From positions 9,860-73,859 of the forward strand of contig JAUCBJ010005881.1 in the NCBI GenBank assembly GCA_032718475.1: a stretch of DNA of 64,000 nt, in the 5' to 3' direction. The DNA comes from Nemertoderma westbladi. Its lineage: Eukaryota; Animalia; Xenacoelomorpha. Of this stretch, positions 1 to 64,000 are shown piece after piece. The position numbers and the translations under genes are program-made. How positions within the stretch are numbered: position 1 is the first letter of the stretch; every line of letters starts with the position of its first letter. The notes beneath the pieces are model-generated. The model saw only the letters and a program-made list of their open reading frames with translations. It was not told where the DNA came from and did no database searches.

Positions 1-592
1 TAACCTAAATGAGTTTATAAAACTAACTCTTAACCTAAATCAGTTTAAAACGCAAACTTTTAAACTAAATCAGATTAAAACGCAAACTTTTAACCTGAAT
101 CAGTTTATAACACTAACTCTTAACCTAAATCAGTTTATAACACAAACTTTTAACCTAAATCAGTTTATAACACTAACTCTTAACCTAAATCAGATTAAAA
201 CGCAAACTTTTAAACTAAATCAGATTAAAACGCAAACTTTTAACCTGAATCAGTTTATAACACTAACTCTTAACCTAAATCAGTTTAAAACGCAAACTTT
301 TAACCTGAATCAGTTTATAACACAAACTCTTAATCTAAATCAGTTTATACACTAAATCTTAACCTAAATCAGATTAAAACGCAAACTTTTAAACTAAATC
401 AGATTAAAACGCAAACTTTTAACCTGAATCAGTTTATAACACTAACTCTTAACCTAAATCAGTTTAAAACGCAAACTTTTAACCTGAATCAGTTTATAAC
501 ACTAACTCTTAACCTAAATCAGATTAAAACGCAAACTTTTAGCCTGAATCAGTTTATAACACTAACTCTTAATCTAAATCAGTTTATACAGT
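1..592. repeat. Minisatellite, ~30-bp unit (TAACCTAAATCAGTTTATAACACTAACTCT and variants), runs off the window start
   Basis: About 20 visible tandem copies with 30-bp period. Confidence 0.95.
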
Positions 593-1463
593 AACACAAG
601 CGTTTTTAACCTAACCTTGTTTATGAACCCTTTTATATGTTGTGACCGAAGTATATATTTAATTTCAGCAAAATTGTCGAACATTTTTTCTTTAAATAAG
701 TCAAACATTTCACAATATAAGTGGGCGAATAATTATTACGTGGTAAATCTATATATAAATCTAAACTATACAATATACAGTAATAATAATTAATAGTTAT
801 TGTTAATTAATAAATATATTGGTAATTCAGTAAGTGAAAGTATTACAAATGAGTGCAAATAATAAATATACCAACCTGTAACCAACATTAAAACATTTTG
901 GATTTTTATATTCCACGAATTTATGAAATTAATATGATAAACGATAAACCCCACCACCACCGCCCACGTAAATAAATGACACGGATCTGATACACTGCGC
1001 TATCCCAACAGCAAACCGTATAGGGTGAGTTAAAGTAATTAAGAGACCTGCCAATAAGGCAGTAGCTGCGAGCGCAACCAACGCAATTACGGGCTGCTAC
1101 GCAACACAGTTAGCAATCAGAATGGAATACAGAATCGATTATATTACTCCTGTTGTCAGGCAACCAAACAGATTGTATTGTTTCTCATGAACAATGACAC
1201 ATCGCTTTTATAATAGGAGAGAATGGCAGCACAGCTGTACCAGATAGAATTCCATATCGCTACTGTATTACTGTTACTATTATTATAACTACCCGCTTTG
1301 TCACGCTCTATCGCAAACAGCTAATGAAGATATGTATTTTCCCTGTCACTGAACTTCTTGTGCAACCAGCATGGATCACTGCACCGTTATTCCAGTCACT
1401 AAACTTATTGTCACCAACACGGCTGCTCTGCGTCCAAATACCTGGCACCATGTACAGTACAGT

Positions 1464-2009
1464 GCAGTACCTGTCACCAATACTTTGTTCCAAGGGGTGC
1501 GTGTAGCAGTACCTGTCACCAATACTTTGTTCCAAGGGGTGCGTGTAGCAGTACCTGTCACCAATACTTTGTTCCAAGGGGTGCGTGTAGCAGTACCTGT
1601 CACCAATACTTTGTTCCAATGGGTGCGTGTAGCAGTACCTGTCACCAATACTTTGTTCCAAGGGGTGCATGTAGCAGTACCTGTCACCAATACTTTGTTC
1701 CAAGGGGTGCGTGTAGCAGTACCTGTCACCAATACTTTGTTCCAAGGGGTGCGTGTAGCAGTACCTGCCACCAATACTTTGTTCCAAGGGGTGCGTGTAG
1801 CAGTACCTGTCACCAATACTTTGTTCCAAGGGGTGCGTGTAGCAGTACCTGTCACCAATACTTTGTTCCAAGGGGTGCGTGTAGCAGTACCTGTCACCAA
1901 TACTTTGTTCCAAGGGGTGCGTGTAGCAGTACCTGTCACCAATACTTTGTTCCAAGGGGTGCGTGTAGCAGTACCTGTCACCAATACTTTGTTCCAAGGG
2001 GTGCGTGTA
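1464..2009. repeat. Minisatellite, 42-bp unit x13 (GCAGTACCTGTCACCAATACTTTGTTCCAAGGGGTGCGTGTA)
   Basis: Near-identical tandem copies; explains the 14-aa periodic ORFs in the ORF track. Confidence 0.97.
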
Positions 2010-2335
2010 TTCAATTTCAATACGAACTTCAAAACTTACCCAATACCGGTACTTCCAGCATCATCCTTCTTTCTAAACTGAAACATTGTGAGATTACTAT
2101 AAAGCAACCATAGCAACACTTCAGTCTTCCAATGGTGAGGCAGAAAGGTATCTGGCTAGGTCGTATCCATAGTGATTTGTCGCAATATATTAAGATTGAT
2201 TGATTCTGTGCAATCAAGTATTATAAACTATAGCCTACTAATGTAAAAATTTAATATAAACTTAATTTTCCTAACTAAATTCTGTGAAAACTCTTTTAAA
2301 TTATTGTACTTCTAGTGCAGTATTAGTAATTAAGT

Positions 2336-2688
2336 AACCATAAATTCATTTATGGTTGACCAAAAATTAATTTATGGTCGACCAAAAATTATTATTTTAT
2401 GGTCGACCATAAATTAATTCCTGGTAGTTTGAATTTCCCGGTAACTTGTAGGTCGAGATTTTGACTGGCTATTCATTGGTTAGGGTAGTGGGAAACCATC
2501 CAATTGCACGTTTATTTGAATGTAATTACTTAAAGTAACCAATGAATGGCCTGTCCAAATCTCGCCGTACAAGGTACCGGGAAATTCAAACTTCCAGAAA
2601 TTAATTTAAGGTCGACCATAAATTAATAATTTTTCGTCGACCATAAATTAATTTTTCGTCGACCATAAATTAATTTTTGGTCGACCAT
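2336..2688. mobile_element. Foldback/MITE-like inverted-repeat element
   Basis: Arms with GGTCGACCATAAATTAAT subrepeats; TTTGAATTTCCCGGTA...CATTGGTT is mirrored by AACCAATG...TACCGGGAAATTCAAA; no TSD resolved. Confidence 0.6.
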
Positions 2689-3640
2689 ATGAAACTTTCG
2701 TGTGTTAAAAAGAAGTGGAAGTGGAAAGGCAGAATTTCTCCAACAAAAAATGGGGGGGGGGGGGGGGGGGGGAGTGCAGACTCAAAATTAACACATCTAA
2801 TCAAAATTAATGAAATCATTTATTTGTATTATTACTGGAGGTCACTTTAGTGTGTATATCTGTCTGTCTGTTTGTCTCTTGCTCTGTCTGTGTGTTTGTC
2901 TGTCAAAAATTGAGAAATCAATAAAATTAACAAAACAATCATAAATTTATGGTTTTTTTTACCTATTATTGTATATTTATTTAACATATGTATATATTTG
3001 TAAAAATAATTGAAAATAACCTTTGGTAATTGAAACCCAATTATCTAATAATGAGATTATTGATTTATATTTAATTATTTTATTTTATTTATTTTATTTT
3101 ATTTATTTAATTTATATAAGTGCTGAGCTGCTAACAGGTATCCAGCGGGGCCTGGCGAATTTATTTAAAAATCTTCCTCACAAGAAGGGGGGGGGGGGGG
3201 GGGGGGAGATTCTCCAAGGTGGGTGCCTTGGCCCCCTCCCCCCCCCCCCCCCCCCAACCTGGCTACGCCATTGTTATAATGTCTACATCAATATCAATTG
3301 AATGTTCGACTGCAGCTATGTGATAATAAAGCCTTCATCTAAAGTTATAATATGCAATAAAATCTCTCTGTAACGCCGTTAAAATTTAAAATTTTCGACT
3401 ACAATAAAAATACGATTACTTTTGCTACAAACAGTTTACAACGCACTACAGTAGTGCTGTAGATCGCATCAATAATCCCTATGGCCAGCAATTCAACTTC
3501 TTATGTAACGGTACTGACTGAACTGTACAATCGATACAACACTCGCAATGTTATATAACTCTTTGGGAATGAATCCAATGCAACTACGGAGAGATATGTA
3601 ACAAGGGATTATTAGGAATTATATAGAACGAGTTGGGATT

Positions 3641-4930
3641 GTTAACTAAACGTTTACATAACGGCTGTGAGATAGTTAACTAAACGTTTACATAACGGCA
3701 GTGAGATAGTTAACTAAACGTTTACATAACGGCAGTGAGATAGTTAACTAAACGTTTACATAACGGCAGTGCGATAGTTAACTAAACGGTTACATAACGG
3801 CTGTGAGATAGTTAACTAATCGGTTACATAACGGCTGTGAGATAGTTAACTAAACGTTTACATAACGGCTGTGAGATAGTTAACTAAACGTTTACATTAC
3901 GGGAGTGAGATAGTTAACTAAACGGTTACATAACGGCTGTGAGATAGTTAACTAATCGTTTACATAACGGCTGTGAGATAGTTAACTAAACGTTTACATA
4001 ACGGCAGTGAGATAGTTAACTAAACGGTTACATAACGGCTGTGAGATAGTTAACTAAACGTTTACATAACGGCTGTGAGATAGTTAACTAAACGATTAAA
4101 TAACGGCTGTGAGATAGTTAACTAAACGGTTACATAACGGCTGTGAGATAGTTAACTAAACGTTTACATAACGGCTGTGAGATAGTTAAGTAAACGGTTA
4201 CATAACGGCTGTGAGATAGTCAACTAAACGTTTACATAACGGCTGTGAGATAGTTAACTAAACGGTTACATAACGGCTGTGAGATAGTCAACTAAACGTT
4301 TACATAACGGCTGTGAGATAGTCAACTAAACGTTTACATAACGGCTGTGAGATAGTTAACTAAACGGTTACATAACGGCTGTGAGATAGTTAACTAAACG
4401 TTTACATAACGGCTGTGAGATAGTTAACTAAACGTTTACATAACGGCTGTGAGATAGATAACTAAACGTTTACATAACGGCTGTGAGATAGTTAAATAAA
4501 CGTTTACATAACAGCTGTGAGATAGTTAACTAAACGTTTACATAACGGCTGTGAGATAGTAACTAACCGTTTACATAACGGCTGTGAGATAGTTAACTAA
4601 ACGTTTACATAACGGCTGTGGGATAGTTAACTAAACGTTTACATAACGGCTGTGGGATAGTTAAATAAACGTTTACATAACGGCTGTGAGATAGTTAACT
4701 AAACGTTTACATAACGGCTGTGGGATAGTTAACTAAACGTTTACATAACGGCTGTGGGATAGTTAACTAAACGTTTACATAACGGCTGTGGGATAGTTAA
4801 CTAAAGGTTTACATAACGGCTGTGAGATAGATAACTAAACGTTTACAAAACGGCTGTGGGATAGTTAACTAAACGTTTACATAACGGCTGTGGGATAGTT
4901 AACTAAACGTTTACATAACGGCTGTGAGAT
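3641..4930. repeat. Satellite, 34-bp unit (GTTAACTAAACGTTTACATAACGGCTGTGAGATA), left arm
   Basis: About 38 tandem copies ending at the GAGAT TSD of element 1. Confidence 0.97.
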
Positions 4931-5059
4931 TATAGAATTATATTCTCTAAATGCCGTGGATTTTCAAAATTTTTATTTTATTCGAATTAACTTTGCTAAA
5001 GATTACATTAAGTCCTCATTTGTATTTGCTATATCTATTTGTACGATGATTAGTCAAGT

Positions 5060-5144
5060 GGTTCAGTAGCTCAGTCGGTAGAGCGTTGGAAATTATATGT
5101 AGTGTGTATTGATTTCGAATCCTAGTAAGTGCGAATTATTTTTT
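5060..5144 (+). promoter_or_regulatory. tRNA-derived Pol III type-2 promoter-like segment in the 5' LTR (B box degenerate in this copy)
   Basis: A box/D-arm TAGCTCAGTCGGTAGAGC at 5067; GATTTCGAATCC at 5111; T6 run at 5139-5144. Confidence 0.7.
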
Positions 5145-5211
5145 GTGCAGAATTTCAACTCATTTAAATTGGCCGCTACAAATTAATTGCATTTACTCGA
5201 AGTAAGGTTAA

Positions 5212-5465
5212 CCAATGAGACTGTAGTTATTAGATTGTAACCAATGTCGTACGAGTTATATATTTGCTGGACCAATAGCTATCTTTAAAAACCTGTTAGA
5301 ACTCATAGAACAATCGAGAATTTTCTCGATTGATTGTGGCACAAATTTGGTATAAAAGGTGCGATTTCGTTCATTAGTTATCTCTCTCTATCTTTCTTTC
5401 TCAGTTACATTATTTCAGATTACATTGTTTATTGTATAATAGTTATCGTTTGATTTTGTAATAAA
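5212..5465 (+). promoter_or_regulatory. Candidate Pol II promoter and poly(A) signal of LTR 1
   Basis: CCAAT at 5212, 5241 and 5272 (about 30-bp spacing), TATAAAA at 5351, AATAAA at 5460. Confidence 0.55.
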
Positions 5466-7638
5466 AGTTAGAAATACTTGTCACATCTGCCCTTTTCTAT
5501 CTGTTTTATCATGCTTCACCACGGTGAACCCAACTGAGGGACAGGATGGCTGGCTAGACATCGGGCCGCAGCAATGAACGGGAACATCAAAGGAATGTAG
5601 ACAGGAATCAGGAATGATATCATCTTAGTTATTCGCCCATCGCCTGAAAGGTTAGACAGCGTTCGATGCCTTGCTACCTAAGTATAAGACCAAAGATCGA
5701 AGGTAGAGGTAGTGACACGCTGTACGCCTAAAATTACATCTAGGGACTGTACTGTCTTAATTCAGGAAAAAACCGCAGTAGACCTTCATATTCCTACGGG
5801 GGGGGAGAGGAGAGAGCTCAGGCAGAGATACTAGTACGCAGATAGGACGTAGGCACACCGGTACAAGGCATACACATTGGTAGGGTGCAGCAAACTGTAC
5901 GCCTAACTCTTGCTAAGTACAGGTGCGTCTGCGACTATTTGTAGTACAATGGTGTCCATTGCATCAGAACTTGTCGGCCAGGAGAGTTGCTGCGTTTCAC
6001 CTGAATTAGGATTGTACTGTTCAGGCGGTAGGGCAGTTTACGACTAGGCGCAAATAAATTGAGGCTAATTAGGGATACTAACATCTACCGTGTCCCCGCC
6101 GACATCCTGATAGGAAGTTACCAAGCCCACCTAGGTAACCAAAATTCTAGATAAGAACGCCAGGCTAGCTATTAGTAACCGTACGCCTACTGTAGTAAAC
6201 TAACACATTTCTTCTTAGTATTAGGGACCTGGTAAATTAAAATTGCCGAATTCTGGGCGTAGTATTAATCTCATGCCAGAATTTGAGTCCTGGAAATACG
6301 CAAGAGGGGAAGGAGCCTTATCATTCGTGAGTATTGGCCCTACAAGTTACAAAATTAGAATATTCGTAAAATGCACACCGTACCCAGTAATTATATATGT
6401 GAAGGAGCAAAACTGATCTTGACTGTTCAGAATTAACACACGCGCGTTAAAAATTATTTACACCTCAAAATATATAAAATTAACTTTTGTCCGTACTGCG
6501 CTTTGCCCGCTAGTTAGACATCTCCAAATCTCTGCACCTAGCTAGCGTCTCTTTCGCCCAACCATATAAATCACACCGCGGCAAAGTATACGAGCCCTTT
6601 AGTCCGTCAGCGAGTCAGCCTGATTTTAGGATTCGCTGCGCGGGATTTTGTTTTATCGAAGTTTGTCTGTTCGTAGACTGTTTTCTGCCTTACCGGTTAT
6701 AAGGGACCAATACTGCAATATATTCGCTTACTTGGAGTTTACTGTTTTGGTGAGAAGGTCGGATTTATGATTTGATTCACAAACTTTACAGTAAGATATT
6801 GCAGGTATTGTTACTGTCTCTTCGAATTAGTAGGAATGTGTTTTACTGAACTACAGTTCGGTAGGACTAAAGTTATTTGAAAATTTTGTATTTTGAGGTA
6901 AAAGTTTATATTTGATTAGCTAAGTGCTAATTTTTTGAAATAAAATTTTGATTTGAACCGCGTGTAAAATTTTTGGAATTGAATACCGGTGTTTAAAAGG
7001 ATTTAAATACCATATTGTACCGGTACAAAATTTTCGTAAAAGTAAAACCTAACTCTTTTGTTTTTCAGGATTCAGAACTCATTTCTAGACTGTAACGAGA
7101 GCAAGACCGTGTTTAGCAAGTTTGGGAGATAGATAACCCAACAACTTTGGTTGGGAAAATCGCACTTCGTCCGCAACGCTGGAAACGGAAAGGTTCACGT
7201 CCGGTTTGTATCTGGGAATCTGTTTTTCTGGAGAATTATTGGAGTGGGTGATTTCGAAAAGTTGCATAAATAAGTTAGGCATTACAGTATTAGTTAAAAT
7301 TTATTGTGGGTTCCACTGTCTCAAGTATTTATGCATTCCGTACGATTTCTTTGTTCATTGCTGAATTAGTCCGTATTATTGTATTTAATTTACCTTTTGA
7401 TAACGCATATCGTTATCCGATTTATTTGTTATAAAATTGGCCGCTAGGCTAATTTTATTATATACTTATTCCGTGACATTTATTTGCTGTAAAATTGGCC
7501 GTTTAGGCTAATTTTATCCATCTGCTATAAAATCGGCCGGTAGGCTAATTTTATATGACTGTAATTAGTACTGTTTAAATATAAATACGGTAAATTTGAT
7601 ACTTTGACACTCACTTTACTTGACTTACAACTACTGAA

Positions 7639-10600
7639 ATGAGTGACAAACAAGACTATACGAAGAATACACCTACCGACTATGACTCATGTGATGCGGA
7701 TAAGTCAGCAGCGGAAGAACTACAAGGGAAGACTCGCGAGCCTACCGAACCTACACCGTGTGCGTCACCAGTACATCCAACGGGAGTACCGGATGCCGTA
7801 GTACGAGGCGACGGCAGGACCGAGGACTTTCTAACTGTTCCGCAACCTAGATATAGGGAAACGGACATGGTAAGTTCAGTAGGAAGCCAGGAGAGCGTGG
7901 TTAGAAGCGTCGGCGGATACATGGCGCATATTACCAGGAGTATTGGAGAAGGCCAACGCATATTAGACGAGTTGACCGCTCCGATGTCTCGGTTTGAGTT
8001 CTACACCCTCCAGGTTAGAGTACAAAGTAGAGTACATAAGTCCGTAGATAACCTTATCAGTCTACAAGATCTAGCTAGACAGAGACAGGATATGGATACT
8101 CAACTTAGAATCCTCGAGAAACTAATGATCGCTAGAGAGAAACTGATTCAGTTTAAGTCGACAATTAGGCAGATACAACAGGAACAAGCGGACCAGTTGT
8201 TAGGTGAGTCAGTTTCGGACGAATTATTGCAACCCGAGGAAGAACAGGAACTGTATAGGCTGGATGGACAATTGAAACACCTGACGGATCACTTACGCAT
8301 GTGCGGCGAGGACGTCGGAGATTGGGAAACCGTGCCGGAGGCTACGAGGGAAACTTCACTCGCACAAATCGAACCGGCACCGGGAACACTAGATCAATCA
8401 CTGGTGAGTATTCGCAGCGAAATTGGCGAGGTGAGTATGGCTACGTCAGAAATTGCTCGACAACAGCAGATCTACAGACAACAACAGGAGTGGGAGGAAC
8501 AAACTCAATTGCTAATGGCACAAGCAGCAGCAGAAGAAGAGAAACTACGCGTTGCGAATGTTGCGAGAATCTCTCATCTGCAAGAACAAGCTGAGTTGGA
8601 AGCAGCCGAAATGGAAAGGTTAGAGTTGGACATTGCACAACAAGCGGCAGCGGCCGAGTTAGCGCAACGAACGGCAGCGGCCGAGTTAGAGCGACAAGCG
8701 GCAGCGGCAGCGGCAGTGGCAGCGTCCGAGTTAGAGCGACAAGGGTTAGCTTCAGAAGTGAGAACCGAAATGAAAAAACGGCAAGTAAAGGCTCAGTCAG
8801 CTATACGACAAGCGGAGTTCGAGGCGCAACAACAACAAACGGAACAACGCGAGAAAGAAGTTAAACTTCGTTTCGAACTTGAGAAGAAGGCGAGAGAATT
8901 AGCCAACGCCAAGGAAGATTTGGATCTACAAGCCCGCGACCGATCGATGAGATCTCGAGACGGACATGATTTAGACCAGATGGAGGTAAGGCACCGCCAA
9001 ATCCAGGAACGAATGAAGGAAGGTTCGATAGGAGCACCTGGACGGGAACGACAATTGGTTAAAGACTTATGTCAAAGATTCCCTCAAGTAACTCCTATGT
9101 TTGCACCAGTTACGACTAAGGAACCTGTTTTGATTGCTGGTAGTAGTAATATTTCTCCTATCCATGGTGCGACAGAACACAGGTTTGTTATTCCGGACAA
9201 GTTTACACCGCCAAGAGCAACGTCATCGCCTATTCCGAAAGTCAAGGTAAGTAACCCACCGATTACAGATCGTAGTAGTTTGTTGACCGCACCTGCACTA
9301 CTGACGACTAAACAGGTGAGTCCACCTTCGACACCAAAACCCGCCAGAACATACACGTACCCAATGACTTTTAGGCCTACAAGGCCTTTAGATTCAAACG
9401 CTGTCATTCGACCACCGAACCAGTTTACATCGCAATCTACGACTTCGAGGAAGACTTGTGAGCCTACCGAACAACGGAGACCAGTGGATACGCTACCGTT
9501 CAACCAGTTTACATCGCAATCTACGACTTCGAGGAAGACTTGTGAGCCTACCGAACAACGGAGAACAGTGGACGATGTTCCGAAACGGAATGTTAGAATT
9601 CGAACGACACAACGGACGCGAGCACGTCAGCCACCGTATCCAGGTGACAGTAGTACTTCGAGTGAATCGGATTACCCGAAACGCGAGGTATTTAGAACAG
9701 GAGCGGCTGACGAATATAAACGTGAGCGTTCAGATAACTCCTTTATCGATAATCCTCCACAAAATACACCAACACAAAAGGCGTTACAACCAACGGACGC
9801 AATTAGTACGCAACAACTCGCCGAAATAATGCGCCCAGTTGTAGACAAGTTGGCTCAGATAGAGAAACGTTTAGAAGAAACTCAAACTGATAGTTCGCGA
9901 GGTAACGAGTTCGAACACTCTAGACACCCGAAGCAGCAAAGAAAACAACCCTCGAGAAACACTTCGTATCAAGGAAAAGCGCCAAGACGAGAGAACATCA
10001 ACTCGATTGTCAACCAAGGACGCGAAACTTTGAACGTGGCCGAGGAGATAGCGAAATTCGCCGCCAGACAAGGTTTACCGGTACAACAACCACCGAAGTT
10101 TTCAGGTAACTCGAAACATTGGCACACCTTTGTGGACTACATCGAAACACAAATAGCAGCGTGCGCCTTTACATCGAGGGAGAAATTCAACTACCTGCTA
10201 CAAACGCTGACGGGAGAACCGAAACGTCTAGCGGAGACCTTTGTCGGTGTACCAGATGCCTTCGAACTAGCGTATGATCGCTTAACTTCAATTTACGGTG
10301 GCACGGTGAGTATGGCTAAGTCAGTGATAGATGAACTCTGTAAAGGGGGGGCTATAACAAAACCCGTTGACTTACTAAAATTAGCTGACGAGATTAAGAA
10401 CGCCATTACTACACTACGCTCGATTGGACAACTTGACTACGCGAACACTCCGACAGTTCTATTGAAAATAATAGGAAGATTACACCATCGACTTCGTCGG
10501 GAGTGGCGAAAGATAGAATATCAGCGAGAAGAGAGAGGCGGATTCTTGAAGTTGGAAGACGTCTACTTACTGATATCCAGAGAGGCAGTCGTTGAGACGC

Positions 10601-13600
10601 GTTCGAACTACACGGACCAACATATCGTGGCGGAGGGAATAACATTACCATCCTCGAACCGACAAAAACCCCAAACAACATCCACCAAGACGGTTACTTA
10701 CGCCACATCGACCGACACCCGACAATTTTCGGACAATAATAAGGTATCCGCACCAATTGGAACCAAACAGATCCGACAGCAACTGACCACAGATTTTAGC
10801 GGTTGCCAATATTGTGAACGGCTAGGTAAACGACATACTAGCCATAAACTGAGAGGTTGTCGACTATTCTGCGAATTGAACTCGGAGGAACGACGATTAC
10901 AAATACGACCATTGGACTCTTGTTGGCGGTGTACGCTACATGGACATGTCTGTAAGGACTGCCCAAATACAGACACCTGTCCTTCTTGTGGACGCAACCA
11001 CGACGGCTTGCTACATACAGACAGTCATACGCCGACCAAACGCTTCACCAGGGAACACCCGGAAGCTGCAGCAAGATGCAACACAGCATATAAGGGTCGA
11101 GAGTCGAAAACAACACCGACATTCGTGACGCACATTAGAGATTGTTTCTCGGAACAATCAGGATCGTCAGATGAAGAGTCGGAAGACGAAGACGTTTACT
11201 TTGATACTGGAGACGAACAACCATCGATTGCGCTTCTGACGCCTGATCAACTAAAGGGGTTTAGTATAATACCTGTCAAGATTACTGGCATCAAAGGGAG
11301 CAAGAGGATCTACGCTATCCTGGATTCAGCCTCATCTCATAGCTACGTGGATGAGAAAGTAGCTGATGTTGTGACGGATCTCCGACAAGGTAAGAACGTC
11401 AGTTACACCGTAAGTAGTATGCATGGACAACGTGCAATACCAGTGACACGAGTTAAGTTGAACTTAGACACTCTTCTTCCGAAATCGCAACATAGCGAAA
11501 AGGAGAGGTCTTTGTTACCCTTTAAGGATTTAACCTTTGCGGCCACAAAGGACTTTAGTAACCTACTAGGTCCTGTCCCAGAACAATCCTTGGAGGACCA
11601 TAAGTACTTCAGACACCTTGGTGTACCTGAATGTCCTGTCAACTATAGGTCGGTAGCAATGCTGATCGGGACAGATCAATTCAACCTACATCAAGTGTGG
11701 GAAACCAGACCATCGGCAGTCGTAGCGGGAAACGCATACGCCTGTAGAACGCCGATAGGGTGGTATACTCGAGCGCCTGTGCGCACACTGGATATAAGTG
11801 ACGAGGAAGACGATATACAAAGTACATGTAGTTTATTAACTACAACTTCGACTCATTCCTTTTCACACGACGTAGACTATACTACACTACATTCGACAAA
11901 ACATGACACGACGTGTGTAGCGAGTATGATAAGTCACAAGGAGCAGCTAATCCACCAGGTGAGTTTAGAACTTGGGAAGAAGACGAGTCAGCCAGAGATT
12001 CCATCGACGACAGATGATAACGCCGGAAGACTTGCGAGCCTTTCTACACCAGACATATCGCCAGACACGTTACCAGACGTATCACCAGACGCGTTACTAG
12101 ACGGTCAACCAGACATTTTGCCAGACATATCACAAAATGTTCTACCAGACACTAGTAACATATTGACAAATAGTAAAGCCGCAGTTTCTCTATTGGAGCG
12201 GCCTTCTACAGACAATCAACCAGACACGTTACCAGACGTATCGCCAGACGCGTTACTAGACGGTCAACCAGACGTTTTGCCAGACACGTCACTAGATATT
12301 TCGCCGGATGTTCCGCGAAACATTTTACCAGACATGTCACAAAATGTTCTACCAGACACTAGTAACATATTGACAAATAGTAAAGCCGCAGTTTCTCTAT
12401 TGGAGCGGCCTTCTATTGACAAACAACCAGACGCGTTACTAGACGGTCAACCAGACGTTTTGCCAGACATGTCACTAGATATTTCGCCGGATGTTCCGCG
12501 AAACATTTTACCAGACATGTCACAAAATGTTCTACCAGACACTAGTAACATATTGACAAATAGTAAAGCCGCAGTTTCTCTATTGGAGCGGCCTTGTATT
12601 GACAAACTACCAAATTTGACACACTTGAGCAACAATAAGCACAGTGAAACCTCATGTATTACAGATGTGGGTAGTACCTACGTAAATGTAAATACAGGTG
12701 TTACTTTGCGCTCAAGAGACATACCAAACTTGCAACCTATGGTGAAACCTGGGATTAATATCGGCAGAAAAATAAGTTTACCGAAACCCACTGACCCCAT
12801 AGAGTTCAAACCACCATTAACGATCGACTTACAAAGTACTGACAACCAAGGTAAGAAAACAAGGAAGGACAAATTACTTGTAGACCCGGACGGATCAACA
12901 GTCAACAAGGGAATACTTACCGGCGGACCCGTGGGCCCTTCTAGTAAATCAAAACCTTCCAAATTCTCCATTGACTTACCTGATGACGTCACAAATACTT
13001 ACGTCGACCGCATTGTAAACCTAACAGATTCTTGGACAAACGCTTGCCGAAAATTAGCGTGGATTGTACGTTTTGTACAATACGTTAAAGGCAAACGCGA
13101 CTTTACACGTCGACTTACATTGACTGAGATTGACAGGTGTGAAATTAAATTAATTCGCCATTACCAACTGCGATATTTCGCACGCGAATTCACATCTATA
13201 AATCAAGGTCAACCAATCAAGTCGTCACCAATATTGAGTTGGAGTCCGATAATTTATAATGGCTTAATTTGTCATAAATCTCGGCTTCAAAACATTGACT
13301 TTAACACAAACTTTAGATACCCAATAATAATATCGCAGCATCACGAACTACAACGTTCAATGATACTGGACGCACATTTACATCTGAAACACGCTGGAAG
13401 ACACCACTGTCTTTCCTACTTACATACAAGATTTGTATTAATTAGACCCAGTAAAGCGTTAAGTTCAGTGACACGTACGTGTATTATTTGTAAAAAGGTA
13501 CATTCTAGAATAGGTACCCAAGAAATGAGTGAACTTCCACAAGCACGACTTCAAGCATTCAGACCACCTTTTACAGAGACTGGAATTGACTGCTTTGGTC

Positions 13601-14511
13601 CCATACATACGAAACGTGGACGTATACTAGTAAAACGCTGGGGACTGATTTTCACATGTATGTCCAGTAGGGCAGTTCATATTGAACGTGTGATGGATCT
13701 TTCCACCAACGCGTTTATACTAGCATTGCGGCGATTTATCGCTAGACGCGGACTAGTGAAATGCTTGTACTCAGACCAAGGGACAAACTTTGTTGGTGCT
13801 CGAAATGAGATTGCTAGAGCCTTTAAGAAATTAGATCATGATCAAATCTCAAACGAACTACGTCCTTACAAGATTGTTTGGAAGTTTAATCCTCCAGATA
13901 GTCCATGGAGAGGCGGAGTCTGGGAGAGATTGATTAGATCTATAAAGACAGCCATGGCAAAGGTCATTCCAGTAAACCACATTTTGACAGACGACCAACT
14001 GACAACACTGTTTGTTGAAATCGAGGCAATACTAAATACTAGACCAATAGTATTAGTACCCGATGACAAACAATCCCAGTTTGCTTTAACACCGGCACAC
14101 CTGCTTATGCAGGCACCGACTACTTTAACGCCTATTTCTTTTCCAACAGAAGGCGATAGCTACGGTAGAAAAGCGTGGAAAATCAGGCAACTACTAGCTA
14201 ACAAATTCTGGGAAATATGGCAAAACCATTATTTGCCCTCTATTTCTGCCAGAACAACATGGTACAATAACACCCGCGCATTAAAGCCGGGAGATCACGT
14301 GCTGTTAGCGGAAGTGAATCTAAAAAGACGCTTCTGGATAACAGGTGTAATTTTAGCCACACATCCATCTATGGATGGAGTGACAAGAACTGTGACAGTA
14401 CGGACAATTGACGGTCGTACAGTTGACAGACCGACTCAACGTCTCGTACTTCTTGAAGAGACTCGTAACGAGTCTGGAGACTACAAATCTCCAACTAATG
14501 TTAGTAAATAA
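7639..14511 (+). CDS. BEL/Pao polyprotein Gag-protease-integrase lacking RT and RNase H (2290 aa)
   Basis: Gag PPKFSG...W..F; knuckles CQYC..H..C, CWRCTLHGHVCKDC, CPSCGRNHDGLLH; protease AILDSASSHSYV; IN HLHLKH...CIIC, TGIDCFGP, YSDQGTNF, GGVWERLIRSIK; no YxDD or DAS motif. Confidence 0.93.
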   Translation: MSDKQDYTKNTPTDYDSCDADKSAAEELQGKTREPTEPTPCASPVHPTGVPDAVVRGDGRTEDFLTVPQPRYRETDMVSSVGSQESVVRSVGGYMAHITRSIGEGQRILDELTAPMSRFEFYTLQVRVQSRVHKSVDNLISLQDLARQRQDMDTQLRILEKLMIAREKLIQFKSTIRQIQQEQADQLLGESVSDELLQPEEEQELYRLDGQLKHLTDHLRMCGEDVGDWETVPEATRETSLAQIEPAPGTLDQSLVSIRSEIGEVSMATSEIARQQQIYRQQQEWEEQTQLLMAQAAAEEEKLRVANVARISHLQEQAELEAAEMERLELDIAQQAAAAELAQRTAAAELERQAAAAAAVAASELERQGLASEVRTEMKKRQVKAQSAIRQAEFEAQQQQTEQREKEVKLRFELEKKARELANAKEDLDLQARDRSMRSRDGHDLDQMEVRHRQIQERMKEGSIGAPGRERQLVKDLCQRFPQVTPMFAPVTTKEPVLIAGSSNISPIHGATEHRFVIPDKFTPPRATSSPIPKVKVSNPPITDRSSLLTAPALLTTKQVSPPSTPKPARTYTYPMTFRPTRPLDSNAVIRPPNQFTSQSTTSRKTCEPTEQRRPVDTLPFNQFTSQSTTSRKTCEPTEQRRTVDDVPKRNVRIRTTQRTRARQPPYPGDSSTSSESDYPKREVFRTGAADEYKRERSDNSFIDNPPQNTPTQKALQPTDAISTQQLAEIMRPVVDKLAQIEKRLEETQTDSSRGNEFEHSRHPKQQRKQPSRNTSYQGKAPRRENINSIVNQGRETLNVAEEIAKFAARQGLPVQQPPKFSGNSKHWHTFVDYIETQIAACAFTSREKFNYLLQTLTGEPKRLAETFVGVPDAFELAYDRLTSIYGGTVSMAKSVIDELCKGGAITKPVDLLKLADEIKNAITTLRSIGQLDYANTPTVLLKIIGRLHHRLRREWRKIEYQREERGGFLKLEDVYLLISREAVVETRSNYTDQHIVAEGITLPSSNRQKPQTTSTKTVTYATSTDTRQFSDNNKVSAPIGTKQIRQQLTTDFSGCQYCERLGKRHTSHKLRGCRLFCELNSEERRLQIRPLDSCWRCTLHGHVCKDCPNTDTCPSCGRNHDGLLHTDSHTPTKRFTREHPEAAARCNTAYKGRESKTTPTFVTHIRDCFSEQSGSSDEESEDEDVYFDTGDEQPSIALLTPDQLKGFSIIPVKITGIKGSKRIYAILDSASSHSYVDEKVADVVTDLRQGKNVSYTVSSMHGQRAIPVTRVKLNLDTLLPKSQHSEKERSLLPFKDLTFAATKDFSNLLGPVPEQSLEDHKYFRHLGVPECPVNYRSVAMLIGTDQFNLHQVWETRPSAVVAGNAYACRTPIGWYTRAPVRTLDISDEEDDIQSTCSLLTTTSTHSFSHDVDYTTLHSTKHDTTCVASMISHKEQLIHQVSLELGKKTSQPEIPSTTDDNAGRLASLSTPDISPDTLPDVSPDALLDGQPDILPDISQNVLPDTSNILTNSKAAVSLLERPSTDNQPDTLPDVSPDALLDGQPDVLPDTSLDISPDVPRNILPDMSQNVLPDTSNILTNSKAAVSLLERPSIDKQPDALLDGQPDVLPDMSLDISPDVPRNILPDMSQNVLPDTSNILTNSKAAVSLLERPCIDKLPNLTHLSNNKHSETSCITDVGSTYVNVNTGVTLRSRDIPNLQPMVKPGINIGRKISLPKPTDPIEFKPPLTIDLQSTDNQGKKTRKDKLLVDPDGSTVNKGILTGGPVGPSSKSKPSKFSIDLPDDVTNTYVDRIVNLTDSWTNACRKLAWIVRFVQYVKGKRDFTRRLTLTEIDRCEIKLIRHYQLRYFAREFTSINQGQPIKSSPILSWSPIIYNGLICHKSRLQNIDFNTNFRYPIIISQHHELQRSMILDAHLHLKHAGRHHCLSYLHTRFVLIRPSKALSSVTRTCIICKKVHSRIGTQEMSELPQARLQAFRPPFTETGIDCFGPIHTKRGRILVKRWGLIFTCMSSRAVHIERVMDLSTNAFILALRRFIARRGLVKCLYSDQGTNFVGARNEIARAFKKLDHDQISNELRPYKIVWKFNPPDSPWRGGVWERLIRSIKTAMAKVIPVNHILTDDQLTTLFVEIEAILNTRPIVLVPDDKQSQFALTPAHLLMQAPTTLTPISFPTEGDSYGRKAWKIRQLLANKFWEIWQNHYLPSISARTTWYNNTRALKPGDHVLLAEVNLKRRFWITGVILATHPSMDGVTRTVTVRTIDGRTVDRPTQRLVLLEETRNESGDYKSPTNVSK

Positions 14512-15043
14512 TTAGGAGTTTACAAATAGATTTCCACGTACCTGTACACTGTAGTAAAGACAGCGGTAGAATTCCATTGTCTTTATATGTGAACATTGAG
14601 GGTAATACCCTTATGTATCACATAGGAGCGGGATTTGTAGGTATAAGAAATGGAATTATACTTGGAACTCACAATATTGAGACATTTTCGAAACTTTAGA
14701 CAATCCATTTGGATTTGAAAAAATTTTAAAATTTTCTCCAGTGAATAGATTTCAGGGTACAGTCGGGTGGAACTTAAAATTAGAGAAACAAGAGAGGAAG
14801 ACTTGCGAGCCTTTCTTAAAATTTTAATTAAATTTTACACGGTCTTGTTTCAATAAGTTACGTCAAAATAGACTTCCCTATATTTATTACTAATTCTTGA
14901 TTGCTTATTTTCTGATAATAGTTTGGGATCAAAAAGTGAGTATTTTAGACTCACAGCCAGTTTAGCCCAAATTCGTTTTTTATTTCGGCAAAAATTTTAG
15001 ATAAGAAGCAGCGTGTCATTAAAGAAACCCTAGATCTTAGGCT

Positions 15044-16666
15044 ATGGGTAGGAGGTTAGAGCGTTGTCGAGCCAAAAAAGGCAGACGAAAACTCTCACGT
15101 CTCCTCACAACTAACTACAAACTCTGTTGTAATCCCTCTAGTAGTAATGATTATGTAACTACACCTCTAATTATGGAGAGGATGCGTGTATTGGGCTATT
15201 ACGTCACCTCCAAGAGCGGTCTTACAATATTATTTAGCAATAGAGTCGTCAGTGAATGTTTGCTTAATAACAAACGTATCGTGGAGATTACGGATGAATC
15301 ACGGCAGACGCGCGCACCTATCGGTCACCTTGGTGATGATTTCGAAGTAACGACTACGATCACTGACGATCCTTTAGAGGAACTTCTTGAGATAGAAAGG
15401 AACCTCCCGAAGAAATCTCAGACGGAGATTCGACAACTTGAAGCAACAGATGCTATAGTTTGTATACAACCTTCAGAAACCTACCAACCCATAGATCCAG
15501 ATGATTATGATTATAGTGTGGGAGGAAGCGCTCGACCAATTGGAGATCTTATATAAGAACGAGTGTGGTACCCTGCCAATACGATGTGTGGTAAATGTGG
15601 CGTCGCTGGACATCATTCGACCAAGTGCAGTGGAAAGCACATTACTACGACTCAACTAATCTGTGGATGGTGTGGAGATCAAGGGTCTCATACCTTTTAT
15701 ACTTGCTGGAGATTTATGGCTCAATGTACTTATTGCAATATAAAAGGGCATCGAGCATCTGAATGCCAACTAAGAGACATACCCTATGAACACGAATCTG
15801 TAAAACTCGTGAGAAAACTATTCGATGAGTGGGAAGATTTAGCCGACGAACACGTATCGGCACAAAGAAGACGATTTCCGATGAGGGCGCATCTTGGATT
15901 TTGGGCGGTAAATCCCCAAACGATGATGTCGGAAGGATACATCTCCGCTATGCCCCAATATGACGAACTTATCGAGGTAGTCGATATTTTGCCTCACGAC
16001 AGTCGATTCCGAGTAGTGCGTGAGTATCTATTACAGATTCACCCAGACAACAAGAACACGTGGAATTTTCAGAAAGTCGTAAATCGTATCACGTATGGTG
16101 AATTTGATCGTTTTCGAACTGAAAAGCGGAATAAAGGAGCTTGGTTAACCGTCGCATGGGCGTACCGAGCCGCGTTTTACCACAAACGTATACGAGCGAG
16201 CGTATTCGAGGAAGAGGAGATCCTAGAGGCGACAAATATACCAGCCACTCCGGTTGCGCCGTCTGCACGTCACACTCGGGAGGACGGGCAGGGTAGGATC
16301 ATAAGGGTCCAGAAAGTTAGCCAACAATTAAAGAAGTCTATTAATATAGAAGAACGCAAGGGAGTTGAGCCGACCATTCGAATTACTCGGGATACGGTAT
16401 CGCTTCCTAGAGAACCAACAGGAGGATCGGGACATACACCAGCTGATCAAAAGGGGGCGCAAGCTACTCTTGGGTCTGTGTCGTCCGCTTCCCGCGCATT
16501 CCCAGACGTTTTACCAACTGTAGTGACAACTGATCGGTCACGAGGAATCGGTCGAGGTTTTGGGATGCCAAATAGACGAATTTGCGAGGAAATAGTCGCA
16601 CCGTCTCCCAACGTCCAAACGAAACCAGTGACTCGCCCCACGAGTCCCATATCGCGAGCAAAGTGA
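15044..16666 (+). pseudogene. Accessory ORF of element 1, triple zinc-knuckle protein with one in-frame TAA (15554-15556)
   Basis: ORFs 15044-15556 and 15563-16666 share a frame; CGKCGVAGHHSTKC, CGWCGDQGSHTFYTC, CTYCNIKGHRASEC; start codon uncertain. Confidence 0.75.
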
Positions 16667-17502
16667 CCTGTGCGCAGTTTTCGAGGACGCGGCAGGGCTC
16701 GATCCACTAAGCGATAAAAGGGAGGGCAAGGGTGGACGGAAGACTCGTGAGCCTTTCTTGTGAATTTGTGATTTATTTGAATTATATGTTTTATATTTAA
16801 TTAGTAAGTTTTGTATTCTGGAAGAACTCATATTTAGTAAGATTTATATTTAGTAAGAATTTATATTTTGCAAGATTTATATTTTATATTTGTGATTATT
16901 CCGAACTTATGCAATTTATATTGTTCCGAATACTATGCAATTTATATCTTATAAGCAGTATTTGTATTTACAGTGAAATAGAAAGTAAGAGTAGATGGAA
17001 GACTCGTGGGCCTTTCTTATAGTTTCATTTGTAAAGTGTTATATTTGTATTTAGAAAGTTTTATAGTTAGAAAGTTTTGTACTTAGAAAGACTCATATTT
17101 GTAATTATTCCGAACTTATGCAATCTACATTTAGGCACGAAAGTATTTGTAATTATTTGAATTTATGCAATATTTGAGATGCAATAGTAGATGGAAGACT
17201 CGCGAGCCTTTCTTATGATTTCATTTATTTGTATTTGTAATTGTTTGAATTTATGCAATATTGAGATGCAATAGATTTATATTGGTGAATTTAATTTAGA
17301 TTTATATTGTACTTACTTAGTAAAGCCTTAAATATGTAAAGTTTGAATTTGTAATTATTTTGTATCGAATTATTATGTAGAAAGGAAGTATTGCTTGAAA
17401 TTTAATTTGTAAATATGTAAGTACGCGACGCCCTAAGTATTCTATAATTTGATTGATTATTGGTGAAAACCGTATATTTTATGCACGATAATATCCTGTT
17501 TT

Positions 17503-17512
17503 CATGGAGCGG
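17503..17512 (+). other. Polypurine-tract-like site of element 1 (CATGGAGCGG)
   Basis: Immediately precedes the 3' LTR; resembles CTGGGTGCGG at the same position in element 2. Confidence 0.65.
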
Positions 17513-19410
17513 TATAGAATTATATTCTCTAGATGCCGTGGATTTTCAAAATTTTTATTTTATTCGAATTAACTTTGCTAAAGATTACATTAAGTCCTCA
17601 TTTGTATTTGCTATATCTATTTGTACAATGATTAGTCAAGTGGTTCAGTAGCTCAGTCGGTAGAGCGTTGGAAATTATATGTAGTGTGTATTGAGTTCGA
17701 ATCCTAGTAAGTGCGAATTATTTTTTGTGCAGAATTTCAACTCATTTAAATTGGCCGCTACAAATTAATTGCATTTACTCGAAGTAAGGTTAAGCAATGA
17801 GACTGTAGTTATTAGATTGTAACCAATGTCGTACGAGTTATATATTTGCTGGACCAATAGCTATCTTTAAAAACCTGTTAGAACTCATAGAACAATCGAG
17901 AATTTTCTCGATTGATTGCGGCACAAATTTGGTATAAAAGGTGCGATTTCGTTCATTAGTTATCTCTCTCTATCTTTCTTTCTCAGTTACATTATTTCAG
18001 ATTACATTGTTTATTGTATAATAGTTATTGTTTGATTTTGTAATAAAAGTTAGAAATACTTGTCACATCTGCCCTTTTCTATCTGTTTTATCATGCTTCA
18101 CCACGGTGAACCCAACTGAGGGACAGGATGGCTGGCTAGACATCGGGCCGCAGCAATGAACGGGAACATCAAAGGAATGTAGACACGAGACAACCCGCAA
18201 TATCATCTTAGTTATTCGCCCATCGCCTGAAAGGTTAGACAGCGTTCGATGCCTTGCTACCTAAGTATAAGACCAAAGATCGAAGGTAGAGGTAGTGACA
18301 CGCTGTACGCCTAAAATTACATCTAGGGACTGTACTTTCTTAATTCAGGAAAAAACCGCAGTAGACCTTCATATTCCTACGGGGGGGAGAGGAGAGAGCT
18401 CAGGCAGAGATACTAGTACGCAGATAGGACGTAGGCACACCGGTACAAGGCATACACATTGGTAGGGTGCAGCAAACTGTACGCCTAACTCTTGCTAAGT
18501 ACAGGTGCGTCTGTGACTATTTGTAGTACAACGGTGTCCATTGCATCAGAACTTGTAGGCCAGGAGAGTTGCTGTGTTTCACCTGAATTAGGATTGTACC
18601 GTTCAGGCGGTAGGGCAGTTTACGACTAGGCGCAAATAAATTGAGGCTAATTAGGGATACTAACATCTACCGTGTTCCCGCCGACATCCTGATAGGAAGT
18701 TACCAAGCCCACCTAGGTAACCAAAATTCTAGATAGGACGCCAGGCTAGCTATTAGTAACCGTACGCCTACTGTAGTAAACTAACACATTTCTTCTTAGT
18801 ATTAGGGACCTGGTAAATTAAAATTGCCGAATTCTGGGCGTAGTATTAATCTCATGCCTGAATTTGAGTCCTGGAAATACGCAAGAGGGGAAGGAGCCTT
18901 ATCATTCGTGAGTATTGGCCCTACAAGTTACAAAATTAGAATATTCGTAAAATGCACACCGTACCCAGTAATTATATATGTGAAGGAGCAAAACTGATCT
19001 TGACTGTTCAGAATTAACACACGCGCGTTAAAAATTATTTACATCTCAAAATATATAAAATTAACTTTTGTCCGTACTGCACTTTGCCCGCTAGTTAGAC
19101 ATCTCCAAATCTCTGCACCTAGCTAGCGTCTCTTTCGCCCAACCATATAAATCACACCGCAGCAAAGTACACGAGCCCTTTAGTCCGTCAGTGAGTCAGC
19201 CTGATTTTAGGATTCGCTGCGCGGGATTTTGTTTTATCGAAGTTTGTCTGTTCGTAGACTGTTTTCTGCCTCACCGGTTATAAGGGACCAATACTGCAAT
19301 ATATTCGCTTACTTGGAGTTTAATGTTTTGGTGAGAAGGTCGGATTTATGATTTGATTCACAAACTTTACAGTAAGATATTGCAGGTATTGTTACTGTCT
19401 CTTCGAATTA
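17513..19410 (+). repeat. 3' LTR of element 1 (1898 bp)
   Basis: Direct repeat of 4931-6829, followed by TSD GAGAT. Confidence 0.95.
17642..17726 (+). promoter_or_regulatory. tRNA-derived Pol III promoter-like segment in the 3' LTR (intact A and B boxes)
   Basis: TAGCTCAGTCGG at 17649, GAGTTCGAATCC at 17693 with tRNA-like spacing, T6 at 17721-17726. Confidence 0.75.
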
Positions 19411-19428
19411 GAGATAGATAACTAAACG
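19411..19428. repeat. 18-bp remnant of the 34-bp satellite between the two retrotransposons
   Basis: GAGATAGATAACTAAACG matches monomer variants seen near 4451 and 4824 and contains both inner TSD copies. Confidence 0.9.
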
Positions 19429-20608
19429 TGTAAAGGCTTTTGCGGAATTAGCCGGTTATTTTCCCGGTAAAGTACTCTGTAGTTGGTTTAACAGGCATAA
19501 AAGGCCGTGTCCTTACTGTACTGGTGTTTTAGAGGACATAAAAGTCATTTCTTCTGTATGTGTACTTTAGCGGACATAATTCGCAATTTTATGACGCAAT
19601 GCGCCAAATCCTCTGTAAACAGTGTAGCTACCATGACGACGGCTAACAGCTGATGCTGTACACGTGGAGCCTTTTCTTTGTTCTCTGTTCCTTCTTTGTT
19701 CGGTCGACCAATCAGAGTGTTTTTGCCTCTGTGTTAGAGATTGTATATAGAAACTCGTGGAGTTGAGTCAGTATGTGATTTTGTCCACAGCCTACAACAC
19801 AGGCTTTGGAACCTCCGTGTTTCAGTCTTTAGCCCAACATTAGTAGGCTTAATTATAGAACGTATATCTGTTATCAATCCAAACTCAATAATCATAACTT
19901 ACTCACTCACTCATAACTTAACAAACCATTCATAACTTAACATTTTACTGCTTTTACTGTCGGTTATTCATTATATTTGTTGATGGAATATTATATTTGG
20001 AATACTGATAAATAATCAGACACCCCAATCTTCTTGATATACTAAAGGTTAGAGAGACCGGTTACATATAACGATTGCGACTTACATTAAGTGGTTTGAA
20101 GTGAATCTAATGCTATTTTATAGGCCCTACATGTATTGTCTGTTGTTCTCCTTATATGTGACTAAAATTAATGAAGGTCGGCAGATCAGTGTGCAGCATT
20201 GTGCAGTATTGTGTATGATTGTGATTGATAACAAAGCATCTCCTAAAGAATGCGCCATATACGTGAATCTATAGCCATTCCGTTGTGTCTAGTTTAAGTC
20301 ATAACTCTGTTTATATATTTAAAGCGCCACGTCCTAAAGGAACTGTTAATATTTCCCGAAAGTGAATAATATTTGTCAGAGATTATATATATTACGATCA
20401 GTCGAATAATACAGTAGGCCTACCCCGCAATACGGTTAGGCTTCCGAATCCAGTCTCCCGGGTATATCCAGCGGGTGAATGATCGCGCATAGACTGGCTT
20501 CGGCTAATGTAGTGTATCAAATACTTGTCATAGGCTAAAGATGATCTATCATCTAAAAGACATCCCAATTTGGCAGGTTAAACTGCTAAAGGTCTGAAAA
20601 CGCGAACA
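19429..20608 (+). repeat. 5' LTR of element 2 (1180 bp)
   Basis: Matches 36861-38040 with about 11 substitutions counted by eye. Confidence 0.96.
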
Positions 20609-20890
20609 ATAACAGATATACCTTCTGTATTGCAGTAGGCAATAACGCTGAAGTACCGGACAACCGGTACCTAGTAGGCCTGACTACCTAACCACCCGGA
20701 CCGGTACCTACAGCAGTACAGGTACATCAGTATTATTCGATTGTGAAATTGTATACCGGTAGGCTGTTTAAGAGATTAGGGACTGTACACCCCTTGTTTC
20801 TTTTGGAGCTTACTTATTTCTGTCAGTTTTATTTATTTGTAGGCCAGTATTGAGCAGAAGGCGTGTAAGCCTGCTCAGATTGTACAGACA

Positions 20891-21455
20891 ATTTGTAGGC
20901 TAGACTGTTGTCTGACTGTTGTTAAGTCTGAAGGGACTGTAGTGTGTGTAGAGCATATGTCCGAAAAAGTACTAGTTAGGAAAGTAGGGGCTGCCAGTGC
21001 TGTGAGGTGAACCCCCCAAGAAAGAATAAGTCGTACTACTCGGTTAGAACGCATACTAACTAACCATTTCGGAGTCTGCATATATTGTAGTTTATTTAGG
21101 CTTGATAGTAGTCTGCCAGCGTTTGGTCTGTACCTTGTTTGTGTAGTTTGTATGGGTAGCGTAATAGTTCTTATTTAGATAATTTGTAGGCTGGATTTTG
21201 TCTGACTGTTGTTAGGTCTTGAGAGATTTCGGTGTGTGTAGAGTGTATGTCCGATAAAGTGCCAGTTGGGAACGTAGGGGCTTCCAGAGCTGTGAGGTAA
21301 ACCCCCTCGAAAGTATAAGTCGTACTACTGGGTTAGAACGCATACTAACTAACCATTTTGGAGTCTGCATATACCGTAGTTTGTTTGGGCTTGACAGTAG
21401 TCTGTCAGTATTTGGTCTGCATTTTGTTTGAGTAGTCTGTACGCGTAGCGTAATA
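20891..21455 (+). repeat. Tandem duplication (~291-bp period) in the 5' leader of element 2
   Basis: ATTTGTAGGCT...GTCTGACTGTTGTTA...GGTTAGAACGCATACTAACTAACCATTT occurs twice, starting at 20891 and 21182. Confidence 0.85.
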
Positions 21456-22791
21456 TTTATTATTCAGAGTTTATGCGATTATTCGCAACATTCATATCCC
21501 CAAGTTTATTCCTACAGTAATTGTGCTTGTTATATATACCGTTATAGTTAAACTAACCCCGGTACTACATCAGGGCTGCTTGGCGTAGGTAAAGACTGGT
21601 GATTTTGTGCCCCGGTCACTCCAGCAGATACCGTGGTTCTTTTAGCTGTTCAAGTATTTTTAACTACTGATTATTTGTTGTATAAGTACTTGTACCTAAT
21701 TTAGGGTTTAGTGTACAGTGCTTTCCGAAGGTGATTAGTGTGTAGGCAGTATATTTGTGTTGTAAAGTGGTTAATAGGCACGTTGGTTCTGGTAGACCGC
21801 GGTAATTAACTTCTAGGTAGGAACACTCCGTGATACATAACGTAGTACTTATAGCGCCACGGCTATAAGTCGTCAGACGGTGGTATTTTTCTATCTGGAC
21901 AACGCAGTATATTTACTACTACTTATTATTTTCAAATACCGTAGTACCCTGTCCTTTGTAATAACCAGATATTCTAACCCTTTGTTAGGCTGGTTAGTAA
22001 ACTTCTTGTAAAACTACCCTAAAAATTTGTACTTGTAAATTTTTGTGTTTATTTAGAGATTGTAATCTCACCTCGAATTGTACGTAATTTGTAGTATTAA
22101 GTAACTTAGGTAAATTAGAATTATTTGTTTTAGTGTCCAACAAGTAGCACTTCACTGAGAGCGCACAGCTTCTGTGTAGTGACTCCCCCCAGAAATAATA
22201 ACATTTATTTCAAATATTGACAAAACCCATTTAACGGGTAAATATATTATAAATCAACTCAAACCGATTTATAAAATAGTAGGCCTGCCATACAACAATT
22301 AGGTCTCAAGATCAGTTAGACTACTGCTCAAATAACGGTAATCAAGTAAAGCAAAGTAACCAAGTAACCCTAAAAATTCAGAAATTCAATTATTCTAAAA
22401 TAATTGATATACTATTTACAATAGGCTTATTATATTTATTTCTATAAATTTAGGCTGAAATTATACCGGTATTCTGTAATTAATTCTAGTCCATAATTAT
22501 ACTTATATATACTATAAGTGTAAGCTGTATACCGGTATTCACGATAGGCCTATTATATATTTATATATACTTGTGCTGAAATTACATACCGGTATTCTGT
22601 GACTAATCTAGTCTGTGACAATACTTATATATATATACTATAAGCATACCGGTATTCTAATATATTATATATATATTACGCTACACTGAGTAGCAGTATC
22701 GGTAATTAATTACTAGGCTAACAGTGATACTGAATTACTAGACTTGCTTAAACTGTAATATAGCAGTAGGCATTCAACTGTACAAACCAAC

Positions 22792-25700
22792 ATGTCCGAC
22801 ACAAAGCAAAACCTGTCAGATAGTCTCCTAGATACAACCATATGTGACCCAGACAGGAGTGTGGAACGTGTAGGACCGAAGTTCAACTCACCTCCTACTG
22901 TAAGAAAGATCATCCCTCCCGTAGTAATATCAGACCCTAGGCTAGTCCAACATCGTAGGTCTATCATAGGCACTTGGGCTCAGGTCAAGCGGGACCGAGA
23001 AGCAGCAGAACAGCAACAACCCGTGAGCCAATAACTTATTTCTCAGCGGCCCGACAGCTCCAGTAGTGCGGATACTGTAGAGCTGACACCCGAACACGGC
23101 GCAAAGATGACAGATGTGGTTTATTCGGACCCCCTTCTCATCCTTCCTGCAGCCGTACTCACTAGGTTATTGATTGCGGTGGAAGAACACCAGATCGATT
23201 GGGCGAGAAATAAGCGATAAACTAAAGATAGTTATGCGGGATACACAAGGGAAGAACTGAAGTCTATTGTCGAGTCGCAATGGAACTTCCCCGGACCCGG
23301 ACTCCCGTTTGATTTATCAGAAGCTGCCTGGGAAGACATACACAGGATGGGAGTAACCAAGGAAACCATCGATCCAGCTGTGTGGAAGAGGTCCGCAGCC
23401 GGATACGTACAGGGATTCTTCAGCTCCATGGAGCGATTAGAAGAACAACTGTTTCAACAACCCCAAGGACCTCAAGAGCAGGGACAGCTGCTTTATCAAG
23501 TTAGAGAAAGAATTCTACGAATCAGGCTAATCTTATCGGCCTTTGAAGAGGCTTCTAAAAGAAGACAAGACACGTCGTTGCAAGTTGCCGTAAAGACTTG
23601 GTTTCAACGGGTGAGTCTCCAGGTGCAAGGAACGGCTCAGTGGAAAGCCCAGCTGGATGAGCGCTCAACCCATGGAGAATCAACAGATGCTACTTTTTCC
23701 CAAGTGGAAAGTGAAGCGACGGCAGAGAAACCGCATAAGAGGAATGCCATTGACATCTATCTGTCAGACTATCAACGTTTTTTAGGTGATGAAGAGTTGA
23801 GGAGAAGGCTAGATGGACTTAGCCCTAATAGTGAAGGAACCCAGCGTGTGTTGGACGCCATCGATGTGGATATGAGAGCTGCGAACCAAGCTAGATTTGA
23901 TGAATGCCTCCGCATCACTAGAGTCCAAGAAGAACAAGTGAAGAAAAAACGTATAGAAGACAGAAAGACAGCGGCAGTGGCAGCAGCAGTGGCAGCGGCA
24001 GAAGCAGAAAGAAAAGCGGCAGTGGCAGCGGCAGAGGCAGAGGCAGAAGCGGAAAGAAAAGCGGCAGAGGCAGAGGCAGAAGTGGAAAGAAAAGTGGCAG
24101 CGGCAGCGGCCGAAGCGGAAAGAAAGGCGGCTATGACAGCGGCAGAGGCAGTAGCAGAAGCAGAACGGAGAGCTTCCGAAGAAACCACCCAATTAGAATT
24201 GGAAAACATTCAGGAGAATCAAGACTGCATAAATAAACAGTTAACAGCTAGTAATATGCAGATGATGAGTCGATCTACTCCCAAAAGACAGGGATATACA
24301 TCATCTGAGGAAGGCGATACCACCGATACTGAAGGCGGAGGAAATAGATCTCGTCTAAGCAGATGTAAAAGAACATCCCACCGTCAGAAATTGCCTGATT
24401 TGCCCCCAGCTGTTAGAAGGCAACTAAATAACACAAACTTAGGTAGTACAGAACCCACAGACCAAATAATTAAAATAGAAAGACTCCCTACTATAATAGA
24501 TGAGCCTGAAATAATTAGGCCTGTTCCCAAAGCCACCCTTTCGGTGATAGAGACACCTGTACTCCCTGAACCTACCTCTAAATTCCCTCTGCACAGCACT
24601 AAGCTATCTGTGCCCCACAGAACCACCCTTGAAAATGTTCATGTCCTGGACTCCGAGCGAAATATTCATGATTTGTCGCCCGTTGTCCCTCATCCGCCCG
24701 CTACAACGTTGGCGCCTCCCGCTTCGGCGGTCGAGTGGGTAGATGAGGGACGACGGGAGATGGGTCTCCTGCTCGGACAGCTGAGGGAACAACATTCTCG
24801 CTCCTCTCAGCAGGCCCAGGAGATGGAGGGAACTGTGCAGCAGTTAAAGGGAACGATTAGAGAGAGTAGGTTAGAGTTGCAAGAAGTGCAGCAAAGTATC
24901 GCGTTAGAACGCGATAAATTAGTAAATACACAAAAGGGTATACCACCAACCCCGGTAACAATGTGTCAACCTGTTAGGTCTGAAGTATTTCATGCGCAAG
25001 GTGTGGAGCCTACACACATATATACTGCTAGCGAAGTAGAAACTCCTATAGTGAACCCTATTAAGGGTAATTATAGACCTGTTGATAATGATATTCCCTA
25101 TAGACCTGATCATAATCCGAGAAATTTATATACCGATAACTCGATATTAAATAACACGATGGCCCAAGAAAGTTTTACGCGTCAAATGGCTAGAACCGAA
25201 GTCCGTCAAGCGGTAAAGGTGGGAGAGATAGTCAAGTTCAATGGAGAGGTCAATGGAGAGGAGATGAAATGGTTACCTTTTAATGAATATTATAAAGATA
25301 ACATACAGAACTCTGTACTATCTAATGGGGAGAAACTTAGATTCCTCATCGAGTGATTGGAAGGATCTCCCAAGTTAATGGCGTTAAAGTTTATTGGACA
25401 TCCAGACGGATTAAGACAAGTTTGGGATACACTAAACATCAGGTATGGTAATAGGAATAACATAGCTAAATATTTGTATGCAAAATTAGTAGCGCCCCGA
25501 AAGTTCATTAGCAGCGGGATAATAGAGTTTTCCGATGAGATTCAAGAGATCTGTAGACAATTAGATTGGTTAGGTAAGTCTCATGAATATCAGAGTTCTA
25601 TGGTTATTGGAGCCGTGGCTTCTACTTTACCGAAGGGTGGAGTAGGTACACGCTGGGATAAGAAAGTGTTATATATGATGGAACAACAACGACGAGACCC

Positions 25701-28700
25701 TACCATGGCTGATCTCATGTCATTCTTAGATGGAGAAGTGAAATTACAGCTTCTAAAACAGTCCAGAGAGAAGACACCGGAAAACAAGGTAAGTGAGAAA
25801 CCCGTTTCTAGGAGAAAGGTAACACCAGTGTGTTATACAGACGACTGCGAAAGCCAAACTTCTCAAGGAGAGGATAGCGGGAAAGACACTGAAAGATCTT
25901 ATTATGTCAATAAAATGCCTAAAGAACAGGTAAGTAAATTCAAGTCTCGAACCAATGACAGGAGAGAACAGGTAAGAAAAACTCCTCCTACGTCTCCTAA
26001 GAGAATTCAGGTGAGAAAGCCGAAGAAAGAACGAGTGTGCACAATGTTATTCAAAATAAGGTAAGTAACATCAAACCGAAATGTGCGCTATGTGACGGGA
26101 CCCACCGTTTGAATATGTGTGATGAATTCCTGAAGAAATCATTAACGGAGAGACGGGAAGTCATGTGGGATAAGCGGTTGTGTTATAATTGCCTCAGACA
26201 AGGACACCAACGGCGAACCTGTTACTCCGACACAAGGTGTGCAAAGTGCGGTGCGAAACATCATATCTTGTTGCACACTGAATTTGAGCGAAACAGCCAG
26301 AGTCAGGTAAGTGATTCCGAACTACATGTCCAATTCAGTGATGTGAACGACACTGACCAAAGTTCTGAGATGGAAGGATTCTATACAGATGAATTCTCCG
26401 ACGAAGGTGAATCCTGTTACATGATAAATACCGCAGTGTATCGAGCACTTACGTATGAAAAAGACACAGACAGCGACCTCACCCTAACTACTTCTGATCG
26501 ACGACCATCTTGGAAAGCGCCACCTTACAATGTAGGAATCCGAGAATTTCCTGTAGTACAGGTAAGGGTCCACGGACCTAAAAGGAGTTATGTAGTGAAC
26601 GCCCTCCTTGACTCCGGTAGTACAGGAACATTCATAGAAAAAGAACTAGCTGAAGACATCTTTGCTGGACAACCCAAGTTCAGAACTAAGCTAAACATGT
26701 CAGGAATTATGCAGGTTTGGAAATCTACAGTAATAGCGGATTATTATGTAGGTGCGTTGTCCACCCCCCAGGATGAACTAGGAGAACATAGTATAAGGTC
26801 CGTAAAAATGGTGGCGATAAAGAACTTCGCTACCACCCAAGTGGAACCTTATAACTGGGATGAGGACGATTTCACCCAGCAGCTGGAAATACCTAGATTC
26901 AACACCGATTACCCTGGAGTGCAAATACTCATCGGTCAAAACGCGCATGAAGCGCTCGAGACATTGGAGAAACGGCCCGCTCAACCGCAACCACTACAAG
27001 CTTATGCGGGAAGAACTAGAGTGGGTTGGTACTTTACTGGCCCTTCCCGTAGAACTCTCATGGAAAGATTACCGAAAGACCAGGTATATCAAGTAAGAGA
27101 ATGGGAAGTCGAGGGCAGTGAGTTAGACGATCCAACTGAGGGAACACCATACTCCTCAGATAATGACGATGTCCACCAACTTTTCGATGAGGAGAATACC
27201 ATCGATCTCCTTGAGGAAAACGAGACTTGGCAAAACCAAGGGAACTTATGTCAGCTCCTTCTTCCATCAGAACGAGACGACTATAACGACGAGCTTAATG
27301 ACGTCATTGAACGTTGTAATGCCAAGACTCGGGATGAACACGCCGTACGATTCTTTACTCAAGAGGCTGTAGAGCCCAATTCCTACGACAAGGCCCTATC
27401 GGTAGAGGAAGAAAGAGCCAAGCAGATCCAAGAGACAACTACACGTTTTCTTAAAGATCAAGGTAGATATGAGATCGGTCTACCTTTCCGAAAGCGAGAA
27501 CCAAAGTTCGTAAACAACAGACCCTTGGCGGAGAAAAGAATTGCTCAACTACATCGACGCCTTACGGCAAATTCTTCAGCTAAAGAAATGTATCAAACGC
27601 AGTTGGAGAAATTTATTAGTAAGGGATATGTGGAGCTAGTACCGGAAGAAACACTTATAACTGAGAGAACGTATTATTTAACTCACCATTACGTTCCCAA
27701 ACCCGGTAAACCCCATGAGGTACGAGTGGTGTTTGACGGCTCCGCCCTCTATATGGGCCAATCCCTTAATTCTGAATTGTTACCCGGACTCAACTTACTC
27801 CAATCCTTGTTGGGAATACTCTTAAGATTAAGACAATATTCAATCGCTTTCGCCTCAGATATAGAAGGCATGTTCTTACAAGTCAAGGCGCTGGATAGGG
27901 ATCGAGATAGCCTACGATTTCTGTGGTGGCCTGAAGGAGACCTCAACCAGAAACCGGTGGAGTACTGGATGACCATCCAGGCTTTTGGGATAATCTCAAG
28001 CCCTTCAAACGCCTGTTCAGTGGTGCGTACCACTGCGGATGACAACCGAGATGCCTTCTCTAAAGAGGTGATTGACAACATCAAGCGGGATATATACATG
28101 GATGACAATCTAAAGTCCCTTCCATCAGTCGAAGAAGCCATTGATGTCGCTAAAGGAACGGTAGAGTGCTTAAAAATAGGTGGATTTCGATTAACTAAAT
28201 TCACCAGCAACTCCCGTGAGTTTCTGGAGTCGATCCCGGTAGAAGATCGAGGAGCGAAAGACCTGGATCTAATAAAAGATGATCTCCCAGAAACTAAGAC
28301 CCTTGGTTTGAAATGGGACACAGAAAGAGATATCCTGTTTTTCCAACTAAAACAGCGAGATAATCCAGTTCGGACTAAACGTATTTGTTTAAGTATCCTG
28401 AGCACTTATTTCGATCCATTGGGATTTATTAGCCCAGTTATATTGATTGCTCGGAGTTTAGTACAACAAATGTGGCTTGAAAACCACTCATGGGACGATC
28501 CACTTAAGGGAGAATTGTTAAAGAAGTGGATGAAATGGGAAGATTCTCTACCAGCCATCGAGAACTTTATAATTTCCCGTTCATATTTTGGTCATGTTCT
28601 CCCTACGTATTCCTATCAACTCCATGTGTTTGGAGACGCCAGCAATATCGGAATAGGTATAGTAGCCTACCTAAGGGTGGAAACTCCGGACGGAATCAAA

Positions 28701-30998
28701 GTTGCCTTGGTTACCTCTAAGGCATTAATAAACAATAAGTTGAAAGTTCCTCGAGCGGATTTAAAAGCGGCTCTATACGCTACAGCCATCGGCCGGAATG
28801 TAACAGAACAGATCGACTATCCACTGGAGAAAACTGTCTATTGGACCGACGCTTTGCTCGTGTTGGAGTATATAACCAATGAAGTCTGTCAGTTCAGCGT
28901 CTTCGTTACCAACAGAGTAGCCATTATACTCAGTCGCACAACGATGGATCAATGGAGACATTGCCCCGGAACGATTAATCCAGCAGACATCGCTTCCAGG
29001 GGAGCAACTCCACAAGAACTGGTTGATACTCCAGACTGGCTAGGTGGACCCGACTTCCTCTACAAAGAAGAAGAAGAATGGCCTCCTCATCTTACTACCA
29101 CAGAGATTAGACAAGCCAAGGGAGTGGAGAAAGTCAAACCTAAAACTCAGGCGAGTAAATCGAAGTTATTCAAACCTATGGTAGATCTGTCTGTACTACA
29201 TACTTCCGGAGACGACGCCTTGGATCAGAAACCCACAGCCACAAATAAACTTGTTGTGGAAATCCGTGAGAAGGATTGGACATCTGGAATACCAGACGCC
29301 TCGCAAGGACTCTCACCTCTCCTGCAGAGAGCGATACATCACTACAGTTCCTGGAATCGGCTCTGTAAGGCCGTTACATATTTAAAAAGATGTTTTCACC
29401 ATCACTACTCCGGGATGAAGACCAAAAGTGATACCGCTCCAATAACATCGGTGCAGGTCCATGTTATTAAAGATCTTCCCAAATATAAGATATCCGACAG
29501 GTTTCTGAAGGAGAAGATCAGTTATCAGGAGCATGAAGAAACCAACAAGCAGATGCTGAGACTCCTGCAATGCTATGAGGATTCCGATAAGTATTTCCTG
29601 TTGTTGAGAAATCCGCAGATGCACTTAAGGGATCGTTTCTCTAGCACAATGATAGATGGGTTGATACGTGTTGGAGGAAGATTAACGAATGCTCCATTAT
29701 CCTTTGACACTAAGTTTCCCATACTCATTAGAAATCTTGAAATACAAGTCAAGATGATTGTAGACGTTCACAGCAAACTTTATCATGCTGGTAGGGAATG
29801 AGTTCTTAGCGAAATTCGAACTTGCTATTATTTTTATAAACCCCGTAGAGCTCTGAACCAAGTTCTTAGGAACTGCATACCCTGTAGGAAAGCATTCAGT
29901 AGGCCTTTAACACAGCGAGAGGCAGAATTACCTAGGGAACGAGTAAGCTTCTATGAACCACCCTTTACTAATACCGGTGTGGATTTATTTGGCCCTATTG
30001 AAGTATATCGTGCTAGGACTATAGTCAAGAGATGGTGTGTCATCTTTGTTTGTATGACTTGTAGAGCTATCCATCTCGACAGGGTGAACGATTTATCTAC
30101 CAACAGCTTTCTATTAAGCTTACGACGACAGATCGCTCGCTTTGGCACTAGTAACACGATGAGATCTGATAAGGGAACAAACTTCATTGGTGCCAACAAT
30201 GAAATCAAAGCTTACGTCAAAGATTGGAACCAAAGACAGGTGGACGATCAGCTACGAGTAACAGCGTCTAGCTGGACCTTCAACGCCGCCGACGCCCCTT
30301 GGTGGGGAGGAAGTTGGGAGAGATTAATAAGAAGTGTGAAAACCGCATTTCACTTTATAGTGCCGTGCCGCGCGTATCTCACCGACGAACTTTTGCGGAC
30401 GTTAATGGAGGAAATCGCCGCCTATCTCAACGAGAGACCGCTTATGCCAGTCTCATCGAGTCCCGATTCCCTGGAAGCGCTAACACCCGCGCATTTCCTA
30501 CTGAAGAAACCTGTAGCCATGCTCCCACAATCGGAAATCACAGACGGAGACGAATACTGCCGGCAAACTTGGCAACTCATGCAGTTGTTATCCCGTCGTT
30601 TCGCTGACCATTTCGAAAAACATTATCTGCCCACGCTACAACTTCGAACTAAGTGGTTTGCGCAGCAAGAAAACGTCAGCGCTGGAGACATGGTTCTTAT
30701 TGTGGATGTAGATCTTCCACGTAAGCGGTGGCAGACAGGTCGTATCATCGAGACTCACATCTCGGATGACGGTTTGGTGCGATCGGTAGAACTCGTCGTC
30801 ATGCGACGTAACTTCAAGAAACCGGGAATTGTCTTCGAGACACAGCAGCTCAATCGCCCAGTTGGTCGCTTATGTTTACTGGAAAGGGACAGAGAACTCT
30901 CCGGAAACTATGGGAGGCAAGATACTCTTCCCACGACCACCTCCCTAATCCAACAAACATCTAGGGACTATAAATTTTATTATAATCGTTTTCTTTAA
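22792..30998 (+). pseudogene. BEL/Pao gag-pol (Gag, PR, RT, RNase H, IN) disrupted by four stops and one frameshift
   Basis: Knuckles CYNCLRQGHQRRTC; PR ALLDSGSTGTFI; RT ASDIEGMFLQV and YMDD; RH LHVFGDAS, YWTD, NPADIASRG; IN TGVDLFGP, SDKGTNF, GGSWERLIRSVK; stops at 23032, 23218, 25354, 29799; frameshift near 26040. Confidence 0.93.
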
Positions 30999-32551
30999 TT
31001 TTACTTAGTAGAACGTTATTTTAGCGATTATTTAGTAGATTAGTGCAATATATATTCGGGTTTATTACTTAATTACTTATATATTATATATTTAGTGCGA
31101 CGGCGAGAAATAATTATTTTTCTCTTTCCTTACTGTCCGTATTACATTACAAATACGTAATTACAGTAAGATGAAATGTCCGTACTTATTAAAGTACAAT
31201 AAAGCTCCTACTATATTCAAGTATTATTGGTAAAGTAGAGTATTAGGAATGCAAAATTCAGATCCTCGTGTCTCGGCTAAACCAAGCTCTGGGTAGACCT
31301 TGGAAACGACTTGCCTCTTCTCACTGACATTGCTTCGTGCGATATTGCTCTCATACCGTATAGTAAATAATACATATAGTAGCGTGATGTCCTTTTAACA
31401 GTAGCGTATAACGCAAAATAAATCTGTTAAACCCTTTGACCATCTGTAATTCTAGTCGATTAAGATATCGCGGCACCCACCGATATACTTGAAAGACAAA
31501 TTCTAGAATCAGTGGTTAACGTCCCCAGACAAGTTCTGGAATAAACTGGTGCCCATCCTAAATATTAATTATTAATATTTATAAAATCTGTCGAAATTGT
31601 AGATCCTTTAAAATTCTAGTCGATTAAGATATCGTAGCACTTACCGATACTCTTAAAAGGTCAAAATTCCTAGAATCAAGGATCCCAGTCCCCAGACACG
31701 TTCTGGAATAAAATTGTGTCTATTTAACATTAAATAATAAAATTTACGGGAATAAATTTAAATTCATATATTTCAATGAATTTAATAAATTGTCATTTTA
31801 TACAATTTATAACATTCCCAAAATTCCATTAATTAATAGATCATGGGAGCGGAGATTCACTCTATTAAGTGTATTTGTGTGCGAGAATCTCCAATATATA
31901 GTCAATAGCCGATAAAATTCATAAAATCATATATAGAGAGGATATTGACAATTAAAGAATTACTATTAAATAGCATCCCAGATCTGTATGCATGAGAATT
32001 ACCCTAATTCTACCGCTAGCTTTCCATAATGTCACCATGGCAACAACCACGCTAGAATTAGAAGTGAGTTAAAAGAACAATAAAGGCTTGCCCCATTGAA
32101 TAGCATAAGGAATAAAATAGCACATTGCTAGTATCCCAGGATACCCAATAATAACGTGGCATTCTGGAAGGCACTGACTAAAGGACAAATGGCCCGAATA
32201 TGTGCGGTTTGTGACAGTTGTGTGGAATTTGTGCGTTTATAGGTGAATGTTACTACTAAAGTGTGTTTACAGTAGCGAGTCGCAATTGTGAAAGTAGCCC
32301 TAACTCTCCAGTAAGAACCTGAAGTATATCTAAGCCTTTGGGACGGACGGTGGAGTGACTCGTGCTGGTTGTTGTGGTCGTTGTGCAGCTACGACGTTGG
32401 CGATAGGCACATCGGCGAAAGTACACCAGCGCTGAAGATCTTACACTGTCCGGGGGCAAAAGAGGGGTAGGCAGCGACGCCCGCTAGCCTAATATATAAA
32501 CTCATTATAATATTGATAAACTCATAGCAGATATGACTGAGTTGATAGAAG

Positions 32552-35500
32552 ATGATCTTGGTATCAGGGAGCGATACTCTACCTTTACAAGCGTTTGTCG
32601 ATAGCTTGATACGCGGCGACGCTGGTCCAACTACTACGGAGGATGATGGTCATTATATCGAACCACCAATGTCCCCGGAGCAACTTACGCGTGAATTGGA
32701 TTATAGAAAGTTCACCGCTCGCTATACGCATCGTAATGGTACGTATATGGACTTCTTAACTACTGGCCATCCTATCGATTTACACGATACGGACGACGTA
32801 GACACCGAAAGGGAAATGGTTTTATTTAAATATCATACCCAGCGGAGTCGGAACGATAAACCGAGAATAGAACACGAGAACTCTATTCGAAACAGACTCG
32901 AAAGGGAAGACGTTGAAGAGCCGGATAAACGCAGCGACTTCAACGATTATCTGGAATTCCTGAGAGAGACATACCTCAATATTGCCAGTCAACAAAATCT
33001 CGAAACTCGATATCCTCAAGGTATACATCATGACCCTATGATAGAACTCAAACGACTCTCTTTCACTATGATGTATCTCACCGCCGATCGACCGCTACCT
33101 GTCGTCCCAGATAGCTTCGAACAGATGGAGGAATATTGTAAAACTGGAGAACGATCACCCGCGTTTCCCCTGCAGGACGTGCGTCTTTGGTATTACTGCG
33201 ACGAGTGCCCTAGACCCAATCAGCAAACGGAAAGACATAAACATCCGCGGAGACGTTGCGCTAAACACAGTTTTACACGATATACTTATGGGAGTTTCGA
33301 GCGAAACCTGTTCGACGTATCCCCTACGGTTGCTCGACTCAAACGATCCTTGAACAAACCAATGATCAGAGTTCCGGAATACTCGGTCAGACCTCCTCAT
33401 TCCTCAGTTAGACCTCAGACTCTTGATCCTAATAGTATCACGGATCCTCCCGAACTGTATTCGCTGTTCAAAGATCTAGTGTTACCCGAACAGTTGATCG
33501 GTGGCACTCCGGTAGTAGGCTCACTAGATATTCGCCAACCCTACCTAACTGGATTGGGACGCGGTCATCTAATATCGCCGTTTAACCCACACAACCGTCC
33601 CGGCTTCACCTCGATACAACCCGTTACGGAAGTCGAAGAGAGCGTCGTACGAAATGCGTTAGACGCTATTCGGCAGAAAATTGGAAAGGGAACTTACGAT
33701 TGTTTGGAGAAACGTAAATTGCAACAACAAGTCCAAGCGGTGAAGGAATTAGCTTTACCCCAGTTCGAAAGAGAAATACAAAATCTCGAGGAGGACATCG
33801 AATGTGGACGAACCCACTCTTTACAAGAGTTCCTAGATGAGCGTCTACAACAACAAGCGGATGAAAATCAGCTCGAGGAGAGACATATAGAAATGGATGA
33901 GAGAGAAGAAGCAGCTTTAGCTCAACCCGAAGCTCAAATCCTTATGACGGATCTCTACTCTAAAACCATCCTTCATCCCTCGATGGTTCCCAATTTTGGA
34001 GACAAACTCTTTGCGACGGTACAACCCCAACCGGTTGATATCAACCTAAGATCTCGAGATCTTATCGCTGACGCTCCCATGTTGCAACGTCCGCCCATCG
34101 AAGCCGCTCGTGTCGATGGTATACTCGTTGAACCTCCGGACAATAGAGTGGATCTTGTCCGTCGCATGGTACACGATGTAAACATACGCGCTAGACCTTT
34201 ACCGGACTCGTTTTATGGGATCAAAGATCACCCTTATTACGTCAACCTAACACAATATTACATGGTAAAACCGGAAGATCCTACACATAGTCTGAGGTTT
34301 CTGCCTCTCATAAATCCTCTCGATCTTGTCGAACTCGAACAACTGCATAAACATCTGGATCAGTTAGTTAAGATAAACTCATTTCGAAAACCATACAATG
34401 TTTCCAGAATAGAGAAAGAAACAATACCTCCGTATAATCTTGATGGATTCATCAAAACTCGTTTAGTACACTGGAATCTTGACGTGTTATTCGAGGAAGA
34501 AAGAATACAACGATATGGAGATGTGGAAACATATACCACACAATATTTAAAGTATAGAGACCTACCTAATGCTAGCGAATGCGCTACCTTGTGGCATCCT
34601 GTGGGAATGACCCTCGAAAACGCCACTAAAGAGTGGAATGAGACTCTTAACGTTATCGAGATGTATGGAGTTGTCACCTACGACAACGAAGGTAGCGTTC
34701 CGGTTGGAGAACTGGGAACTACGCGGATGATACACATATGAGGACTCGCTGGTTCTGCCCACGTATTTACTCGAGCGTGTTCCGATGTGATTGATTATTC
34801 TTTTGAAACTCTTACTGAGACACAAAGAGACTCCGACATGGACAATTCGAGCTCGCGCAGCGTTACGTCGCCGACACCAAGCGCAAACCGGCCATGGGTA
34901 TCGATGGATCGATGTTACCCCAGCCCGTGCTCGAGATGTTGTTTAACGAAAGAATCCTTAAAATCGGCTCAGCTGTTTATGGAGATCTACAAAACGACTT
35001 TCGGAATATGGAGAACATTCCATACCCTTTCGTGGATACTCAGCTGATTGCTCCCTGGGCAGAAGGCCGAGGTTTCTTCTGCACTATGTATGCCAATACA
35101 CCCAGCGGCATTACTAAAGTACAACGAACCTCCATCGGACATCTTGCCTTTCAAGAATACGGATGGAATTTCAAGGTTGGAAATCCTAAAAATTACCAAC
35201 AAGTATATGGAGATCATTATTCTCGTTTATACTTTGATGGACCATTGACCGCACCTGGCGCCGTGTATAGCTTTATGAGTGTTCCACTTCGTCCCTCCTT
35301 AGCTATATACACGATCTTTGAAAACGCAGCACTTGCCGGTTGGCTAGCCGATGTGTGCAGTCGTACCATACGCGCCCATCCCTTAATACTTGGAACCAAA
35401 CTCGCCAAGTTAGATGAACACAATAAATTCATCCGCTTCGAATGTTTCAGGCGCTTTCTGACTCCGTTCCATAACGTTGATAGTCAGTTCAAGGACCGCG

Positions 35501-36537
35501 CTCTGACCAAACTCAGCCTAAGAGACTCAGCTGCGGAGAAGCTAAACAGCGCGGGATTTGCCCTCTTTCAGGACGTTTGTATACAGAACTTACATTCATC
35601 TGTTATACAAAGACCCCGAATACCCACGGGTTATTCTGTCGTGGAAGTTCAGACAGTGGGTCCGCTTGCGGAGACAGCCGCACCTACCTCAGCTATGCAA
35701 TTGGAAGACGAACCAATCTGCTTAGAGTCTGAAGCGATCCAGCCTACAGCGCCCCGGAGCAGCGATAACGATTACGTCTTGGAGTGGTATCAAGGTCCAC
35801 AATGTCTCACCGCATACGATTATCGACACGCCAACTATGTTTCTCGAAAACGTTGCCGATTATGCGCATCGAGAGACCATTTCACCCCTATGGACTCAGA
35901 CGTACCCTGCTCCTATTTCCACGAACAACCGATGATGGAGATCTATTGTGCGTATTGCAGACTTAATAACTCGCATATTTTTGCAGTCTGCCCCCAATTT
36001 ATGACCCAATGCCACCACTGTCAACTTAAAGGACATGCCAGTTATAATTGCCCCTTTAACCGCGATTTAGAAAGCGTAGATGAGATGATTACCCTGCGCT
36101 ACATCCGAGCTTGGGAAGCGAACGCGGATTTACATTGTGAGTCACGCCATCGCTACTACCCTGGACGCTCTTACGAGGGAGTTTACGCATTCCATCCTTA
36201 TTTATTCGCGTCTGTGGAACAAAAAACACGCACACCGAGTTACGAACTAATGAAGCGTGTTGGTGAGTGTATTTCAACCAAATTTGTTCGAAAATATCTT
36301 AGGAACGTCAATCCTAACGATATTACTTCATATCATTTGATCAATTTCATCCGTCAAGACCCTGAGTATGGCGATTTATTTATCAACTCGCACCCTGAGT
36401 TACAGGAAGTATCTCGACGGCCCTACGAATATCGAGCCCGAGAACGCGAGCTGGAAAGAACCATTAAACCAAGAAGTTTCTCACCACTCACGGTCCGCCT
36501 ACCGCCATTGTCCAGACGACCCGTCAAGGACCCGTAG
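32552..36537 (+). pseudogene. Accessory ORF of element 2: unknown N-terminal region, DEDDy 3'-5' exonuclease-like domain, triple zinc knuckle (stop at 34739, frameshift ~34820)
   Basis: VVTYDNEG (ExoI-like), LPQPVLEMLFNERILKIGSAVYGDL (ExoII-like), FVDTQ, PLRPSLAIYTIFE (ExoIII-like); CAYCRLNNSHIFAVC, CHHCQLKGHASYNC. Confidence 0.7.
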
Positions 36538-36860
36538 GAGCTGCTGTCCTAAGACACGCCCTAAAGGCTGTTAGACCTCGCTCCACTGAAATTGATATCG
36601 ATCAACCAGGTACCTCGACCGGCGGATACAGCGATCGTAATCCTAAACCTTCTGATGCAATTGTATTGCACCCTTCACCCAGGAGCTACAGCCCTCCTAG
36701 TAAAGTGGCTCGCCCCAAAGAGAAAAGGACTCTTGCTAACCTCAAAAAACTGCGTAAACGCCGTCCGCGTAAGAAAGACTAACTGTTTAGAGTATTTTTA
36801 TATTTTAGAAACTGTGATTGGTTATATTTTATAGACTTAAATCCCATTTTCTGGGTGCGG

Positions 36861-38040
36861 TGTAAAGGCTTTTGCGGAATTAGCCGGTTATTTTCCTGGT
36901 AAAGTACTCTGTAGTTGGTTTAACAGGCATAAAAGGCCGTGTCCTTACTGTACTGGTGTTTTAGAGGACATAAAAGTCATTTCTTCTTTATGTGTACTTT
37001 AGCGGACATAATTCGCAATTTTATGACGCAATGCGCCAAATTCTCTGTAAACAGTGTAGCTACCATGACGACGGCTAACAGCTGATGCTGTACACGTGGA
37101 GCCTTTTCTTTGTTCTCTGTTCCTTCTTTGTTCGGTCAACCAATCAGAGCGTTTTTGCCTCTGTGTTAGAGATTGTATATAGAAACTCGTGGAGTTGAGT
37201 CAGTATGTGATTTTGTCCACAGCCTACAACACCGGCTTTGGAACCTCCGTGTTTCAGTCTTTAGCCCAACATTAGTAGGCTTAATTATAGAACGTATATC
37301 TGTTATCAATCCAAACTCAATAATCATAACTTACTCACTCACTCATAACTTAACAAACCATTCATAACTTAACATTTTACTGCTTTTACTGTCGGTTATT
37401 CATTATATTTGTTGATGGAATATTATATTTGGAATACTGATAAATAATCAGACACCCCAATCTTCTTGATATACTAAAGGTTAGTGAGACCGGTTACATA
37501 TAACGATTGCGACTTACATTAAGTGGTTTGAAGTGAATCTAATGCTATTTTATAGGCCCTACATGTATTGTCTGTTGTTCTCCTTATATGTGACTAAAAT
37601 TAATGAAGGTCGGCAGATCAGTGTGTAGCATTGTGCAGTATTGTGTATGATTGTGATTGATAACAAAGCATCTCCTAAAGAATGCGCCATATACGTGAAT
37701 CTATAGCCATCCCGTTGTGTCTAGTTTAAGTCATAACTCTGTTTATATATTTAAAGCGCCACGTCCTAAAGGAACTGTTAATATTTCCCGAAAGTGAATA
37801 ATATTTGTCAGAGATTATATATATTACGATCAGTCGAATAATACAGTAGGCCTACCCCGCAATACGGTTAGGCTTCCGAATCCAGTCTCCCGGGTATATC
37901 CAGCGGGTGAATGATCGCGCATAGACTGGCTTCGGCTAATGTAGTGTATCAAATACTTGTCATAGGCTAAAGACGATCTATCATCTAAAAGACATCCCAA
38001 TTTGGCAGGTTAAACTGCTAAAGGTCTGAAAGCGCGAACA
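36861..38040 (+). repeat. 3' LTR of element 2
   Basis: Direct repeat of 19429-20608, preceded by PPT-like CTGGGTGCGG. Confidence 0.96.
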
Positions 38041-38458
38041 AAACGTTTACATAACGACTGTGGGATAGTTAACTAAACGTTTACATAACGGCTGTGAGAT
38101 AGTTAACTAAACGTTTACATAACGGCTGTGGGATAGTTAACTAAACGTTTACATAACGGCTGTGAGATTGTTAACTAAACTATTACATAACGGCTGTGAG
38201 ATAGTTAACTAAACGTTTACATAACGGCTGTGGGATAGTTAAATAAACGTTTACATAACGGCTGTGAGATAGATAACTAAACGTTTACATAACGGCTGTG
38301 GGATAGTTAACTAAACGTTTACATAACGGCTGTGGGATAGTTAACTAAACGTTTACATAACGGCTGTGAGATTGTTAACTAAACTATTACATAACGGCTG
38401 TGAGATAGTTAACTAAACGTTTACATAACGGCTGTGGGATAGTTAACTAAACTAAACG
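38041..38458. repeat. Satellite, 34-bp unit, right arm
   Basis: About 12 copies resuming in register after the TSD. Confidence 0.95.
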
Positions 38459-38556
38459 TCTGAACCAGCGTAAGGCCCAACTTTGTCCCAGTGGTTAAAT
38501 CCGTTGCTTAGATTTCACATCTCTCCGGCTGGGTTCGATCCAAGCATGAGTTTTCG

Positions 38557-40595
38557 GTCCAACATCCAACTTGGTTCCGTCCCACATCCAACTTGGATCC
38601 GTCCAACAGCCAACTTGGATCCGTCCAACATCCAACTTGGATCCGTCCAACAGCCAACTTGGATCCGTCCAACAGCCAACTTGGATCCGTCCAACAGCCA
38701 ACTCGGATCCGTCCAACATCCAACTTGGATACGCCCAACAGCCAACTTGGATCCGTCCAACATCCAACTTGGATCCGTCCAACATCCAGCTTGGATCCGT
38801 CCCACATCCAACTTGGATCCGTCCAAAATCCAACTCGGATCCGTCCAACATCCAACTTGGATACGTCCAACAGCCAACTTGGATCCGTCCAACAGCCAAC
38901 TTGGATCCGTCCAACAGCCAACTTGGATCCGTCCAACAGCCAACTTCGATCCGCCCAACATCCAACTTGGATCCGTCCAACATCCAACTTGGATCCGTCC
39001 AACATCCAACTTGGATCCGTCCCACATCCAACTTGGATCCGTCCAACATCCAACTTGGATCCGTCCAACATCCAGCTTGGATCCGTCCAACATCCAACTT
39101 GGATACGTCCAACAGCCAACTTGGATCCGTCCAACAGCCAACTTGGCTCCGTCCAACATCCAACTTGGATCCGTCCAACAGCCAACTTGGATCCGTCCAA
39201 CAGCCAACTTGGATCCGTCCAACAGCCAACTTCGATCCGTCCAACATCCAACTTGGATCCGTCCAACATCCAACTTGGATCCGTCCAACAGCCAACTTGG
39301 ATCCGTCCAACAGCCAACTTGGATCCGTCCAACATCCAACTTGGATCCGTCCAACAGCCAACTTGGATCCGTCCAACAGCCAACTTGGATCCGTCCAACA
39401 GCCAACTTGGATCCGTCCAACAGCCAACTTGGATCCGTCCAACATCCAACTTGGATCCGTCCAACAGCCAACTTGGATCCGTCCAACAGCCAACTTGGAT
39501 CCGTCCAACAGCCAACTTCGATCCGTCCAACATCCAACTTGGATCCGTCCAACATCCAACTTGGATCCGTCCAACATCCAACTTGGATCCGTCCCACATC
39601 CAACTTGGATCCGTCCAACATCCAACTTGGATCCGTCCAACAGCCAACTTGGATCCGTCCAACAGCCAACTTGGATCCGTCCAACAGCCAACTTCGATCC
39701 GTCCAGCATCCAACTTGGATCCGTCCAACATCCAACTTGGATCCGTCCCACATCCAACTTGGATCCGTCCAACATCCAGCTTGGATCCGTCCAACATCCA
39801 ACTTGGATACGTCCAACAGCCAACTTGGATCCGTCCAACAGCCAACTTGGATCCGTCCAACAGCCAACTTGGATCCGTCCAACATCCAACTTGGATCCGT
39901 CCAACAGCCAACTTGGATCCGTCCAACAGCCAACTTCGATCCGTCCAACATCCAACTTGGATCCGTCCAACATCCAACTTGGATCCGTCCCACATCCAAC
40001 TTGGATCCGTCCAACATCCAACTTGGATCCGTCCAACATCCAACTTGGATCCGTCCCACATCCAACTTGGATCCGTCCCACATCCAACTTGGATCCGTCC
40101 AAAATCCAACTCGGATCCGTCAAACATCCAACTTGGATACGTCCAACAGCCAACTTGGATACGTCCAACATCCAACTTGGATCCGTCCAACAGCCAACTT
40201 GGATCCGTCCAACATCCAACTTGGATACGTCCAACATCCAACTTGGATCCGTCCCACATCCAACTTGGATCCGTCCCACATCCAACTTGGATCCGTCCAA
40301 AATCCAACTCGGATCCGTCCAACATCCAACTTGGATACGTCCAACAGCCAACTTGGATCCGTCCAACATCCAACTTGGATCCGTCCAACAGCCACCTTGG
40401 ATCCGTCCAACATCCAACTTGGATCCGTCCCACATCCAACTTGGATCCGTCCAAAATCCAACTCGGATCCGTCCAACATCCTACTTGGATACGTCCAACA
40501 GCCAACTTGGATCCGTCCAACATCCAACTTGAATCCGTCCAACAGCCAACTTGGATCCGTCCAACATCCAACTTGGATCCGTCCCACATCCAACT
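38557..40595. repeat. Satellite, 22-bp unit (CCAACTTGGATCCGTCCAACA[T/G]), left arm
   Basis: About 92 tandem copies; consensus is stop-free in all six frames. Confidence 0.97.
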
Positions 40596-42304
40596 CACAG
40601 TGGGGCTTAACTTGGTTTTTGGCAAAGGTTGGACCCCGTTCATGAAAATAAGTTTTTTGAGCTTAGTTGGTCCCCTAATGTAAAAATTCACAAAAATTAA
40701 AATATTTCATGGGTGGCTTTTTATATTAATACTATTTAAGTAATTATTTAATACTAATCATATTACTAAATTTCATCACTTACTCCCCCAAACATATTGA
40801 CAGGTTTATTTTGCTCCATTGGTGTCACATTGTACAAAAAATAAAAAAATTTAAAATTTCATGGGTGGCTTTTAATATAATTAATATATAATAGTTAATA
40901 ATAATAATTAATATTAATATTAATAAATATTAAAATTAAATATTAATAAATATATAATAATAATTAATTATTTATTTAATACTAAATATTATTACCTTTA
41001 ACAAAGGATGTTACCCCATTCCTGAAAACACGTTTTTTGGCTCTAATCATGTCTCGATGAATAAAATATAAAAAATTAGAAAGTTTCATGGGTGGCTTTT
41101 AATATAAATGCTATTTAATTATTTATTTAATACTAAATATTATTACCTTTAACTAAGGATGTTTGTTACCCCATCCCATACATGAAAAAAGTTTGTTTGG
41201 CTCCAAGCATGTCTTGGTGAATAAAATATAAAACATTAGAAAGTTTCATGGGTGGCTTTTAATATAAATGCTATTTAATTATTTATTTAATGCTAAATAT
41301 TATTACATTTAACAAAGGATGATTGGTACTCTTTCCCATACATTAAAACTAGTTTTTTGGCTTCAAGCAGGCCTTGATGAATAAAATATAAAAAATTAGA
41401 AAGTTTCCAGGGGGGCGTTTAATATTACAATTATTTTATTATTCAATTAATACTAAATATTATTACTTATATATATTTATATGTATAACGAACCTTTTAC
41501 GCCCATTGAATAATGTAAAAACGGTTTACATATGCAGTGGCGATTTCGTTCCCAAATATATATTGACGTTCTGTACTCATTCGAAGATACTTTGTAAAGC
41601 GCATGAAAATAATGAGTGTATACAGTAGCGTTTTCGTCAAGAAAAAATTCGTCAAAACTTACGATCTTTTAAAAAAACACAGTATGTTAGTTTTATACAG
41701 TATAATTATGTAACAAAAATTGTTAAGTGTAGGTAAACTTTACTGACTTTCAAGTACTGTACAAGTAGAGTAGTTGTATTGAGTAGGATATCAGCCTACT
41801 GTATATACAGTAGTGCAAAACTACTGTAGGCCTACTATACATTCCGATTATTCTGTGTTTCTGTTTATTTATTATTTAATTATTAATTCACAACCAAGTT
41901 TGATATATTTTGTTTTATAAAAACCCTATATCACTATATAACCTGACAATTTCAAATGGGAAGGGGGGGGGGGGGGATATACGCAAGAAATATTTAACCT
42001 ACTTCAAGGGAAAATCGATGCGCAAATACCACCAACCAGCAAGAATGAAACGGGAACTTACGATATAAACTCTCATGTCACTCAGTTTCCCCTTTCTTCA
42101 CACATTTATTCCCCTTGTAAGCTTAATCCGTGCTTTGTTAGCGTTAGGTAAACATGCGAACATTGAACATACAATTTAATTTCAGACGTTAATAAAATTA
42201 TGTTTTGACGACCAACAAGTTACATTACATACTGTTGTAGGCCTATGTAAAAAAACGATGATACGTAAACATTGATACGTAAACAATGATACGTAAGTCA
42301 ATCG

Positions 42305-44570
42305 CCAGAGACTTGACTTGTCATACTTGACTTGACATTGCATTGACTTGAAATATACCCCATTTGGCTTTGTCATCCTTCAGTTGATATAATTCAATTC
42401 TCATACTTGATTTGACATACACATACTTGACTTGAAATTCTTCTGCCAAAAGAAGTCAAATATGCTAAGTTAAGTACGTCAACTTTAAGTCAAGTAAAGT
42501 GATCACTTAAACATAAACAGGCTATGATTTCTACATTATTTATGTATACATTTTGTCATTGTCACCACTATATTTCGTCAATTTAAGTCGATGAAATGCC
42601 AAAGGTAGGAAAAAATAAACATTTAAAGTCACAAATACGCCACAAATAATCCAAGTCGACATTTTATATATAGGAATATATAATGTAACAAATTCTCCAA
42701 TCGGTGTTGTTAAAACGCCTTTCGTATAAAAAATAAATCTAAAGGGTTACAAATACGACGTATTTGTAACCCTTTAGATTTATTTTTAAACTTTCCGCGA
42801 TGTGAAGACAAGCTTTGTATGTGACGTCGTCACATACAAAGCTTGTCTTCATATCGCGGAAAGTGTTGCTATCAGTCGCATTTTTTCTAAGCCCTGACAT
42901 ATTATGCATTAAGCCTATTTATATTAGCCTACTGTACCAGACTGAAAATCATATTTTTTAGATTGTTGGCTGGTTATATTTACTTAACATACTGTACTTT
43001 ATTTGACATACAGTATTTGACTTAGCTTATTCTACTTGACATAATTGACTTGACATACTTGACTTGACAAAGTTGATTTAACTAAGATGGCCAATAATGC
43101 TCCCACAGGAACCATCAGCTATTACAAAAAGCCCGATAATTGTCAATCATCTAAGTAATCTTCAGGATAACCAATTTCATAATATAATAGTCGATTTTTC
43201 TGGAGTCCAGCCAATGGCATTCTAGAACGGTTTATGTAGCACAATGTAGCGACGTCATTAAGTACGCTGATTTGCCAACCCTGCGAGTTGGTAAATATTC
43301 GGATTCTAGGCCTGGGACGGTATTATGATGGGGGGTGGTAGTGCTGGTGTCAAGTCTAGCATGTCAAGTCAAGTATATCAAAATAAATTAGAAATTAGAA
43401 CCTTAACATTCCTACACCATTACTGAATATAGTGTCTTTCTTTTAGTGTCGATATTATATTGCACCAGTTGCGCCGTTATTCTTCGTACTGTATTTATAG
43501 TGAATTCTGGGTTCCAAAGGAAAGGTATCATGGAAGCGTGTCAGAAAACGCGGCTAAAAGCGCGGAAAAAACGCCTCAACGAAAATGGCCTTCTCAGTAG
43601 GCCTTGTGCAAATTATTATTTTTTTTCTACCTTTGGCGTTTTATGGACTTCAATTGACGAAATTGTTTCATAATGCGATTAAGTTGTGACAATGAAAAGA
43701 TATATGCATAAATAATGGAATCAAGTGTATTCACAGTGTTGAAGTCAATGGCTTCTATGTCCAACTCAATTTATCGATTAAACTCAATGATATTGAATTT
43801 ATTTTCCTTAAAGTTACCCACTCTTCTACACATGTGTGTGAAAGTCAAAGCCAAGCTAACATTAAAGCATAGAACATCGCCGTGACCGTCACAAAGGTCG
43901 AACCCCCCTCCCCCTGTCACAAAATGTCACGCAAAAAAGACTGTCTACCCCCCCCCCCCCCCCCCCCCCCCCTAGTGCGTGACATACTTTATGAACGCCC
44001 CCCTTGTCATTTTATCGACTTCAATTGACGAAATAGTTCCATTATGCGATTAAGTTTTAACAATGAAAACATTTATGCATAAATATTGTAGCAGACATAG
44101 CCTGTTTAAGTGATCACATTACTTGAGGCACTTGACTTCTCTTGGCGGAAGAAATTCAAGTCATGAATTTCAATTCAAGTATGTCAAGTCTGGTCAATTC
44201 AAGTACATATGTCGGGTCAATTATTTTGTCAAGTCAAGTCCTAGTTTGTCAAGTAAAGTGTATCAAGCGAAGTCTAGTATGCCAAGTCAAGCACATTTAT
44301 ATCAAGTGAAGTCAAGTATATCACGTCAGTTATGTCAGGCCAAGTCATGTCAAGTCAATAATTTCAAGTCAAGTAAAATATGTTAATTTGTCAAGTCAAG
44401 TAATGTACAGTATGTTACGTAAATATGTCAACAGAAGTATATCAAATCAAATAGGCCTATATCTTTAAGTCAAGTGGAGTATGACAAATAAATTATGTCA
44501 AACCAAAAATCACAAGCCATGTCAAGTACCGATATGTCAAATCAAGTATGACAAGTCAAGTATGTCAAAT
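42305..44570. repeat. Nested foldback-type repeat with (CTTGA)n / (TCAAG)n arms
   Basis: CTTGACTTGAC-rich tracts at 42305-43080 and GTCAAGTCAAG-rich tracts at 43350-44570; 42497-42620 recurs inverted near 43615 and 44005-44120. Confidence 0.55.
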
Positions 44571-44929
44571 GAAGATGGTAGAAATGAAATGATAGATGGG
44601 ATTCAGTTGTTTCGGTCGCTCTCTCTATGGATAGATAGTAAACAGCAACACAGATTAGCGACGAACTTTATATGAAATACCAGTTGAAGACAGTTTTTAC
44701 TTAGAAACCATGAAATGGAGACATAGCTTAATTCGCATTATTTTATAATGAAACAGTAAACGAAATTTTCATATCTATTTTAGTTTTGGAGTTATTTGAT
44801 TTTTTGTAGACCTCACTTATTTTGAAATTAGTAGAAATTTAAGTGGTCAATTTTTTGTAAGATAAGCTATTACTTTTTCAACATACTATAATTGTATTTG
44901 TCCTACAGGATAATTTTCGCTATGAGTTT

Positions 44930-45445
44930 TCCTGTTCAGTGATTTCATTTCAATTGTTACTTTCCACGGCTGACGGATTCTAGACTGTCCATCAGTCTGT
45001 CTGTCTGTCTGTGTGTCGGTTTGTCTGTCAAAATTAGGGAAATATGATATGTAACAAAATATTTTGCTTGTGGGTGAAATGAAATCACTGACCAAGAAAA
45101 CCCCATAATTATTTGTTAATTTGATATATTTCTCAATTTTGACAGACAAAAGACAAACAGGACAGACAGACCGACAGACAGACAGACGTAAAAACATTAA
45201 ATAATCAATCAAACGTAAAAAAAATAGCTACCGGAAATGAAATCACCGACCAAGAAAACCCCATAAATAGATATGTTTCTTAATTTGATTTATTTCTCAA
45301 TTTTGACAGAAAGACAGACCGACAGACAGACGTACAAACATTAAATAATAAATCAAACGTAAACATAGATATCAGAAATGAAATCACCAACCAAGAAAAC
45401 CCCATATATAAATTTTTTTGTTAATTTGATTTAGTTCTCAATTTC

Positions 45446-45483
<38 letters not shown>

Positions 45484-45846
45484 AAGTCTAGATTTCTTTA
45501 AACTGGAAAAGTGAAATTTTAACTGTAATTACCACCCAGTGACATTTTAAATGTTATCACCACCCAGAAAAACCTTATAACACAAATTTTGAACAGTTTG
45601 TGCACTTCTTAAATTTTAACAGACTGACAAACCAAAAACAGACAGACTGACTGACATGCAGACAATCGTCTAGAATCGATATATAGTGAAAACCGATATC
45701 GTATTTTAAATCATCGGCAAATAAAAACCCAATAGCAAAAAAATTTAGGTGGTGGTGTTATATTTATTTATTTGTTACATTTTTGACAGAGAAACAGACA
45801 AGTATTCAGACAAACAGACAGAGTGACCTCCAATAAAAATACAAAT
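44930..45846. repeat. Interspersed repeat with (AGAC)n tracts and GAAATCACCGACCAAGAAAACCCC units
   Basis: Three or more internal copies; the end (GAGTGACCTCCAATAAAAATACAAAT) is the inverse of the segment at ~2822-2920. Confidence 0.55.
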
Positions 45847-48591
45847 TAAAACATTGTCGCCAAAGTTCCATACACTGATGTGTATCTGAATTCTGACGTA
45901 TGTACCTAATGTTTTACAAGTCTGCTTTGAAATATCGTAAAAGTTTACATAATAATCCCCCCAATTACAGAAAATTGGCGGGAACGTTTGAAACTCTCAT
46001 AACTTTAAAGCCGTTTTTCTCAAAACTTTGTTAATATTTGGTCATTAGACTACTAATTTTCAAAACTCAATATCTTTATCGGATTTGAAATCTGTTTTCA
46101 GTGTTCGATTCAGCATAAAAATGTGTATTTGAATCAATAAAAAAACACAAAATTATTTTTTGTAACCGTAGGTCGGATTCTTGATCAAACCCCACATTTT
46201 TAGATAATTAGTCATTATTATCATATGTAATAAATCACACAAGAATTTGCACCACAGGTTTCTTGGACGTATTTTTAACTTGTATATTTATTTTTTATAC
46301 AACAGACGTGTTTCATCAGTACTAATTAGTAATTACATAATTTGTTACATTATTCATTCTTGCTGTATATATTGCATATAATGGCGAATTAATGCTATTA
46401 ACTTTTGACGCATTTGCAACTATATATATATATATTTCATGTGTATGATAAAAAGGCATATATGTTACATACATATATCGCATCATTTTACTACAATTCA
46501 ACATTATTTTGGTGATAGCATTAACTAATGTTTCCTTTATTAAATGAGAATAAAATATTTAAAACAAAAATAATATCTAAAAGTATTAGTTAGTTAGTTT
46601 ATTTATGATGATCTTAATCTGATGATTGTAATCTGAACACTGTATATTGTATAATTCATAGCCCCATAATAAAAATAAATTGGCATCATATCAGTTCATT
46701 ATTACCAGCATTAATTCAACACAGTGGCGATCCACTTAGACTATTTACTATATCTAATGGAAACTACCCATTTACAAGCGAGTTTATCAAAAGTGAAGCA
46801 GTTTAGCACAGAAAAAGCTTTCTTCGTGGTGGATTAAGTAATTTTATGTTCATTGGTACTTTGCACTGGTTGAACAAAAAAATAGTGTGTGACATCTGAC
46901 TTTAGACCTAAAATACACTGAGAGCGCCACTAAGGCGTAATCGTTACAAGTAGTCAATACGCCCAGATATCCATGATAACGCCCTTGTTACATTTCCCAA
47001 AATCGTTAAAACGCCGTTATACATAACCATTTATGTCGAATTCGCTACGTGTTACATCTATATTTATATATAGTATATAAGCTCATTGTTTATACAATGA
47101 AGGACTAGCGTAGATCAGCAGTTGGAAGATATGGACCAGTCCACAATCTTCATAAAAAATCCCATATTTTCAAACATTTTATCTATAATCTACGTATTTA
47201 TTTACTTTTTTTTATTAATATAATTCCTCAACTGGTGGTCAGCAACATTGTATCAATAATCATTGTGTCTTACCTACAACTGTACTGAGTCGTTGTAGGT
47301 AATAAGACACAATGTGTACTCTCTCTATATAATTGTTTATTTATATTACCAATCAAACCAACCGAACCAACCATATATTAGTAGAACATCAGTAGGTATA
47401 ATCTTTCACATTATTCACGCATGGATGCACACACCTCCTACACTACATTATAATATAAAATAACAGCTACATTAGTTCATGATTGTCCTTAGTCTTGGGT
47501 ATAGATATACAGTATGCTTCAGTTTAAGGCATATTTTTCATTCATTCATTTTTAAGTGGTTCTTAAGTTAAATATAAAATACATTTAAGAACATCGATCT
47601 TATTATAAATTTATAAAACATCATAAACTATTTAATTTTATTTCTTACTTAATCTTACACACTGCAGATAATGGTGCGCCATTATCTGATATACCTTTCA
47701 TGTATACATGTATATAGTCTAATGTTGTTAGTGGACTGAAATGTTTATTTCGTTCCTGAAAAATGCCACATCATTCTAAGATTGGGTTAATTTTCTGAAC
47801 AAGCAACATTTTCTTGAAAAACATGGTCGAAGTATAAAGTTTTAGAAAGTCATCCAAGATACGCAAATTAGCTACTTCAAGCAGTTAAGGAATATAATTC
47901 GAAACATGTATGAACTATTTTTGGTTTTTAATGGAGTATACAGTATATCAAAATAATTACATATATTTAGTATTAACTGGATAAATAAATAGTTGTATTA
48001 TTAAAAATTACCAATGAAACTTTCTAATTTTTTGTATTATAATCATCAAGATATGCTTGGAGCCAAAAAAACTTGTTTTCATGAATGGGATAGGGTACCA
48101 AACATCCTTTGTTAAAGGTAATAATATTTAGTATTAAATAAATAATTAAATATAATTTATATTAAAAGCCACCCATGAAACTTTCTAATTTTTTATATTT
48201 TATTCATCGAGACATGATTAGAGCAAAATAACTTGTTTTCATGAATGGGGTAACATCCTTTGTTAAAGGTAATAATATTTAGTATTAAATAAATAATTAA
48301 ATAGCATTATATTAAAAGCCACCCATGAAATTTTAAATTTTTTTATTTTGTGTACAATGTGACACCAATGGAGCAAAATAAATCTGTCAATTTGTTTGGG
48401 GGAGTAAGTGTTGAAATTTAGTAATATGATTAGTATTAAATAATTACTTAAATAGTATTAATTTAAAAAGCCACCCATGAAATATTTTAATTTTCGTCAA
48501 TTTTTACATTAGGGGACCAACTAAGCTCAAAAAACTTATTTTCATGAACGGGGTCCAACCTTTGCCAAAAACCAAGTTAAGCCCCACTGTG

Positions 48592-49333
48592 AACTTGGAT
48601 CCGTCCAAAATCCAACTCGGATCCGTCCATCATCCAACTTGGATACGTCCAACAGCCAACTTGGATCCGTCCAACAGCCAACTTGGATCCGTCCAACAGC
48701 CAACTTGGATCCGTCCAACATCCAACTTGGATCCGTCCCACATCCAACTTGGATCCGTCCAAAATCCAACTCGGATCCGTCCATCATCCAACTTGGATAC
48801 GTCCAACAGCCAACTTGGATCCGTCCCACATCCAACTTGGATCCGTCCAAAATCCAACTCGGATCCGACCAACATCCAACTTGGATACGTCCAACAGCCA
48901 ACTTGGATCCGTCCAACATCCAACTTGGATCCGTCCCACATCCAACTTGGATCCGTCCAACAGCCAACTTGGATCCGTCCAACAGCCAACTTGGATCCGT
49001 CCAACAGCCAACTTCGATCCGTCCAACATCCAACTTGGATCCGTCCAACAGCCAACTTGGATCCGTCCAACAGCCAACTTGGATCCGTCCCACATCCAAC
49101 TTGGATCCGTCCAAAATCCAACTCGGATCCGACCAACATCCAACTTGGATACGTCCAACAGCCAACTTGGATCCGTCCAACATCCAACTTGGATCCGTCC
49201 CACATCCAACTTGGATCCGTCCAACAGCCAACTTGGATCCGTCCAACAGCCAACTTGGATCCGTCCAACAGCCAACTTCGATCCGTCCAACATCCAACTT
49301 GGATCCGTCCAACAGCCAACTTGGATCTGTCCA
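48592..49333. repeat. Satellite, 22-bp unit, right arm
   Basis: Resumes in register and same orientation after the TIR element. Confidence 0.96.
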
Positions 49334-50575
49334 ATAGACATAGATCCAGCATGTAGGCCTACAGTTAATAAATATAATGAAATAAATAAAATAATGATAA
49401 TGAATGAATTTATGAAAATCGAATTTATATAAAGCAAAAGTAGTTGCCTAGGAACAACAATAAGTATAATTATTATAATAAGTAGTTTATTTTATATTAG
49501 ACTTGGTGTTACTTGGCTACTCGGTGTTCGAACTATAAATACAGTGAACTATTGTTAAAGTTTAATTTTACGATTGATTATTGTGGGAATTAATATAAAT
49601 ACCTAGTGGCAGCAGATGTGGAGGAATTCAATAGAATACAACAAGGAATCAATTCAAGTTGGGGCGATGCACACATTAGCCGTTATACTTTTTTTTTAAT
49701 GTCTACAATTTCTACTGAAATTAAAATATTTTGATTTTATACAGTATGGGCTGTTAAAATATGGCTAAAGATTTGTTTTTCGAAAAATTTTCAAATTTTC
49801 AATCGCCCTGTAGCGGCTATTGAATGAAACAAGACTTGCGGCTAAAATGCTACTAGTCATTGAATTTTAGGTGAAATTGCCTGCAACCAATTTTTTCGAA
49901 TTACAGAGGTGAGCTCCACAAAAGTTATCGGTTTTACAATTTTTAGTCTTGCCTTTTTATGTAAATTAATTAATATTTATTAATATTTGCCAAAATTTAA
50001 CAAATTTTTGGCTTTAATCTGAAAAATTGGCTGTAAAACCAAAAATATAAAAATTATAACCGATAACTTTTAAAGAACAGTTGAAAACCTTTCGAATGAG
50101 CCAAAAATAAAGAAAATTGGATAAAAAAAAGGCGGAGGATTAGTATTTTGAAAAATGTCATTCCGAGATAAGTTCATTCCGAGGTTGTCTGTCTGTCTTA
50201 CAATTTGACTGACAGACCGTCATACAGAAAAATAGCAATAACTCGAGAACTAAAAGAGGTTTCACTAAGCGATTTTCAGATTTTAAATCCCCATTAAATT
50301 CTGCTATAAAAATTTTGACCAGGGGGGGGGGGGGGGTACTCCGGCCCCGGCGAATGTAATATAATGCAATAGTGATAAGGTAGTAAAATAATGTAAGTTC
50401 ATTTTACGGAATACATTAAAACTTTATTTGATTTCAGTTAAAATTAATGATTATATATTTTTCACCCCACGTGGTATATCGGGAGATCAGGACACCTGCC
50501 TACAGGTGTTATTGTACTGTACGTCCAAGAGCAGAAGCTGTTTTTAACGACTCTTAGGTATGTATCTTGATTGAC

Positions 50576-52104
50576 CCCCCCCCCCCCCCCCCTGAGGTCT
50601 TTAAAATACCTGAGTGTTTAAAGCTCATCTATCCCATCATAGTAGACATGTACCGAACAACAAGAGTCCCACAAGAAATGAAAACAAATAAGTTGGTGCC
50701 AGTTCCCAAGAAGGGCAACCTAACACTCTATGGTTCTTTTCGGGGAATCTCATTGATCTCGATTGCTGCAAAGCTATACAATAGGATTCTATTAAATCGC
50801 ATCAGGGATCCCATTGAGAGACTGCTCCGTGGAAATCAGAATGGGTTCCGTAAAGGTCGTGGGACCATGGAGCCCATTTTGGCACTTAGAAGGATAATTG
50901 AAGAGTTATCAAAAAAGAAAGACAGGCATCTGGCTGTTATCTTTGTTGACTTCTTCAAGGCCTTTGATTCAGTCTCTCGCTCACGTATGTTCAGCATACT
51001 TTCATTATATGGGATTCCTGATGAAATTATTGCAGCAATCAGATCAGTATACGATGGTTCGACAACATTTGTGTCTACTGTTGACGGTGACACAGAACCA
51101 TTTGAAGTGTTATGGGGCGTCCTCCAAGGAGACACACTTGCACCATTCTTGTTCATTATTGTGGTTGACTATGTTCTACGCATGTCCTTAGATAATTATA
51201 ATGATGATGGGGTGATGATAACTCCACCTACTGGCTCCAGAAGTCGAGGAAATCCTGCCAAGTACCTAACTGATCTAGACTTTGCTGATGACTTAGGAGT
51301 ACTCTCAGAATCATTAGAGGGAGCCCAACGGCTCCTCAGCTCATTAGAACATGCTGCTTCTAGTGTTGGTCTTTTTATTAACTCCAGTAAGACCAAAATT
51401 CTGACAGTTAACTTTGAAAGTCCTCAGCAAGTCTCTGATCGGATGAGCATAAGCTCAAAGGATGGTATGCTAGAGCATGTGGACGACTTCTGTTACCTGG
51501 GATCATGGATCCGGAAGTCAGGTGAGGACCTTCGAATACGTAAGGGAAAGGCATGGGCAGCCTTGAATAGGCTTTCCAGGATTTGGAAGTCACCGAGAAT
51601 TAATCGGAAACTTAAGGTCCGATTATTTAGAGCAGCAGTAGTTCCAGTACTCCTCTACGGGAGTCCATGCTGGGCTCTAACTGCTGAGGACACCAAATCT
51701 CTGGATGGCACATTCACAAGAACGCTACGCCGGGTACATTGTGTCAAGTACAATGCACACATCTCCAACCAGACACTATATAACATTGGAGATGTCTCAT
51801 TGGTTCCCCCAAGCTTGACACTAGAACAAAATCGCCTCCGCTTTGCAGGACATTGCTTTCGCCGTGAGGACCAGCCAGTGCATAATCTTGTACTTTGGCA
51901 GCCTCATGGAGTGAATAAGCATGGTGGACAGCCCATGACTTTCTTGAGACGCATCTTAAAGGACACTGGCCTTAAAGATGCGGATGATCTAGCAAATGTC
52001 ATGGATAATAGGGAGTTGTGGCGGTGCAATTTTGTTGACAAGCCGGCACAGCATTCTTAAAAATGCAGCTGCAATGCAGCATGCCGATCCTAGTAGTAGT
52101 AGTA
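50576..52104 (+). mobile_element. 5'-truncated RTE-clade-like LINE with open RT region (ORF 50567-52060)
   Basis: FRGISL, QNGFRKGR, FVDFFKAFDSV, GVLQGDTLAPFLF, LDFADD, YLGS, RLRFAGHC; (TAG)n tail; 12-bp TSD ATCTTGATTGAC at 50564-50575 and 52105-52116. Confidence 0.9.
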
Positions 52105-52700
52105 ATCTTGATTGACAACAAACTAACTTGGAAATACCAATGCGCATACATACACAAAAAATATCAAAATCATGCGGTATATTTTTTAAACTACGTTATA
52201 TCTTACCACAGAATTTACTAAAATTACTTTATTTTTCACTTATTCATCCATACACACAATACGGTATAATACTATGGGGCAATACTCACAACAAATATAT
52301 ACAACCAATTCGAGTCAAAATAAATAAAATTGTAAGAGCCATCGTTTTTAGCCATTATCAGTCATATTCAAAACCAATTTATAAACAACTAAACATACTA
52401 CCGTTAGAAAACATTGACAAACTTGAAGTAGCGAAATTAATGTGGGACATAAATAACAATAAATAACAACCTTTTATCACATCTTTATTTCATCAGAAAT
52501 CAAAAATACATAAATATAATACTAGATCAGTAGCGTCTTTAAATTTCTTTCTCCCTCGAACTCGGTTACTATCAACACAAAACTCACTAAAATATAGCGG
52601 CACAAAAATATGGAATTCAATAGAGTTTGGCTTAAAAAATAATAAATCCAAGAAATATTTAGCAAGAAAGTACAAGACATATTTAATAAACAACCAGAAT
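52105..52700 (+). mobile_element. Degenerate CR1/L2-group LINE 3' fragment (host of the RTE insertion)
   Basis: IDNKLTWK then ISKSCGIFFKLRYILP...LYFSLIHPY.QYGIILWGNT, typical post-RT region. Confidence 0.7.
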
Positions 52701-55576
52701 TAACACATATAATTATAACGAACCTGCCTATTAATAGGCCAGGGTAGTTTTTGTGTCAACAGTTGAGCCGTTCAAAAACACGATGTGGTTGTGTACGTGT
52801 GTGTGTGTGTGTATATATGTATAAACATCCAATATCTCAAAAACTCAAGCAGGTACGCAAAAATTTTAATAACAAACTCTACATAAATTTTAGTTGCGCA
52901 CAAGACTGTATATTTTTTGCGGCGTTTCGATCACGGGGTCACTGAAAAATAGCGGTTTTGAAAATTTAAGTCGAATTTCACCGATTTCAAATTCAACTCG
53001 TCGAGTATGCACCAACTTTTTTATTTGGGCTATTCAGTCATTTGAGCAACATATTTGAGGCTCAAAATCTTTTCAAATATCGCCAATCTCGCACAGAACG
53101 TCGCCAAAATTTGTTAGTCCTGCAAAAAAAACCGCAAAAAATTCGTCTAAAATTATTGGTTGCAGAATAATATAATTGAACTAGAAAAGCCAACAAACTG
53201 GCTATAAGGAGAGCGTCCATAGACAAACGTAGTGTTAGTTGGGTCCCTCCTCATTCATTATCATCAACCTATACTGTAAAACATTTGAACGACCCAGTGC
53301 TTACAATGATATTCCCATATGATTCACTGGGAAGAGCTATTCAGCTGGCGGGGTAATACATTATAAACAGTTGATGTTTGATTACTGTCTGGGATAGAGT
53401 GAGAGAGTAATAAATTTAGCAAGTAATATTATACGTATGTGCAGTTTGGGCCTATCCATTAAATAAATAGTTGTAGCTTACTAGGCCCTCATGAGTACCA
53501 GCAGCTGGTGTTTCTATCGTTGAGTTGATGGCAATTTTCGTGTTTTCATTTTCGCTCACTCAGGGTACTATTTAGAGGGACAGGTTCGTTTAAAGCCAGC
53601 TTGCTGGATTCTAGTATTTGAATATTAATATTAATAAATTAACACACACGAAATAACATTAATCTCATCTTCATCAATGAATAATCTTGTCTTGTCATTA
53701 TTCTCTCTCTTCTAAAATAGTATGAAAGTTTATTAATTAATTTTGTATAACGGTGTGCCCACACGTTGCTTTCTGTACGCATAATACTAGACATTACTAT
53801 ATAATTATATTATAAGTTTTATAAATATTTACAATAGACATAAAGGGGAAAAAACAGAACTCAATTTAACCCGAAATTAGAAGTAACGTATATTATGATG
53901 GCATGAACCCTTCTCTTTATATCTACGCGCAACAACAGCAAAATAGAACAACACTAGCTATGCTACTGTTATTTTTAGTGATTTAAAATCTATATCTACT
54001 ATACTATTACATTACTATCACAAACATTACAAATTTTAGCAAAATAAACGTTAATTTGTAAGATTGAGAAATTGTAGTGCTATAACTATAATGTTGGCAT
54101 CATGTCATATATTGCGTAAATGGAAATTATTCGAGTTCTATTGATTGATTGATTGATTGACTCTTATATTATTATATTTCCCAAGTTTAGCCCCTTTTAG
54201 TCTGTCTTACGGAACTCATTGAATTTGGTTTATTATTTGGTTTTAGAATTAGTTGGTCATCCATCAACCCGACTTTAAACTTTCATGTATCGTATCCCTA
54301 AACCAAGTCATACAGTATTTTATAAAATTTATCTTAAATTCTTAGATTATTTATCAGGGGTGCAGCCGGTGCAGCCGGTGCCGCATGCCGGTGGGAAAAG
54401 ATTACCAAATCGAGTTAGGGTTGGGGGGAAAAAACGAAGTCAGATCTTTGGGGTGATCAAAATAGGTGGAATTTGGTGCCAATATTTCGGCCACAACATG
54501 TAATAATAATAATAAATAATTATTTATATTATACAAAATAACAGGCCTTCAACAGGGCTAATCAGGATGTGTCGGGCTACGTAAGAAACTGACTACTGGA
54601 CTAAAACACTACTTCCCTAGATGCACTACTCAGACTATATTACTACTGGGTTGGTACTACCGGTAGGTTAGGTGTGGCAACAATTATAATATTATTATGG
54701 GGCTACGCGTATCCCTGTAATCGCCGGCAAAGCAATTAATTAACAGAATTTCAAACAAAATTTACAAAAAAATTTAAAGCCGCAAAATAATTTGGTATAC
54801 GATTGTTACTATTCGCACCAAAAAAATTAATATTAAAAGATATTCGTGAAAATACGGAATTTATATTATGATATGTATGCGTACAGTATAATCTTACCAT
54901 CCCCGGTTGTAATCTATGTTGTATTTGCGATTTGCAATTTGCGAGTTTTAATTGTGAATTGATTCATTTTATGAATGTTCGTCATCATGAATTTAATTTA
55001 TTGTGGTGTCAAAAGACGGGCAAGACTCTCCGCTTTCAATTGATATAAACCACATGTGAAATGATTGTGATTAAATGTGTATTTTAATGGATCTAAACAC
55101 CCTCCATAGAAACCAATATATGAAATTATCTGAGCTCTGCCTAGTGACGTCAAATACGTAGCAGCCAATCACAGCCGATTTTCAAAATTGGCTTCCCGGG
55201 TTTACTTTAACCCACCATTTCGACCGTTTCCTCTTGTTTTTACAAAAAACACACCCCGCCACTCGATTCAGGGAACCTTGTTGAGTTGTTTCCCCTTATT
55301 CGATTGTTTCTAGCCCAACAATTTTTTCGCGTACCAACCCTATTGGGGCTTTATAGTTGATACATATCGACAATGGTGCAGTTACCATAACAACCATAGT
55401 AAAATTATTTAACTCGAGTTTTTGACAATGCGATTCGAAAAATGTTGTCTCTGGCCCTAAATAAATTTACGCCTAAATTTCGAACACGGTGTATTGTTTT
55501 GGTTCCTTACACATATTATTTGCACTGGTCTGGTTGTGCTATTTACTCACTGTTTGTGCTTTTATAATATTATGTA

Positions 55577-56150
55577 TTACGACTTCCAGTACCTTGGATC
55601 ATGGATAGAGAGTAGTAAAAAGGACATAGAAGTTAGGAAAGCAACGGCTTGGGTAGCTCTATCTGGCTAGCTATAGTATCTGGAAATCAGATCTCTCCAG
55701 GCACCTGAAGGTTAAGTTCTTTCGAGCCACAGTGGAAAGTATATTTTTATACGCGGGTGAGACCTGGACACTGACTAAATCACTTGAACAACGAATTGAT
55801 GATTGCTACACAACATGCTGGCTACACTACTAAGGGCAGCCCTAAACATCAGCTGGAGACAACACATGACAAACGCCGAGCTTTATGGTACAATACCACC
55901 TGTATCAACCACCCTCCGTGAACGCAGATTAAGATTCAGTGGGCACTGCTGGCGAAGTAAAGACGAGGTCATACCAGATTTACTTCTCTGGCAACCAACT
56001 CATGGAAAGCGTAGTCGTGGACGACGGGCCATAACATACTTGAAAGGGATACCCAAAATTGGGAGAAACGATATTGCGACAACTATGGAGAATCGGGAAG
56101 CCTGGAAGGATCTCATTTCCACTGTCCAAGTTCGCTCGACCTAGTAGTAG
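55577..56150 (+). mobile_element. Short 3' fragment of an RTE-like LINE
   Basis: YLGSWI, RRLRFSGHCWR, (TAG)n tail; 12-bp TSD TAATATTATGTA at 55565-55576 and 56151-56162. Confidence 0.85.
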
Positions 56151-56589
56151 TAATATTATGTACAGTACTACTGCGTGTAGGCCTACCACCCTTCGGAGTT
56201 TGTATGAAATTAAATTAAATTAAAAAAATTAAATTGTCTGCGGATTTCGGTCCGCTGAAAGGATCCTATTACAGGTGTACCGTGTGGTGCCACTCCATGG
56301 AGTCTATCCTGGCTCAGGGAAATCCCGTTCGATGGGTTGACATACCCGTCACTAGTCGGTTAGAAATATGGATTGATGGTTCTCTTAATGGTGTAATATT
56401 CGTTGTTATATAGATGAAATAATATAATCTCAACTTATATATTCAGTTTAATTACCATAATTATTTAAAGTCCATCACCTGCACAAACATTTATATAATT
56501 TTTTAATAGTGGCATAAGTACTAATGTAAAATATAAAAAAGAACTAGATTGAAATCATAGCAACTAAATGAAACACAACAAGAACAAAA

Positions 56590-59030
56590 CCTAATCACTG
56601 GACCCCACCCCTGGTACCCCTAATCACTGGACCCCACCCCTGGTACACCTAATCACTGGACCCCACCCCTGGTACCCCTAATTACTGGACCCACCCCTGG
56701 TACCCCTAATCACTGGACCCCACCCCTGGTACCCCTAATCACTGGACCCCACCCCTGGTACCCCTAATTACTGGACCCCACTCCTGGTACCCCTAATTAC
56801 TGGACCCACCCCTGGTACCCCTAATTTCTGGACAAACCCCCGGTACCCCTAATCACTGTACCTCACCCCTGGTACCCCTAATCACTGGACCCCACCCCCG
56901 GTACCCCTAATCACTGGGCCCCACCCCTGGTACACCTAATCACTGGACCCCACCCCTGGTATCCCTAATCACTGGACCCCACCCCTGGTAACCCTAATCA
57001 CTGGACCCCACTCCTGGTACCCCTAATTACTGGACCCACCCCTGGTACCCCTAATTTCTGGACACACCCCTGGTACCCCTAATCACTGGACCCTACTCCT
57101 GGTACCCCTAATTACTGGACCCACCCCTGGTACCCCTAATTACTGGACCCCACCCCTGGTACACCTAATCACTGGACCCCACCCCTGGTACCCCTAATCC
57201 CTGGACCCCACCCCTGGTACCCCAAATCACTGGACCCCACCACTGGTACATCTAATCACTGGACCCCACCCCTGGTGCCCCTAATTACTGGACCCCACCC
57301 CTGGTACACCTCATCACTGGACCCCACCCCTGGTACCCCTAATCACTGGACCCCACCCCTGGTACACCTAATCACTGGACCCCACCCCTGGTACCCCTAA
57401 TCCCTGGACCCCACCTCTGGTACCCCTAATCACTGGACCCACCCCTGGTACCCCTAATCAATGAACCCACCCCTGGTACCCCTAATTACTGGACCCACCC
57501 CTTGTACCCCTAATCAATGAACCCACCCCTGGTACCCCTAATTACTGGACCCACCCCTGGTACACCTAATCACTGGACCCACCCCTGGTACCCCTAATCA
57601 CTGGACCCACCCATGGTACCCCTAATCACTGGACCCACCCCTGGTACCCCTAATGAATGAACCAACCCCTGGTACCCCTAATCACTGGACCCCACCCCTG
57701 GTACCCCTAATCACTGGACCCCACCCCTGGTACCCCTAATTACTGGACCCCACACCTGGTACCCCTAATTACTGGACACCACCCCTGGTACACCTAATTA
57801 CTGGACCCCACCCCTGGTACACCTAATCACTGGACCCCACCCCTGGTACCCCTAATCACTGGATCCACCCTTGGTACACATAATCACTGGACCCCACCCC
57901 TGGTACCCCTAATTACTGGACCCACCCCTGGTACACCTAATCACTGGTCCCCACCCCTGGTACCTCTAATCACTGGACCCCACCCATGGTACCCCTAATC
58001 ACTGGACCCACCCCTGGTACCCCTAATCAATGAACCAACCCCTGGTACCCCTAATTACTGGACCCACCCCTGGTACACCTAATTTCTGGACCCCACCACT
58101 GGTACACCTAATCAATGAACCCCACCCCTGGTACAGCTAATCAATGAACCCACCCCTGGTACCCCTAATTACTGGACCCACCCCTGGTACACATAATCAC
58201 TGGACCCCACCCCTGGTACCCCTAATCACTGGACCCCACTCCTGGTACCCCTAATTACTGGACCCACCCCTGGTACCCCTAATTTCTGGACACACCCCTG
58301 GTACCCCTAATCATTGGACCCCACTCCTGGTACCCCTAATTACTGGACCCACCCCTGGTACCCCTAATTACTGGACACACCCCTGGTACCTCTAATCACT
58401 GGACCCCACCCCTGGTACCCCTAATTACTGGACCCCACCCCTGGTACACCTAATCACTGGACCCCACCCCTTGTACCCCTAATCACTGGACCCCACCCCT
58501 GGTACCCCTAATCACTGGACCCCACCCCTTGTACCCCTAATCACTGGACCCCACCCCTGGTACCCCTAATCACTGGACATCACCACTCCTGGTACACCTA
58601 ATCACTGGACCCCACCCCTGGTACACCTAATCACTGGACATCACCACTCCTGGTACACCTAATCACTGGACCCCACCCCTGGTACCCCTAATCACTGGAC
58701 CCGACCCCTGGTACACCTAAATCACTGGACCCCACCCGTGGTACCCATAATCACTGGACCCACCCCTGGTACACCTAATCAATGAACCCACCCCTGGTAC
58801 CAACTAATCACTGGATACACCCCTGGTACCCATAATCACTGGACCTCACCACCCCTGGTACCCCAAATCACTGGACCTCACCGCTCCTGGTACACCTAAT
58901 CACTGGACCCACCCCTGGTACCCCTAATCAATGAACCCACCCCTGGTACACCTAAACAATGAACCCACCCCTGGTACACCTAATCACTGGACCCCACCCC
59001 TGGTACCCATAATCACTGGACCCCACCCCT
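56590..59030. repeat. C-rich satellite, ~28-29-bp unit (CCTAATCACTGGACCCCACCCCTGGTACC)
   Basis: About 85 tandem copies. Confidence 0.96.
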
Positions 59031-59760
59031 AATACCTGCCTGCCCTATCACCAAATCTCAGCCCTGGCAATGACCTTCGCCCACCTCGCAAGCACAGCGA
59101 GTTAGCCCGCAGTAGCGCAAATTGCAGTCTGCAATGGATGCCCCCAAGCACGACTGCAAATCCTCTGTCACGCATGGAATCTTTCCGTGTAATCATGGTA
59201 TCATCAAGATGATGTACGAGTGTTTCAGCTTCGAAACACCTTATTATCCCATCGGTGGTTCGAACAAGTGGGGTAAAATGAATCTGCCTGTCCTCACATA
59301 CCTCTCTGCAGTGCGCTTTCATTATATTTACTCTCTGTTGCAGGATAGACTAGGATGGCTAGGAGCGTATGGCTGATGAATACAAGGGAGCGTCTGCGTT
59401 AGTAATCGCAACATTAAAAGCTGCTACCCTATGATCCACCCAAATGTGCCCTGACCCCACCTATCTCAAATCCCTCATCATCAAGATGCCTCACCGGAAC
59501 AGAGACCTCTCTTTCCACATGTGGGTTGCCCTAGTCTGTGGCCAGTAGGTCTCCAATCACATCCCGAACCTCATCGTGTCTTTTGGCAATCAGACACCCA
59601 GATTTGCAGCTCATTGCATGAGTCACAGTGAAATCAGCCTTCACACTTGGTGGGGAGGTCTGGTGGAGCTAAACCATAACGCAGGTCAAGGTTGTCCCTA
59701 AACGTTAGGGTCCAAAAAAGTGTGTGATCAAGTGGGGATGGTTGTACTGTCTACCACCCC
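59029..59760 (-). mobile_element. Degenerate 3' fragment of a CRE-like (RLE-type) non-LTR retroposon
   Basis: IHFTPLVRTTDG...RLQFALLRANSLCLRG parallels FTPLIFS...RLSFAPLRPALLCLRG in the neighbouring element. Confidence 0.65.
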
Positions 59761-59945
59761 CAGTGCGATGAGATGCTGTACGTTCCCTTTTAAAGCAAAA
59801 TTAGCCGTATATTTATTATTAAAACTAGTAAAAACAGCTGATGCACATCAGATCGCATAGCAAACACCACCAAGAACCATACAAATATACACTGTTAAAT
59901 TAGTACTACAGTTAGTATATGATACTGTCTGACTGTTCTCCAAAC

Positions 59946-62907
59946 TTGGAGGGTTGTTATCCACAGCCGCCTACGCCGGGTTGCAGTCGGCATTGCTGTG
60001 GATGATCGACTCCACGTCGCACCGAACCGGACACCGCTTAGCTGATTGGCAGCCGCGAAGGCACAGGAGGGCTGGCCGCAAAGGGGCGAAACTCAACCTC
60101 CTGCAAACCCACACAACACGCTCTGAATAGCGGACCTCGCGTTTGTCAGCCAGTTTCAACGCGAGACGCTTGATAAACTGTGTGGCTGACGGTGAAGCTA
60201 CACGAAACGCAGAGAATATAAGGGGAGTGAAGCTGGCGCGCTCCACCTCCCTCAACCGCTCTTCGTATTTGTGCCTCTTGCGAGACTTGTGGTGTAGGTG
60301 GGATGCCGGAAGGGACATCGCGGCATTGGTGTCCGCCAGCAGGTTGAAGACAGATACTATGTCGATTAACGTTTTCCGGAAACGGTTTCCCCAGAATCCG
60401 CTCACTGACACATCCAGCCTCACCTGCTGGTACGTCGAAGTCGACCGATGGCTGAACGTCTCGCCCGATAGTGGCTGCAGAAGCGGTTCCACCCCGACAT
60501 TGTGTGCCACTTCCGTCAGGGTATCGGCAACAAAATCGCAAATCTCATTGTGCCGTATGGAGGGGAACCCTCCAGTGGGGCACTACAGCATGTGGGACGA
60601 AGTAAATCGCACCCCACAAGCACAACGACACGGGAGATTTCGCGGCGTCCACACGTAGCGGAGGCACAGGGAATCACGGAACCCTTCTTTGTCGAGGTGA
60701 GTATCCTGAAAGGTCAGAGGTTTACAGTTTAGCCAGGCTGAAGCTCCTTTCTCTCCCACTAGATCACACAGTTGCTGTTGATTCTGTGGCAGCTTACTGC
60801 ACACTTCTTCCATCTTTTCTTTGTTTGCAGCTGCTTTGATGATTATGATGTCAATCTGCTCTTCCCGAACTTCCAACACAGTATCTGCGGTGGCCCCTAC
60901 GAATGGTTCGCAGACTCTGTGGGAGTTCCGGTATTGAGACTCAAGATCCCGAGGGACCGGGACATTCAGCCCCCCGCCGCGAACCAGCAGCGACAACAAC
61001 TCTTGCTCCTCCATCAGAATAACTGCCCGGTCGGTGAGGCGACAGAGAAACTGCCCTACAGACTCCTCCAGCTTCCCAAACAGCTCCGTCGCCCCCGGTA
61101 CGACCCGTGCTATGTACTGCCACTGGCAGGCCAGCCCGAACGCTAGACCCGCGTAGGCGCAGTGGGGATCCACCGCGGCTATATTGGTTATCCGATCGAC
61201 CTCGGCTGCAAACTCTGCGACCTTCTCTAAGAGGAACTGCCGACGGAATTCCTCAGTGCCAATGACGCCACCGAGAAGTTTATTTCCAACGATATTAATT
61301 GCAATGTTGGTGCCGGCGAACAACTCCTCTGCCTCCAGTAACCTGTCCGACTTCACCATGAGGCAACACTTGGTGGGGTAACAACCATAATGCGGCCCCC
61401 ATGCTGCTATGATGTCAAAGAACTTTCTGAGTTTGGTTAGACTCCCCGATGCGTTCCTGTCAGCCGCGAACCACCGCTGCTCCATGGTGCACCCCTGTTC
61501 CAACTCGTTCACCAAGGGCATTCCCCCACACCCATACATGGCCATTGCTACGGGGTCCCCTTGAGTCATTCCCTCCTCTCACAGTAAGGTTTCCCCACCC
61601 ACGAAAAGCTGCGCCGGCTCGCTATAACAATTTGATACAATTGTGTGGAGTCCAGGACACACCATGCGGATATTATGAAGCGCCCCCCTGGCAGTTGAGG
61701 GCATTAAACGCGTTAGTGGCATCAACTTGGAGAACACCATCACAGTTATCACGGTCAAAGGCGTTGTTAAGGCTATGGACAGCGAATTCGATCCCTGACT
61801 TCTGTCCAAGGCATAGCTGCACGGACCCGCCGACAGCTTCGAGATCCTCGCGAATACACCGGATCGCTGTCTTCCCAATAACCCGCCGTAGAACCTCTCC
61901 GATCACGATGGGCCGGACGCCAGGATTCTTGTCCAACGCGATGAGTCGAGCAGACAATAGAGCTGACAGGGAACCGCATGGTACAAGAGACTACGACATC
62001 ACCCTGCCCAACTGCGCTAACTGATCATATAACTCGGTGGACTGAATGTGGAACTTCTTGAGGTATCTAACTGGTGAACAAGGAATCTACCATTACACCA
62101 ACCCACTAAAGCCGGTGTAGGTCCAGGCGGGGACGCGGTAGACATCGTGGGTCCAGGTGGGGACGCGGTAGACATCGTGGGTCCAGGTGGGGATGCGGTA
62201 GACATAGTGGGTCCAGGCGGTGACGCGGTAGACATCGTGGGTCCAGGCGGGGATGCGGTAGACATCGTGGGTCCAGGCGGGGATGCAGTAGCCATCGTGG
62301 GTCCAGGTGGGGACACGGTAGACATCGTGGGTCCAGGCAGGCTGGTGTCGGTGGACGCAGTACAAGCACCAGACAGCTCGGGACCAGCACCAGCGTGACT
62401 AGGAATTGCCCCAGACTTAACGCCAACAGATGAAGATGAGAGAGATAATAATGTTCCATCATTGTCCAACCAGGTTTCATCTGCCGACGGAGAACATGTA
62501 TCTAATGGCTGAGAGAAGAACGTCCGCGTTAACTGAACAGCACTACCCCAGTCCGGCAGTGGCTGGGAAGATGACGGCTGAACTAACGACGTACCGACGT
62601 TTTCACAATTCCCGTTCTTCCTCACGGCGCAACTGATACTACAGTCTCTATGTGCTTTCGCGCAGACGCACTTCCTGCACCGACCAGTATTCCCGTTGCA
62701 GCCACAGCAGGCTGCCATCTAAGATCAACTAAGCAAATGCGTGTAGCGATTAGCCAAAAGTGGCATCCAAGTGCAAGCCGTCCAAGTGGCGTCAAGCAGT
62801 CTGGCAGTCAGTATGCACGCAGACAGTAGTACAAACAGTACATACCCAATGGTACACTACTAGGTGAGCTAGTCAAATTGGAGGGTTGTTATCCACAGCC
62901 GCCTACG
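59946..62907 (-). mobile_element. CRE-clade-like non-LTR retroposon, frameshifted and internally deleted, bounded by a 30-bp direct repeat
   Basis: Cys-rich N-terminus; RLIALDKNPGVRPIVIGEVLRR, QVDATNAFN, TQGDPVAMAMY, CACG...H knuckle, RLE-like RLDV...LID and KRHKY; repeat TTGGAGGGTTGTTATCCACAGCCGCCTACG at both ends. Confidence 0.82.
62119..62339. repeat. 30-bp coding minisatellite (PGPTMSTASP) in the CRE-like ORF N-terminus
   Basis: About 7 copies of GGGTCCAGGCGGGGACGCGGTAGACATCGT. Confidence 0.9.
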
Positions 62908-63274
62908 TTCCACTGTCCACTATAACAATAACTACGTCCCACTTACGGTATAGAGACGATGTAAGCTTTGTTTCACCTAGGTGTCTCAGATTACAGCGTA
63001 TATTACAGTATCTACGCCCGCAGTACTGAACAGTACAGTACACGAGTGGGGCACACACACTGACACCCCTATCCATATCCACTCATACATGGACAGACTT
63101 TGAAAACTGTCATAGTAAAATTATAACAGTTCGCCGATAGCTGGCAGTCCCAACTCGCTCCAGGTCGATTATAGCATAGTAGTTGTTCTTATCGCTAATT
63201 TACTACATCCAGAAGTAAAAACTAGGAACTAAAAACTAAAAAAAATTATCTATTACTACATATACTACGACTAC

Positions 63275-63610
63275 CCCCAAAGGCGACACAAAGGGCTGCC
63301 GCCTTAAACCTTTTAGAATATTTTAAATCTTACACTTTTAAACCCCATAGGCGGCACACTGCCGCCTTAATCATTTGTAACAGAATTATTGGCTAAATTG
63401 AATTTAAATTTGAAGTAATTTCGTAAATTATGTTATCTAAACTACACTCAAACCAATATTATGAATCCCCCCATCATGTAATATTAAATTATCTTTTCTA
63501 GACCAGTTTTTCCTGCCCAAAACGAATATCAACTCCATTTTTCCGTTCAAATAGTTATCACAAAGTTATAAGAGGTTTTAAATAAAGGCGGCACTCTGCC
63601 GCCTTTGGGG
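63275..63610. mobile_element. Small MITE-like element
   Basis: CCCCAAAGGCG...CGCCTTTGGGG ends; internal GGCGGCACACTGCCGCC palindromes; TTAA only on the right side. Confidence 0.4.
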
Positions 63611-64000
63611 TTAAGTTATAATTATAATTAGATTTACAATTATTTAGAATTAGTACGCTAGTAGTATACAATACTATGACACGGCTTCATGGTCACCCGT
63701 AGCCCATCATTACCATCCATTTCTGGTACTGCAACCAATCAGAAGCCACCATTTCATCCTTTTGCGGTGGTCGTTATTATTTCAACCAATCAGATGACAG
63801 CATTTCATCCGTAACCATGGTAACTTCTCAAGTTCCCGCTTATTCCGCTAGAGGCGTTATTAGTCCCCCGACGCTAGTACTGCATCCAATCACCAACCTT
63901 TATTTTACAGGTGTTCGGGTGTCTACACTTAGCATCAGGTAACGTCTACTATTTTTCAAATCGCTATTTTTCACCAACCATTGCATATTCATCTTCACAT

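What the first reader, a model, noticed from the sequence alone, without database searches (positions are those of the whole stretch)
4926..19415. Non-canonical TA...TA LTR termini in the element that keeps its own integrase
Seen: the GAGAT TSD fixes the ends as TATAG...AATTA in both LTR copies, versus TG...CA in element 2. Known: DDE retro-integrases normally cut after a conserved CA. Inference: altered end specificity could explain why element 1 must retain a private integrase. One-base ambiguity: a 4-bp AGAT TSD with an LTR ending in G also fits, but that end is non-canonical too.
Basis: partly seen in the sequence, partly recalled or inferred. Interest (0 to 1): 0.7.

Follow-up and report, generated by a model that had tools for sequence, protein, structure and literature searches.

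The report
TA-ended BEL/Pao element lacking reverse transcriptase
This jumping gene of BEL/Pao descent has lost its copying enzyme and ends in TA...TA instead of the usual TG...CA, and because its intact integrase matches its normal-ended neighbour at most positions thought to grip DNA ends, the odd ends are likely tolerated rather than read by a special enzyme; it also likely primes its copying with its own RNA.

Summary
Element 1 (4931-19410) has two 1.9-kb LTRs, both TATAG...AATTA, with a 5-bp GAGAT duplication; element 2 is TG...CA. The one-base ambiguity favours TA. The disputed G is the first base of a tract that pairs with the element's own LTR, as in element 2 and 4 of 5 non-tRNA-primed relatives, and every resolvable relative has a 5-bp duplication. 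Element 1 encodes one open Gag-protease-integrase frame with intact DDE and no RT or RNase H. The 'private integrase' idea is not supported. Its catalytic-helix residues match those of element 2 at most positions, and RT-less BEL polyproteins and odd ends occur elsewhere. TA...TA ends are published for plant Copia and annelid Gypsy elements; I found none for BEL/Pao. The stronger feature is that neither element has a tRNA primer site and both show a self-priming-like pairing. This scan already noted that signature in other genomes. Verdict: a new variant of a known kind, of moderate interest.

The parts
4926..4930 (+). Left copy of the 5-bp target-site duplication (GAGAT) in a 34-bp satellite
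4931..6829 (+). Element 1 5' LTR, TATAG...AATTA, 1899 bp
5067..5122 (+). tRNA-like A-box/B-box stretch followed by a T run inside the LTR; not called a tRNA
   Evidence: A box by motif scan, B box read from the sequence; no ARAGORN or Rfam hit
5787..5797 (+). LTR site complementary to the post-LTR tract (8 Watson-Crick pairs, 11 with one G-U); candidate self-primer
6830..6840 (+). Primer-site position; no TGG; pairs with 5787-5797; followed by a hairpin (6840-6867)
7624..14511 (+). Single open frame of 2295 codons: Gag (DUF1759, zinc knuckles), protease-like region, linker, integrase; no RT or RNase H
11791..12993 (+). Low-complexity linker with in-frame tandem repeats (183 and 24 bp) where RT/RNase H normally lie
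13111..14508 (+). Integrase region: HHCC, D1989-D2051-E2101, DUF5641; predicted retroviral integrase fold
15041..16666 (+). Extra zinc-knuckle ORF region (two frames separated by a stop); the second frame is homologous to the last ORF of element 2
   Evidence: 26% identity, E 9e-18
17506..17512 (+). Short polypurine tract ending in GCGG, the same ending as in element 2 and L022
17513..19410 (+). Element 1 3' LTR, TATAG...AATTA
19411..19415 (+). Right copy of the target-site duplication
19429..38040 (+). Element 2, comparison element: TG...CA LTRs (19429-20608, 36861-38040), TSD AAACG, RT and RNase H present, frame interrupted
19862..19874 (+). Element 2 LTR site, the exact 13-base complement of its post-LTR tract 20609-20621
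   Evidence: 0 of 2000 and 0 of 2312 controls

Best explanation
Element 1 is a BEL/Pao-derived LTR retrotransposon with TA...TA ends, a 5-bp target duplication and one open Gag-protease-integrase frame without reverse transcriptase, which is likely copied by a borrowed reverse transcriptase, likely primed by a piece of its own LTR RNA, and likely inserted by its own integrase that is predicted to tolerate TA ends. Shown: ends, TSD, domain content, intact DDE, open linker, absence of a tRNA-type site, and pairing of the post-LTR tract with the own LTR. Inferred: (1) RT/RNase H come in trans from an unidentified partner. (2) The LTR site at 5787-5797 serves as minus-strand primer and so sets the right end at A6829. 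(3) Both joining 3' ends are CA-to-TA changes that keep the terminal A, which an ordinary DDE core accepts. (4) Integrase is kept with Gag and protease as a matched set for its own diverged LTR, not because of the dinucleotide.
For: Ends and TSD. No RT/RNase H by Pfam, tblastn or a BEL polyprotein profile, which skips positions 675-1275. Linker open against about 22 expected stops. Integrase fold matches PFV and Ty3 intasome chains (Foldseek E 1.8e-16; core Z about 14, rmsd 2.7 over 143-162 residues). Catalytic-helix residues are shared with element 2 and mostly with 98 database relatives (G2098 98 of 98, R2102 97 of 98). L022 ends TA...AA with a 5-bp TSD in a different clade, so these ends arise more than once. 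In lotus, Copia elements with different ends are intermingled in integrase trees (PMC9804982). Pairing: element 2 has 13 exact pairs (0 of 2000 simulated LTRs). Element 1 has 8 exact or 11 with G-U (64 of 2000; anchored energy 12 of 462 and 2 of 304). L001 has 15 exact pairs. L022, L026 and L020 have 14, 11 and 11 across a GT-AG intron in the LTR (0 of 415, 0 of 402, 2 of 413). None of 3 TGG-type elements pairs this way.
Against: Only one insertion of the family was read. Element 1's pairing is only moderately significant on its own (p about 0.01-0.04). Unanchored duplex energy was matched by 8 of 60 internal controls in element 1 and 4 of 60 in element 2. The duplex dominates folding only when the RNA is started at the site (0.93-1.0 in element 1, about 0.7 in element 2) and is lost with upstream starts. 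L011 lacks TGG and shows no pairing. The L020 LTR start was picked after a shorter choice gave no spliced match. The core does differ from element 2 at S2093, R2096, V2099 and Q2052, and integrases are 45% identical overall, so specificity changes elsewhere are not excluded. L022 also joins odd ends with RT loss.
Confidence: 0.62

Rival explanations
1. The TA ends and the integrase co-evolved, so only the element's own integrase can insert it, and this is why integrase survived the loss of RT.
For: The frame to integrase is kept open. Both odd-ended BEL elements seen here (element 1 and L022) lack RT. Element 1's integrase is on a long branch. Co-evolution of ends and integrase is raised as a possibility for plant Copia (PMC9804982 section 18).
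Against: Catalytic-helix residues are mostly the same as in TG...CA element 2. There is no shared signature with L022 (1 residue, controls 1-10). L022's integrase frame is interrupted. Gag and protease are kept too. 2 of the 120 listed hits also lack the RNase H family yet keep integrase; their ends are unknown.
Confidence: 0.18
2. TA...TA is a variant of this copy or a small subfamily, fixed in one replication cycle, and most family members are TG...CA.
For: Each end differs from canonical by one transition (left end TATA against TGTA in element 2). The LTR family is deep and variable in four public runs.
Against: Both changes are needed and both LTR copies carry both. Neither position is among the 40 best-supported differences shown, but 425 rows were not shown, so this is weak.
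Confidence: 0.1
3. The LTR ends in G, with a 4-bp AGAT duplication (TA...AG ends).
For: Both LTR copies are followed by G.
Against: The G is the first pairing base of the post-LTR tract. Four relatives start that tract with G. All 6 resolvable comparison elements have 5-bp TSDs. A terminal A is kept in all of them.
Confidence: 0.04
4. The ends are as described, but the LTR/post-LTR pairing is a leader structure or chance, and priming uses an unrecognised host RNA or tRNA fragment.
For: The transcript start is unknown. A TATA box at 5351 would start RNA about 400 bases upstream, where the duplex is not favoured. No host tRNA set could be searched.
Against: The paired letters differ among six elements, and each pairs at least as well with its own LTR as with any other (tie only between L020 and L022 tracts at 7). 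The pairing starts exactly at +1, and in three relatives it is completed only by a canonical splice junction.
Confidence: 0.2

Closest known systems
Non-TGCA LTR retrotransposons with TA...TA ends: AtRE1 and lotus/grape Copia (10.1101/137141; PMC9804982), annelid Gypsy elements (PMC8220671 supplement)
   Same: TA...TA termini; 5-bp duplication (13 Gypsy rows with the TATA motif in the annelid supplement).
   Different: BEL/Pao descent, 1.9-kb LTR (lotus TATA Copia average 229 bp), no RT/RNase H. Both BEL/Pao rows in the annelid table are TGCA.
Belpaoviridae / BEL-Pao LTR retrotransposons (ICTV profile PMC8742986)
   Same: Gag DUF1759, integrase with H2C2 and DUF5641, same order, PPT; best hits are BEL/Pao-type polyproteins (Pao peptidase, DUF5641) at 34-41%.
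   Different: No RT/RNase H, no tRNA-Arg/Gly primer site, LTR 1.9 kb (range 0.2-1.2), length 14.5 kb (range 4.2-10), extra zinc-knuckle ORF, TA...TA ends.
Self-priming LTR elements: Tf1/Tj1, Tf1/Sushi, Tcn1, TAR (PMC6317226; PMC4600332)
   Same: No tRNA site; the tract right after the LTR is complementary to the own LTR.
   Different: Different superfamily. The primer site lies 867 bases into the LTR and is not shown to be the transcript 5' end. Element 1 has no RNase H of its own. In three relatives the primer is completed only by splicing.
Zam/errantivirus clade with AGT...AYT ends (PMC3601003, Table 3)
   Same: An animal LTR lineage that lacks TG...CA.
   Different: There the departure is the clade consensus; here the sister element is canonical.

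Membership tests
Belpaoviridae (BEL/Pao) | Gag capsid/nucleocapsid domains | tested here: met
   DUF1759 E 1e-10 and zinc knuckles
Belpaoviridae (BEL/Pao) | Protease | tested here: met
   DSA motif in the translation; region aligns to element 2 and to hits; no Pfam hit
Belpaoviridae (BEL/Pao) | Reverse transcriptase and RNase H | tested here: not met
   Absent by Pfam, tblastn and profile; filed as a non-autonomous derivative, not a member
Belpaoviridae (BEL/Pao) | DDE integrase after RNase H position | tested here: met
   HHCC, D1989/D2051/E2101, DUF5641, fold match
Belpaoviridae (BEL/Pao) | 18-nt primer site for host tRNA-Arg or tRNA-Gly | tested here: not met
   No TGG within 60 bases after either element's LTR
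Belpaoviridae (BEL/Pao) | LTR 0.2-1.2 kb, genome 4.2-10 kb | tested here: not met
   1.9 kb and 14.5 kb
Belpaoviridae (BEL/Pao) | Polypurine tract before the 3' LTR | tested here: met
   Short purine-rich tract ending in GCGG
Non-TGCA LTR elements, TATA type | TA...TA in both LTRs flanked by a 5-bp duplication | tested here: met
Non-TGCA LTR elements, TATA type | Ends shared by independent insertions | not testable with these tools
   No genome held; one search lists no loose ends at the LTR borders; pattern scan found nothing
Tf1-type self-priming elements | 10 or more complementary bases starting 0-5 bases after the LTR (criterion of PMC6317226) | tested here: inconclusive
   Element 2 meets it (13 exact). 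Element 1 has 8 exact, or 11 with one G-U
Tf1-type self-priming elements | Primer is the 5' end of the transcript, released by cleavage | not testable with these tools
   Needs RNA 5'-end and cDNA data
Integrase with altered end specificity | Changed residues at DNA-end-contacting positions | tested here: inconclusive
   Most catalytic-helix positions match element 2. Mapping to solved integrases is weak, and contact lists are recalled. Other domains were not mapped.

The most novel reading that the evidence does not exclude
A high-copy family of giant BEL/Pao-derived elements is a 'half-autonomous' parasite. It borrows only RT/RNase H, primes with its own LTR RNA, so that primer placement rather than a tRNA sets the DNA end, and carries an integrase that has truly switched from CA to TA ends. 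Tracts of this kind would let LTR ends drift and re-couple to private integrases.
Probability: 0.15. Interest if true: 0.75.

Novelty: new variant of a known kind. Interest (0 to 1): 0.45.

Why it matters
Elements like this are likely missed or mis-trimmed by LTR finders that expect TG...CA, a tRNA site and RT. The two sister elements, one TA...TA and one TG...CA, with 45% identical integrases and near-identical catalytic helices, are a natural pair for testing whether the conserved C of CA is needed or only tolerated. The self-pairing primer site, seen here in six elements with different letters, contradicts the ICTV description of BEL/Pao as tRNA-primed and can be tested directly.

Tried and rejected
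Other copies of the family: no genome held. Contigs of 4 runs laid on 17300-20850 show both LTRs deeply covered and variable, but the shown rows (40 of 465 differences, 24 of 1053 loose ends) include none at the termini. An LTR pattern found 0 matches in metagenome contigs. Viral contigs: 0 of 31 and 0 of 63 candidate stretches were relatives. tRNA, ribozyme or other Rfam family in 4900-38100: none. RIP-like CA loss: rejected, CA and TA ratios are near 1. Splice-junction primer in elements 1 and 2: no gain over the unspliced pairing. Relatives of the extra ORFs: none for element 2's, 1 zinc-knuckle-only hit for element 1's. Single-sequence PDB search for the integrase: 0 hits. 22 of 30 loci had no usable LTR right end and were dropped from the primer test. 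An inverted-repeat scan of 15 of them gave nothing I could assign to a primer site. L028 was left out of the tree (short match), as were L027, L029 and L030. The energy ranking picked non-anchored sites for L020, L022 and L026 and was replaced by exact-run tests. One search set element 2's 5' LTR end one base too far; corrected. The PFV intasome paper is not held, so contact residues are recalled. Literature searches for BEL/Pao self-priming, RT-less integrase-keeping elements or BEL terminal dinucleotides. None of the passages I saw reports TA...TA ends or self-priming for BEL/Pao; subscription papers and Repbase are not covered.
Full report
Observation. The window holds two LTR elements back to back in a 34-bp satellite, 13 bases apart in the empty site. 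Element 1 runs 4931-19410. Its LTRs are 4931-6829 and 17513-19410, both TATAG...AATTA, with 27 substitutions in 1895 aligned bases. Element 2 runs 19429-38040 with TGT...ACA LTRs (11 substitutions in 1180). Each has a 5-bp duplication.

Anatomy. Element 1 has one 2295-codon frame with DUF1759, H2C2 and DUF5641 hits. It aligns to relatives over Gag-protease and over integrase, and not between. A BEL polyprotein profile matches positions 21-674 and 1276-1765 only. The gap is filled by 401 codons with in-frame tandem repeats and no stop, where about 22 are expected. HHCC and DDE are intact. The model (pLDDT 80.8) matches PFV and Ty3 intasome chains. Element 2 has RT and RNase H, with in-frame stops and a frame change. 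Both carry a related zinc-knuckle ORF after pol. Their integrases are 45% identical and are sisters in two trees: SH-aLRT 99 in a quick tree with long branches, and 100/96 in a careful tree of 28 rows.

Fixing the ends. The left end follows a purine tract ending in GCGG in element 1, element 2 and L022. For the right end, neither element has TGG within 60 bases of the LTR. The tract from +1 instead pairs with the own LTR. In element 2, 13 bases pair exactly with 19862-19874 (0 of 2000 simulated LTRs, 0 of 2312 internal starts). In element 1, 8 pair exactly, or 11 with one G-U, with 5787-5797 (64 of 2000; 62 of 1516; anchored energy 12 of 462 and 2 of 304). The pairing starts at the disputed G and fails one base earlier, which places G in the primer tract and A at the LTR end. 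Against this, unanchored energies are not exceptional (8 of 60 and 4 of 60), and the duplex wins in folding only if the RNA starts at the site.

Relatives. Scans returned 30 BEL loci, probably animal host DNA inside microbial assemblies (inference). Eight had a definable right LTR end. Three have TGG-type sites and TG...CA ends. Of the five without TGG, L001 pairs over 15 exact bases. L022, L026 and L020 pair over 14, 11 and 11 bases only across a GT-AG intron in the LTR (0 of 415, 0 of 402, 2 of 413 controls). L011 shows no pairing. The splice test came from earlier scan notes e1-7811049 and e1-7882409; it gave no gain in elements 1 and 2. Of six loci with both ends, five have 5-bp duplications and L011 is unresolved. 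L022 ends TA...AA, belongs to another clade, lacks RT through an in-frame gap and has interrupted frames. So odd ends occur more than once in BEL/Pao, and in both cases the terminal A of each joining strand is kept.

The integrase idea. Around the catalytic glutamate, elements 1 and 2 share D2092, P2094, W2095, G2097, G2098, W2100, E2101, R2102, R2105 and K2108. They differ at 2090, 2091, 2093, 2096, 2099 and 2107. A weak profile alignment places this stretch on the matching helix of HIV-1 and HTLV-2 integrase. That this helix and loop contact the DNA end is recalled, because the PFV paper is not held. Element 1 and L022 share one private core residue, and controls give 1-10. I find no signature of switched specificity, though other domains were not mapped. 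Keeping integrase is real, but Gag and protease are kept too, and the LTRs of the two elements share no similarity. Two of 120 listed hits also lack RNase H while keeping integrase.

Mechanism, most likely. The element makes Gag-protease-integrase, borrows RT/RNase H from an unknown partner (inferred), primes on its own LTR RNA (inferred), and is inserted by its own integrase, which tolerates TA (inferred).

Known work. TA...TA ends are reported for AtRE1 (10.1101/137141, passages) and for lotus Copia (154 copies; PMC9804982, passages and section 18). They also appear in 13 Gypsy rows in an annelid (PMC8220671, passages and supplement rows), where both BEL rows are TGCA. Zam ends lack TG..CA (PMC3601003, passages). 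The ICTV profile gives tRNA priming for BEL/Pao (PMC8742986, whole text). Self-priming is described for Tf1/Sushi, Tcn1 and TAR (PMC6317226 and PMC4600332, passages). Also seen as passages without bearing on BEL ends: PMC6934838, PMC5445492, PMC3286476, PMC10209032, PMC554778, PMC2774666, PMC3118150. The Ty3 preprint gave no term hits. The supplement of the LTR_retriever preprint was not seen; it lists the plant motif classes. Searches showed me no report of TA...TA ends or self-priming in BEL/Pao. The scan noted the self-priming signature before in other genomes and had no note on non-canonical BEL ends.

Open. Verdict: a real feature and a new variant of a known kind; interest 0.45.

Noticed in passing
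window 6830-6840 with 5787-5797; 20609-20621 with 19862-19874: Both elements lack a tRNA-type site and pair their post-LTR tract with their own LTR; both have a TAG 16 bases before the 3' end of the LTR site and a hairpin just after the tract.
   Followed up: yes
L022:5186-12091: BEL element with TA...AA ends, 5-bp duplication, RT gap and a 14-base primer match across an LTR intron.
   Followed up: yes
L026:8412-8776, L020:7265-8311, L001:6385-6706: Further BEL elements whose post-LTR tract pairs with their own LTR, across a GT-AG intron in L026 and L020.
   Followed up: yes
window 5067-5145 and 17649-17727: tRNA-like A box, B box and T run in the upstream part of element 1's LTR, a possible Pol III promoter or SINE remnant; no ARAGORN or Rfam hit.
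   Followed up: partly
window 3641-4930, 19411-19428, 38041-38452: Two unrelated LTR families inserted 13 bases apart in the same 34-bp satellite; possible target preference, untested.
   Followed up: no
window 15041-16666, 32549-36537: Extra ORFs after pol in both elements; the zinc-knuckle ones are homologous to each other and have next to no database relatives.
   Followed up: partly
window 40595-41479 and 47944-48592: Long inverted repeats with 151-160-bp subrepeats next to 22-bp satellites, possibly a foldback-type DNA element.
   Followed up: no
window 50558-52060: 500-codon frame with RVT_1 and DUF6451, probably a non-LTR retrotransposon piece.
   Followed up: no
L002-L030: 29 BEL/Pao loci in prokaryote genome assemblies, probably animal host DNA binned with microbes; two lie in a Wolbachia chromosome record (L013, L028).
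   Followed up: no

Follow-up and report, generated by a model that had tools for sequence, protein, structure and literature searches.

Non-autonomous LTR retrotransposons described in the literature that we found have dropped RT and integrase together, or else Gag, and the published criteria for assigning them to an autonomous partner are subfamily structure, timing, PBS, LTR termini, and promoter (PMC9744471, section 13). In the BEL/Pao group, the defining motifs that we use here come from PMC554778. For Tf1 and Tj1, complementarity of the PBS to part of the same element's LTR has been described (PMC4600332), and self-priming is predicted for plant Tcn1 and TAR (PMC6317226). Dimers of transposable elements commonly arise from double insertion at preferred sites (bioRxiv 10.1101/158386).

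The window analysed here, a stretch of 64,000 nucleotides from Nemertoderma westbladi, holds two complete elements on the plus strand, E1 (4931-19410) and E2 (19429-38040), which appear as two long direct repeats in a self-comparison of positions 3500 to 38600. Both lie within a 34-bp satellite: the left array (3637-4930; 38 copies) ends in GAGAT (4926-4930), the right array (38041-38452) starts with AAACG, and the 18 nt between the elements (19411-19428) consist of GAGAT, 8 nt, and AAACG, and read as part of one satellite unit. GAGAT and AAACG are the 5-bp TSDs of E1 and E2, respectively. As each element has its own TSD, they represent two separate insertions, brought side by side by entry into one satellite unit; movement of E1 and E2 as a single unit is ruled out by these separate TSDs. 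The 18-bp spacing and common orientation reported in the initial annotation are correct, and the chance of such closeness, given that both elements lie inside this array, is about 0.02. The LTRs of E1 (4931-6829, 1899 nt, and 17513-19410, 1898 nt) differ by 26 mismatches and 9 gap columns (1.4%), and those of E2 (19429-20608 and 36861-38040, 1180 nt each) by 11 mismatches (0.9%). The divergence had been estimated as similar, about 1% each, and with one copy of each element the difference is indeed not significant (Fisher p 0.31). The LTR families are also unrelated, as had been claimed (best blastn E 0.28), and their termini read TATAGA...GAATTA in E1 versus TGTAAA...CGAACA in E2.

The 5' LTR of E1 contains a TATA-like motif at 5351 and AATAAA at 5460 and 6053. 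Its ORF1 (7639-14511) is open over 2290 codons and comprises Gag (DUF1759 at aa 821-958; triple Cys-His at aa 1056-1126, the first box longer than the published spacing), protease (ILDSA at aa 1227, LIG at aa 1342), a low-complexity spacer of 420 codons with tandem repeats (11767-13026), and a DD(49)E integrase (D1984, D2046, E2096; the Integrase_H2C2 match is weak) followed by DUF5641. Neither Peptidase_A17 nor RVT matches this frame; the triple Cys-His, protease, and DD(49)E motifs are kept while YxDD, DAS, and NPAD are absent. An RT-RNase H profile, built from every second of 225 such regions of relatives, finds nothing above -1.8 bits in the six frames of E1 (best iE 0.56), against 611 bits in E2, and tblastn of E1 agrees in giving no RT or RNase H. 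Lacking both, E1 is a non-autonomous BEL/Pao derivative rather than an autonomous member. The chance of zero stops in ORF1 since insertion is 0.16-0.21, so that the open frame is no proof of selection in this copy.

In E2 the gag frame (22792-26064) is followed by a second frame (26001-30998) with triple Cys-His, protease (LLDSG/LIG), RT (YMDD), RNase H (DAS/NPAD; Peptidase_A17), and DD(49)E integrase, and DUF1759 and DUF5641 are present as in E1. All BEL/Pao domains are therefore found in E2, but the window copy is broken by four stops, three in gag (23032, 23218, 25354) and one in the second frame (29799). No slippery heptamer was found at the gag-pol frame break near 26001-26064. Both elements carry the BEL/Pao triple Cys-His and DUF1759 Gag, the LLDxG and LIG protease (with the variant ILDSA/LIG in E1), the DD(49)E integrase with DUF5641, and 5-bp TSDs. 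The LTR ends are TG...CA in E2 and TA...TA, non-canonical, in E1; and YxDD and DAS (Peptidase_A17) between protease and integrase occur in E2 and are absent from E1, the interval being 771 codons with RT and RNase H in the former versus the repetitive spacer in the latter.

Several smaller features connect the two elements. Their Gag N-termini are alike, albeit not in the exact common form MSD.KQ first given (MSDKQ in E1, MSDTKQ in E2), and over the first 30 residues the score beats 4986 of 5000 shuffles; Gag identity is 25-28% over stretches of about 75 residues, and the protease regions are 23% identical. The PPT, the signal read by RNase H, is GGAGCGG in E1 (17506-17512) and GGTGCGG in E2 (36854-36860), directly before the 3' LTR in each, so the similarity noted initially holds. 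PPT-like copies (GGAGCGG) do follow pol, at 14625-14631 after ORF1 of E1 and at 31846-31852 in E2, but positions 1-38100 contain GG(A/T)GCGG 8 times, and chance produced such copies in 16 and 44 of 1000 simulations, respectively. The homology of the triple-knuckle accessory ORFs is firm (140 residues, 28%, E 5e-17): that of E1 (15173-16666, with a stop at 15554) and accessory frame 2 of E2 (34819-36537, 572 codons) both have a triple CCHC and an ExxAD helix. Accessory frame 1 of E2 (32549-34741, 730 codons) has no match in Pfam or the Atlas. Run as a profile against 1.84 billion proteins, the accessory domain gave 7 weak matches, of which 4, all unnamed, keep the ExxAD-R motif; no longer protein with the domain was present among 2029 candidates, and no locus for one homologue (P0243) in metagenome contigs. 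The nearest solved sequences to the knuckles are those of Lin28 and Gag, and the Atlas returned one low match (0.81, a CCHC protein). The AlphaFold model of the domain has a mean pLDDT of 50. The accessory protein is predicted to act as an RNA-binding chaperone or regulator.

The integrase region of E1 matched 1073 proteins, the best 120 of which are 31-41% identical, and the best 120 of 1512 matches to the RT region of E2 are 39-43% identical; neither set includes a close relative of E1 or E2, and viral contigs hold no relative of the E1 integrase. Named matches are gene models of fish, echinoderm, cnidarian, mollusc, tunicate, hemichordate, and nematode. The E1 and E2 integrases are mutual best matches over the same span (44.7%, 330 bits, with at most 299 bits for 205 database integrases) and are sisters both in FastTree (122 rows, support 0.985) and in a quick IQ-TREE (40 rows, SH-aLRT 97, stem 0.58); the latter combines E1 and E2 with 38 of the 205 full integrases, six of them hand-picked and the others taken by score, at less than 58% identity. 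Both terminal branches are long (0.8), and the pairing could stem in part from long-branch attraction; the accessory ORF (E 5e-17), the PPT, and the N-terminus (14 of 5000 shuffles), being common to both elements, are independent signs of one lineage. These comparisons support E1 and E2 as members of one divergent BEL/Pao lineage, on its own long branch apart from all database matches. Of the undescribed lineage first proposed, the single divergent lineage thus stands, in trees without named clade references: Sinbad, Suzu, Tas, BEL, Pao, Dan, and Flow are absent from both matches and trees. The Repbase element list in PMC3118150 may be relevant to the question whether BEL entries that lack domains have been catalogued before.

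Both elements are predicted to prime reverse transcription in an unusual way. That neither has a tRNA PBS, as initially stated, agrees with the absence of TGG directly 3' of either 5' LTR (PBS positions 6830-6848 in E1 and 20609-20629 in E2), an absence that is the sole basis of this statement. The complementarity of these positions to the element's own LTR proved real, strong in E2 and modest in E1. The predicted self-primer of E1 (5776-5797) pairs with 6830 onward through 7 bp, a 4-nt bulge, and 11 bp (one G-U in the 11), that of E2 (19854-19874) with 20609 onward through 7 bp, one mismatch, and 13 bp. The exact 13 nt of E2 are reached by 0 of 300 simulated LTRs and 0 of 306 leader positions; the E1 match is reached by 10 of 300 shuffles when taken as 8 nt exact and by 2 of 300 as 11 nt with one G-U, and 3 of 110 leader positions also reach 11 nt. 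Duplex energies are -21.8 kcal/mol for E1 and -22.8 kcal/mol for E2 (values attained in 2 and 0 of 150 shuffles, respectively), and equally good pairing with some part of the LTR is found for 9 of 150 internal 22-mers in E1 and 1 of 150 in E2. Each PBS pairs over only 5 nt with the LTR of the other element; the PBS sequences differ and the geometry is alike, both duplexes ending exactly at the LTR edge, where the 3' end of the primer must lie. We consider it fairly probable, on this predicted pairing, that E1 and E2 prime without tRNA, in a Tf1-like manner, on their own RNA: the LTR segment would anneal to the PBS, and cleavage would produce a 3' end precisely where the LTR stops. Neither Rfam nor ARAGORN gave a match, not even in an A/B-box-like stretch of the E1 LTR. 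The reports of self-priming that we found concern only the gypsy and copia groups; a BEL/Pao case, if true, would add another independent origin, and may account for other elements of this group that lack a tRNA PBS.

Two joints in contigs of run X4, one contig each, are likely the product of splicing in E1. The first (5648>7067, 22 nt on the short side) corresponds to an intron at 5651-7068 that holds both the predicted primer and the PBS, and the second (7246>15141, 29 nt on the short side) to an intron at 7248-15141 whose excision takes out ORF1 and gives access to the accessory ORF; downstream of the likely acceptor, the first ATG in frame is that at 15173. Both are GT..AG introns with polypyrimidine tracts and CTAAC branch-like motifs. 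The evidence stems from a single run whose type was guessed as DNA, none of the listed runs holding the stretch being labelled as RNA; we infer that X4 contains RNA. If the first joint is a splice, transcription of E1 must start upstream of 5648, near the TATA-like motif at 5351, and the primer segment would then be internal to the RNA and not its 5' end as in Tf1. A second start near an initiator-like motif at 5786, with AATAAA at 6053, is possible, though contigs cannot reveal starts. Splicing would yield mRNAs without PBS, one of them for the zinc-knuckle accessory protein; and since the first intron contains both primer and PBS, spliced RNAs could not be reverse transcribed.

Public sequencing runs speak to the abundance of both elements. 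Five of the seven listed runs contain the stretch or part of it, X4 and X5 with a small share, and the run that contains it most fully may come from the sample of the window itself. Contigs were placed at 85% identity, a threshold at which a more distant RT-bearing sibling would be invisible; summed contig depth was not taken as copy number or expression, and contigs cannot rank parts of an element. On E1 we counted 15,860 contigs in X1 and 6,774 in X3, many at 90-99% identity and covering 30 of 30 bins, with the spacer bins covered like their neighbours in both runs. None of the 15 joints listed (of 59) falls at the spacer, and among the 24 loose ends listed (of 920) one does, over 9 nt in one contig. 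Contigs at 87-90% identity span the end of the E1 protease, one of them reaching about 100 nt into the spacer, and another bridges the spacer and the integrase side. In the contig sums, 5740-6400 is deeper than the leader. The data support E1 as an abundant, diverse, multi-copy family without RT rather than one broken copy, beside which rarer or more distant RT-bearing siblings may exist. The family of E2 draws 147,091 contigs in X1 and 41,585 in X3, 6.7 and 4.4 times more per base than E1, and all 30 bins are covered, RT included; in X4, two bins inside the RT have the lowest sums (114 and 77).

Evidently, E1 was reverse transcribed and integrated, as its TSD and near-identical LTRs indicate, and since it appears to belong to an RT-less family, RT was very probably supplied in trans. 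Of the initial proposal, in which E1 borrows RT from an E2-type helper, the borrowing stands; the choice of helper is weakened by the differing LTRs, LTR ends, and PBS, the Gag identity of 25-28%, and the two independent insertions. As a whole, the explanation that we favour, with somewhat better than even confidence, is that E1 relies for its replication on the RT of another, RT-bearing element from the lineage to which it belongs, the family of E2 being the putative source. That the helper belongs to the lineage of E1 and E2 appears likely, and that it is the family of E2 itself has a chance a little short of even. Such a scheme would bring E1 RNA together with the RT-RNase H of the helper inside a particle that is shared or mixed. 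RT and RNase H would recognise the signals common to both elements, namely the PPT GG(A/T)GCGG and the geometry of the self-priming duplex, and integrase the diverged ones, TA...TA in E1 versus TG...CA in E2, a divergence that would account for the retention of a separate integrase in E1. Set against the five partner criteria of PMC9744471 (section 13), E1 and E2 differ in three, PBS, LTR-end identity, and promoter similarity, and their LTR divergences (1.4% vs 0.9%, p 0.31) are compatible with activity at the same time, judged from one copy each. The three are the very ones in which a mismatch is expected of an element that supplies integrase and primer itself; these expected mismatches and the common PPT make the family of E2 a reasonable candidate helper. 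The identities of Gag (25-28%) and of the protease region (23%) are low for co-assembly.

Mobilisation of E1 in trans by an unsampled, closer RT-bearing family, with E2 as a distant cousin in the same satellite, would account for the unrelated LTRs, the differing ends, the Gag proteins only about 26% alike, and the separate TSDs, and dimers are known to arise through double insertion at preferred sites (bioRxiv 10.1101/158386). We regard it as unlikely, although worth keeping in mind: the best 120 of 1073 integrase matches include no closer relative, a weak argument given that the database holds neither family, and the family of E2 is abundant and has the PPT and duplex geometry in common with E1.

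RT has also been lost elsewhere. In the family of E2, a joint at 27170>28947 occurs in X3 and X4, with both sides on codon borders and 15 letters without a stop between them; the variant has lost residues 391-982, comprising RT and the greater part of RNase H, and protease and integrase stay in frame. RT loss has thus arisen a second time in the E1/E2 lineage. A second in-frame joint (29134>30851, X4 only) loses the integrase. Nine of the best 120 (of 1073) E1 integrase relatives lack all or part of RT. Three of them, P0042, P0062, and P0088, are unnamed open Gag-protease-integrase frames with clean deletions of 538-552 residues, on other branches of the integrase tree than E1 and E2; P0096, a gene model, has a gap of 403 residues that may be a prediction artefact, and the rest are partial or chimeric. 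RT-less frames among other matches rule out that RT loss is unique to the lineage of E1 and E2. In the P0062 cluster of 27 members, 6 of the 15 listed are full length and differ by 3-5 residues, and could be one locus in several samples. Such cases lend some substance to the reading of the window's E1 as a rare or even unique deletion product of a family that has the same LTR and is otherwise ordinary and autonomous: in-frame RT deletions stand beside close RT-bearing relatives elsewhere (P0062 vs P0068, 56-75% identical) and occur in the family of E2, and the joints and loose ends of E1 are known from the listed ones only (15 of 59 and 24 of 920). We nevertheless hold this reading to be most improbable, for in E1 the RT region is not cleanly deleted but replaced by a 420-codon spacer without RT remnant, coverage in X1 and X3 is alike in the spacer bins and in those beside them, and contigs at 89-90% identity extend from the protease towards or into the spacer, and another from the spacer to the integrase side. 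An obligate partnership of E1 and E2, packaged together and with their cDNAs integrated jointly at this site, is scarcely credible in spite of their 18-nt distance on one strand (closeness chance about 0.02) and LTR ages that do not differ (p 0.31), given the separate TSDs, an E2 family that is self-sufficient in all domains and outnumbers E1, the single locus, and an insertion preference that accounts for dimers without partnership.

When an abundant, old family has lost RT-RNase H only, the question arises how RT, normally a part of Gag-Pol, reaches a foreign particle; such a family also sets the signals for RT apart from those for integrase. More tentatively, and with the odds somewhat against it, one may picture a self-priming BEL/Pao lineage in which RT is a shared good, E2-type helpers lend RT-RNase H only, and RT-less frames that keep integrase are recurrent and overlooked across BEL/Pao. 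RT-less families would then retain Gag, protease, and integrase while their LTR ends drifted (TA...TA), and would prime on their own RNA. They would have been overlooked because surveys are keyed on RT, and RT-keyed annotation would miss families like E1. We found no report of RT-less, integrase-keeping, or self-priming BEL/Pao elements in a search of mainly open-access literature, outside Repbase and Dfam; passages of PMC8556966 yielded nothing relevant. Relative to the first reading, the locus offers more in priming, in splicing, and in the recurrence of RT loss, and the case for the specific pairing of E1 with E2 is weaker.

Compared with Sinbad/Suzu-type BEL/Pao elements, E1 and E2 are alike in the triple Cys-His Gag, the LLDxG and LIG protease, the YxDD RT, the DAS RNase H, the DD(49)E integrase, and the domain order (PMC554778, PMC3118150). 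Their nearest matches are BEL/Pao proteins of fish, echinoderm, cnidarian, and mollusc, at about 40%. They differ in size, with 14.5 kb for E1 and 18.6 kb for E2 and LTRs of 1.9 and 1.2 kb; the group medians are 7.4 kb per element and 383 bp per LTR, and E1 and E2 are larger yet inside the ranges (PMC3118150, supplement 9). They add a 3' zinc-knuckle accessory ORF and predicted self-priming, and E1 moreover lacks RT and RNase H and ends in TA...TA. P0042, P0062, and P0088 resemble E1 in an open Gag-protease-integrase frame without RT and RNase H, but have clean deletions, sit on other branches, and are known from protein frames alone. With Tf1/Tj1, Tcn1, and TAR (PMC4600332, PMC6317226) the elements share a PBS directly after the LTR and complementary to it; those elements belong to Ty3/gypsy or Ty1/copia and use the 5' end of their RNA as primer, whereas the pairing in E1 and E2 is 7 bp longer and in E1 a 5' exon, probably spliced, precedes the predicted primer. 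BARE1/BARE2 offer a parallel in a parasitic subfamily packaged with a helper, and in separate RNA pools for translation and reverse transcription, although BARE2, of the copia superfamily, lacks Gag whereas E1 lacks RT (PMC3735527). E1 and E2 would extend the known autonomous/non-autonomous LTR pairs to a divergent BEL/Pao lineage. In RLG_Wilma with RLG_Sabrina/RLG_WHAM, and RLG_Cereba with RLG_Quinta, the non-autonomous partner likewise keeps Gag, is old and high-copy, and has little sequence in common with its helper, and Sabrina_SA also keeps protease (PMC9744471, PMC11302176). As described there, these partners lack both RT and integrase and have the same PBS and LTR ends as their helper; E1 keeps its integrase, and differs from E2 in exactly PBS and LTR ends.

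The window contains at least five different satellites, with units of 30, 42, 34, 22 and 29 bp, in stretches at 1-588, 1464-2009, 3637-4930, 38557-40595, 48592-49334 and 56590-59030. Satellites and elements alternate along its length, and this mosaic is like that of a heterochromatic region. A foldback-like element of about 8 kb (40595-48592) is inserted in the 22-bp satellite; its long inverted arms match over 287 nt at 98% and are built from subrepeats of 150-160 bp, and no long ORF was found within it. Sequences of non-LTR type include an RTE-type reverse transcriptase fragment at 50558-52060 (RVT_1, E 5e-29; DUF6451) and a second, related fragment at 55803-56144. Broken GC-rich frames on the minus strand (59971-62718) resemble, in their motifs, a degenerate CRE-type non-LTR element; the Pfam search gave no support for this reading.

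In E1, the BEL/Pao element without reverse transcriptase, both LTRs have TA...TA termini (outer ends of the element at 4931-4936 and 19405-19410) with a clean 5-bp target-site duplication; these termini are a non-canonical integrase end. Each LTR also carries a tRNA-like stretch with an A-box and a B-box (5058-5130 and 17640-17712), possibly a SINE head or a Pol III promoter carried in U3, for which Rfam and ARAGORN returned no match. The PPT motif GGAGCGG is present in each tandem repeat of the E1 spacer, at 12195, 12402 and 12585.

Further variants of E2, the RT-bearing relative, were found among contigs of the public sequencing runs. In contigs of X4 and X5, accessory frame 1 runs directly into the knuckle-bearing portion of frame 2 (32898/35703), yielding a short accessory gene that resembles the one in E1. 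At other joints, 2.5-2.7 kb are removed from 33888-33902 onward. One X4 contig presents an in-frame, integrase-less variant (29134-30851), the mirror of the RT-less variant of E2.

What the first reader, a model, noticed from the sequence alone, without database searches (positions are those of the whole stretch)
5787..6856. Element 1 shows the same LTR-to-PBS complementarity with a different sequence
Seen: GTAGGAATGTG (6830-6840), immediately after the LTR, pairs over 11 nt (one G.U) with CATATTCCTAC (5787-5797). TTTACTG can extend pairing with CAGTAGA (5776-5782). A second, weaker partner is AACACATTTCTTC/CTGTAGT at 6190-6214. There is no TGG PBS. Inference: conserved geometry with wholly different sequence in two elements argues for function and independently places the LTR edge at 6829. 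The signal is statistically weaker than in element 2.
Basis: partly seen in the sequence, partly recalled or inferred. Interest (0 to 1): 0.7.

Follow-up and report, generated by a model that had tools for sequence, protein, structure and literature searches.

The report
Self-priming signature in Bel/Pao retrotransposons
A jumping gene in an animal genome lacks the usual tRNA landing site and instead has 11 bases there that match a stretch of its own terminal repeat; many distant relatives show the same kind of match in different letters, often only once a predicted intron is removed, so this group likely starts copying itself from its own RNA.

Summary
Observation confirmed. Element 1 (4931-19410) is a young Bel/Pao LTR retrotransposon that has lost its reverse transcriptase. 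The 11 bases after its LTR (6830-6840) match 5787-5797 with one G.U, and no TGG follows the LTR. Alone the match is modest (11 of 2000 shuffles; 393 of 2000 with free G.U). The weight comes from relatives. Six of 8 non-TGG elements with LTR-pair-defined edges show 11-14 perfect pairs, against at most 6 in 10 tRNA-type elements. In 19 selected positives, 2 of 342 swapped PBS/LTR pairs reach 10. In 12 of these 19 the complement exists only across a predicted GT-AG intron; elements 1 and 2 carry the unsplit form. The trait clusters on the integrase tree. The likely mechanism is Tf1-like self-priming; no priming was shown. The LTR edge rests on the 5-bp target duplication, not the duplex. Eight literature searches found no Bel/Pao self-priming, and ICTV states tRNA priming. 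This scan reported the same mechanism earlier on other genomes. Interest 0.68.

The parts
4926..4930 (+). Left copy of element 1's 5-bp target site duplication (GAGAT); right copy at 19411-19415; insertion is in a 34-bp satellite
   Evidence: satellite array 3641-4930
4931..6829 (+). 5' LTR of element 1, 1899 nt, ends TA...TA instead of TG...CA; 98.2% identical to the 3' LTR
5787..5797 (+). LTR partner of the primer site (candidate self-primer; its 3' end faces the first base after the LTR)
6830..6840 (+). Non-tRNA primer-binding site of element 1, directly after the LTR; no substitution at 1% or more listed in 6770-6852 among laid family contigs
6840..6867 (+).
5776..5782 (+).
6190..6218 (+).
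5351..5356 (+). TATA-like box, 436 nt upstream of the partner; suggests a start near 5380 (inferred)
5460..5465 (+). AATAAA upstream of the partner; its use in the 3' LTR would be incompatible with strand transfer under the self-priming model
6053..6058 (+). AATAAA 256 nt downstream of the partner; the signal that the self-priming model needs
5651..7068 (+). Candidate GT-AG intron (1418 nt) that would remove both partner and primer site; seen as a joint in one contig of run X4 (22 letters on the short side)
7624..14511 (+). Open 2295-codon frame: Gag (DUF1759), zinc knuckles, protease, integrase (DUF5641); no reverse transcriptase or RNase H
15041..16666 (+). Extra 3' reading frame, split by one stop, with zinc-knuckle-like motifs; homologous to element 2's 34819-36537 frame (E 1e-18)
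17513..19410 (+). 3' LTR of element 1, preceded by a short purine tract ending GCGG; holds the same partner, ending at 18380
19429..20608 (+). 5' LTR of element 2 (TG...CA, 1180 nt, target duplication AAACG; 3' LTR 36861-38040); its partner is 19862-19874
20609..20621 (+). Non-tRNA primer-binding site of element 2: 13 perfect pairs with 19862-19874

Best explanation
Element 1 is a Bel/Pao LTR retrotransposon whose primer site matches a stretch of its own LTR, and it likely starts reverse transcription with that piece of its own RNA instead of a tRNA. Shown: the match, its register at the LTR edge, the absence of TGG, the same element-specific match in 18 other elements, and its clustering on the integrase tree. 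Inferred: 5787-5797 folds back on 6830-6840 in unspliced genomic RNA; a cut 3' of C5797 (RNase H in Tf1) frees a 3' end; a reverse transcriptase supplied in trans, since element 1 has none, copies 6829 back to 5798; strand transfer then needs the RNA to end downstream of the partner in the 3' LTR, for example at the AATAAA equivalent to 6053. In most relatives the primer would exist only after a predicted LTR intron is spliced out; elements 1 and 2 carry the unsplit form.
For: Element 1: 11 of 2000 shuffles; 5 of 500 and 0 of 500 by energy; pairing probability about 0.99 in folds from 5787 and 5770; its PBS scores 11 with its own LTR and at most 9 with 18 other LTRs. Relatives with LTR-pair-defined edges: 6 of 8 non-TGG elements have 11-14 perfect pairs; 10 tRNA-type elements have at most 6; 0 of 56 swapped pairs exceed 9. 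Loci with edges guessed at ACA: 7 of 28 non-TGG reach 11 or more, against 0 of 8 TGG loci and 4 of 216 swapped pairs. In 19 selected positives, 18 have at least 10 perfect pairs, against 2 of 342 swapped pairs; 12 need a GT-AG junction with a GTRAG-type donor and a pyrimidine-tract acceptor, which points to pairing in RNA. L076 has an acceptor before the last five partner bases in its 5' LTR and the unsplit partner in its 3' LTR. The 71%-identical LTRs of L072 both keep the junction halves and splice sites. Tree: 2 changes for 19 self-type and 16 tRNA-type rows, shuffled mean 11.8, 0 of 500 as low.
Against: No priming, cleavage or transcript end was observed. Element 1 is the weakest of the 19: 8 strict pairs, the only G.U, and with free G.U the match is ordinary (393 of 2000). 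Its partner lies 1032 nt from the LTR end, against 52-244 nt in the 17 relatives. The best TATA box (5351) and an AATAAA (5460) lie upstream of the partner, so it is probably not the RNA's first 11 bases as in Tf1, and the fold from 5381 does not form the duplex. The joint in X4 implies transcription from upstream of 5648 (one contig, run type guessed). L022 failed (7 pairs). 21 of 28 guessed-edge loci stayed under 11; several of these contigs may not reach the LTR, which was not checked for each. L052 is self-type but falls among tRNA-type rows. L027 gave a false 8-10 pair match with G.U at a wrong edge. Covariation among element 1 copies could not be read.
Confidence: 0.72

Rival explanations
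1. The duplex is real but structural, not a primer: it closes the 5' leader for packaging, dimerisation or choice between spliced and genomic RNA, and priming uses something else.
For: The partner is probably internal, about 400 nt from the likely start. The pairing depends on where the RNA starts. A candidate intron removes both partner and primer site.
Against: In 19 of 19 selected elements the duplex begins 0-4 nt after the LTR edge with the partner's 3' end facing the LTR, and the site starts GT or AT. It replaces the TGG site instead of adding to it. A purely structural helix needs neither.
Confidence: 0.13
2. Self-priming holds for the group, but element 1's own match is chance or a decaying relic in a non-autonomous family.
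For: Only 8 strict pairs, a length reached by 103 of 1970 internal positions; one G.U; no reverse transcriptase; partner unusually far from the LTR end.
Against: The element is young (LTRs 98.2% alike, intact target duplication, open 2295-codon frame) and thousands of contig pieces of its family are laid in two independent samples, so the family was primed somehow and has no TGG. No better contiguous or spliced partner exists in its LTR. Its sister element 2 has a perfect 13-mer.
Confidence: 0.1
3. A host RNA fragment, such as a half tRNA as in some copia elements, is the primer, and the LTR match is secondary.
For: Half-tRNA priming exists (PMC6317226, passages). The last seven partner bases of elements 1 and 2 loosely resemble anticodon loops (loop consensus recalled, not from a call). 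The host's tRNA set was not available.
Against: A mature tRNA end needs TGG, absent until 6974. Each family has different letters matched only by its own LTR. Twelve matches fall exactly across predicted splice junctions. Rfam gave nothing meaningful in 4900-7700.
Confidence: 0.05

Closest known systems
Tf1/Tf2 of Schizosaccharomyces pombe and the Tf1/sushi and Tcn1 groups (Ty3/gypsy), self-primed reverse transcription
   Same: No tRNA site; about 11 nt after the LTR are complementary to the element's own LTR-derived RNA, in the register that puts a 3' end at the LTR edge (Tf1 as described in PMC7175516 and PMC5341516, passages).
   Different: Different superfamily (Bel/Pao). In Tf1 the primer is the RNA's first 11 bases; here the partner is probably internal. 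In 12 of 19 elements it spans a predicted intron. Element 1 has a G.U, a 1-kb distance to the LTR end and no RT.
Belpaoviridae (Bel/Pao, Semotivirus)
   Same: LTRs, 5-bp target duplication, Gag DUF1759, protease, integrase with DUF5641, and in element 2 the Peptidase_A17 domain.
   Different: ICTV describes an 18-nt site for host tRNA-Arg or tRNA-Gly, LTRs of 0.2-1.2 kb and genomes of 4.2-10 kb (PMC8742986, whole text). Here there is no tRNA site, a 1.9-kb LTR with TA...TA ends, lengths of 14.5 and 18.6 kb, and an extra zinc-knuckle frame.
TAR lineage (Houba, Osr-1) of plant Ty1/copia, predicted self-priming
   Same: Predicted from the same kind of evidence: at least 10 nt complementary to the LTR, starting 0-5 nt after it (PMC6317226, passages).
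   Different: Copia of plants; no splice dependence mentioned in the passages seen.

Membership tests
Bel/Pao (Belpaoviridae) | Two LTRs with a target site duplication | tested here: met
   LTRs 98.2% alike, 5-bp duplication
Bel/Pao (Belpaoviridae) | Bel/Pao-type Gag, protease and integrase in that order | tested here: met
   DUF1759 and DUF5641 above curated cut-offs; protease region aligns with element 2; element 2's integrase finds Peptidase_A17-bearing polyproteins at 31-43%
Bel/Pao (Belpaoviridae) | Reverse transcriptase and RNase H in pol | tested here: not met
   Element 1 has no significant alignment to element 2's residues 351-1212; it is a non-autonomous derivative. Element 2 has the Peptidase_A17 domain
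Bel/Pao (Belpaoviridae) | Primer site for a host tRNA (ICTV) | tested here: not met
   No TGG until 6974
Tf1-type self-priming | About 11 nt after the LTR complementary to LTR-derived RNA, 3' end at the edge | tested here: met
Tf1-type self-priming | [quoted passage not shown] | tested here: inconclusive
   No raw RNA reads. TATA at 5351 and the X4 joint point to an upstream start; a second start near 5787 is not excluded
Tf1-type self-priming | RNase H cut after the paired bases; primer attached to cDNA | not testable with these tools
   needs cDNA or particle biochemistry
Tf1-type self-priming | Adjacent U5-IR-like stem (known to me from a reference title and from recall) | tested here: inconclusive
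   Folds favour a local hairpin after the primer site; U5-leader pairing is weak and interrupted
Tf1/sushi group (membership) | Ty3/gypsy chromovirus-type pol | tested here: not met
   Domains are Bel/Pao
Splice-junction primer subtype (this scan's earlier notes; 12 of 19 here) | Partner split by a GT-AG intron in the LTR | tested here: not met
   No spliced partner of 10 or more pairs in element 1 with GT or GC donors and at most 1 G.U; its partner is contiguous

The most novel reading that the evidence does not exclude
A large part of the Bel/Pao family does not use tRNA: it primes with an internal piece of its own RNA that host splicing assembles, so splicing licenses reverse transcription. 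Elements 1 and 2 belong to a divergent lineage with the unsplit primer, in which a different splice (5651-7068) removes primer and primer site together and so separates messenger from genomic RNA, and in which an RT-less, TA-ended family still spreads to high copy number.
Probability: 0.55. Interest if true: 0.85.

Novelty: new variant of a known kind. Interest (0 to 1): 0.68.

Why it matters
The family's official description says replication is primed by host tRNA and is poorly understood. If this holds, many Bel/Pao elements in animals prime themselves, and in most the primer is made by splicing, a link between the spliceosome and reverse transcription that my eight searches did not find in print. 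It gives exact predictions for RNA starts, splice junctions, poly(A) sites and cDNA 5' ends. It would also explain why annotation tools that look for a tRNA site miss or mis-bound these elements. An element that needs no tRNA would escape silencing by tRNA fragments aimed at the primer site (inference).

Tried and rejected
No whole genome is held, so no host tRNA set and no copy-by-copy covariation. No RNA holder listed; all laid runs were contigs, which cannot show starts or ends. Loose ends at the LTR edge did not settle 6829 against 6830. One search used 20609 as element 2's edge, one base too far; corrected. L027 first looked self-type at a wrong edge and proved to have a TGG site; it was moved to the tRNA set. 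L022 failed and its edge is uncertain; it was left out. A spliced partner for element 1 was sought and not found. The careful tree did not finish in two runs, so the quick tree is reported; L001, L095, L105, L106 and L107 were left out for short integrase matches, and 69 of 104 rows carry no label. The named Bel/Pao clade (Suzu, Sinbad, Sparrow and others) could not be assigned: no reference sequences were at hand. Viral contigs gave one uninformative locus. ARAGORN and Rfam found no tRNA in the LTR. Three primary Tf1 papers were not held. No supplements were read; subscription papers, Repbase and GyDB were not searchable and may mention this.

Full report
Setting. The window is repeat-rich DNA; protein relatives with names come from animals; the host was not determined. 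Self-comparison shows two LTR elements side by side in a 34-bp satellite. Element 1 spans 4931-19410 with 1899-nt LTRs 98.2% alike, TA...TA ends and the duplication GAGAT. Element 2 spans 19429-38040 with 1180-nt LTRs 99.1% alike, TG...CA ends and the duplication AAACG. Both are Bel/Pao by Pfam. Element 1's open frame has Gag, protease and integrase but no RT or RNase H.

The observation. The 11 bases at 6830-6840 pair with 5787-5797, with one G.U, and the partner's 3' base faces the first base after the LTR. The first TGG is at 6974. Shuffled LTRs equal the match in 11 of 2000 cases with at most one G.U, 39 with two and 393 with any number; the strict run of 8 is reached in 62 of 2000. By energy the figures are 5 of 500 for 12 nt and 0 of 500 for 20 nt, and 13 of 1970 internal positions reach 11 pairs. 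Element 2 has 13 perfect pairs, 1 of 1991 positions. Folding 5787-6900 or 5770-6900 gives the duplex a probability near 0.99; folding from 5381 does not form it. For element 2 the values are 0.5-0.6 from 19854 and near 0 from 19770. Folds of this length are unreliable.

The LTR alignment runs to 6830 because the next base is G on both sides. The 5-bp duplication sets the edge at 6829; 5-bp duplications were seen in 6 of the 11 elements checked, and in L083 once its start was corrected by one base. In relatives the duplex starts 0-4 nt after the edge, so it cannot fix the edge alone. The extension is the 5' arm of a 12-bp hairpin, 6840-6867. Among contigs of four runs laid on 6770-6900, only three substitutions at 1% or more were listed: 6853, 6855 and 6860. 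At 6855 about 99% of the depth reads G, which gives the loop a UNCG form; the other two keep that loop form or a stem pair. None was listed in 6770-6852, but short contigs limit detection. The second partner mismatches at its second pair and reads like a splice acceptor; no joint was seen there.

Relatives. An integrase alignment fetched 107 loci. For elements whose edge comes from two LTR copies, I scored the longest perfect duplex starting 0-4 nt after the edge, contiguous or across a strict GT-AG intron. Six of 8 non-TGG elements scored 11-14; element 1 scored 8 and L022 scored 7. Ten TGG elements scored 4-6 (the edges of L027 and L070 were set from the TGG motif). None of 56 swapped pairs exceeded 9. 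For 36 loci with edges guessed at any ACA before gag, 7 of 28 non-TGG loci reached 11 or more, against 0 of 8 TGG loci and 4 of 216 swapped pairs. One search holds 19 selected positives: 7 with LTR-pair edges and 12 with inferred edges. The edges of L015, L025 and L064 were set by eye after the match was seen, and the acceptor filter was looser than. Eighteen of the 19 have at least 10 perfect pairs and 16 have at least 11; 2 of 342 swapped pairs reach 10. With one G.U allowed element 1 scores 11, and 2 of 342 swapped pairs reach 11. All 19 sites begin GT or AT. In 12 the complement forms only across a predicted intron of 98-1022 nt, for example 7+7 pairs in L086, 10+4 in L052 and 4+8 in L072. 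Both 71%-identical LTRs of L072 keep the halves and splice sites. Splicing itself was not observed. Element 1 has no spliced partner.

Tree. On the quick integrase tree (104 rows; the careful search did not finish), 19 self-type and 16 tRNA-type rows need 2 changes, against a shuffled mean of 11.8 and 0 of 500 shuffles as low; L052 is the exception. Elements 1 and 2 are sisters (SH-aLRT 99) on long branches. Split and unsplit partners need 6 changes among the 19, which fits repeated intron loss or gain. The tree is unrooted, so the direction is not shown.

Mechanism. [quoted passage not shown] The register here is the same, so I infer the same chemistry, with RT supplied in trans for element 1. 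One difference is likely: the partner is internal. The best TATA box is 436 nt upstream, and one contig of run X4, whose type is only guessed, joins 5650 to 7069 across a GT-AG span that removes partner and primer site (22 letters on the short side, weak). The AATAAA at 5460 lies upstream of the partner; replication-competent RNA would have to read past its 3' LTR copy, for example to the 6053-type signal. In 8 of the 17 relatives an AATAAA or ATTAAA follows the partner within 74 nt. These points keep confidence at 0.72.

What is known. ICTV gives an 18-nt site for tRNA-Arg or tRNA-Gly and calls replication poorly understood (PMC8742986, whole text). Self-priming is described for Tf1/sushi, Tcn1 and plant TAR (PMC6317226, passages; PMC5341516, passages; PMC5443660, passages). 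Term searches within four Bel/Pao papers found no use of PBS or tRNA (PMC554778, PMC3118150, PMC6238403, PMC8556966). Passages of PMC3601003, PMC6934838 and PMC8220671 added nothing on Bel/Pao priming. Eight searches (listings and abstract starts) showed no report of Bel/Pao self-priming or of a splice-junction primer; subscription literature and supplements were not seen. This scan's earlier notes report both on other genomes. I had reached this reading before opening them, and they are not counted as support. No look-alike of this locus was on record.

Verdict. Element 1 is the weakest but a consistent member of a broad non-tRNA Bel/Pao group that most likely self-primes. It works like Tf1 but is not a Tf1/sushi element. 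Novelty: new variant of a known kind. Interest 0.68.

Noticed in passing
window 7624-14511: Element 1 keeps one open 2295-codon Gag-protease-integrase frame but has no RT or RNase H; a low-complexity stretch with a 183-bp duplication (12244-12612) lies in their place. Whether the whole family lacks RT was not tested.
   Followed up: partly
window 3641-4930, 19411-19428, 38041-38452: Two different Bel/Pao elements sit 18 bp apart (duplications included) in one unit of a 34-bp satellite; removing them restores the repeat register. Possible satellite targeting.
   Followed up: partly
window 15557-16666 and 34819-36537: Both elements carry a homologous extra 3' frame with three zinc-knuckle-like motifs (26% identity over 178 residues); element 2 has a further 730-codon frame (32549-34741) with no Pfam match.
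   Followed up: partly
window 5063-5140: tRNA-like A-box and B-box followed by a T run in element 1's U3 (motifs recalled); not called by ARAGORN or Rfam. Run X4 has its highest summed depth over 5088-5369.
   Followed up: partly
window 4931 and 6829; L086 4931-5635: LTR ends are TA...TA in element 1 and TA...AA in L086 instead of TG...CA, each with a clean 5-bp duplication.
   Followed up: partly
window 6817-6837 (loose ends): Related contigs share the first 8 primer-site bases and then diverge; some look like tandem copies of the LTR-end/primer-site junction; three X3 contigs keep exactly the 11 bases and then diverge.
   Followed up: no
L076 1-326 and 6693-7103: One LTR has an acceptor before the last five partner bases; the other has the unsplit partner. 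This looks like intron loss by splicing, though the contig may be chimeric (LTRs 88% alike).
   Followed up: partly
L082-L106: Bel/Pao integrase loci occur in bacterial genome bins of genome contigs, most likely host DNA mis-binned or mis-assembled.
   Followed up: no
window 50558-52060; 38557-40595 and 48592-49334; 56590-59030: A separate RVT_1 frame, and 22-bp and 29-bp satellites.
   Followed up: no

Follow-up and report, generated by a model that had tools for sequence, protein, structure and literature searches.

Can an LTR retrotransposon lacking its own reverse transcriptase (RT) spread as a family, and which of its proteins does it then keep? The question is raised by a 2290-aa ORF in a 64,000-nt stretch of Nemertoderma westbladi DNA (contig JAUCBJ010005881.1, hereafter the window), located in a 14.5-kb BEL/Pao LTR element (element 1, 4931-19410; Table 1). 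With a probability of roughly 0.7, we read this ORF as the Gag-protease-integrase polyprotein of a BEL/Pao family devoid of RT and RNase H, which is likely present in high copy number, lost these domains long ago and likely borrows RT from an RT-bearing relative.

Table 1. Features of element 1 and its surroundings (window coordinates)
Feature	Position	Strand	Remarks
Left target site duplication (TSD) GAGAT	4926..4930	+	Within 34-bp satellite, array 3637-4930
5' LTR, element 1	4931..6829	+	1.9 kb, non-canonical TA...TA termini
Leader, element 1	6830..7638	+	Without TGG-type tRNA primer site in its first 30 nt
Gag-protease-linker-integrase single ORF	7639..14511	+	Open 2290 codons, 2290 aa
Dispersed imperfect palindrome GGAAGACTYGYGRGCCT, 17-mer, 8 copies	7727..17212	+	7727, 9449, 9533, 12025, 14796, 16738, 16997, 17193
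BEL/Pao Gag core DUF1759, aa 821-958	10099..10512	+	Domain search, E 1e-10
Aspartic protease, catalytic D1229	11251..11766	+	Profile 41 bits (element 2: 47 bits)
Post-protease spacer, likely decayed pre-RT region	11767..12024	+	End lies close to where the pre-RT RL..L motif canonically falls
X3/X4 variant contigs leave/rejoin window	12019..12025	+	Extra segment, where RT would begin
Tandem repeats, Pro/Asp/Leu/Ser-rich, three units	12047..12612	+	TRF periods 183/207, 12/24-nt subunits, copy-number variable
Unique low-complexity linker	12613..12990	+	130 aa, without RNase H tail (profile search)
Pre-integrase region, HHCC, DDE core, DUF5641	12991..14463	+	476 bits (element 2: 453)
Accessory ORF2, several zinc knuckles	15044..16666	+	One stop (15554-15556), looks private to window copy
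PPT-position tract	17495..17512	+	13/18 nt same as element 2
3' LTR, element 1	17513..19410	+	
Right TSD GAGAT	19411..19415	+	5 bp
Element 2, RT-bearing BEL/Pao, same deep clade	19429..38040	+	TG...CA, TSD AAACG, 1.18-kb LTRs

The first-pass annotation of this locus had described the ORF and its DDE triad as intact, and both descriptions were confirmed: the frame is open throughout, and D1984, D2046 and E2096 are in place, as are the HHCC residues H1913/H1918/C1948/C1951. The HMM scan that it had proposed recovered Gag, protease and integrase domains, DUF1759 and DUF5641 among them, and no RT. Element 1 thus combines an LTR pair and a TSD with a DUF1759 Gag followed by zinc knuckles (~10810-11030), a protease and a DUF5641-bearing integrase on one ORF, as in BEL/Pao, while the RT and RNase H (Peptidase_A17) that autonomous members carry between protease and integrase are missing. 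The protease triad reads D-S-A instead of D-x-G, alanine occupying this position also in 3 of 92 pattern-matched homologues. The integrase is homologous to BEL/Pao integrases (476 bits) and clustered with that of element 2 (SH-aLRT 100, in a quick tree with long branches); its best identity to any database protein was 41%. Close protein relatives of element 1 were found among none of 8 candidates and none of 7990 sequences, and a separate search gave no match under 1e-30. A metagenome search returned a single locus, a canonical RT-bearing element (L001, 34%), and a viral contig search none in 10. The top protein matches of the linker that were checked were unrelated proteins, matched through PD-rich repeats.

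The RT-RNase H profile gave element 2 a score of 605 bits, whereas its best result over the six frames of element 1 was -2.5 bits; there the RT core, RNase H and RNase H tail profiles all remained at shuffle level. Remote RT homology, regarded in the first-pass annotation as what would overturn its reading, was found neither with clade profiles nor in Pfam and PDB sequence searches. The interval between RTPIGWY (11746) and DSWTNACR (13027) measures 1281 nt, against 2334 nt for its equivalent in element 2, which carries YMDD at 28095 and GDAS at 28632; the estimates of ~1.25 and ~2.3 kb were therefore sound. Likewise, the TSD and the absence of RT/RNase H homology agree with the earlier view that this element moved without an RT of its own.

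It had also been proposed that RT and RNase H were replaced by an in-frame repeat linker. Three tandem PDALLDGQPD units are indeed present (12085, 12244, 12427), as are three copies of NSKAAVSLLERP (12169, 12376, 12559), but the repeats fill only ~565 of the ~1220 nt that separate protease from pre-integrase; a decayed post-protease spacer of 77-86 aa and the 130-aa unique stretch make up the rest. "Replaced" overstates the case, since the repeats may have expanded later, within a spacer that RT loss had left behind. The linker frame contains no stop in 399 codons, while the two alternative frames have 26 and 31, and its chance of staying open is ~1e-10 at local composition.

The 5' LTR displays TATAAA at 5351, AATAAA at 5460 and a tRNA-like A/B-box stretch (~5067-5121) in which neither ARAGORN nor Rfam called a tRNA. 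The two LTRs differ by 26 substitutions and 9 gap columns (K2P 0.0139, or 1.4%), and this copy is young, its family apparently abundant. Both LTRs end in TA...TA and not in the canonical TG...CA, in the one copy examined. In both elements, a scan of the first 30 nt after the 5' LTR for TGG revealed no primer site of this type. Self-priming of element 1 through an 11-bp helix (6830-6840 / 5787-5797) was considered and discarded, its best score being reached by 20 of 100 shuffles (not significant). The eight 17-mer copies compare with 0.10 expected, none of 100 shuffles reaching eight, and the motif is absent from element 2. Element 2, whose copy here has stops in gag and integrase, was rejected as the parent of element 1: integrase identity is 37.7%, and neither LTRs nor internal regions share nucleotide similarity beyond low-complexity Ala-codon patches and the PPT-position tract. 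ORF2 is related to the element 2 ORF at 34819-36537 (27% over 226 aa, E 2e-18).

Five sequencing runs from four studies yielded contigs over the internal region of element 1, some at depths of thousands. Four runs covered 24-30 of its 30 bins, the share running on into unlike sequence being 0-0.01. Single X3 contigs reached depths of 12,362 (integrase) and 10,304 (ORF2), against 15-75 for rare X3 variants, contig depth not being copy number. Depth was lower across 10044-11471. The passage from protease to spacer was bridged at depths of 1636 (X1) and 1540 (X3); for linker to integrase, bridging contigs came from X4 (405 nt, 12796-13200, depth 228) and X1 (12972-13074, depth 700). Four studies, with two organism labels among them, contain the linker and its integrase junction in divergent forms and at high depth. 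At 3-8%, the contigs are further from the window than the two LTRs are from each other, which implies several lineages older than the window insertion. The statement that all linker expansions keep the frame held for most of them: of the six length variants that could be fully accounted for, five did so (two perhaps being one event). Joints with 22-29 nt sides at 17-mer copies were left uncounted as possible alignment artefacts.

Among the differences listed (40 of 120 and 40 of 622), all six in the protease were synonymous (30% expected, p ~0.001). The spacer showed 4 synonymous differences out of 15, the linker 6 out of 14, and the pre-integrase and integrase region 4 out of 9, with no synonymous bias in the latter relative to the same 30%. 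The suggestion that selection keeps the integrase translated finds no support in these differences, the signal residing in the protease.

The first-pass annotation had proposed a search for independent insertions with the same RT-less junctions. Contigs share these junctions on the protease-spacer and linker-integrase sides; at 12019/12025, contigs of X3 and X4 have an extra segment. The only X4 contig over 11936-11991 (depth 888) departs at 12019 and continues for 286 nt to its end, a second one joins the window at 12025, and none of the contigs listed bridges the window-type junction. RT-bearing other copies, though unlikely, could be accounted for by this segment. The family would then be autonomous, with RT-RNase H located here; the repeat linker would be a swollen spacer between RNase H and integrase, and the window copy or its sub-lineage would be an in-frame deletion derivative, perhaps produced by 17-mer recombination. 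The break is at the canonical RT start, coincides exactly with a 17-mer copy and is where the dominant X4 contig departs; moreover, long RNase H-integrase spacers exist (P0003: RNase H end 1771, integrase start 2255), and the BEL/Pao cluster P0040 has clean in-frame RT/RNase H deletions with RT-bearing siblings. We nevertheless consider this explanation improbable, since the region that should precede RT has decayed. The spacer ends at a distance of 94 aa, against 96-104 aa for the RL..L motif in three quarters or more of 51 homologues. It scored -1.6 bits in the pre-RT motif comparison, a value that 6 of 300 shuffles reached. The pre-RT profile gave 50 bits on element 2 and 13 bits or more on 43 of 49 held-out homologues but had no match in element 1; only 7 of the 49 fell below 15 bits, at least two of these being deletion forms. 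The X4 contig is itself ~92% identical to the window over 11784-12019, with the conserved pre-RT motifs decayed there, and 11 of the 15 spacer differences are non-synonymous.

The integrase might alternatively be a passenger in an RT-less family amplified in trans, its frame open through youth and selection on Gag-protease, with the helper providing integrase as well. This would fit the restriction of the selection signal to the protease, and semi-autonomous families with Gag-protease only are known (PMC9744471). We give it still less credit: pre-RT decay implies an old loss, yet the integrase scores on a par with that of element 2, and linker indels 3' of the protease, relevant to the integrase alone, mostly keep a frame without stops. 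Bridged divergent contigs, the synonymous bias in the protease and the frame-keeping variants together make an amplified, long RT-less family likelier than a single post-insertion deletion. LTRs so similar mean that an intact ORF requires no post-insertion selection, but a single deletion or assembly artefact is largely refuted on the linker-integrase side by the depth and divergence of that junction, and a domesticated host gene would be atypical in having LTRs, a TSD and a satellite insertion site, so that this group of explanations is highly improbable.

Because RT is absent while the capsid, protease and integrase gene is unbroken, the RT-less family likely spreads by borrowing only RT from a relative. 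Full-length RNA would be translated into one polyprotein, for which the linker need only stay in frame, and integrase would be carried into the particle with Gag. Gag and protease of element 1 may co-assemble with a helper Gag-Pol, the presumed source of RT/RNase H, and the palindromic 17-mers could promote RNA dimerisation or packaging. If its own integrase processes its TA...TA ends, this would explain why integrase was kept and RT was not. A bolder version can be put forward tentatively: a long-established and successful parasite for RT alone, namely a giant BEL/Pao lineage that outsources just this step, with an integrase co-adapted to TA...TA ends, eight palindromic dimer or packaging signals winning helper RT, and a clade priming without tRNA.

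Element 1 shares with BEL/Pao (Belpaoviridae) elements such as Sinbad (PMC554778) and element 2 a single ORF with DUF1759 Gag and zinc knuckles, protease, HHCC-DDE integrase and DUF5641, besides LTRs and a 5-bp TSD. It differs from elements such as Sinbad by the missing RT/RNase H, 1.9-kb LTRs, the missing tRNA primer site, the accessory knuckle ORF and its termini (TGT...TCA in Sinbad). AtRE1, a plant element, also has TA...TA LTR termini, in a survey whose non-canonical ends were mostly from Copia (bioRxiv 10.1101/137141). The assumption that non-autonomous elements keep at most gag proved too narrow in view of BEL/Pao Gag-protease-integrase deletion forms and of mouse IAP 1-delta-1, a gag-pol fusion. 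The wheat elements RLG_Sabrina_SA, RLG_WHAM and RLG_Quinta, and TR-GAG, are semi-autonomous: like element 1 they are RT-less and high-copy with intact Gag or Gag-protease, and they are mobilised by an autonomous partner; however, they are plant Gypsy-type and also lack the integrase that is intact in element 1 (PMC9744471; PMC11302176). IAP 1-delta-1 resembles element 1 in its in-frame internal deletion creating a fusion ORF, which aids retrotransposition in cis and outnumbers the helper among new insertions, but it is an ERV, the deletion takes parts of gag and pol, and it derives from a near-identical helper (PMC6466679). The BEL/Pao deletion proteins P0040 (six 1486-aa sequences, 1-6 aa apart), P0037, P0166 and P0260 have protease and integrase in one frame without RT/RNase H. 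Unlike element 1, P0040 and P0037 retain an RNase H tail. P0040 in addition keeps some of the pre-RT region and has RT-bearing siblings. These proteins look recent and are scattered over the integrase tree, away from element 1. The mosquito elements of PMC3286476 and PMC7642597 are non-coding or defective and differently laid out. No description of an amplified RT-less Gag-protease-integrase BEL/Pao family was found in the literature searched, which took in few subscription journals and not Repbase. The RT-borrowing family is likely an uncommon variant among dependent retrotransposons, Gag-protease-integrase deletion forms having already been seen in other BEL/Pao lineages.

Described semi-autonomous LTR families kept Gag, with or without protease, and dropped both RT and integrase. 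A long-lived family lacking RT/RNase H alone would mean that RT can be provided in trans, with integrase retained in cis or on account of end specificity, and the symmetrical CA-to-TA end change would offer a direct in vitro route to integrase-end co-evolution. Since RT-based classifiers cannot place RT-less families, such families may be under-counted in animal genomes. Finally, elements 1 and 2 suggest that an unsampled BEL/Pao clade exists whose members are 14-19 kb long, carry accessory knuckle ORFs and have no tRNA primer site.

The single Gag-PR-linker-IN frame of element 1 (ORF1), described in the first-pass annotation as intact, was open throughout its 2290 codons. The interval between the protease (PR) and the pre-integrase region covered 1281 nt, compared with 2334 nt in element 2, the adjoining RT-bearing BEL/Pao element, where YMDD and GDAS motifs lay within it, as previously reported. 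Positions assigned earlier to the three repeat units and to the HHCC and DDE residues were also recovered; the repeat units made up less than half of the linker. Pfam identified DUF1759, Integrase_H2C2 (below cut-off) and DUF5641 on ORF1, and no match to RT or Peptidase_A17.

The absence of RT from element 1 withstood a remote-homology search with profiles and Pfam. A profile built from 70 RT-bearing homologues matched element 1 only at positions 4-361 (weakly after about 290) and 908-1409. The RT-RH profile reached 605 bits on element 2 and at best -2.5 bits in the six frames of element 1, where the RT-core, RH and RH-tail sub-profiles did not rise above shuffle level: 27, 35 and 121 of 300 shuffles, respectively, scored as high. 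Judged from sequence, the post-protease spacer (11767-12024) may be a decayed pre-RT region: it scored -1.6 bits against a pre-RT sub-profile (6/300 shuffles as high) and displayed a motif resembling RL..L, roughly at the canonical distance. A tighter pre-RT profile found no match on element 1, 50 bits on element 2 and a median of 69 among 49 held-out homologues. Since this signal was gone while PR and IN core profiles scored comparably in elements 1 and 2 (41 vs 47 and 241 vs 212, respectively), the loss of RT looks old.

The PR-linker-IN stretch was present in five of the seven listed sequencing runs (X1 to X5; X1 and X2 are one sample, which may be the source of the window), from four studies and two organism labels, with contigs covering all 30 bins in X1-X3 and 24 of them in X5. 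Single X3 contigs reached depths of 12,362 and 10,304, and rare variants 15-75; contig depth is no copy number, and we infer from these values a family of the order of hundreds of copies. Contigs differed from the window by about 3-8%, exceeding the difference between the element 1 LTRs (26 substitutions, 9 gap columns, K2P 0.0139). Contigs ran from PR into the spacer (X1, depth 1636; X3, depth 1540) and from the linker into pre-IN (a 405-nt X4 contig, depth 228, 12 differences; an X1 contig, depth 700). No listed contig spanned 12019-12025. There, one X4 contig over 11784-12019 (depth 888) departed from the window for its final 286 nt, another entered at 12025 with 117 loose letters, and X3 contigs had both loose ends. 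The family might have siblings carrying RT in an extra segment, the break being located where RT would start; however, this X4 contig matches the apparently decayed spacer at about 92% identity and its listed differences there are mostly non-synonymous, which makes such siblings unlikely. Searches of proteins and of loci turned up no close relative. Element 1 is BEL/Pao-derived and likely belongs to an amplified RT-less family.

Two other kinds of variants were observed. An 86%-identical low-depth variant (region 11700-11865) that parts from the window sequence near position 11865 in X1, X2 and X3 points to an older subfamily whose spacer differs. X1 contigs at depth 130-420 displayed further internal deletion forms (9554-11470, 9562-12661, 14817-17091 and 15115-16144); some, with ends at copies of the 17-mer described below, may be artefacts.

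Among the 40 of 120 contig differences listed, synonymous changes accounted for 6/6 in PR (expected 0.30), 4/15 in the spacer, 6/14 in the linker and 3/5 in pre-IN. A further 18 ORF1 rows (from 40 of 622 listed, after setting aside 3 duplicates and the 19 that fell outside ORF1), mostly sites private to the window copy, included seven synonymous changes (IN, 1/4). Five of the six fully accounted length variants, others being impossible to sum, were in frame (+12 twice, -3, -12 and -354 net), and the frame-breaking one had depth 4.7. The two +12 variants are possibly one event; counting four of five in frame, the chance is about 0.045 by hand calculation.

The 17-mer GGAAGACTYGYGRGCCT occurred in eight copies, all on the + strand of the element 1 internal region (0.10 expected), some in coding sequence, in two reading frames, and others in non-coding DNA; one copy begins at 12025. 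It was absent from element 2 and the remainder of the window, and a de novo scan of element 2 yielded no comparable repeated signal, its best result being a 14-mer present at four sites. The 17-mer is imperfectly palindromic, with a weak hairpin of -0.4 to -2.0 kcal/mol but a homodimer of -8 to -24. Core changes were all C>T or A>G, with no G>A among the eight copies; because they keep G-U pairs, the sequences favour a role in pairing at the RNA level, for instance in dimerisation or packaging. CpG decay is a possible source of the core pattern, and the 17-mer could possibly be a recombination hot spot.

Features of the window
Feature	Positions	Remarks
34-bp satellite array flanking both elements	3637-4930, 38041-38452	
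Element 1 LTRs	4931-6829, 17513-19410	window self-comparison; TSD GAGAT
tRNA-like A-box/B-box stretch	5067-5121	upstream part of LTR; box pattern also matches 17649-17703 (3' LTR)
ORF1	7639-14511	
ORF2 of element 1	15044-16666	zinc knuckles; interrupted by one stop in this copy
Element 2	19429-38040	18.6 kb; TG...CA ends, TSD AAACG
Element 2 accessory ORFs, long, 3' of IN	32549-34741, 34819-36537	first: 730 aa, no Pfam match
22-bp satellite and AT-rich 150-160-bp repeats	38557-41470, 47944-49334	large inverted pair; arms of 287 nt with 98% complementarity, separated by 7.4 kb
500-aa frame	50558-52060	RVT_1 and DUF6451; likely non-LTR retrotransposon fragment

Element 1 was inserted in the 34-bp satellite, and TA was found at the start and end of both its LTRs. 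Reverse transcription copies each LTR end to both LTRs; the parent thus carried TA...TA ends and integrated cleanly. No TGG primer site followed the 5' LTR. The tRNA-like LTR stretch, which received no call from ARAGORN or Rfam, may by analogy with 5S in Cassandra be a captured Pol III promoter. ORF2 is a homologue of the second accessory ORF of element 2 (27% identity over 226 aa), and its Atlas look-alikes were multi-knuckle proteins, all <0.9 and leads only.

Element 2 starts 18 bp past the end of element 1 (19411-19428 between them). Two different large BEL/Pao elements lie in the same orientation in one satellite array; a shared target preference is possible. A quick IN tree (67 rows) grouped them with SH-aLRT 100, both on long branches, at an IN identity of only 37.7%, and their LTRs displayed no similarity. 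No TGG primer site was found in element 2; 12 nt at 20610-20621, one base past its 5' LTR, are perfectly complementary to 19862-19873 within the LTR (0/100 shuffles). Tf1 primes by self-priming, and this analogy hints at a similar process in element 2.

Of 120 listed homologues (BLAST), two lacked both RT and RH and two had only partial RT; in a further protein search, 2/13 proteins with both PR and IN lacked RT. Among the 15 of 27 members listed, the cluster of P0040, a homologous BEL/Pao protein, held six near-identical 1486-aa Gag-PR-IN proteins without RT/RH, an independent in-frame RT deletion, alongside two that carry RT sequence. Of the six, five lay on ENA contigs of 5.1-5.5 kb and the sixth was from Logan. 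These homologous sequences indicate that the Gag-PR-IN layout recurs in BEL/Pao as simple deletions. Published work describes semi-autonomous Gag or Gag-PR families in wheat (PMC9744471; PMC11302176), 15 sugar-beet families whose pol domains have partly decayed (bioRxiv 10.64898/2026.03.01.708851), a cis-acting gag-pol fusion in IAP 1-delta-1 (PMC6466679) and, as in element 1, TA...TA LTR ends in AtRE1 (bioRxiv 10.1101/137141). No RT-less BEL/Pao family of this type was described in the literature searched, of limited coverage; its apparent age and amplification, its ends and its repeated signal set element 1 apart.

We propose, with a probability of about 0.7, that element 1 RNA would be translated as one polyprotein co-assembling with the Gag-Pol of an RT-bearing relative, that this putative helper would reverse-transcribe the RNA in trans, and that the DNA would be integrated by the element's own IN. 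The linker would be tolerated provided the frame stays open, and the TA...TA ends are a putative reason for keeping IN.

Follow-up and report, generated by a model that had tools for sequence, protein, structure and literature searches.

The window, by which we mean the whole 64,000-nt stretch of DNA that was analysed, contains two BEL/Pao LTR elements arranged head to tail: element 1 at 4931–19410 (14,480 nt) and element 2 at 19429–38040 (18,612 nt). Their repeats, coding regions and shared domains are laid out as follows.

3641–4930, no strand: 34-bp tandem array, the target of both insertions, which continues at 19411–19428 and 38041–38452
4931–6829, plus strand: 5′ LTR of element 1, 1899 nt, ends TA..TA, target duplication GAGAT
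17513–19410, plus strand: 3′ LTR of element 1, 1898 nt, 27 mismatches to the 5′ LTR
7639–14511, plus strand: gag-protease-linker-integrase ORF of element 1, uninterrupted, 2295 codons
15173–16666, plus strand: ORF3 of element 1, beginning at the first in-frame ATG past the candidate splice acceptor
15569–16081, plus strand: shared module in element 1, made up of three CCHC-type knuckles followed by a helical domain (BLASTP, shuffles, profile)
19429–20608, plus strand: 5′ LTR of element 2, 1180 nt, ends TG..CA, target duplication AAACG
36861–38040, plus strand: 3′ LTR of element 2, 11 mismatches to the 5′ LTR
23221–30998, plus strand: gag-pol of element 2 (Gag, protease, RT, RNase H, integrase), broken in this copy by stops and a frame change
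32549–34741, plus strand: 730-codon ORF upstream of the exonuclease, no family assigned
34819–35343, plus strand: RNase D/EXD2-like DEDDy exonuclease domain of element 2 (alignment, profiles), start disrupted
35836–36351, plus strand: shared module in element 2 (BLASTP, shuffles, profile, structure model)

The insertions of the two elements in the 34-bp array are independent and lie 17 bp, or half a unit, apart; the LTR pairs are 98.6% (element 1) and 99.1% (element 2) alike. Both elements resemble BEL/Pao (Belpaoviridae) in their Gag DUF1759, triple Cys-His box, DSG/DSA protease, DUF5641, D(61-62)D(49)E integrase and 5-bp target duplications. In translations and Pfam searches, the Gag of each combines DUF1759 with a triple Cys-His box whose third finger is CCHH, the hallmark of the group described in PMC554778, and element 2 shows the PR-RT-RH-IN order with BEL-type domains (Peptidase_A17 at 3e-35, YMDD, DAS and DUF5641). 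PMC3601003 describes BEL/Pao elements as reported from metazoans only. Compared with usual BEL/Pao elements, for which PMC3118150 gives lengths of 4.2–10 kb and LTRs of 0.2–1.2 kb, both are longer (14.5 and 18.6 kb, with LTRs of 1.2–1.9 kb), lack a tRNA-type primer site and carry a non-envelope ORF3, while element 1 has LTR ends of TA..TA instead of TG..CA and represents a high-copy family in which Gag, protease and integrase are intact but RT is missing. An integrase tree of 12 rows, made up of both elements and 10 of 13 public BEL/Pao loci (L006 was left out because of stops, L014 and L015 because of length), places the two elements as sisters with support of 96/93. With an integrase identity of 47%, these sisters are thus related families rather than a parent and its deletion.

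The place of RT and RNase H in element 1 is occupied by about 400 residues with tandem repeats. The RT-RNase H region of element 2 finds only itself and nothing in element 1, a Pfam scan of the 2295-codon ORF returned neither RT nor RNase H, and neither sequence comparison nor a profile of public hits revealed a trace of an exonuclease; the earlier note, made from the letters alone, was therefore right that element 1 is without all three. Contigs of four runs span element 1 almost fully. Their summed depth reaches tens of thousands in X1 and X3, against at most 27 over the flank, and in both of these runs the depth over the linker that replaces RT is of the same order as that over the integrase. 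This depth shows that element 1 exists in many copies, though it is not a copy number. We infer that its RT is supplied in trans by a relative such as the family of element 2. The linker also contains a tandem duplication (12244–12612), and the U3 of element 1 includes a tRNA-like stretch with A-box and B-box (5058–5135 and 17640–17715), on which neither ARAGORN nor Rfam made a call; a comparable stretch is described for Helenus LTRs in PMC10886601.

Behind the gag-pol of element 2, the 730-codon ORF had no match in Pfam, in NCBIfam or among the public module hits. The end of this ORF was considered as the start of the nuclease (a weak PHROG score of 0.24) and rejected, as the alignment to RNase D sets motif I at 34819. 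From motif I onward, the domain is 30% identical to RNase D over 82 residues (E=4.5e-5). It also scored 0.92 in Atlas, with 28 of 30 hits to PF01612, and matched the profile of public hits at 6e-17; a 12-row profile matched EXD2 over the nuclease at E=2e-4, and the NCBIfam rnd model gave 0.002, far below its curated cut-off. Motif I of this copy reads D-T-K and motif III Y-x3-E, with D-x-E kept in four of the public relatives described below (P0003, P0004, P0006 and P0008), in which motif III has D or E. Given the disrupted start and the D-T-K motif, nuclease activity of this copy of element 2 appears doubtful. Tandem duplications were also seen in the leader (20890–21464) and ahead of ORF3 (31440–31700) of element 2, and basic low-complexity tails lie behind both ORF3s, at 36468–36782 (KKLRKRRPRKK, in another frame) and 16667–16714 (RGRGR, past the stop).

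A module of about 170 residues is common to the ORF3s of the two elements; its three knuckles begin at 15587, 15662 and 15725 (element 1) and at 35854, 35947 and 36010 (element 2). BLASTP of the two ORF3s gave 47 identities in 178 positions (26%; E=1e-18), which confirms the homology proposed in the earlier note, and the likeness extends beyond the Cys and His residues. With those residues masked, the module alignment scored 81 against a shuffle maximum of 61; with them fixed and the rest shuffled, it scored 175 against 107; and the stretch behind the last knuckle scored 86 by itself against 56, each with 0 of 2000 shuffles reaching the observed value. The peptides quoted in that note were found where it had placed them, although the module reaches about 200 nt past the end it had given, and the conserved unit is more than the triple knuckle it had described, since it also takes in a helical domain in which E, A, R and G are conserved. 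The upstream likeness it had drawn between CIQPSE and CLESEA is not significant when taken alone (110 of 2000 shuffles, no useful BLAST hit), although the segments are collinear if the stop at 15554–15556 is read as X. ORF3 was rejected as an envelope protein: the highest 19-residue hydropathy was 0.7–1.2 in all four ORF3 pieces, none of which has a transmembrane stretch that could serve as a membrane anchor.

Relatives of the module were sought with HMMER among 1.84 billion protein representatives, using query alignment A2 and a cut-off of E<=0.001. Nine public clusters were found, the best at 1e-7, all of them annotated only as 'hypothetical protein'; the module, called novel in the earlier note, has public relatives. 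It is present in all nine clusters, with two tandem modules in P0001, and six have a DEDDy-like exonuclease upstream (P0001–P0004, P0006 and P0008), with P0002 matching Pfam PF01612 at 6e-5. P0010, a cluster mate of P0005, shows nuclease motifs by eye at a score of only E=0.17, and P0007 and P0009 may be truncated, their contigs being 1316 and 724 bases long. In P0004, a BEL Gag (DUF1759) and protease are fused in frame to the exonuclease and knuckles in a protein without RT; the expectation that the module would always be a separate ORF 3′ of the integrase was thus not borne out. A link to BEL/Pao is shown for P0004 alone, the genomic context being known for one of the nine public hits, and some of the hits could be host genes or belong to other elements.

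Nearly invariant positions, in the numbering of the element 2 ORF, are C346, C377, C380, H386, C391, C398, C401, G405 and H406 and, behind the knuckles, E433, A436 and R445, together with a glycine in a W-G-F-F-like motif. A profile built from the public hits alone matched element 1 (2.6e-22) and element 2 (4.4e-15), with the next of 1217 frame segments at 0.13; these matches indicate consistency and not independence, because the hits had been chosen using both elements. Word-seeded homologue searches produced 56, 806 and 73 candidates, none of which scored, and pattern scans of metagenome and viral contigs found no module. Among 13 other BEL/Pao integrase loci, nine of them with fewer than 600 bases behind the integrase, no module was found, the best matches being at E of 0.11 and 0.13, and a terminal repeat was present only at L003, L008 and L009. 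A tree of 12 modules was saturated and left unused. The two-row structure model had a pLDDT of 44 and its Foldseek search was empty, while the 12-row model reached a pLDDT of 70–88 only over knuckles 2–3 and the first helices; fold searches with the latter gave no Z>=5 and no E<=0.001, which is not evidence of a new fold. DUF8363 (PF27939) was suggested by Atlas at 0.88 in fungal proteins, below the 0.9 mark, and is absent from local Pfam scans.

Judging from these alignments, the usual protein appears to be a DEDDy exonuclease followed by a linker, three CCHC knuckles and the helical domain, the module being its C-terminal part. The earlier note had supposed that element 1 shed its nuclease, and loss from element 1 would indeed be simpler than gain elsewhere, because the two integrases are sisters and six of the nine outside clusters bear the nuclease. 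What the two elements carry would then be a nuclease-knuckle accessory gene of BEL/Pao, apparently unclassified, with a binding-only derivative in an RT-less family. A search of mainly open-access literature found neither a BEL/Pao exonuclease or knuckle ORF3 nor an RT-less Gag-protease-integrase BEL family. Relatives may be present in the BEL/Pao sequence sets of PMC3118150 or among rotifer ORF3 sequences.

To our knowledge, most extra ORFs of LTR retrotransposons are without a shown role and look neutral. The module could likewise have no role, either as neutral cargo or as a stray copy of the Gag Cys-His box, a reading we find hardly credible. It would account for the interruption of both copies in the window, that of element 1 by the stop at 15554–15556, and would agree with the neutral variation described for rotifer ORF3s in PMC5408684. 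However, most contigs of other copies of element 1 are without that stop, the module is conserved in nine distant clusters, and its third finger is CCHC, unlike the CCHH of BEL Gag; the Gag Cys-His boxes score 41–48 against the modules, values reached by 3 to 25 of 500 shuffles, and the boxes score 98 against each other. Variation among copies contradicts neutrality. Across 15520–16130, contigs of the four runs contain 33 differences and no indel. One difference falls in the stop codon, and as most of the depth in all four runs is without the stop, ORF3 is one frame in the element 1 family. Of the other 32, 27 are synonymous, where 9.4 ± 2.5 would be expected from the same types of change (0 of 20,000 placements), and within 15662–16066 the proportion is 24 of 25; the crude dN/dS of the module region is 0.08. 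The module in element 1 is under strong purifying selection, in agreement with the earlier claim that it has been retained for its function.

Expression of this ORF appears to involve splicing from the leader, for which two candidate sites were located.

7247–7253, plus strand: candidate splice donor in the leader, with the intron starting GT at 7248
15111–15141, plus strand: candidate ORF3 splice acceptor, with a branch-point-like CTAAC, a pyrimidine tract and AG

One contig of run X4 joins position 7246 to 15141 with GT..AG ends, and the first in-frame ATG past the joint is at 15173; the joint is absent from X1 and X3. The short side of this contig has 29 letters, X4 is labelled 'DNA?' and leaves the flank uncovered, and the joint may have come from spliced RNA that was copied into DNA. 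ORF3 of element 1 is likely spliced from the leader. In X4, contig depth is greater over ORF3 than over gag-integrase, but contigs cannot rank the expression of genes. The leader contains a second acceptor-like site at 7049–7068 (CTAAC, pyrimidine tract, CAG), to which none of the best 15 of 64 contig joints leads.

The best PDB matches of the 12-row profile, over knuckles 1–2, were the knuckle pair of Lin28 (8.5e-6) and the trypanosome RNase D TbRND (7c45; 8.6e-5). Because the knuckles resemble the fingers of Lin28 and TbRND, the module is likely to bind RNA on behalf of a 3′-trimming enzyme, and it would presumably bind zinc as well. The Lin28 likeness may be generic to tandem CCHC fingers, and unlike Lin28 the proteins described here have no cold-shock domain, while a third knuckle and the helical domain follow the matched pair. 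TbRND (PDB 7C42 and 7C45) shares the order of a DEDDy exonuclease followed by CCHC knuckles, which is found in element 2 and in six of the nine clusters and not in element 1; according to PMC7797062, its C-terminal CCHC fingers carry RNA binding and boost cleavage. It differs in being a host mitochondrial enzyme that has four knuckles and lacks a match to the helical domain, and the nuclease here is closer to EXD2, WRN and plant PF01612 proteins. The TbRND match is confined to the knuckles, with its nuclease outside the matched stretch; the nuclease-knuckle fusion in the elements is probably independent of it. If so, they would provide a second, independent case of a nuclease-plus-CCHC design that has been termed very unusual in the trypanosome enzyme.

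The resemblance of the knuckles to binders of single-stranded RNA also bears on whether ORF3 might bind DNA and direct the integration of both elements to the 34-bp array. The two elements do sit in one array, 17 bp apart and each with its own 5-bp duplication. Against this, array depth is 0–22 compared with tens of thousands for the element in the same runs, so that most copies are unlikely to lie inside the array, and ORF3 is separate from the integrase; targeting is therefore a very improbable role.

Element 1 contains a dispersed sequence that could serve as a binding site.

7727–17209, plus strand: 17-nt motif GGAAGACTYGYGRGCCT in eight copies in element 1, at 7727, 9449, 9533, 12025, 14796, 16738, 16997 and 17193

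Eight copies are present where 0.03 would be expected, and they occupy five independent places. All read along the transcribed strand and fall partly in non-coding DNA and partly in coding DNA, there in two reading frames; five of the eight lie inside the intron. An unbiased scan of 14-mers recovered one family in element 1, in up to eight places, where 20 block shuffles gave 3–4. Dispersed 14-mers in element 2 reached at most four places, GGAAGACTYGYGRGCCT is absent from element 2 and from the rest of the window, and a pattern scan of viral contigs for the motif was empty. The motif is near-palindromic; a shared hairpin was considered and rejected, the folding being weak and not formed in several copies. 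The motif is a candidate for the binding site of the module, but may instead act as DNA or be recognised by Gag.

We consider it quite possible, though short of probable, that the module of element 1 binds the element's own genomic RNA, so that unspliced RNA is kept stable, exported or packaged in the manner of CERV or Rev. The accessory protein would probably be made from spliced RNA. The knuckles of the long form would hand RNA 3′ ends to its nuclease, whereas the short form of element 1 would be left with binding alone. Element 1 would then have kept its module because the version of its helper would not recognise element 1 RNA, with the 17-nt motif as a candidate target and export or protection as the role. 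That the grip is kept without the nuclease, while RT is borrowed, fits a job impossible for the helper, namely recognition of the element's own RNA, and the earlier suggestion that the module is needed in cis or is element-specific is plausible.

CERV of the Cer1 element, as described in PMC10309623, and Rev-like proteins offer a parallel by description, in that CERV is likewise encoded by an ORF in env position, rich in Cys and without a membrane anchor, and is made from spliced RNA, as seems likely for ORF3 of element 1. CERV is required for export of genomic RNA, a role that is proven for it and a hypothesis for the module; it also differs in having a C4 loop and a G-like domain and no nuclease. 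Several points weigh against an own-RNA role. Element 2 has the module but not the 17-nt motif, Rev and CERV lack the nuclease that most relatives of the module possess, and the Gag-protease fusion of P0004 points instead to action inside the particle. ORF3 of element 1 contains short basic clusters and no leucine-rich export pattern, although such patterns are unspecific.

Abundance of element 1 and its repeated motif might also reflect an anti-silencing activity, a reading that we think somewhat unlikely. According to this reading, the knuckles would catch host small RNAs (piRNA, siRNA or uridylated ends), which the long form would degrade and the short form sequester, or the protein would act in a sequence-specific way on the chromatin of the element, like the plant VANC proteins. 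TbRND, with the same domain order, destroys small guide RNAs (PMC7797062), the Lin28-like knuckle pair would suit such a target, a role in silencing has been raised for the DEDDy ORF3s of rotifers (PMC5408684), and element-private repeated motifs are described as a hallmark of VANC targets (PMC5735166). A general suppressor acts in trans, however, and would leave a non-autonomous family with little reason to keep a selected copy of its own, and CpG is not depleted, with observed/expected ratios of 1.15 and 0.96 in the elements.

The module could alternatively act during reverse transcription. No TGG tRNA-type primer site lies behind the 5′ LTR of either element; instead, each LTR can pair with its own leader.

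5787–6840, plus strand: LTR-leader pairing of element 1, 5787–5797 with 6830–6840 (the first 11 bases behind the LTR), with one G:U
19862–19874 with 20609–20621, plus strand: LTR-leader pairing of element 2, perfect over 13 bp

Descriptions of self-primed (Tf1-like) elements in PMC6317226 and PMC7175516 supply criteria for this signature, the former asking for at least 10 bp in the 5′ LTR complementary to a stretch that begins within bases 0–5 behind the LTR. Element 2 has this with 13 bp, and element 1 only if one G:U is counted (11 bp). The 13 bp of element 2 and the 11 bp of element 1 were each reached by 0 of 300 shuffles, and the strict 8 bp of element 1 by 9 of 300. In element 2 the pairing can be followed over 20 of 21 bases, and in element 1 two further helices flank it. 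Upstream of the pairing stretch there are candidate TATA/initiator sites. We found no description of self-priming in BEL/Pao in the literature.

An in-particle helper of RT would use the exonuclease to trim the RNA 3′ end to the self-primer duplex or to proofread, with the knuckles as chaperones of the LTR-leader pairing; element 1 would have lost RT and nuclease together, receiving both from its helper. In keeping with such a role, both elements combine own-LTR pairing with the lack of a tRNA-type site, the nuclease and knuckles lie inside the Gag-protease polyprotein of P0004, RT, RNase H and nuclease are jointly absent from element 1, and element lengths of 14.5 and 18.6 kb far exceed the usual 4.2–10 kb. 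Three BEL/Pao loci without ORF3, in which the repeat lies directly behind the integrase, have no TGG site either, so self-priming seems independent of the gene. Together with the weakness of the strict pairing in element 1 and the lack of RT in the P0004 protein, this makes the helper role unlikely in our estimation.

Third ORFs with a DEDDy nuclease are known from Gypsy-like elements and Terminons of rotifers (PMC5408684, PMC6338049, PMC6431247), and the comparison, made by description only, shows both likenesses and differences. According to PMC5408684, the ORF3s of bdelloid Juno and Vesta (Ty3/gypsy) and of Terminons encode an RNase D-like 3′-5′ exonuclease in env position with an altered acidic motif, their spliced expression is called typical, and the non-autonomous TelKA2n has lost most of pol and kept ORF3. 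The present elements belong to BEL/Pao instead and have three CCHC knuckles and a helical domain behind the nuclease, where that source, as far as its description goes, mentions only a Cys-His-Cys motif in some ORF3s; they also include a nuclease-less form and show strong purifying selection, in contrast to the neutral variation described in rotifers.

The module defines a protein family in which the long form would be catalytic and the short form would only bind. The short form is under selection in an RT-less family, and its retention there singles out what a helper cannot provide to a retroelement; with the 17-nt motif, the module makes a ready candidate protein-RNA pair. Returning to recognition of the element's own RNA, a bolder version seems improbable to us, though worth stating: BEL/Pao may have built a Rev/RRE-like system from a captured zinc-finger RNase D, in which ORF3 reads a dispersed RNA motif private to the family, the nuclease is an exchangeable effector, and this specificity allows the RT-less family to retain its Gag, protease, integrase and regulator and to parasitise only the RT of its helper. 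Were this true, BEL/Pao would gain a regulator like that of complex retroviruses.

Downstream of the two elements, satellites with units of 22 bp and 29 bp occupy 38557–40595, 48592–49334 and 56590–59030, the 22-bp satellite being in inverted orientation around 40.6–48.6 kb. The region comprising 50558–52060 and 59971–62718 contains an RTE-like LINE RT (Pfam, 4.5e-29) and, by eye, a second, broken non-LTR element on the minus strand.

Follow-up and report, generated by a model that had tools for sequence, protein, structure and literature searches.

Self-priming of reverse transcription has been reported for the Tf1/sushi and Tcn1 groups of Ty3/gypsy retrotransposons (PMC6317226, PMC4600332). 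In Tf1, the RNA's first 11 bases pair with its primer-binding site (PBS), RNase H cutting between bases 11 and 12 (PMC7175516). In excerpts of PMC6317226, self-priming is likewise predicted for the TAR lineage of plant Ty1/copia elements (Houba, Osr-1), the criterion being at least 10 nt of LTR sequence complementary to a region that starts 0–5 nt after the 5′ LTR.

For BEL/Pao elements, the ICTV report on the Belpaoviridae lists an 18-nt PBS for tRNA-Arg or tRNA-Gly, a genome of 4.2–10 kb and 1–3 genes (PMC8742986), in agreement with the initial annotation of the present locus, according to which this superfamily is described with tRNA PBSs. Replication of the family is poorly understood per the same source (PMC8742986). 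No report of BEL/Pao self-priming was found in the open-access articles searched. A term look-up returned no mention of a PBS or tRNA from the accessible portions of BEL/Pao surveys (PMC554778, PMC3118150, PMC6238403, PMC2774666), and excerpts of four further papers held nothing on BEL/Pao self-priming (PMC8220671, PMC6934838, PMC13524379, PMC10886601). Here, we describe E2, an element from Nemertoderma westbladi whose proteins are of BEL/Pao type but whose PBS does not follow the tRNA pattern described for that group.

Anatomy of E2 and its neighbourhood

Self-comparison of the window, i.e. the whole 64,000-nt stretch of DNA analysed, revealed two LTR pairs, belonging to elements termed E1 and E2; the parts of E2 described below, and the 5′ LTR and pairing sites of E1, lie on the forward strand. 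The E2 LTRs (19429–20608 and 36861–38040) are 1180 nt long, bear TG...CA ends and differ from each other by 11 mismatches over the 1180 nt. The element is framed by a 5-bp target duplication, AAACG (19424–19428 and 38041–38045). Its gag-pol region of BEL/Pao type (23221–30998) is broken into four parts (23221–25356, 25357–26064, 26001–29801 and 29802–30998) by two in-frame stops and one frame change. Pfam domains comprise Peptidase_A17 (3e-35), DUF5641 (2.5e-20) and DUF1759, the last of which fell below the cut-off in E2 and above it in E1. The reverse transcriptase–RNase H (RT-RH) region had 1013 matches; the 120 of them that were listed are 39–44% identical to E2 and all carry PF05380, and the nearest named proteins among the matches listed come from echinoderms, corals, anemones and fish. 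E2 is a young BEL/Pao LTR retrotransposon with the domain order PR-RT-RH-IN.

The 2.6-kb leader between the PBS and gag contains a 291-bp tandem duplication (84%; 20886–21468) and a shorter one (22413–22676). Downstream of the integrase, at 32549–36537, E2 encodes two extra ORFs of 730 codons (32549–34741) and 572 codons (34819–36537), neither of which matched a Pfam entry. Cys/His knuckle-like motifs occur in the second, whose homolog in E1 is likewise an extra ORF (26% identity over 178 aa); for the 34846–36534 portion of the E2 ORF, no homolog was found among 7691 candidates, and Atlas returned a weak lead (0.81). A tract at the position expected for a polypurine tract (36847–36860) abuts the 3′ LTR and has a G-rich end, being not purely purine.

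E1 lies 18 bp from E2, and both sit inside one tandem repeat of 34-bp units (3634–4930, 19411–19428 and 38041–38454), so that they possibly target a satellite. The E1 LTRs (4931–6829 and 17513–19410) are 1.9 kb in length, 98.2% identical, end in TA...TA rather than TG...CA and are flanked by a GAGAT target duplication. Between them, a single open 2290-codon ORF (7639–14511) encodes gag, protease and integrase without RT or RNase H, in place of which repeats are found; E1 is probably mobilised in trans. The extra ORF of E1 (15557–16666) also follows the integrase, likewise matched no Pfam entry and shares the Cys/His knuckle-like motifs of E2's 34819–36537. A stretch of the E1 LTR (5059–5135) resembles, by eye, what we take to be tRNA A-box and B-box motifs; neither ARAGORN nor Rfam called anything there.

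Elsewhere in the window, a separate RT ORF (50558–52060; RVT_1, weak DUF6451) is likely a fragment of a non-LTR element. A 22-bp tandem array occurs in two blocks (38400–40700 and 48592–49340), and other tandem arrays occupy 1–595, 1464–2009 and 56590–59036.

Pairing of the primer-binding site with the LTR

The initial annotation had described a PBS perfectly complementary to the element's own LTR, and the sequence bears this out. The predicted PBS of E2 (20609–20621) abuts the LTR end and is the exact reverse complement of a 13-nt LTR segment at 19862–19874, the predicted self-primer, 734 nt away. The same holds for the copy of this segment in the 3′ LTR (37294–37306), and none of the mismatches between the two LTRs falls inside it. 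It was also correctly stated that the helix begins with the base directly following the LTR and that no TGG is present there: the first TGG past the LTR end lies at 20804, 196 nt away. Four additional pairs had been proposed beyond a mismatch; these exist, yet the count was too low, as pairing resumes past a C-C mismatch over seven positions (19854–19860 with 20623–20629), comprising four Watson-Crick pairs, one G:U and two further Watson-Crick pairs. The duplex of PBS and LTR segment has a predicted energy of –23.4 kcal/mol.

Several comparisons gauge how readily such a helix arises. From base composition, its chance expectation is 8e-5 per offset. Thirteen anchored Watson-Crick pairs were reached in none of 1000 dinucleotide shuffles of the E2 LTR (1/1000 once G:U was allowed), and when 2900 starts past the LTR were scanned, 20609 alone attained them. 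When each PBS was combined with foreign LTRs across 22 real elements, at least 10 contiguous pairs occurred in 0 of 462 combinations. The pairing in E2 is a real feature.

In E1, a candidate PBS (6830–6840) again abuts the LTR end and lacks TGG, and it can form an 11-bp helix (eight Watson-Crick pairs, one G:U, two Watson-Crick pairs) with a candidate self-primer segment at 5787–5797, using letters unlike those of E2. The significance of this helix varies with the rule applied (2/1000 and 1/100 shuffles, but 26/200 and 46/100 under others), and E1 counts as modest support. A strong TATA (5351) and an AATAAA (5460), both upstream of the candidate segment, tell against it; in its favour, a TATA-like box lies 104 nt ahead. 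A spliced primer was considered for either element and dismissed, the best helix being contiguous in both.

Conservation of the pairing among relatives

Based on RT similarity, 122 loci were collected, 80 from metagenomes and 42 from prokaryote genome records. The BEL/Pao elements with LTRs in bacterial and archaeal records (L081–L122) most likely represent animal host DNA that was binned in. LTR pairs were searched for in the 80 metagenome loci and in 38 of the 42 prokaryote-record loci, from which we kept 15 relatives that lack a tRNA-type PBS and whose LTR pair defined the LTR end, along with five of the 11 with a TGGTCC-type PBS. Among the relatives kept, L116 is nearly a copy of L044 and terminates in CT, and L097 has a TGG one base past the LTR that is not of the TGGTCC type. 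Left out were six near-copies of L094, L059 and L064 (near-copies of L063), all loci with partial pairs, and L050, L054, L067 and L068 for ambiguous LTR ends. The LTR start is uncertain in L093 and was so in L030 until the final 22-element test.

In that test, one rule was applied uniformly: a helix starting 0–3 nt after the LTR, with at most one G:U, either contiguous or across a GT-purine...YAG intron. The rule had been fixed after earlier results on these elements and the test was not blind. E2 scored 13 bp and E1 11 bp. Self-pairing of 10–15 bp was present in 14 of the 15 relatives without a tRNA-type PBS, contiguously in L018 and across an intron junction in the other 13, and was equalled by at most 2/100 shuffles in each of the 14; the exception, L093, reached only 8 bp. 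All five tRNA-type relatives remained at 4–6 bp. Foreign pairs attained at least 10 bp in 14 of 446 cases, mostly against long LTRs, so single spliced matches in long LTRs call for caution. When the search was restricted to contiguous pairing, a clear helix was seen in three of 10 relatives (L018, L024, L044). The predicted introns span 71–451 nt, and the 12 donors listed are GTAAGT-, GTGAGT- or GTACGT-like, a stronger consensus than the GT plus purine of the rule.

The letters of the helix change while the pairing is kept. At every one of helix positions 1–10, two or more kinds of pair occur, and eight of these positions have at least three kinds or a purine-pyrimidine swap. For instance, the sister families L083 and L085 have a common donor, and two exon-end letters change together with the two PBS letters that face them. 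The possibility of self-priming raised in the initial annotation has thus withstood a comparison with distant relatives: pairing persists with other letters in those lacking a tRNA-type PBS (14/15) and in none of the tRNA-type ones (0/5). Because most relatives keep the pairing with different letters, E2's group likely starts copying with its own RNA.

An explanation by chance, or by a one-off inverted duplication that replaced a lost PBS in this E2 copy, is highly improbable. It would suit the facts that a single E2 copy, with an interrupted gag-pol, was read and that a relative in sequencing run X1 carries other letters after its LTR. The chance expectation given above and the recurrence of an anchored helix in E1 and in the 14 relatives, all distant from E2, argue against it. 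Among the contigs of run X1, two represent the relative just named, whose post-LTR letters differ from those of E2 at four of 13 positions and include no TGG; a further contig aligning over 42 nt and ending at 19877 was not counted as evidence. Six joints in the X1 contigs were not taken as introns, as they lack GT-AG ends. No E2 relative was found in the viral contigs searched.

An outside RNA could in principle use the same site. The helix would then be a conserved long-range RNA structure (for packaging or dimerisation, or acting as a splicing checkpoint or switch), and the primer would be a host RNA, for example half a tRNA. We regard this explanation as unlikely. The final letters of the E2 segment resemble what is presumably an Asn anticodon loop, which we counted in its favour. 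Helix positions 2, 6, 7 and 10 are partly conserved across families (in 13, 13, 13 and 11 of 15, respectively), a pattern that a common outside partner might produce, and Ty1/copia elements primed by half-tRNAs are known (PMC6317226). However, PBS letters vary by family and yet each PBS fits its own LTR, the helix starts within 0–3 nt of the LTR boundary, the place that a primer's 3′ end has to occupy, and it is missing in the tRNA-type relatives. ARAGORN at its default score called no tRNA in the window or the 122 loci, and Rfam gave no match in 4900–23300.

A tree of 38 RT rows, chosen from a 122-row tree, groups E2 with all 13 self-complementary rows and splits it from the five tRNA-type rows at 100/99. 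Within this group, E2 occupies a long unresolved branch (1.03), and its nearest RT relatives share ~43% identity with it. L018, with its contiguous helix, is sister to L022, which a blind scan scored as spliced; intron-free forms can therefore sit among spliced ones. The scan was exploratory, addressing loci without a defined LTR end, and many contigs lacked the relevant region: 38 of 41 loci were scannable and yielded five spliced helices of 11–13 bp, two contiguous ones of 11 bp and 31 of at most 10 bp.

Relatives whose helix begins at offset 1–3 (L004, L005, L030, L044, L056, L073, L077, L083, L085) mostly have two to three additional bases separating the 3′ LTR from the G-rich tract. E1, E2 and L063, with offset 0, have no extra bases there; L018 is an exception to this pattern. 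The extra bases could reflect terminal bases trimmed at integration.

Predicted priming and comparison with known systems

A motif scan predicted a promoter in the E2 LTR (19708–19772), composed of a CCAAT (19708), a TATATA (19744) and an initiator-like TCAGT (19768–19772); the latter two had been proposed beforehand and were recovered. From these motifs, the E2 RNA may start near 19770, an assignment to which we give slightly less than an even chance. A Tf1-style start near the pairing segment, at about 19850–19862, is the main alternative, which we deem less likely though a serious contender. A TATA-like box lies 118 nt before the segment in E2 and 115–144 nt before it in six of 13 relatives, a spacing reported here without a null control; two of these six also have a closer box, and the other seven have none at 115–144 nt. 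In the relatives, the segment spans a splice junction and therefore a first exon must precede it.

Predicted RNA folding speaks against a start at 19770. In the predicted fold of E2 RNAs beginning at 19740–19810, the helix is absent (P at most 0.02) and the segment prefers another partner, whereas the helix dominates (P 0.9 or more) only when the RNA begins at 19850 or beyond. Neither removing one of two candidate introns, 19771–19825 or 19771–19858, nor modelling the cut restored it in RNA from the predicted start. Among the relatives, the helix forms in six of nine spliced RNAs, in 0 of nine unspliced ones, and in L018. We consider such predictions on 900-nt RNAs informative, not decisive.

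The poly(A) signals bear on another explanation, in which positions 37294–37306 mark the cleavage/poly(A) position and the RNA 3′ end folds back onto the PBS. None of the hexamers AATAAA, ATTAAA, AGTAAA and TATAAA occurs in the E2 LTR, leaving no canonical signal to fix the 3′ end elsewhere, as priming from the 3′ end would have it. Yet no canonical hexamer lies upstream of 19874 either, the downstream sequence is A/C-rich and not GU-rich, and a poly(A)-type hexamer follows the segment by 1–90 nt in 11 of 13 relatives. We view priming from the RNA 3′ end as very unlikely.

On the basis of the sequence, E2 reverse transcription is likely primed by a piece of its own RNA that pairs at the PBS, and not by a host tRNA. 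In such a scheme, transcription would begin ahead of the segment within the 5′ LTR, most plausibly near 19770, placing the segment at +93 to +105 of the RNA. The segment would anneal to the PBS, and a cut 3′ of 19874, made by the element's RNase H if E2 behaves like Tf1, would free a 3′ end. RT would then copy from 20608 back to 19875, and the resulting strong-stop DNA would jump to the repeat at the RNA 3′ end, a transfer that requires a poly(A) site downstream of 37306. The hexamer position in the 11 relatives agrees with this requirement, whereas the lack of a canonical hexamer in the E2 LTR counts against the scheme. Most relatives would have the segment interrupted by an intron, with host splicing bringing its parts together; E2 has it ready-made. 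The proposal predicts exact ends, i.e. a primer 3′ end at 19874 and a DNA start at 20608. The initial annotation had cautioned that, unlike in Tf1, internal cleavage would be needed. The RNA 5′ of the helix would indeed be longer, but the cut does not make the two fundamentally different, as Tf1 likewise depends on RNase H cleavage 3′ of its paired segment (PMC7175516).

Extended to the lineage, a large group of animal BEL/Pao elements may have dropped tRNA priming and use as primer a ~100-nt capped leader cut from their own RNA, most members building the segment by host splicing and E2, E1 and L018 being intron-free; for this broader reading we see the scales as evenly balanced. As host splicing would build the segment in most members, only spliced RNA would be copied, tying copying to host splicing in these relatives. 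If true, tRNA-independent initiation would extend to a third LTR superfamily, elements annotated without a PBS would be explained, and such elements would presumably escape silencing by tRNA fragments at the PBS.

Compared with the described systems, E2 resembles Tf1 and Tf2 of Schizosaccharomyces pombe, Tj1 of S. japonicus and the Tf1/sushi and Tcn1 groups in lacking a tRNA site and in an LTR segment, of ~11 nt in those elements, that pairs beside the LTR end (PMC7175516, PMC4600332). The resemblance is in the proposed mechanism only, as E2's proteins are BEL/Pao and place it outside Tf1/sushi, a Ty3/gypsy chromovirus RT lineage. Unlike in Tf1, the segment is predicted ~93–105 nt inside the E2 RNA rather than as its first 11 nt, E2's relatives split it by an intron, and the Tf1 mechanism is experimental whereas that of E2 is predicted from sequence. 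By the TAR criterion, E2 would be scored as self-priming (13 nt, offset 0, no tRNA PBS). It differs from TAR in superfamily and kingdom, and excerpts of PMC6317226 describe no splicing-split primer for that lineage. With the Belpaoviridae, E2 shares its Pao-type Pfam domains, the order PR-RT-RH-IN, an LTR of 1.18 kb, TG...CA ends and a target-site duplication; it differs from them in having no tRNA PBS, a length of 18.6 kb and two extra ORFs (PMC8742986).

Follow-up and report, generated by a model that had tools for sequence, protein, structure and literature searches.

RNase D-like nucleases of the DEDDy type have been described as third genes (ORF3) in the Juno and Vesta elements of bdelloid rotifers and in Athena/Terminon elements, according to the accessible parts of the reports (PMC5408684, PMC6431247, PMC5718144). 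As far as the available text of PMC5408684 goes, rotifer LTR elements acquired DEDDy genes on at least two occasions, the unrelated Athena elements acquired them too, selection on the rotifer ORF3s was not detected, and DEDDy ORFs of nematodes do not figure, the word 'nematode' having no mention there. BEL/Pao elements (Belpaoviridae) are 4.2–10 kb long in the ICTV profile (PMC8742986), and the third genes mentioned in that profile and in the available part of a BEL/Pao survey (PMC3118150) are env-like only; 'exonuclease' has 0 occurrences in this part of the survey. No BEL/Pao exonuclease was found in the full-text literature, searched at the level of titles and abstract beginnings, with Repbase, GyDB, subscription journals, figures and supplements outside the scope of the search, and an earlier sequence-only reading of this DNA likewise knew of no BEL/Pao element with a DEDDy gene. 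Within the literature searched, a DEDDy ORF3 is known from rotifer Ty3/gypsy elements, and a predicted one in a BEL/Pao element is new.

The window, i.e. the whole stretch of 64,000 nucleotides that was analyzed, contains a gene of this predicted type on its plus strand, where all features given below are located. Compared by published description, the rotifer genes (PMC5408684, PMC6431247, accessible parts) share with the window ORF3 an RNase D-like DEDDy domain encoded by a third gene in the env position; they likewise have no transmembrane segment, and their function is predicted only. The window gene differs from them in its BEL/Pao host, in its three zinc knuckles, conserved tail and N-terminal extension of ~680 aa, and in its acidic set, D-E-D-E as opposed to the DEED given in the available text of PMC5408684. 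In the same text, variation in the rotifer ORF3s is mostly neutral (in the section on env-like and GDSL-like genes), whereas it is strongly synonymous in the window family. A DEDDy exonuclease followed by CCHC fingers is also present in the trypanosome RNase D, TbRND (PMC7797062, accessible part; PDB 7C42-7C4C), which appears among our Foldseek rows as well and whose fingers bind RNA and raise trimming by the nuclease. TbRND, however, is a cellular mitochondrial enzyme with four fingers beside the nuclease, while ORF3 has a long linker and three knuckles and belongs to a mobile element, and no sign of orthology between the two was seen. With EXD2, the WRN exonuclease, Nibbler (Mut-7), Exd1 and Egalitarian (PF01612), ORF3 has in common the motif order and the ExoII/ExoIII spacing; these proteins are its dominant structural neighbors and its Atlas family, but identity is about 15% in the Foldseek rows, every curated cut-off is missed, and the last acidic position is Glu. 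Transposon-borne DnaQ-like nucleases are further described in Dada (DEDDy) and KolobokD (DEDDh) (PMC3706591, PMC9587614). In contrast to the window element, these are DNA transposons in which the nuclease lies inside or beside the transposase, and the accessible text describes no knuckle module with the nuclease.

The host element and the extent of ORF3

Self-comparison of the window revealed a pair of direct repeats with 99.07% identity (11 mismatches), the 5' LTR at 19429..20608 (1180 bp) and the 3' LTR at 36861..38040, both of the form TG...CA. They are flanked by a 5-bp target-site duplication (left 19424..19428, right 38041-38045) inside a 34-bp satellite, and the LTRs and duplication together bracket the third gene. 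Between the LTRs lie gag (23221..26064; DUF1759 at E 3e-5, barely under the cut-off) and pol (26001..30998; knuckles, protease, RT, RNase H region and integrase), each with a stop within; pol matched the Pfam families Peptidase_A17 (E 3e-35) and DUF5641 (E 2.5e-20). Because gag and pol with DUF1759, Peptidase_A17 and DUF5641 are located between the LTRs, the host of ORF3 is, by its sequence organization, a BEL/Pao LTR retrotransposon; its Gag and Pol domains are of BEL/Pao type and follow the PR-RT-RH-IN order, as read from domain matches. The LTRs and the gag/pol domains bear out the earlier proposal of a BEL/Pao host with the gene in the env position.

In common with described BEL/Pao elements (PMC8742986; PMC3118150, accessible part), the window element has the Gag-PR-RT-RH-IN order, DUF1759, Peptidase_A17, DUF5641, TG...CA LTRs of 1.2 kb and a 5-bp duplication. 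It departs from them in its size of 18.6 kb, about twice the family's range of 4.2–10 kb (PMC8742986), in a candidate self-primer where a tRNA-Arg/Gly site is the norm, and in a third gene that encodes a nuclease-knuckle protein and not an env-like one. The element thus goes beyond what has been published on BEL/Pao in its length and probably also in the way it is primed. Directly at the 5' LTR boundary, the primer-binding position (20609..20621) has no TGG start and is perfectly complementary to 13 nt within the LTR (19862..19874), a candidate self-primer for which 8e-5 such matches are expected by chance. The duplex energy at this position was reached by 0 of 30 shuffles, and that of the best duplex of a neighboring element by 2 of 30. 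No TGG-starting site was found beside the LTR, and, judged by this start, a typical tRNA-Arg or tRNA-Gly site is absent from the adjoining sequence. The LTR complement resembles the self-priming described, in the accessible part of PMC6317226, for Tf1/sushi, Tcn1 and TAR elements.

ORF3 (32549..36537, about 1,330 codons) is positioned between pol and the 3' LTR, and ~1.5 kb without a long sense frame separates it from pol. In the window copy, in which gag, pol and ORF3 are each broken, it consists of an open frame of 730 aa (32549-34738), a stop at 34739, a frame change near 34820 and an open frame of 572 aa (34819-36534). The N-terminal ~680 residues (32549..34600) contain one CX2CX9HX6C-like motif, and a search for a known domain in them found none. 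The exonuclease-like domain (34660..35360), delimited by motifs, relatives' alignments and profile matches, has the ExoI D at 34682 and E at 34688, before the stop; LPQPVLEMLF (34915), FVDTQ (35029), SIGHLAFQEYG (35131) and PLRPSLAIYTIFE (35284) follow in the 572-aa frame. The same frame encodes three CCHC zinc knuckles (35854..36051), with the spacings CX2CX4HX9C in the first and CX2CX5HX4C in the second, the third alone being canonical (CX2CX4HX4C), and a conserved tail (36052..36220; acidic/aromatic helix, R-x-R, G-aromatic). All 12 knuckle Cys/His were invariant in the five aligned sequences, zf-CCHC_3 matched the knuckles (E 9e-4), and the knuckle part of the profile matched retroviral nucleocapsid, Lin28 and Air2 and, separately, TbRND (E 0.04-0.12).

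Every motif position given in the sequence-only reading was found as stated, its three CCHC-type knuckles included. Its span of 34660..36160 contains the motifs and covers the second (3') half of ORF3 only, as the gene starts ~2.1 kb upstream at 32549 and ends at 36537. The same reading had argued that the product is not Env. Judged by hydropathy, ORF3 indeed showed neither a signal peptide nor a transmembrane-like stretch (peak 19-residue values 1.14 and 1.19) and no match to an env family in Pfam, and an Env identity was rejected on these grounds. A nested transposon was rejected as well, as there is no transposase and the neighboring element has its ORF3 in the same slot.

Relatives and predicted fold of the exonuclease-like domain

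A phmmer search over 1.84 billion representatives gave three matches, P0001 on the nuclease part (E 5.6e-7) and P0002 and P0003 on the knuckles. These proteins of 575-648 aa do not have the long N-terminal part of ORF3 and have a common layout of exonuclease-like domain, three CCHC knuckles and conserved helical tail. P0001 and P0003 are 24-29% identical to the window protein. The ExoI D-x-E (xxxDxE) is present in the window, P0001 and P0003 and is D-x-K in P0002. P0001 and P0003 also align with the window along the next two strands and LP...KxGS...D (ExoII), the DTQ/EMQ strand, the GLG/SIG helix and PL-x6-Y-x3-D/E. The ExoII residue D34984 aligns with Asp of P0001, P0003 and EXD2; in ExoIII (Y-x3-D) the Tyr is kept, and the last acidic position is taken by Glu in the window and in P0001 and by Asp in P0003 and EXD2. 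Three of the four family proteins retain both the acidic residues and the Tyr of ExoIII. Since two database proteins at this level of identity keep the same motifs in the same order, the motifs of ORF3 exceed chance, as judged by sequence comparison.

The piece downstream of the frame break aligned with P0001 by BLASTP from ExoII through ExoIII (E 3e-13, pairwise), which argues for the ExoIII register of the earlier reading, with E in place of the last D. One full-length alignment put the window row of ExoIII in another register; both the domain-only alignment and BLASTP to P0001 give the Glu register, and an alternative at PLTAPGAVY, which they oppose, was rejected. Repairing the domain by an X read-through gave no longer BLASTP match than the downstream piece, and the upstream piece separately matched ExoI of P0003 (E 0.003-0.009, pairwise). 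In P0002 the nuclease motifs are degenerate and there are two knuckle modules. On its contig, L001, the gene is followed by a purine tract, ~1.3 kb of non-coding sequence that begins with TG, and a further open frame, apparently the arrangement of an ORF3 ahead of an LTR; the linkage of ORF3 to BEL/Pao refers to the two elements of the window only. For L001, the idea that its degenerate nuclease goes with tRNA priming was rejected, as a TGG site and a 13-nt inverted match are both present there. Word-index protein searches among near lengths returned only the query proteins themselves, viral contigs held no relatives, metagenome contigs held none of the window protein, and the one plasmid match was a chance match.

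No single search of the window sequence reached a curated Pfam or NCBIfam exonuclease cut-off. Pfam gave no exonuclease match in the window fragments and matched P0001 to PF01612 short of the cut-off (E 0.2), and the sole NCBIfam matches of the window fragment were two RNase D models (E 0.003 and 0.013), below the curated cut-off. Single-fragment phmmer searches against the PDB gave chance matches or none, and the one match of a three-sequence domain profile among 177,635 PDB entries was EXD2 (E 0.093), in which ExoII and ExoIII come in the same order. In the Atlas, the top match of the window fragment was the PF01612 set (0.76, a lead only); the P0003 domain shared 182 features with 3'-5' exonuclease clusters at a score of 0.94, and 28 of its 30 matches belonged to the PF01612 set.

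The AlphaFold models were poor (mean pLDDT 33 for a single-sequence model and 34.7 for P0003). In the low-confidence P0003 model, three strands are followed by helices, a fourth strand and one more helix, which is the DnaQ order, and the ExoI D-x-E closes the first strand (predicted strand 68-73). When this model was used in Foldseek, 37 of the best 40 rows, among 150 matches with E up to 10, were DEDDy-fold proteins (Egalitarian as the top row, EXD2, Rrp6, diDNase/NrnC, Exd1, Nibbler, RNase D and WRN); the best E was 0.19, none of the 150 was under 0.001, and none was individually significant. Of these 37 rows, 33 were assigned by title and four by what we take to be the identity of the chain. 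VIA-align of the P0003 model was uninformative on the nuclease, its matches being filled by a helical hairpin at 244-333 (best Z 5.5). None of the fold tests on the window sequence is decisive alone, and all agree; a DnaQ-like fold is predicted for the domain with high confidence. The motifs, profiles, Atlas matches and Foldseek composition support the original assignment to a DEDDy/DnaQ-like domain of WRN/EXD/RNase D type. The AlphaFold and Foldseek check proposed with it favored it in the predominance of DEDDy-fold proteins, though not in model quality or best E, and neither absence of a DnaQ-like fold nor loss of the acidic residues, the two outcomes said to count against it, was seen, albeit without a confident structural model (pLDDT 33-35).

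Copies of the family, selection and modularity

Contigs from four of nine public runs (X1, X3, X4 and X5; three from one organism and one from another) were aligned to the region; X1 may be the window's own sample. The family is repetitive, with 41,990 contigs from X1 aligning. At the stop (34739), essentially all depth read otherwise in 4/4 runs. Length-differing copies at the frame break were likewise found in 4/4 runs (10, 5, 2 and 3 contigs) and accounted for all depth in X4 and X5, 12% in X1 and 50% in X3, with further contigs in X1 and X3 ending loose at the break. The stop and the frame break are not common to most other copies, where ORF3 is one continuous frame.

Differences were counted as shared when under 97% of X1 depth, with the stop site left out of the counts. 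Among 40 of the 110 difference rows of the nuclease region, there were 33 shared differences and six private to the window copy. Within these 40 rows, 31 of the 33 shared differences were at third codon positions (9/10 before and 22/23 after the frame break, each in its own frame) and 30 were synonymous, and all six private differences changed the residue. No difference was found in the ExoI and ExoII acidic codons among the same 40 rows, which do not reach ExoIII. Outside the nuclease, nine ORF3 differences fell under the 97% line (among 40 of 1,201 rows). Eight were classified, all as synonymous third positions (four in the N-terminal part, four in the knuckles); the ninth, at 32652, is a second position, with 96% in X1 and 98-100% elsewhere, and lies outside the classification. 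A binomial value of 4e-13 for the synonymous bias is too optimistic, since linked sites are not independent, and the direction of the bias is clear. Because 30 of the 33 shared differences are synonymous and the breaks are not common to most copies, the exonuclease domain is under purifying selection in the family. The predicted DEDDy domain shows clear purifying selection, unlike in the rotifer report, and occurs in a second LTR superfamily.

A second BEL/Pao element (4931-19411), without RT and RNase H, ends 18 bp before the window element in the same satellite. Its homologous ORF3 (15041..16666) has the knuckles and tail (E 1e-18, 26% over 178 aa) and no exonuclease part, and tblastn gave no second exonuclease match in the window. 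In two of the four runs, deletion contigs join 32898 to 35703, so that the nuclease is skipped and the knuckles are kept; in the other two, joins skip both. Based on the neighboring ORF3 without nuclease and on the nuclease-skipping contigs, the knuckle-plus-tail module, which is the sole part found in all five aligned proteins, is in sequence terms the constant part, and the nuclease is optional. The module would be the core RNA-binding part, with the nuclease as an optional partner.

Possible roles of ORF3

The explanation that we favor, at slightly less than an even chance, is an inherited BEL/Pao third gene for a predicted 3'-5' exonuclease with three knuckles, putatively a knuckle-guided RNase directed against host small RNAs. 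By analogy with trypanosome RNase D, the knuckles would hold an RNA for the nuclease to shorten from the 3' end, and the substrates would be small RNAs of the host that target the element, or the precursors of such RNAs. Catalytic activity is probable, as the catalytic residues are conserved at 24-29% identity; that the substrate is RNA rather than DNA, held as in the trypanosome enzyme, is somewhat less secure but still the better guess. As to purpose, counter-silencing takes the largest single share, clearly short of half. A small-RNA role is narrowly favored over a fixed replication step because the nuclease is optional and was gained by unrelated retroelements; repeated gain and dispensability fit a general benefit better than one priming step. 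The Glu at the last acidic position of the window and P0001 is a candidate limit on activity, which it may lower or remove, and, also against this role, the 3' methyl group of mature piRNAs protects them from enzymes of this kind. It is possible, although we consider it unlikely, that giant self-priming BEL/Pao and other animal LTR elements share an active, RNA-selective anti-silencing module of DEDDy nuclease, triple knuckle and tail. If true, this would be a retrotransposon-encoded piRNA/siRNA suppressor, the host's own class of small-RNA trimming enzyme turned against the host; hardly any animal retrotransposon is known to encode a suppressor of small-RNA silencing. As intact relatives (575-650 aa) and versions without the nuclease both occur in nature, substrate and purpose are directly testable.

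The nuclease could instead mature the element's own RNA, for instance by bringing an RNase H-cut self-primer to its exact 3' end or by trimming back the end of the genomic RNA. We regard this as the foremost of the alternatives, if a doubtful one. Trimming of the self-primer and a counter to small-RNA silencing were the two functions suggested in the sequence-only reading. The perfect 13-nt complement that ends exactly at the LTR boundary would suit such a role, and the neighboring element has neither a nuclease nor such a clear complement; this correlation, however, comprises two elements only, and the neighbor is also without RT and RNase H. Tf1/sushi elements use RNase H for the primer cut, which counts against a nuclease that trims the self-primer. 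Their self-priming is described, in the accessible part of PMC6317226, without such a gene. On the other hand, 3'-end processing was the first suggestion for the rotifer DEDDy ORF3s (PMC5408684, available text).

A little less likely still is an adaptor role, in which the domain, as a pseudo-nuclease or a weak enzyme, would bind RNA in the manner of Egalitarian and Exd1, and ORF3, with the knuckle module as its basis, would act chiefly in chaperoning, packaging or transport. The constancy of knuckles and tail in all five proteins and their matches to nucleocapsid, Lin28 and Air2 are in line with this, as are the duplicated knuckle module of P0002, whose nuclease motifs are degenerate, and the deletion derivatives that keep the knuckles and skip the nuclease in two of four runs. 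Egalitarian, the top Foldseek row, is a non-catalytic binder, as are several other rows among the best 40 of 150. These include Exd1, and EXD1 is described as a non-catalytic binder in the available text of PMC5408684. Nevertheless, three proteins with 24-29% identity have all retained D, E, D, Y and D/E, which is unexpected for a dead enzyme.

It is improbable that the enzyme acts on DNA, in proofreading or end-trimming the cDNA of this element, which at 18.6 kb is unusually long. EXD2, WRN and diDNases are among the matches (best 40 of 150 Foldseek rows), processing of DNA ends is the role proposed for the Dada and KolobokD nucleases (PMC3706591, PMC9587614, accessible parts), and the element is about twice its family's size range. 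Against this, CCHC knuckles point to single-stranded RNA, the many differences among copies suggest no unusual fidelity (not quantified), and the nuclease does not form part of pol. An insertion that arose by chance or has decayed, with no bearing on the life cycle of the element, for which the breaks of the window copy in gag, pol and ORF3 might speak, is largely refuted by the same position of the gene in a second, distantly related BEL/Pao element, by the synonymous bias and the breaks not being common to most copies, and by the P0002 gene, which likewise is followed directly by a purine tract and non-coding sequence that begins with TG.

The N-terminal part of ORF3 and the distant relative P0002

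The N-terminal part of ORF3, the third gene of the main BEL/Pao element, occupies window positions 32549-34600, and its ~680 residues, in which a single Cys/His motif was found, returned no match in searches of Pfam and PDB. Synonymous variation between copies was observed in this part. Length differences between copies were observed near 32570, and the true start of ORF3 may therefore lie slightly upstream of 32549. In P0002, a distant database relative of the ORF3 protein, the knuckle-plus-tail module is present twice and the nuclease is degenerate. A purine tract lies downstream of the P0002 gene (124-2022 of its contig, L001; downstream region, 2064-3384), where a TGG site (3162) and a pair of 13-nt stretches matching in inverted orientation (2931/3191) also occur.

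Candidate self-primer and non-coding repeats of the main element

A candidate self-primer pair is located at 19862-19874 and 20609-20621 of the main element, whereas the BEL/Pao family has been described as tRNA-primed (PMC8742986). Self-comparison of the 2.6-kb leader 5' of gag (20609-23220) revealed internal repeats at 20886-21468 and 22413-22676. The same approach detected a direct repeat (~135 bp, 77%) in the non-coding interval between pol and ORF3 (31448-31746), which is possibly regulatory.

The neighbouring element and the surrounding repeats

The second BEL/Pao element of the window (4931-19411) is bounded by a 5-bp duplication and by LTRs of 1.9 kb each, which are 98.2% identical and have TA at both start and end, as opposed to TG...CA. 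Its Gag-protease-integrase frame is open over 2295 aa, within which no match to RT or RNase H was obtained; the element is apparently non-autonomous, with an intact frame. Both BEL/Pao elements are flanked by a 34-bp satellite (3634-4930, 19411-19428 and 38041-38452), and their insertion points are 13 bp apart within one satellite unit, which suggests that these elements prefer the satellite for insertion.

Elsewhere in the window, tandem arrays of a 22-bp unit, in which both strands carry open frames, were present at 38554-40595 and 48592-49340. AT-rich repeats flank these arrays, with the copies at about 40600-41470 and about 47960-48590 in opposite orientation. Fragments resembling reverse transcriptases of non-LTR retrotransposons, recognized by eye only, lie on opposite strands at 50558-52057 and 59974-62718.
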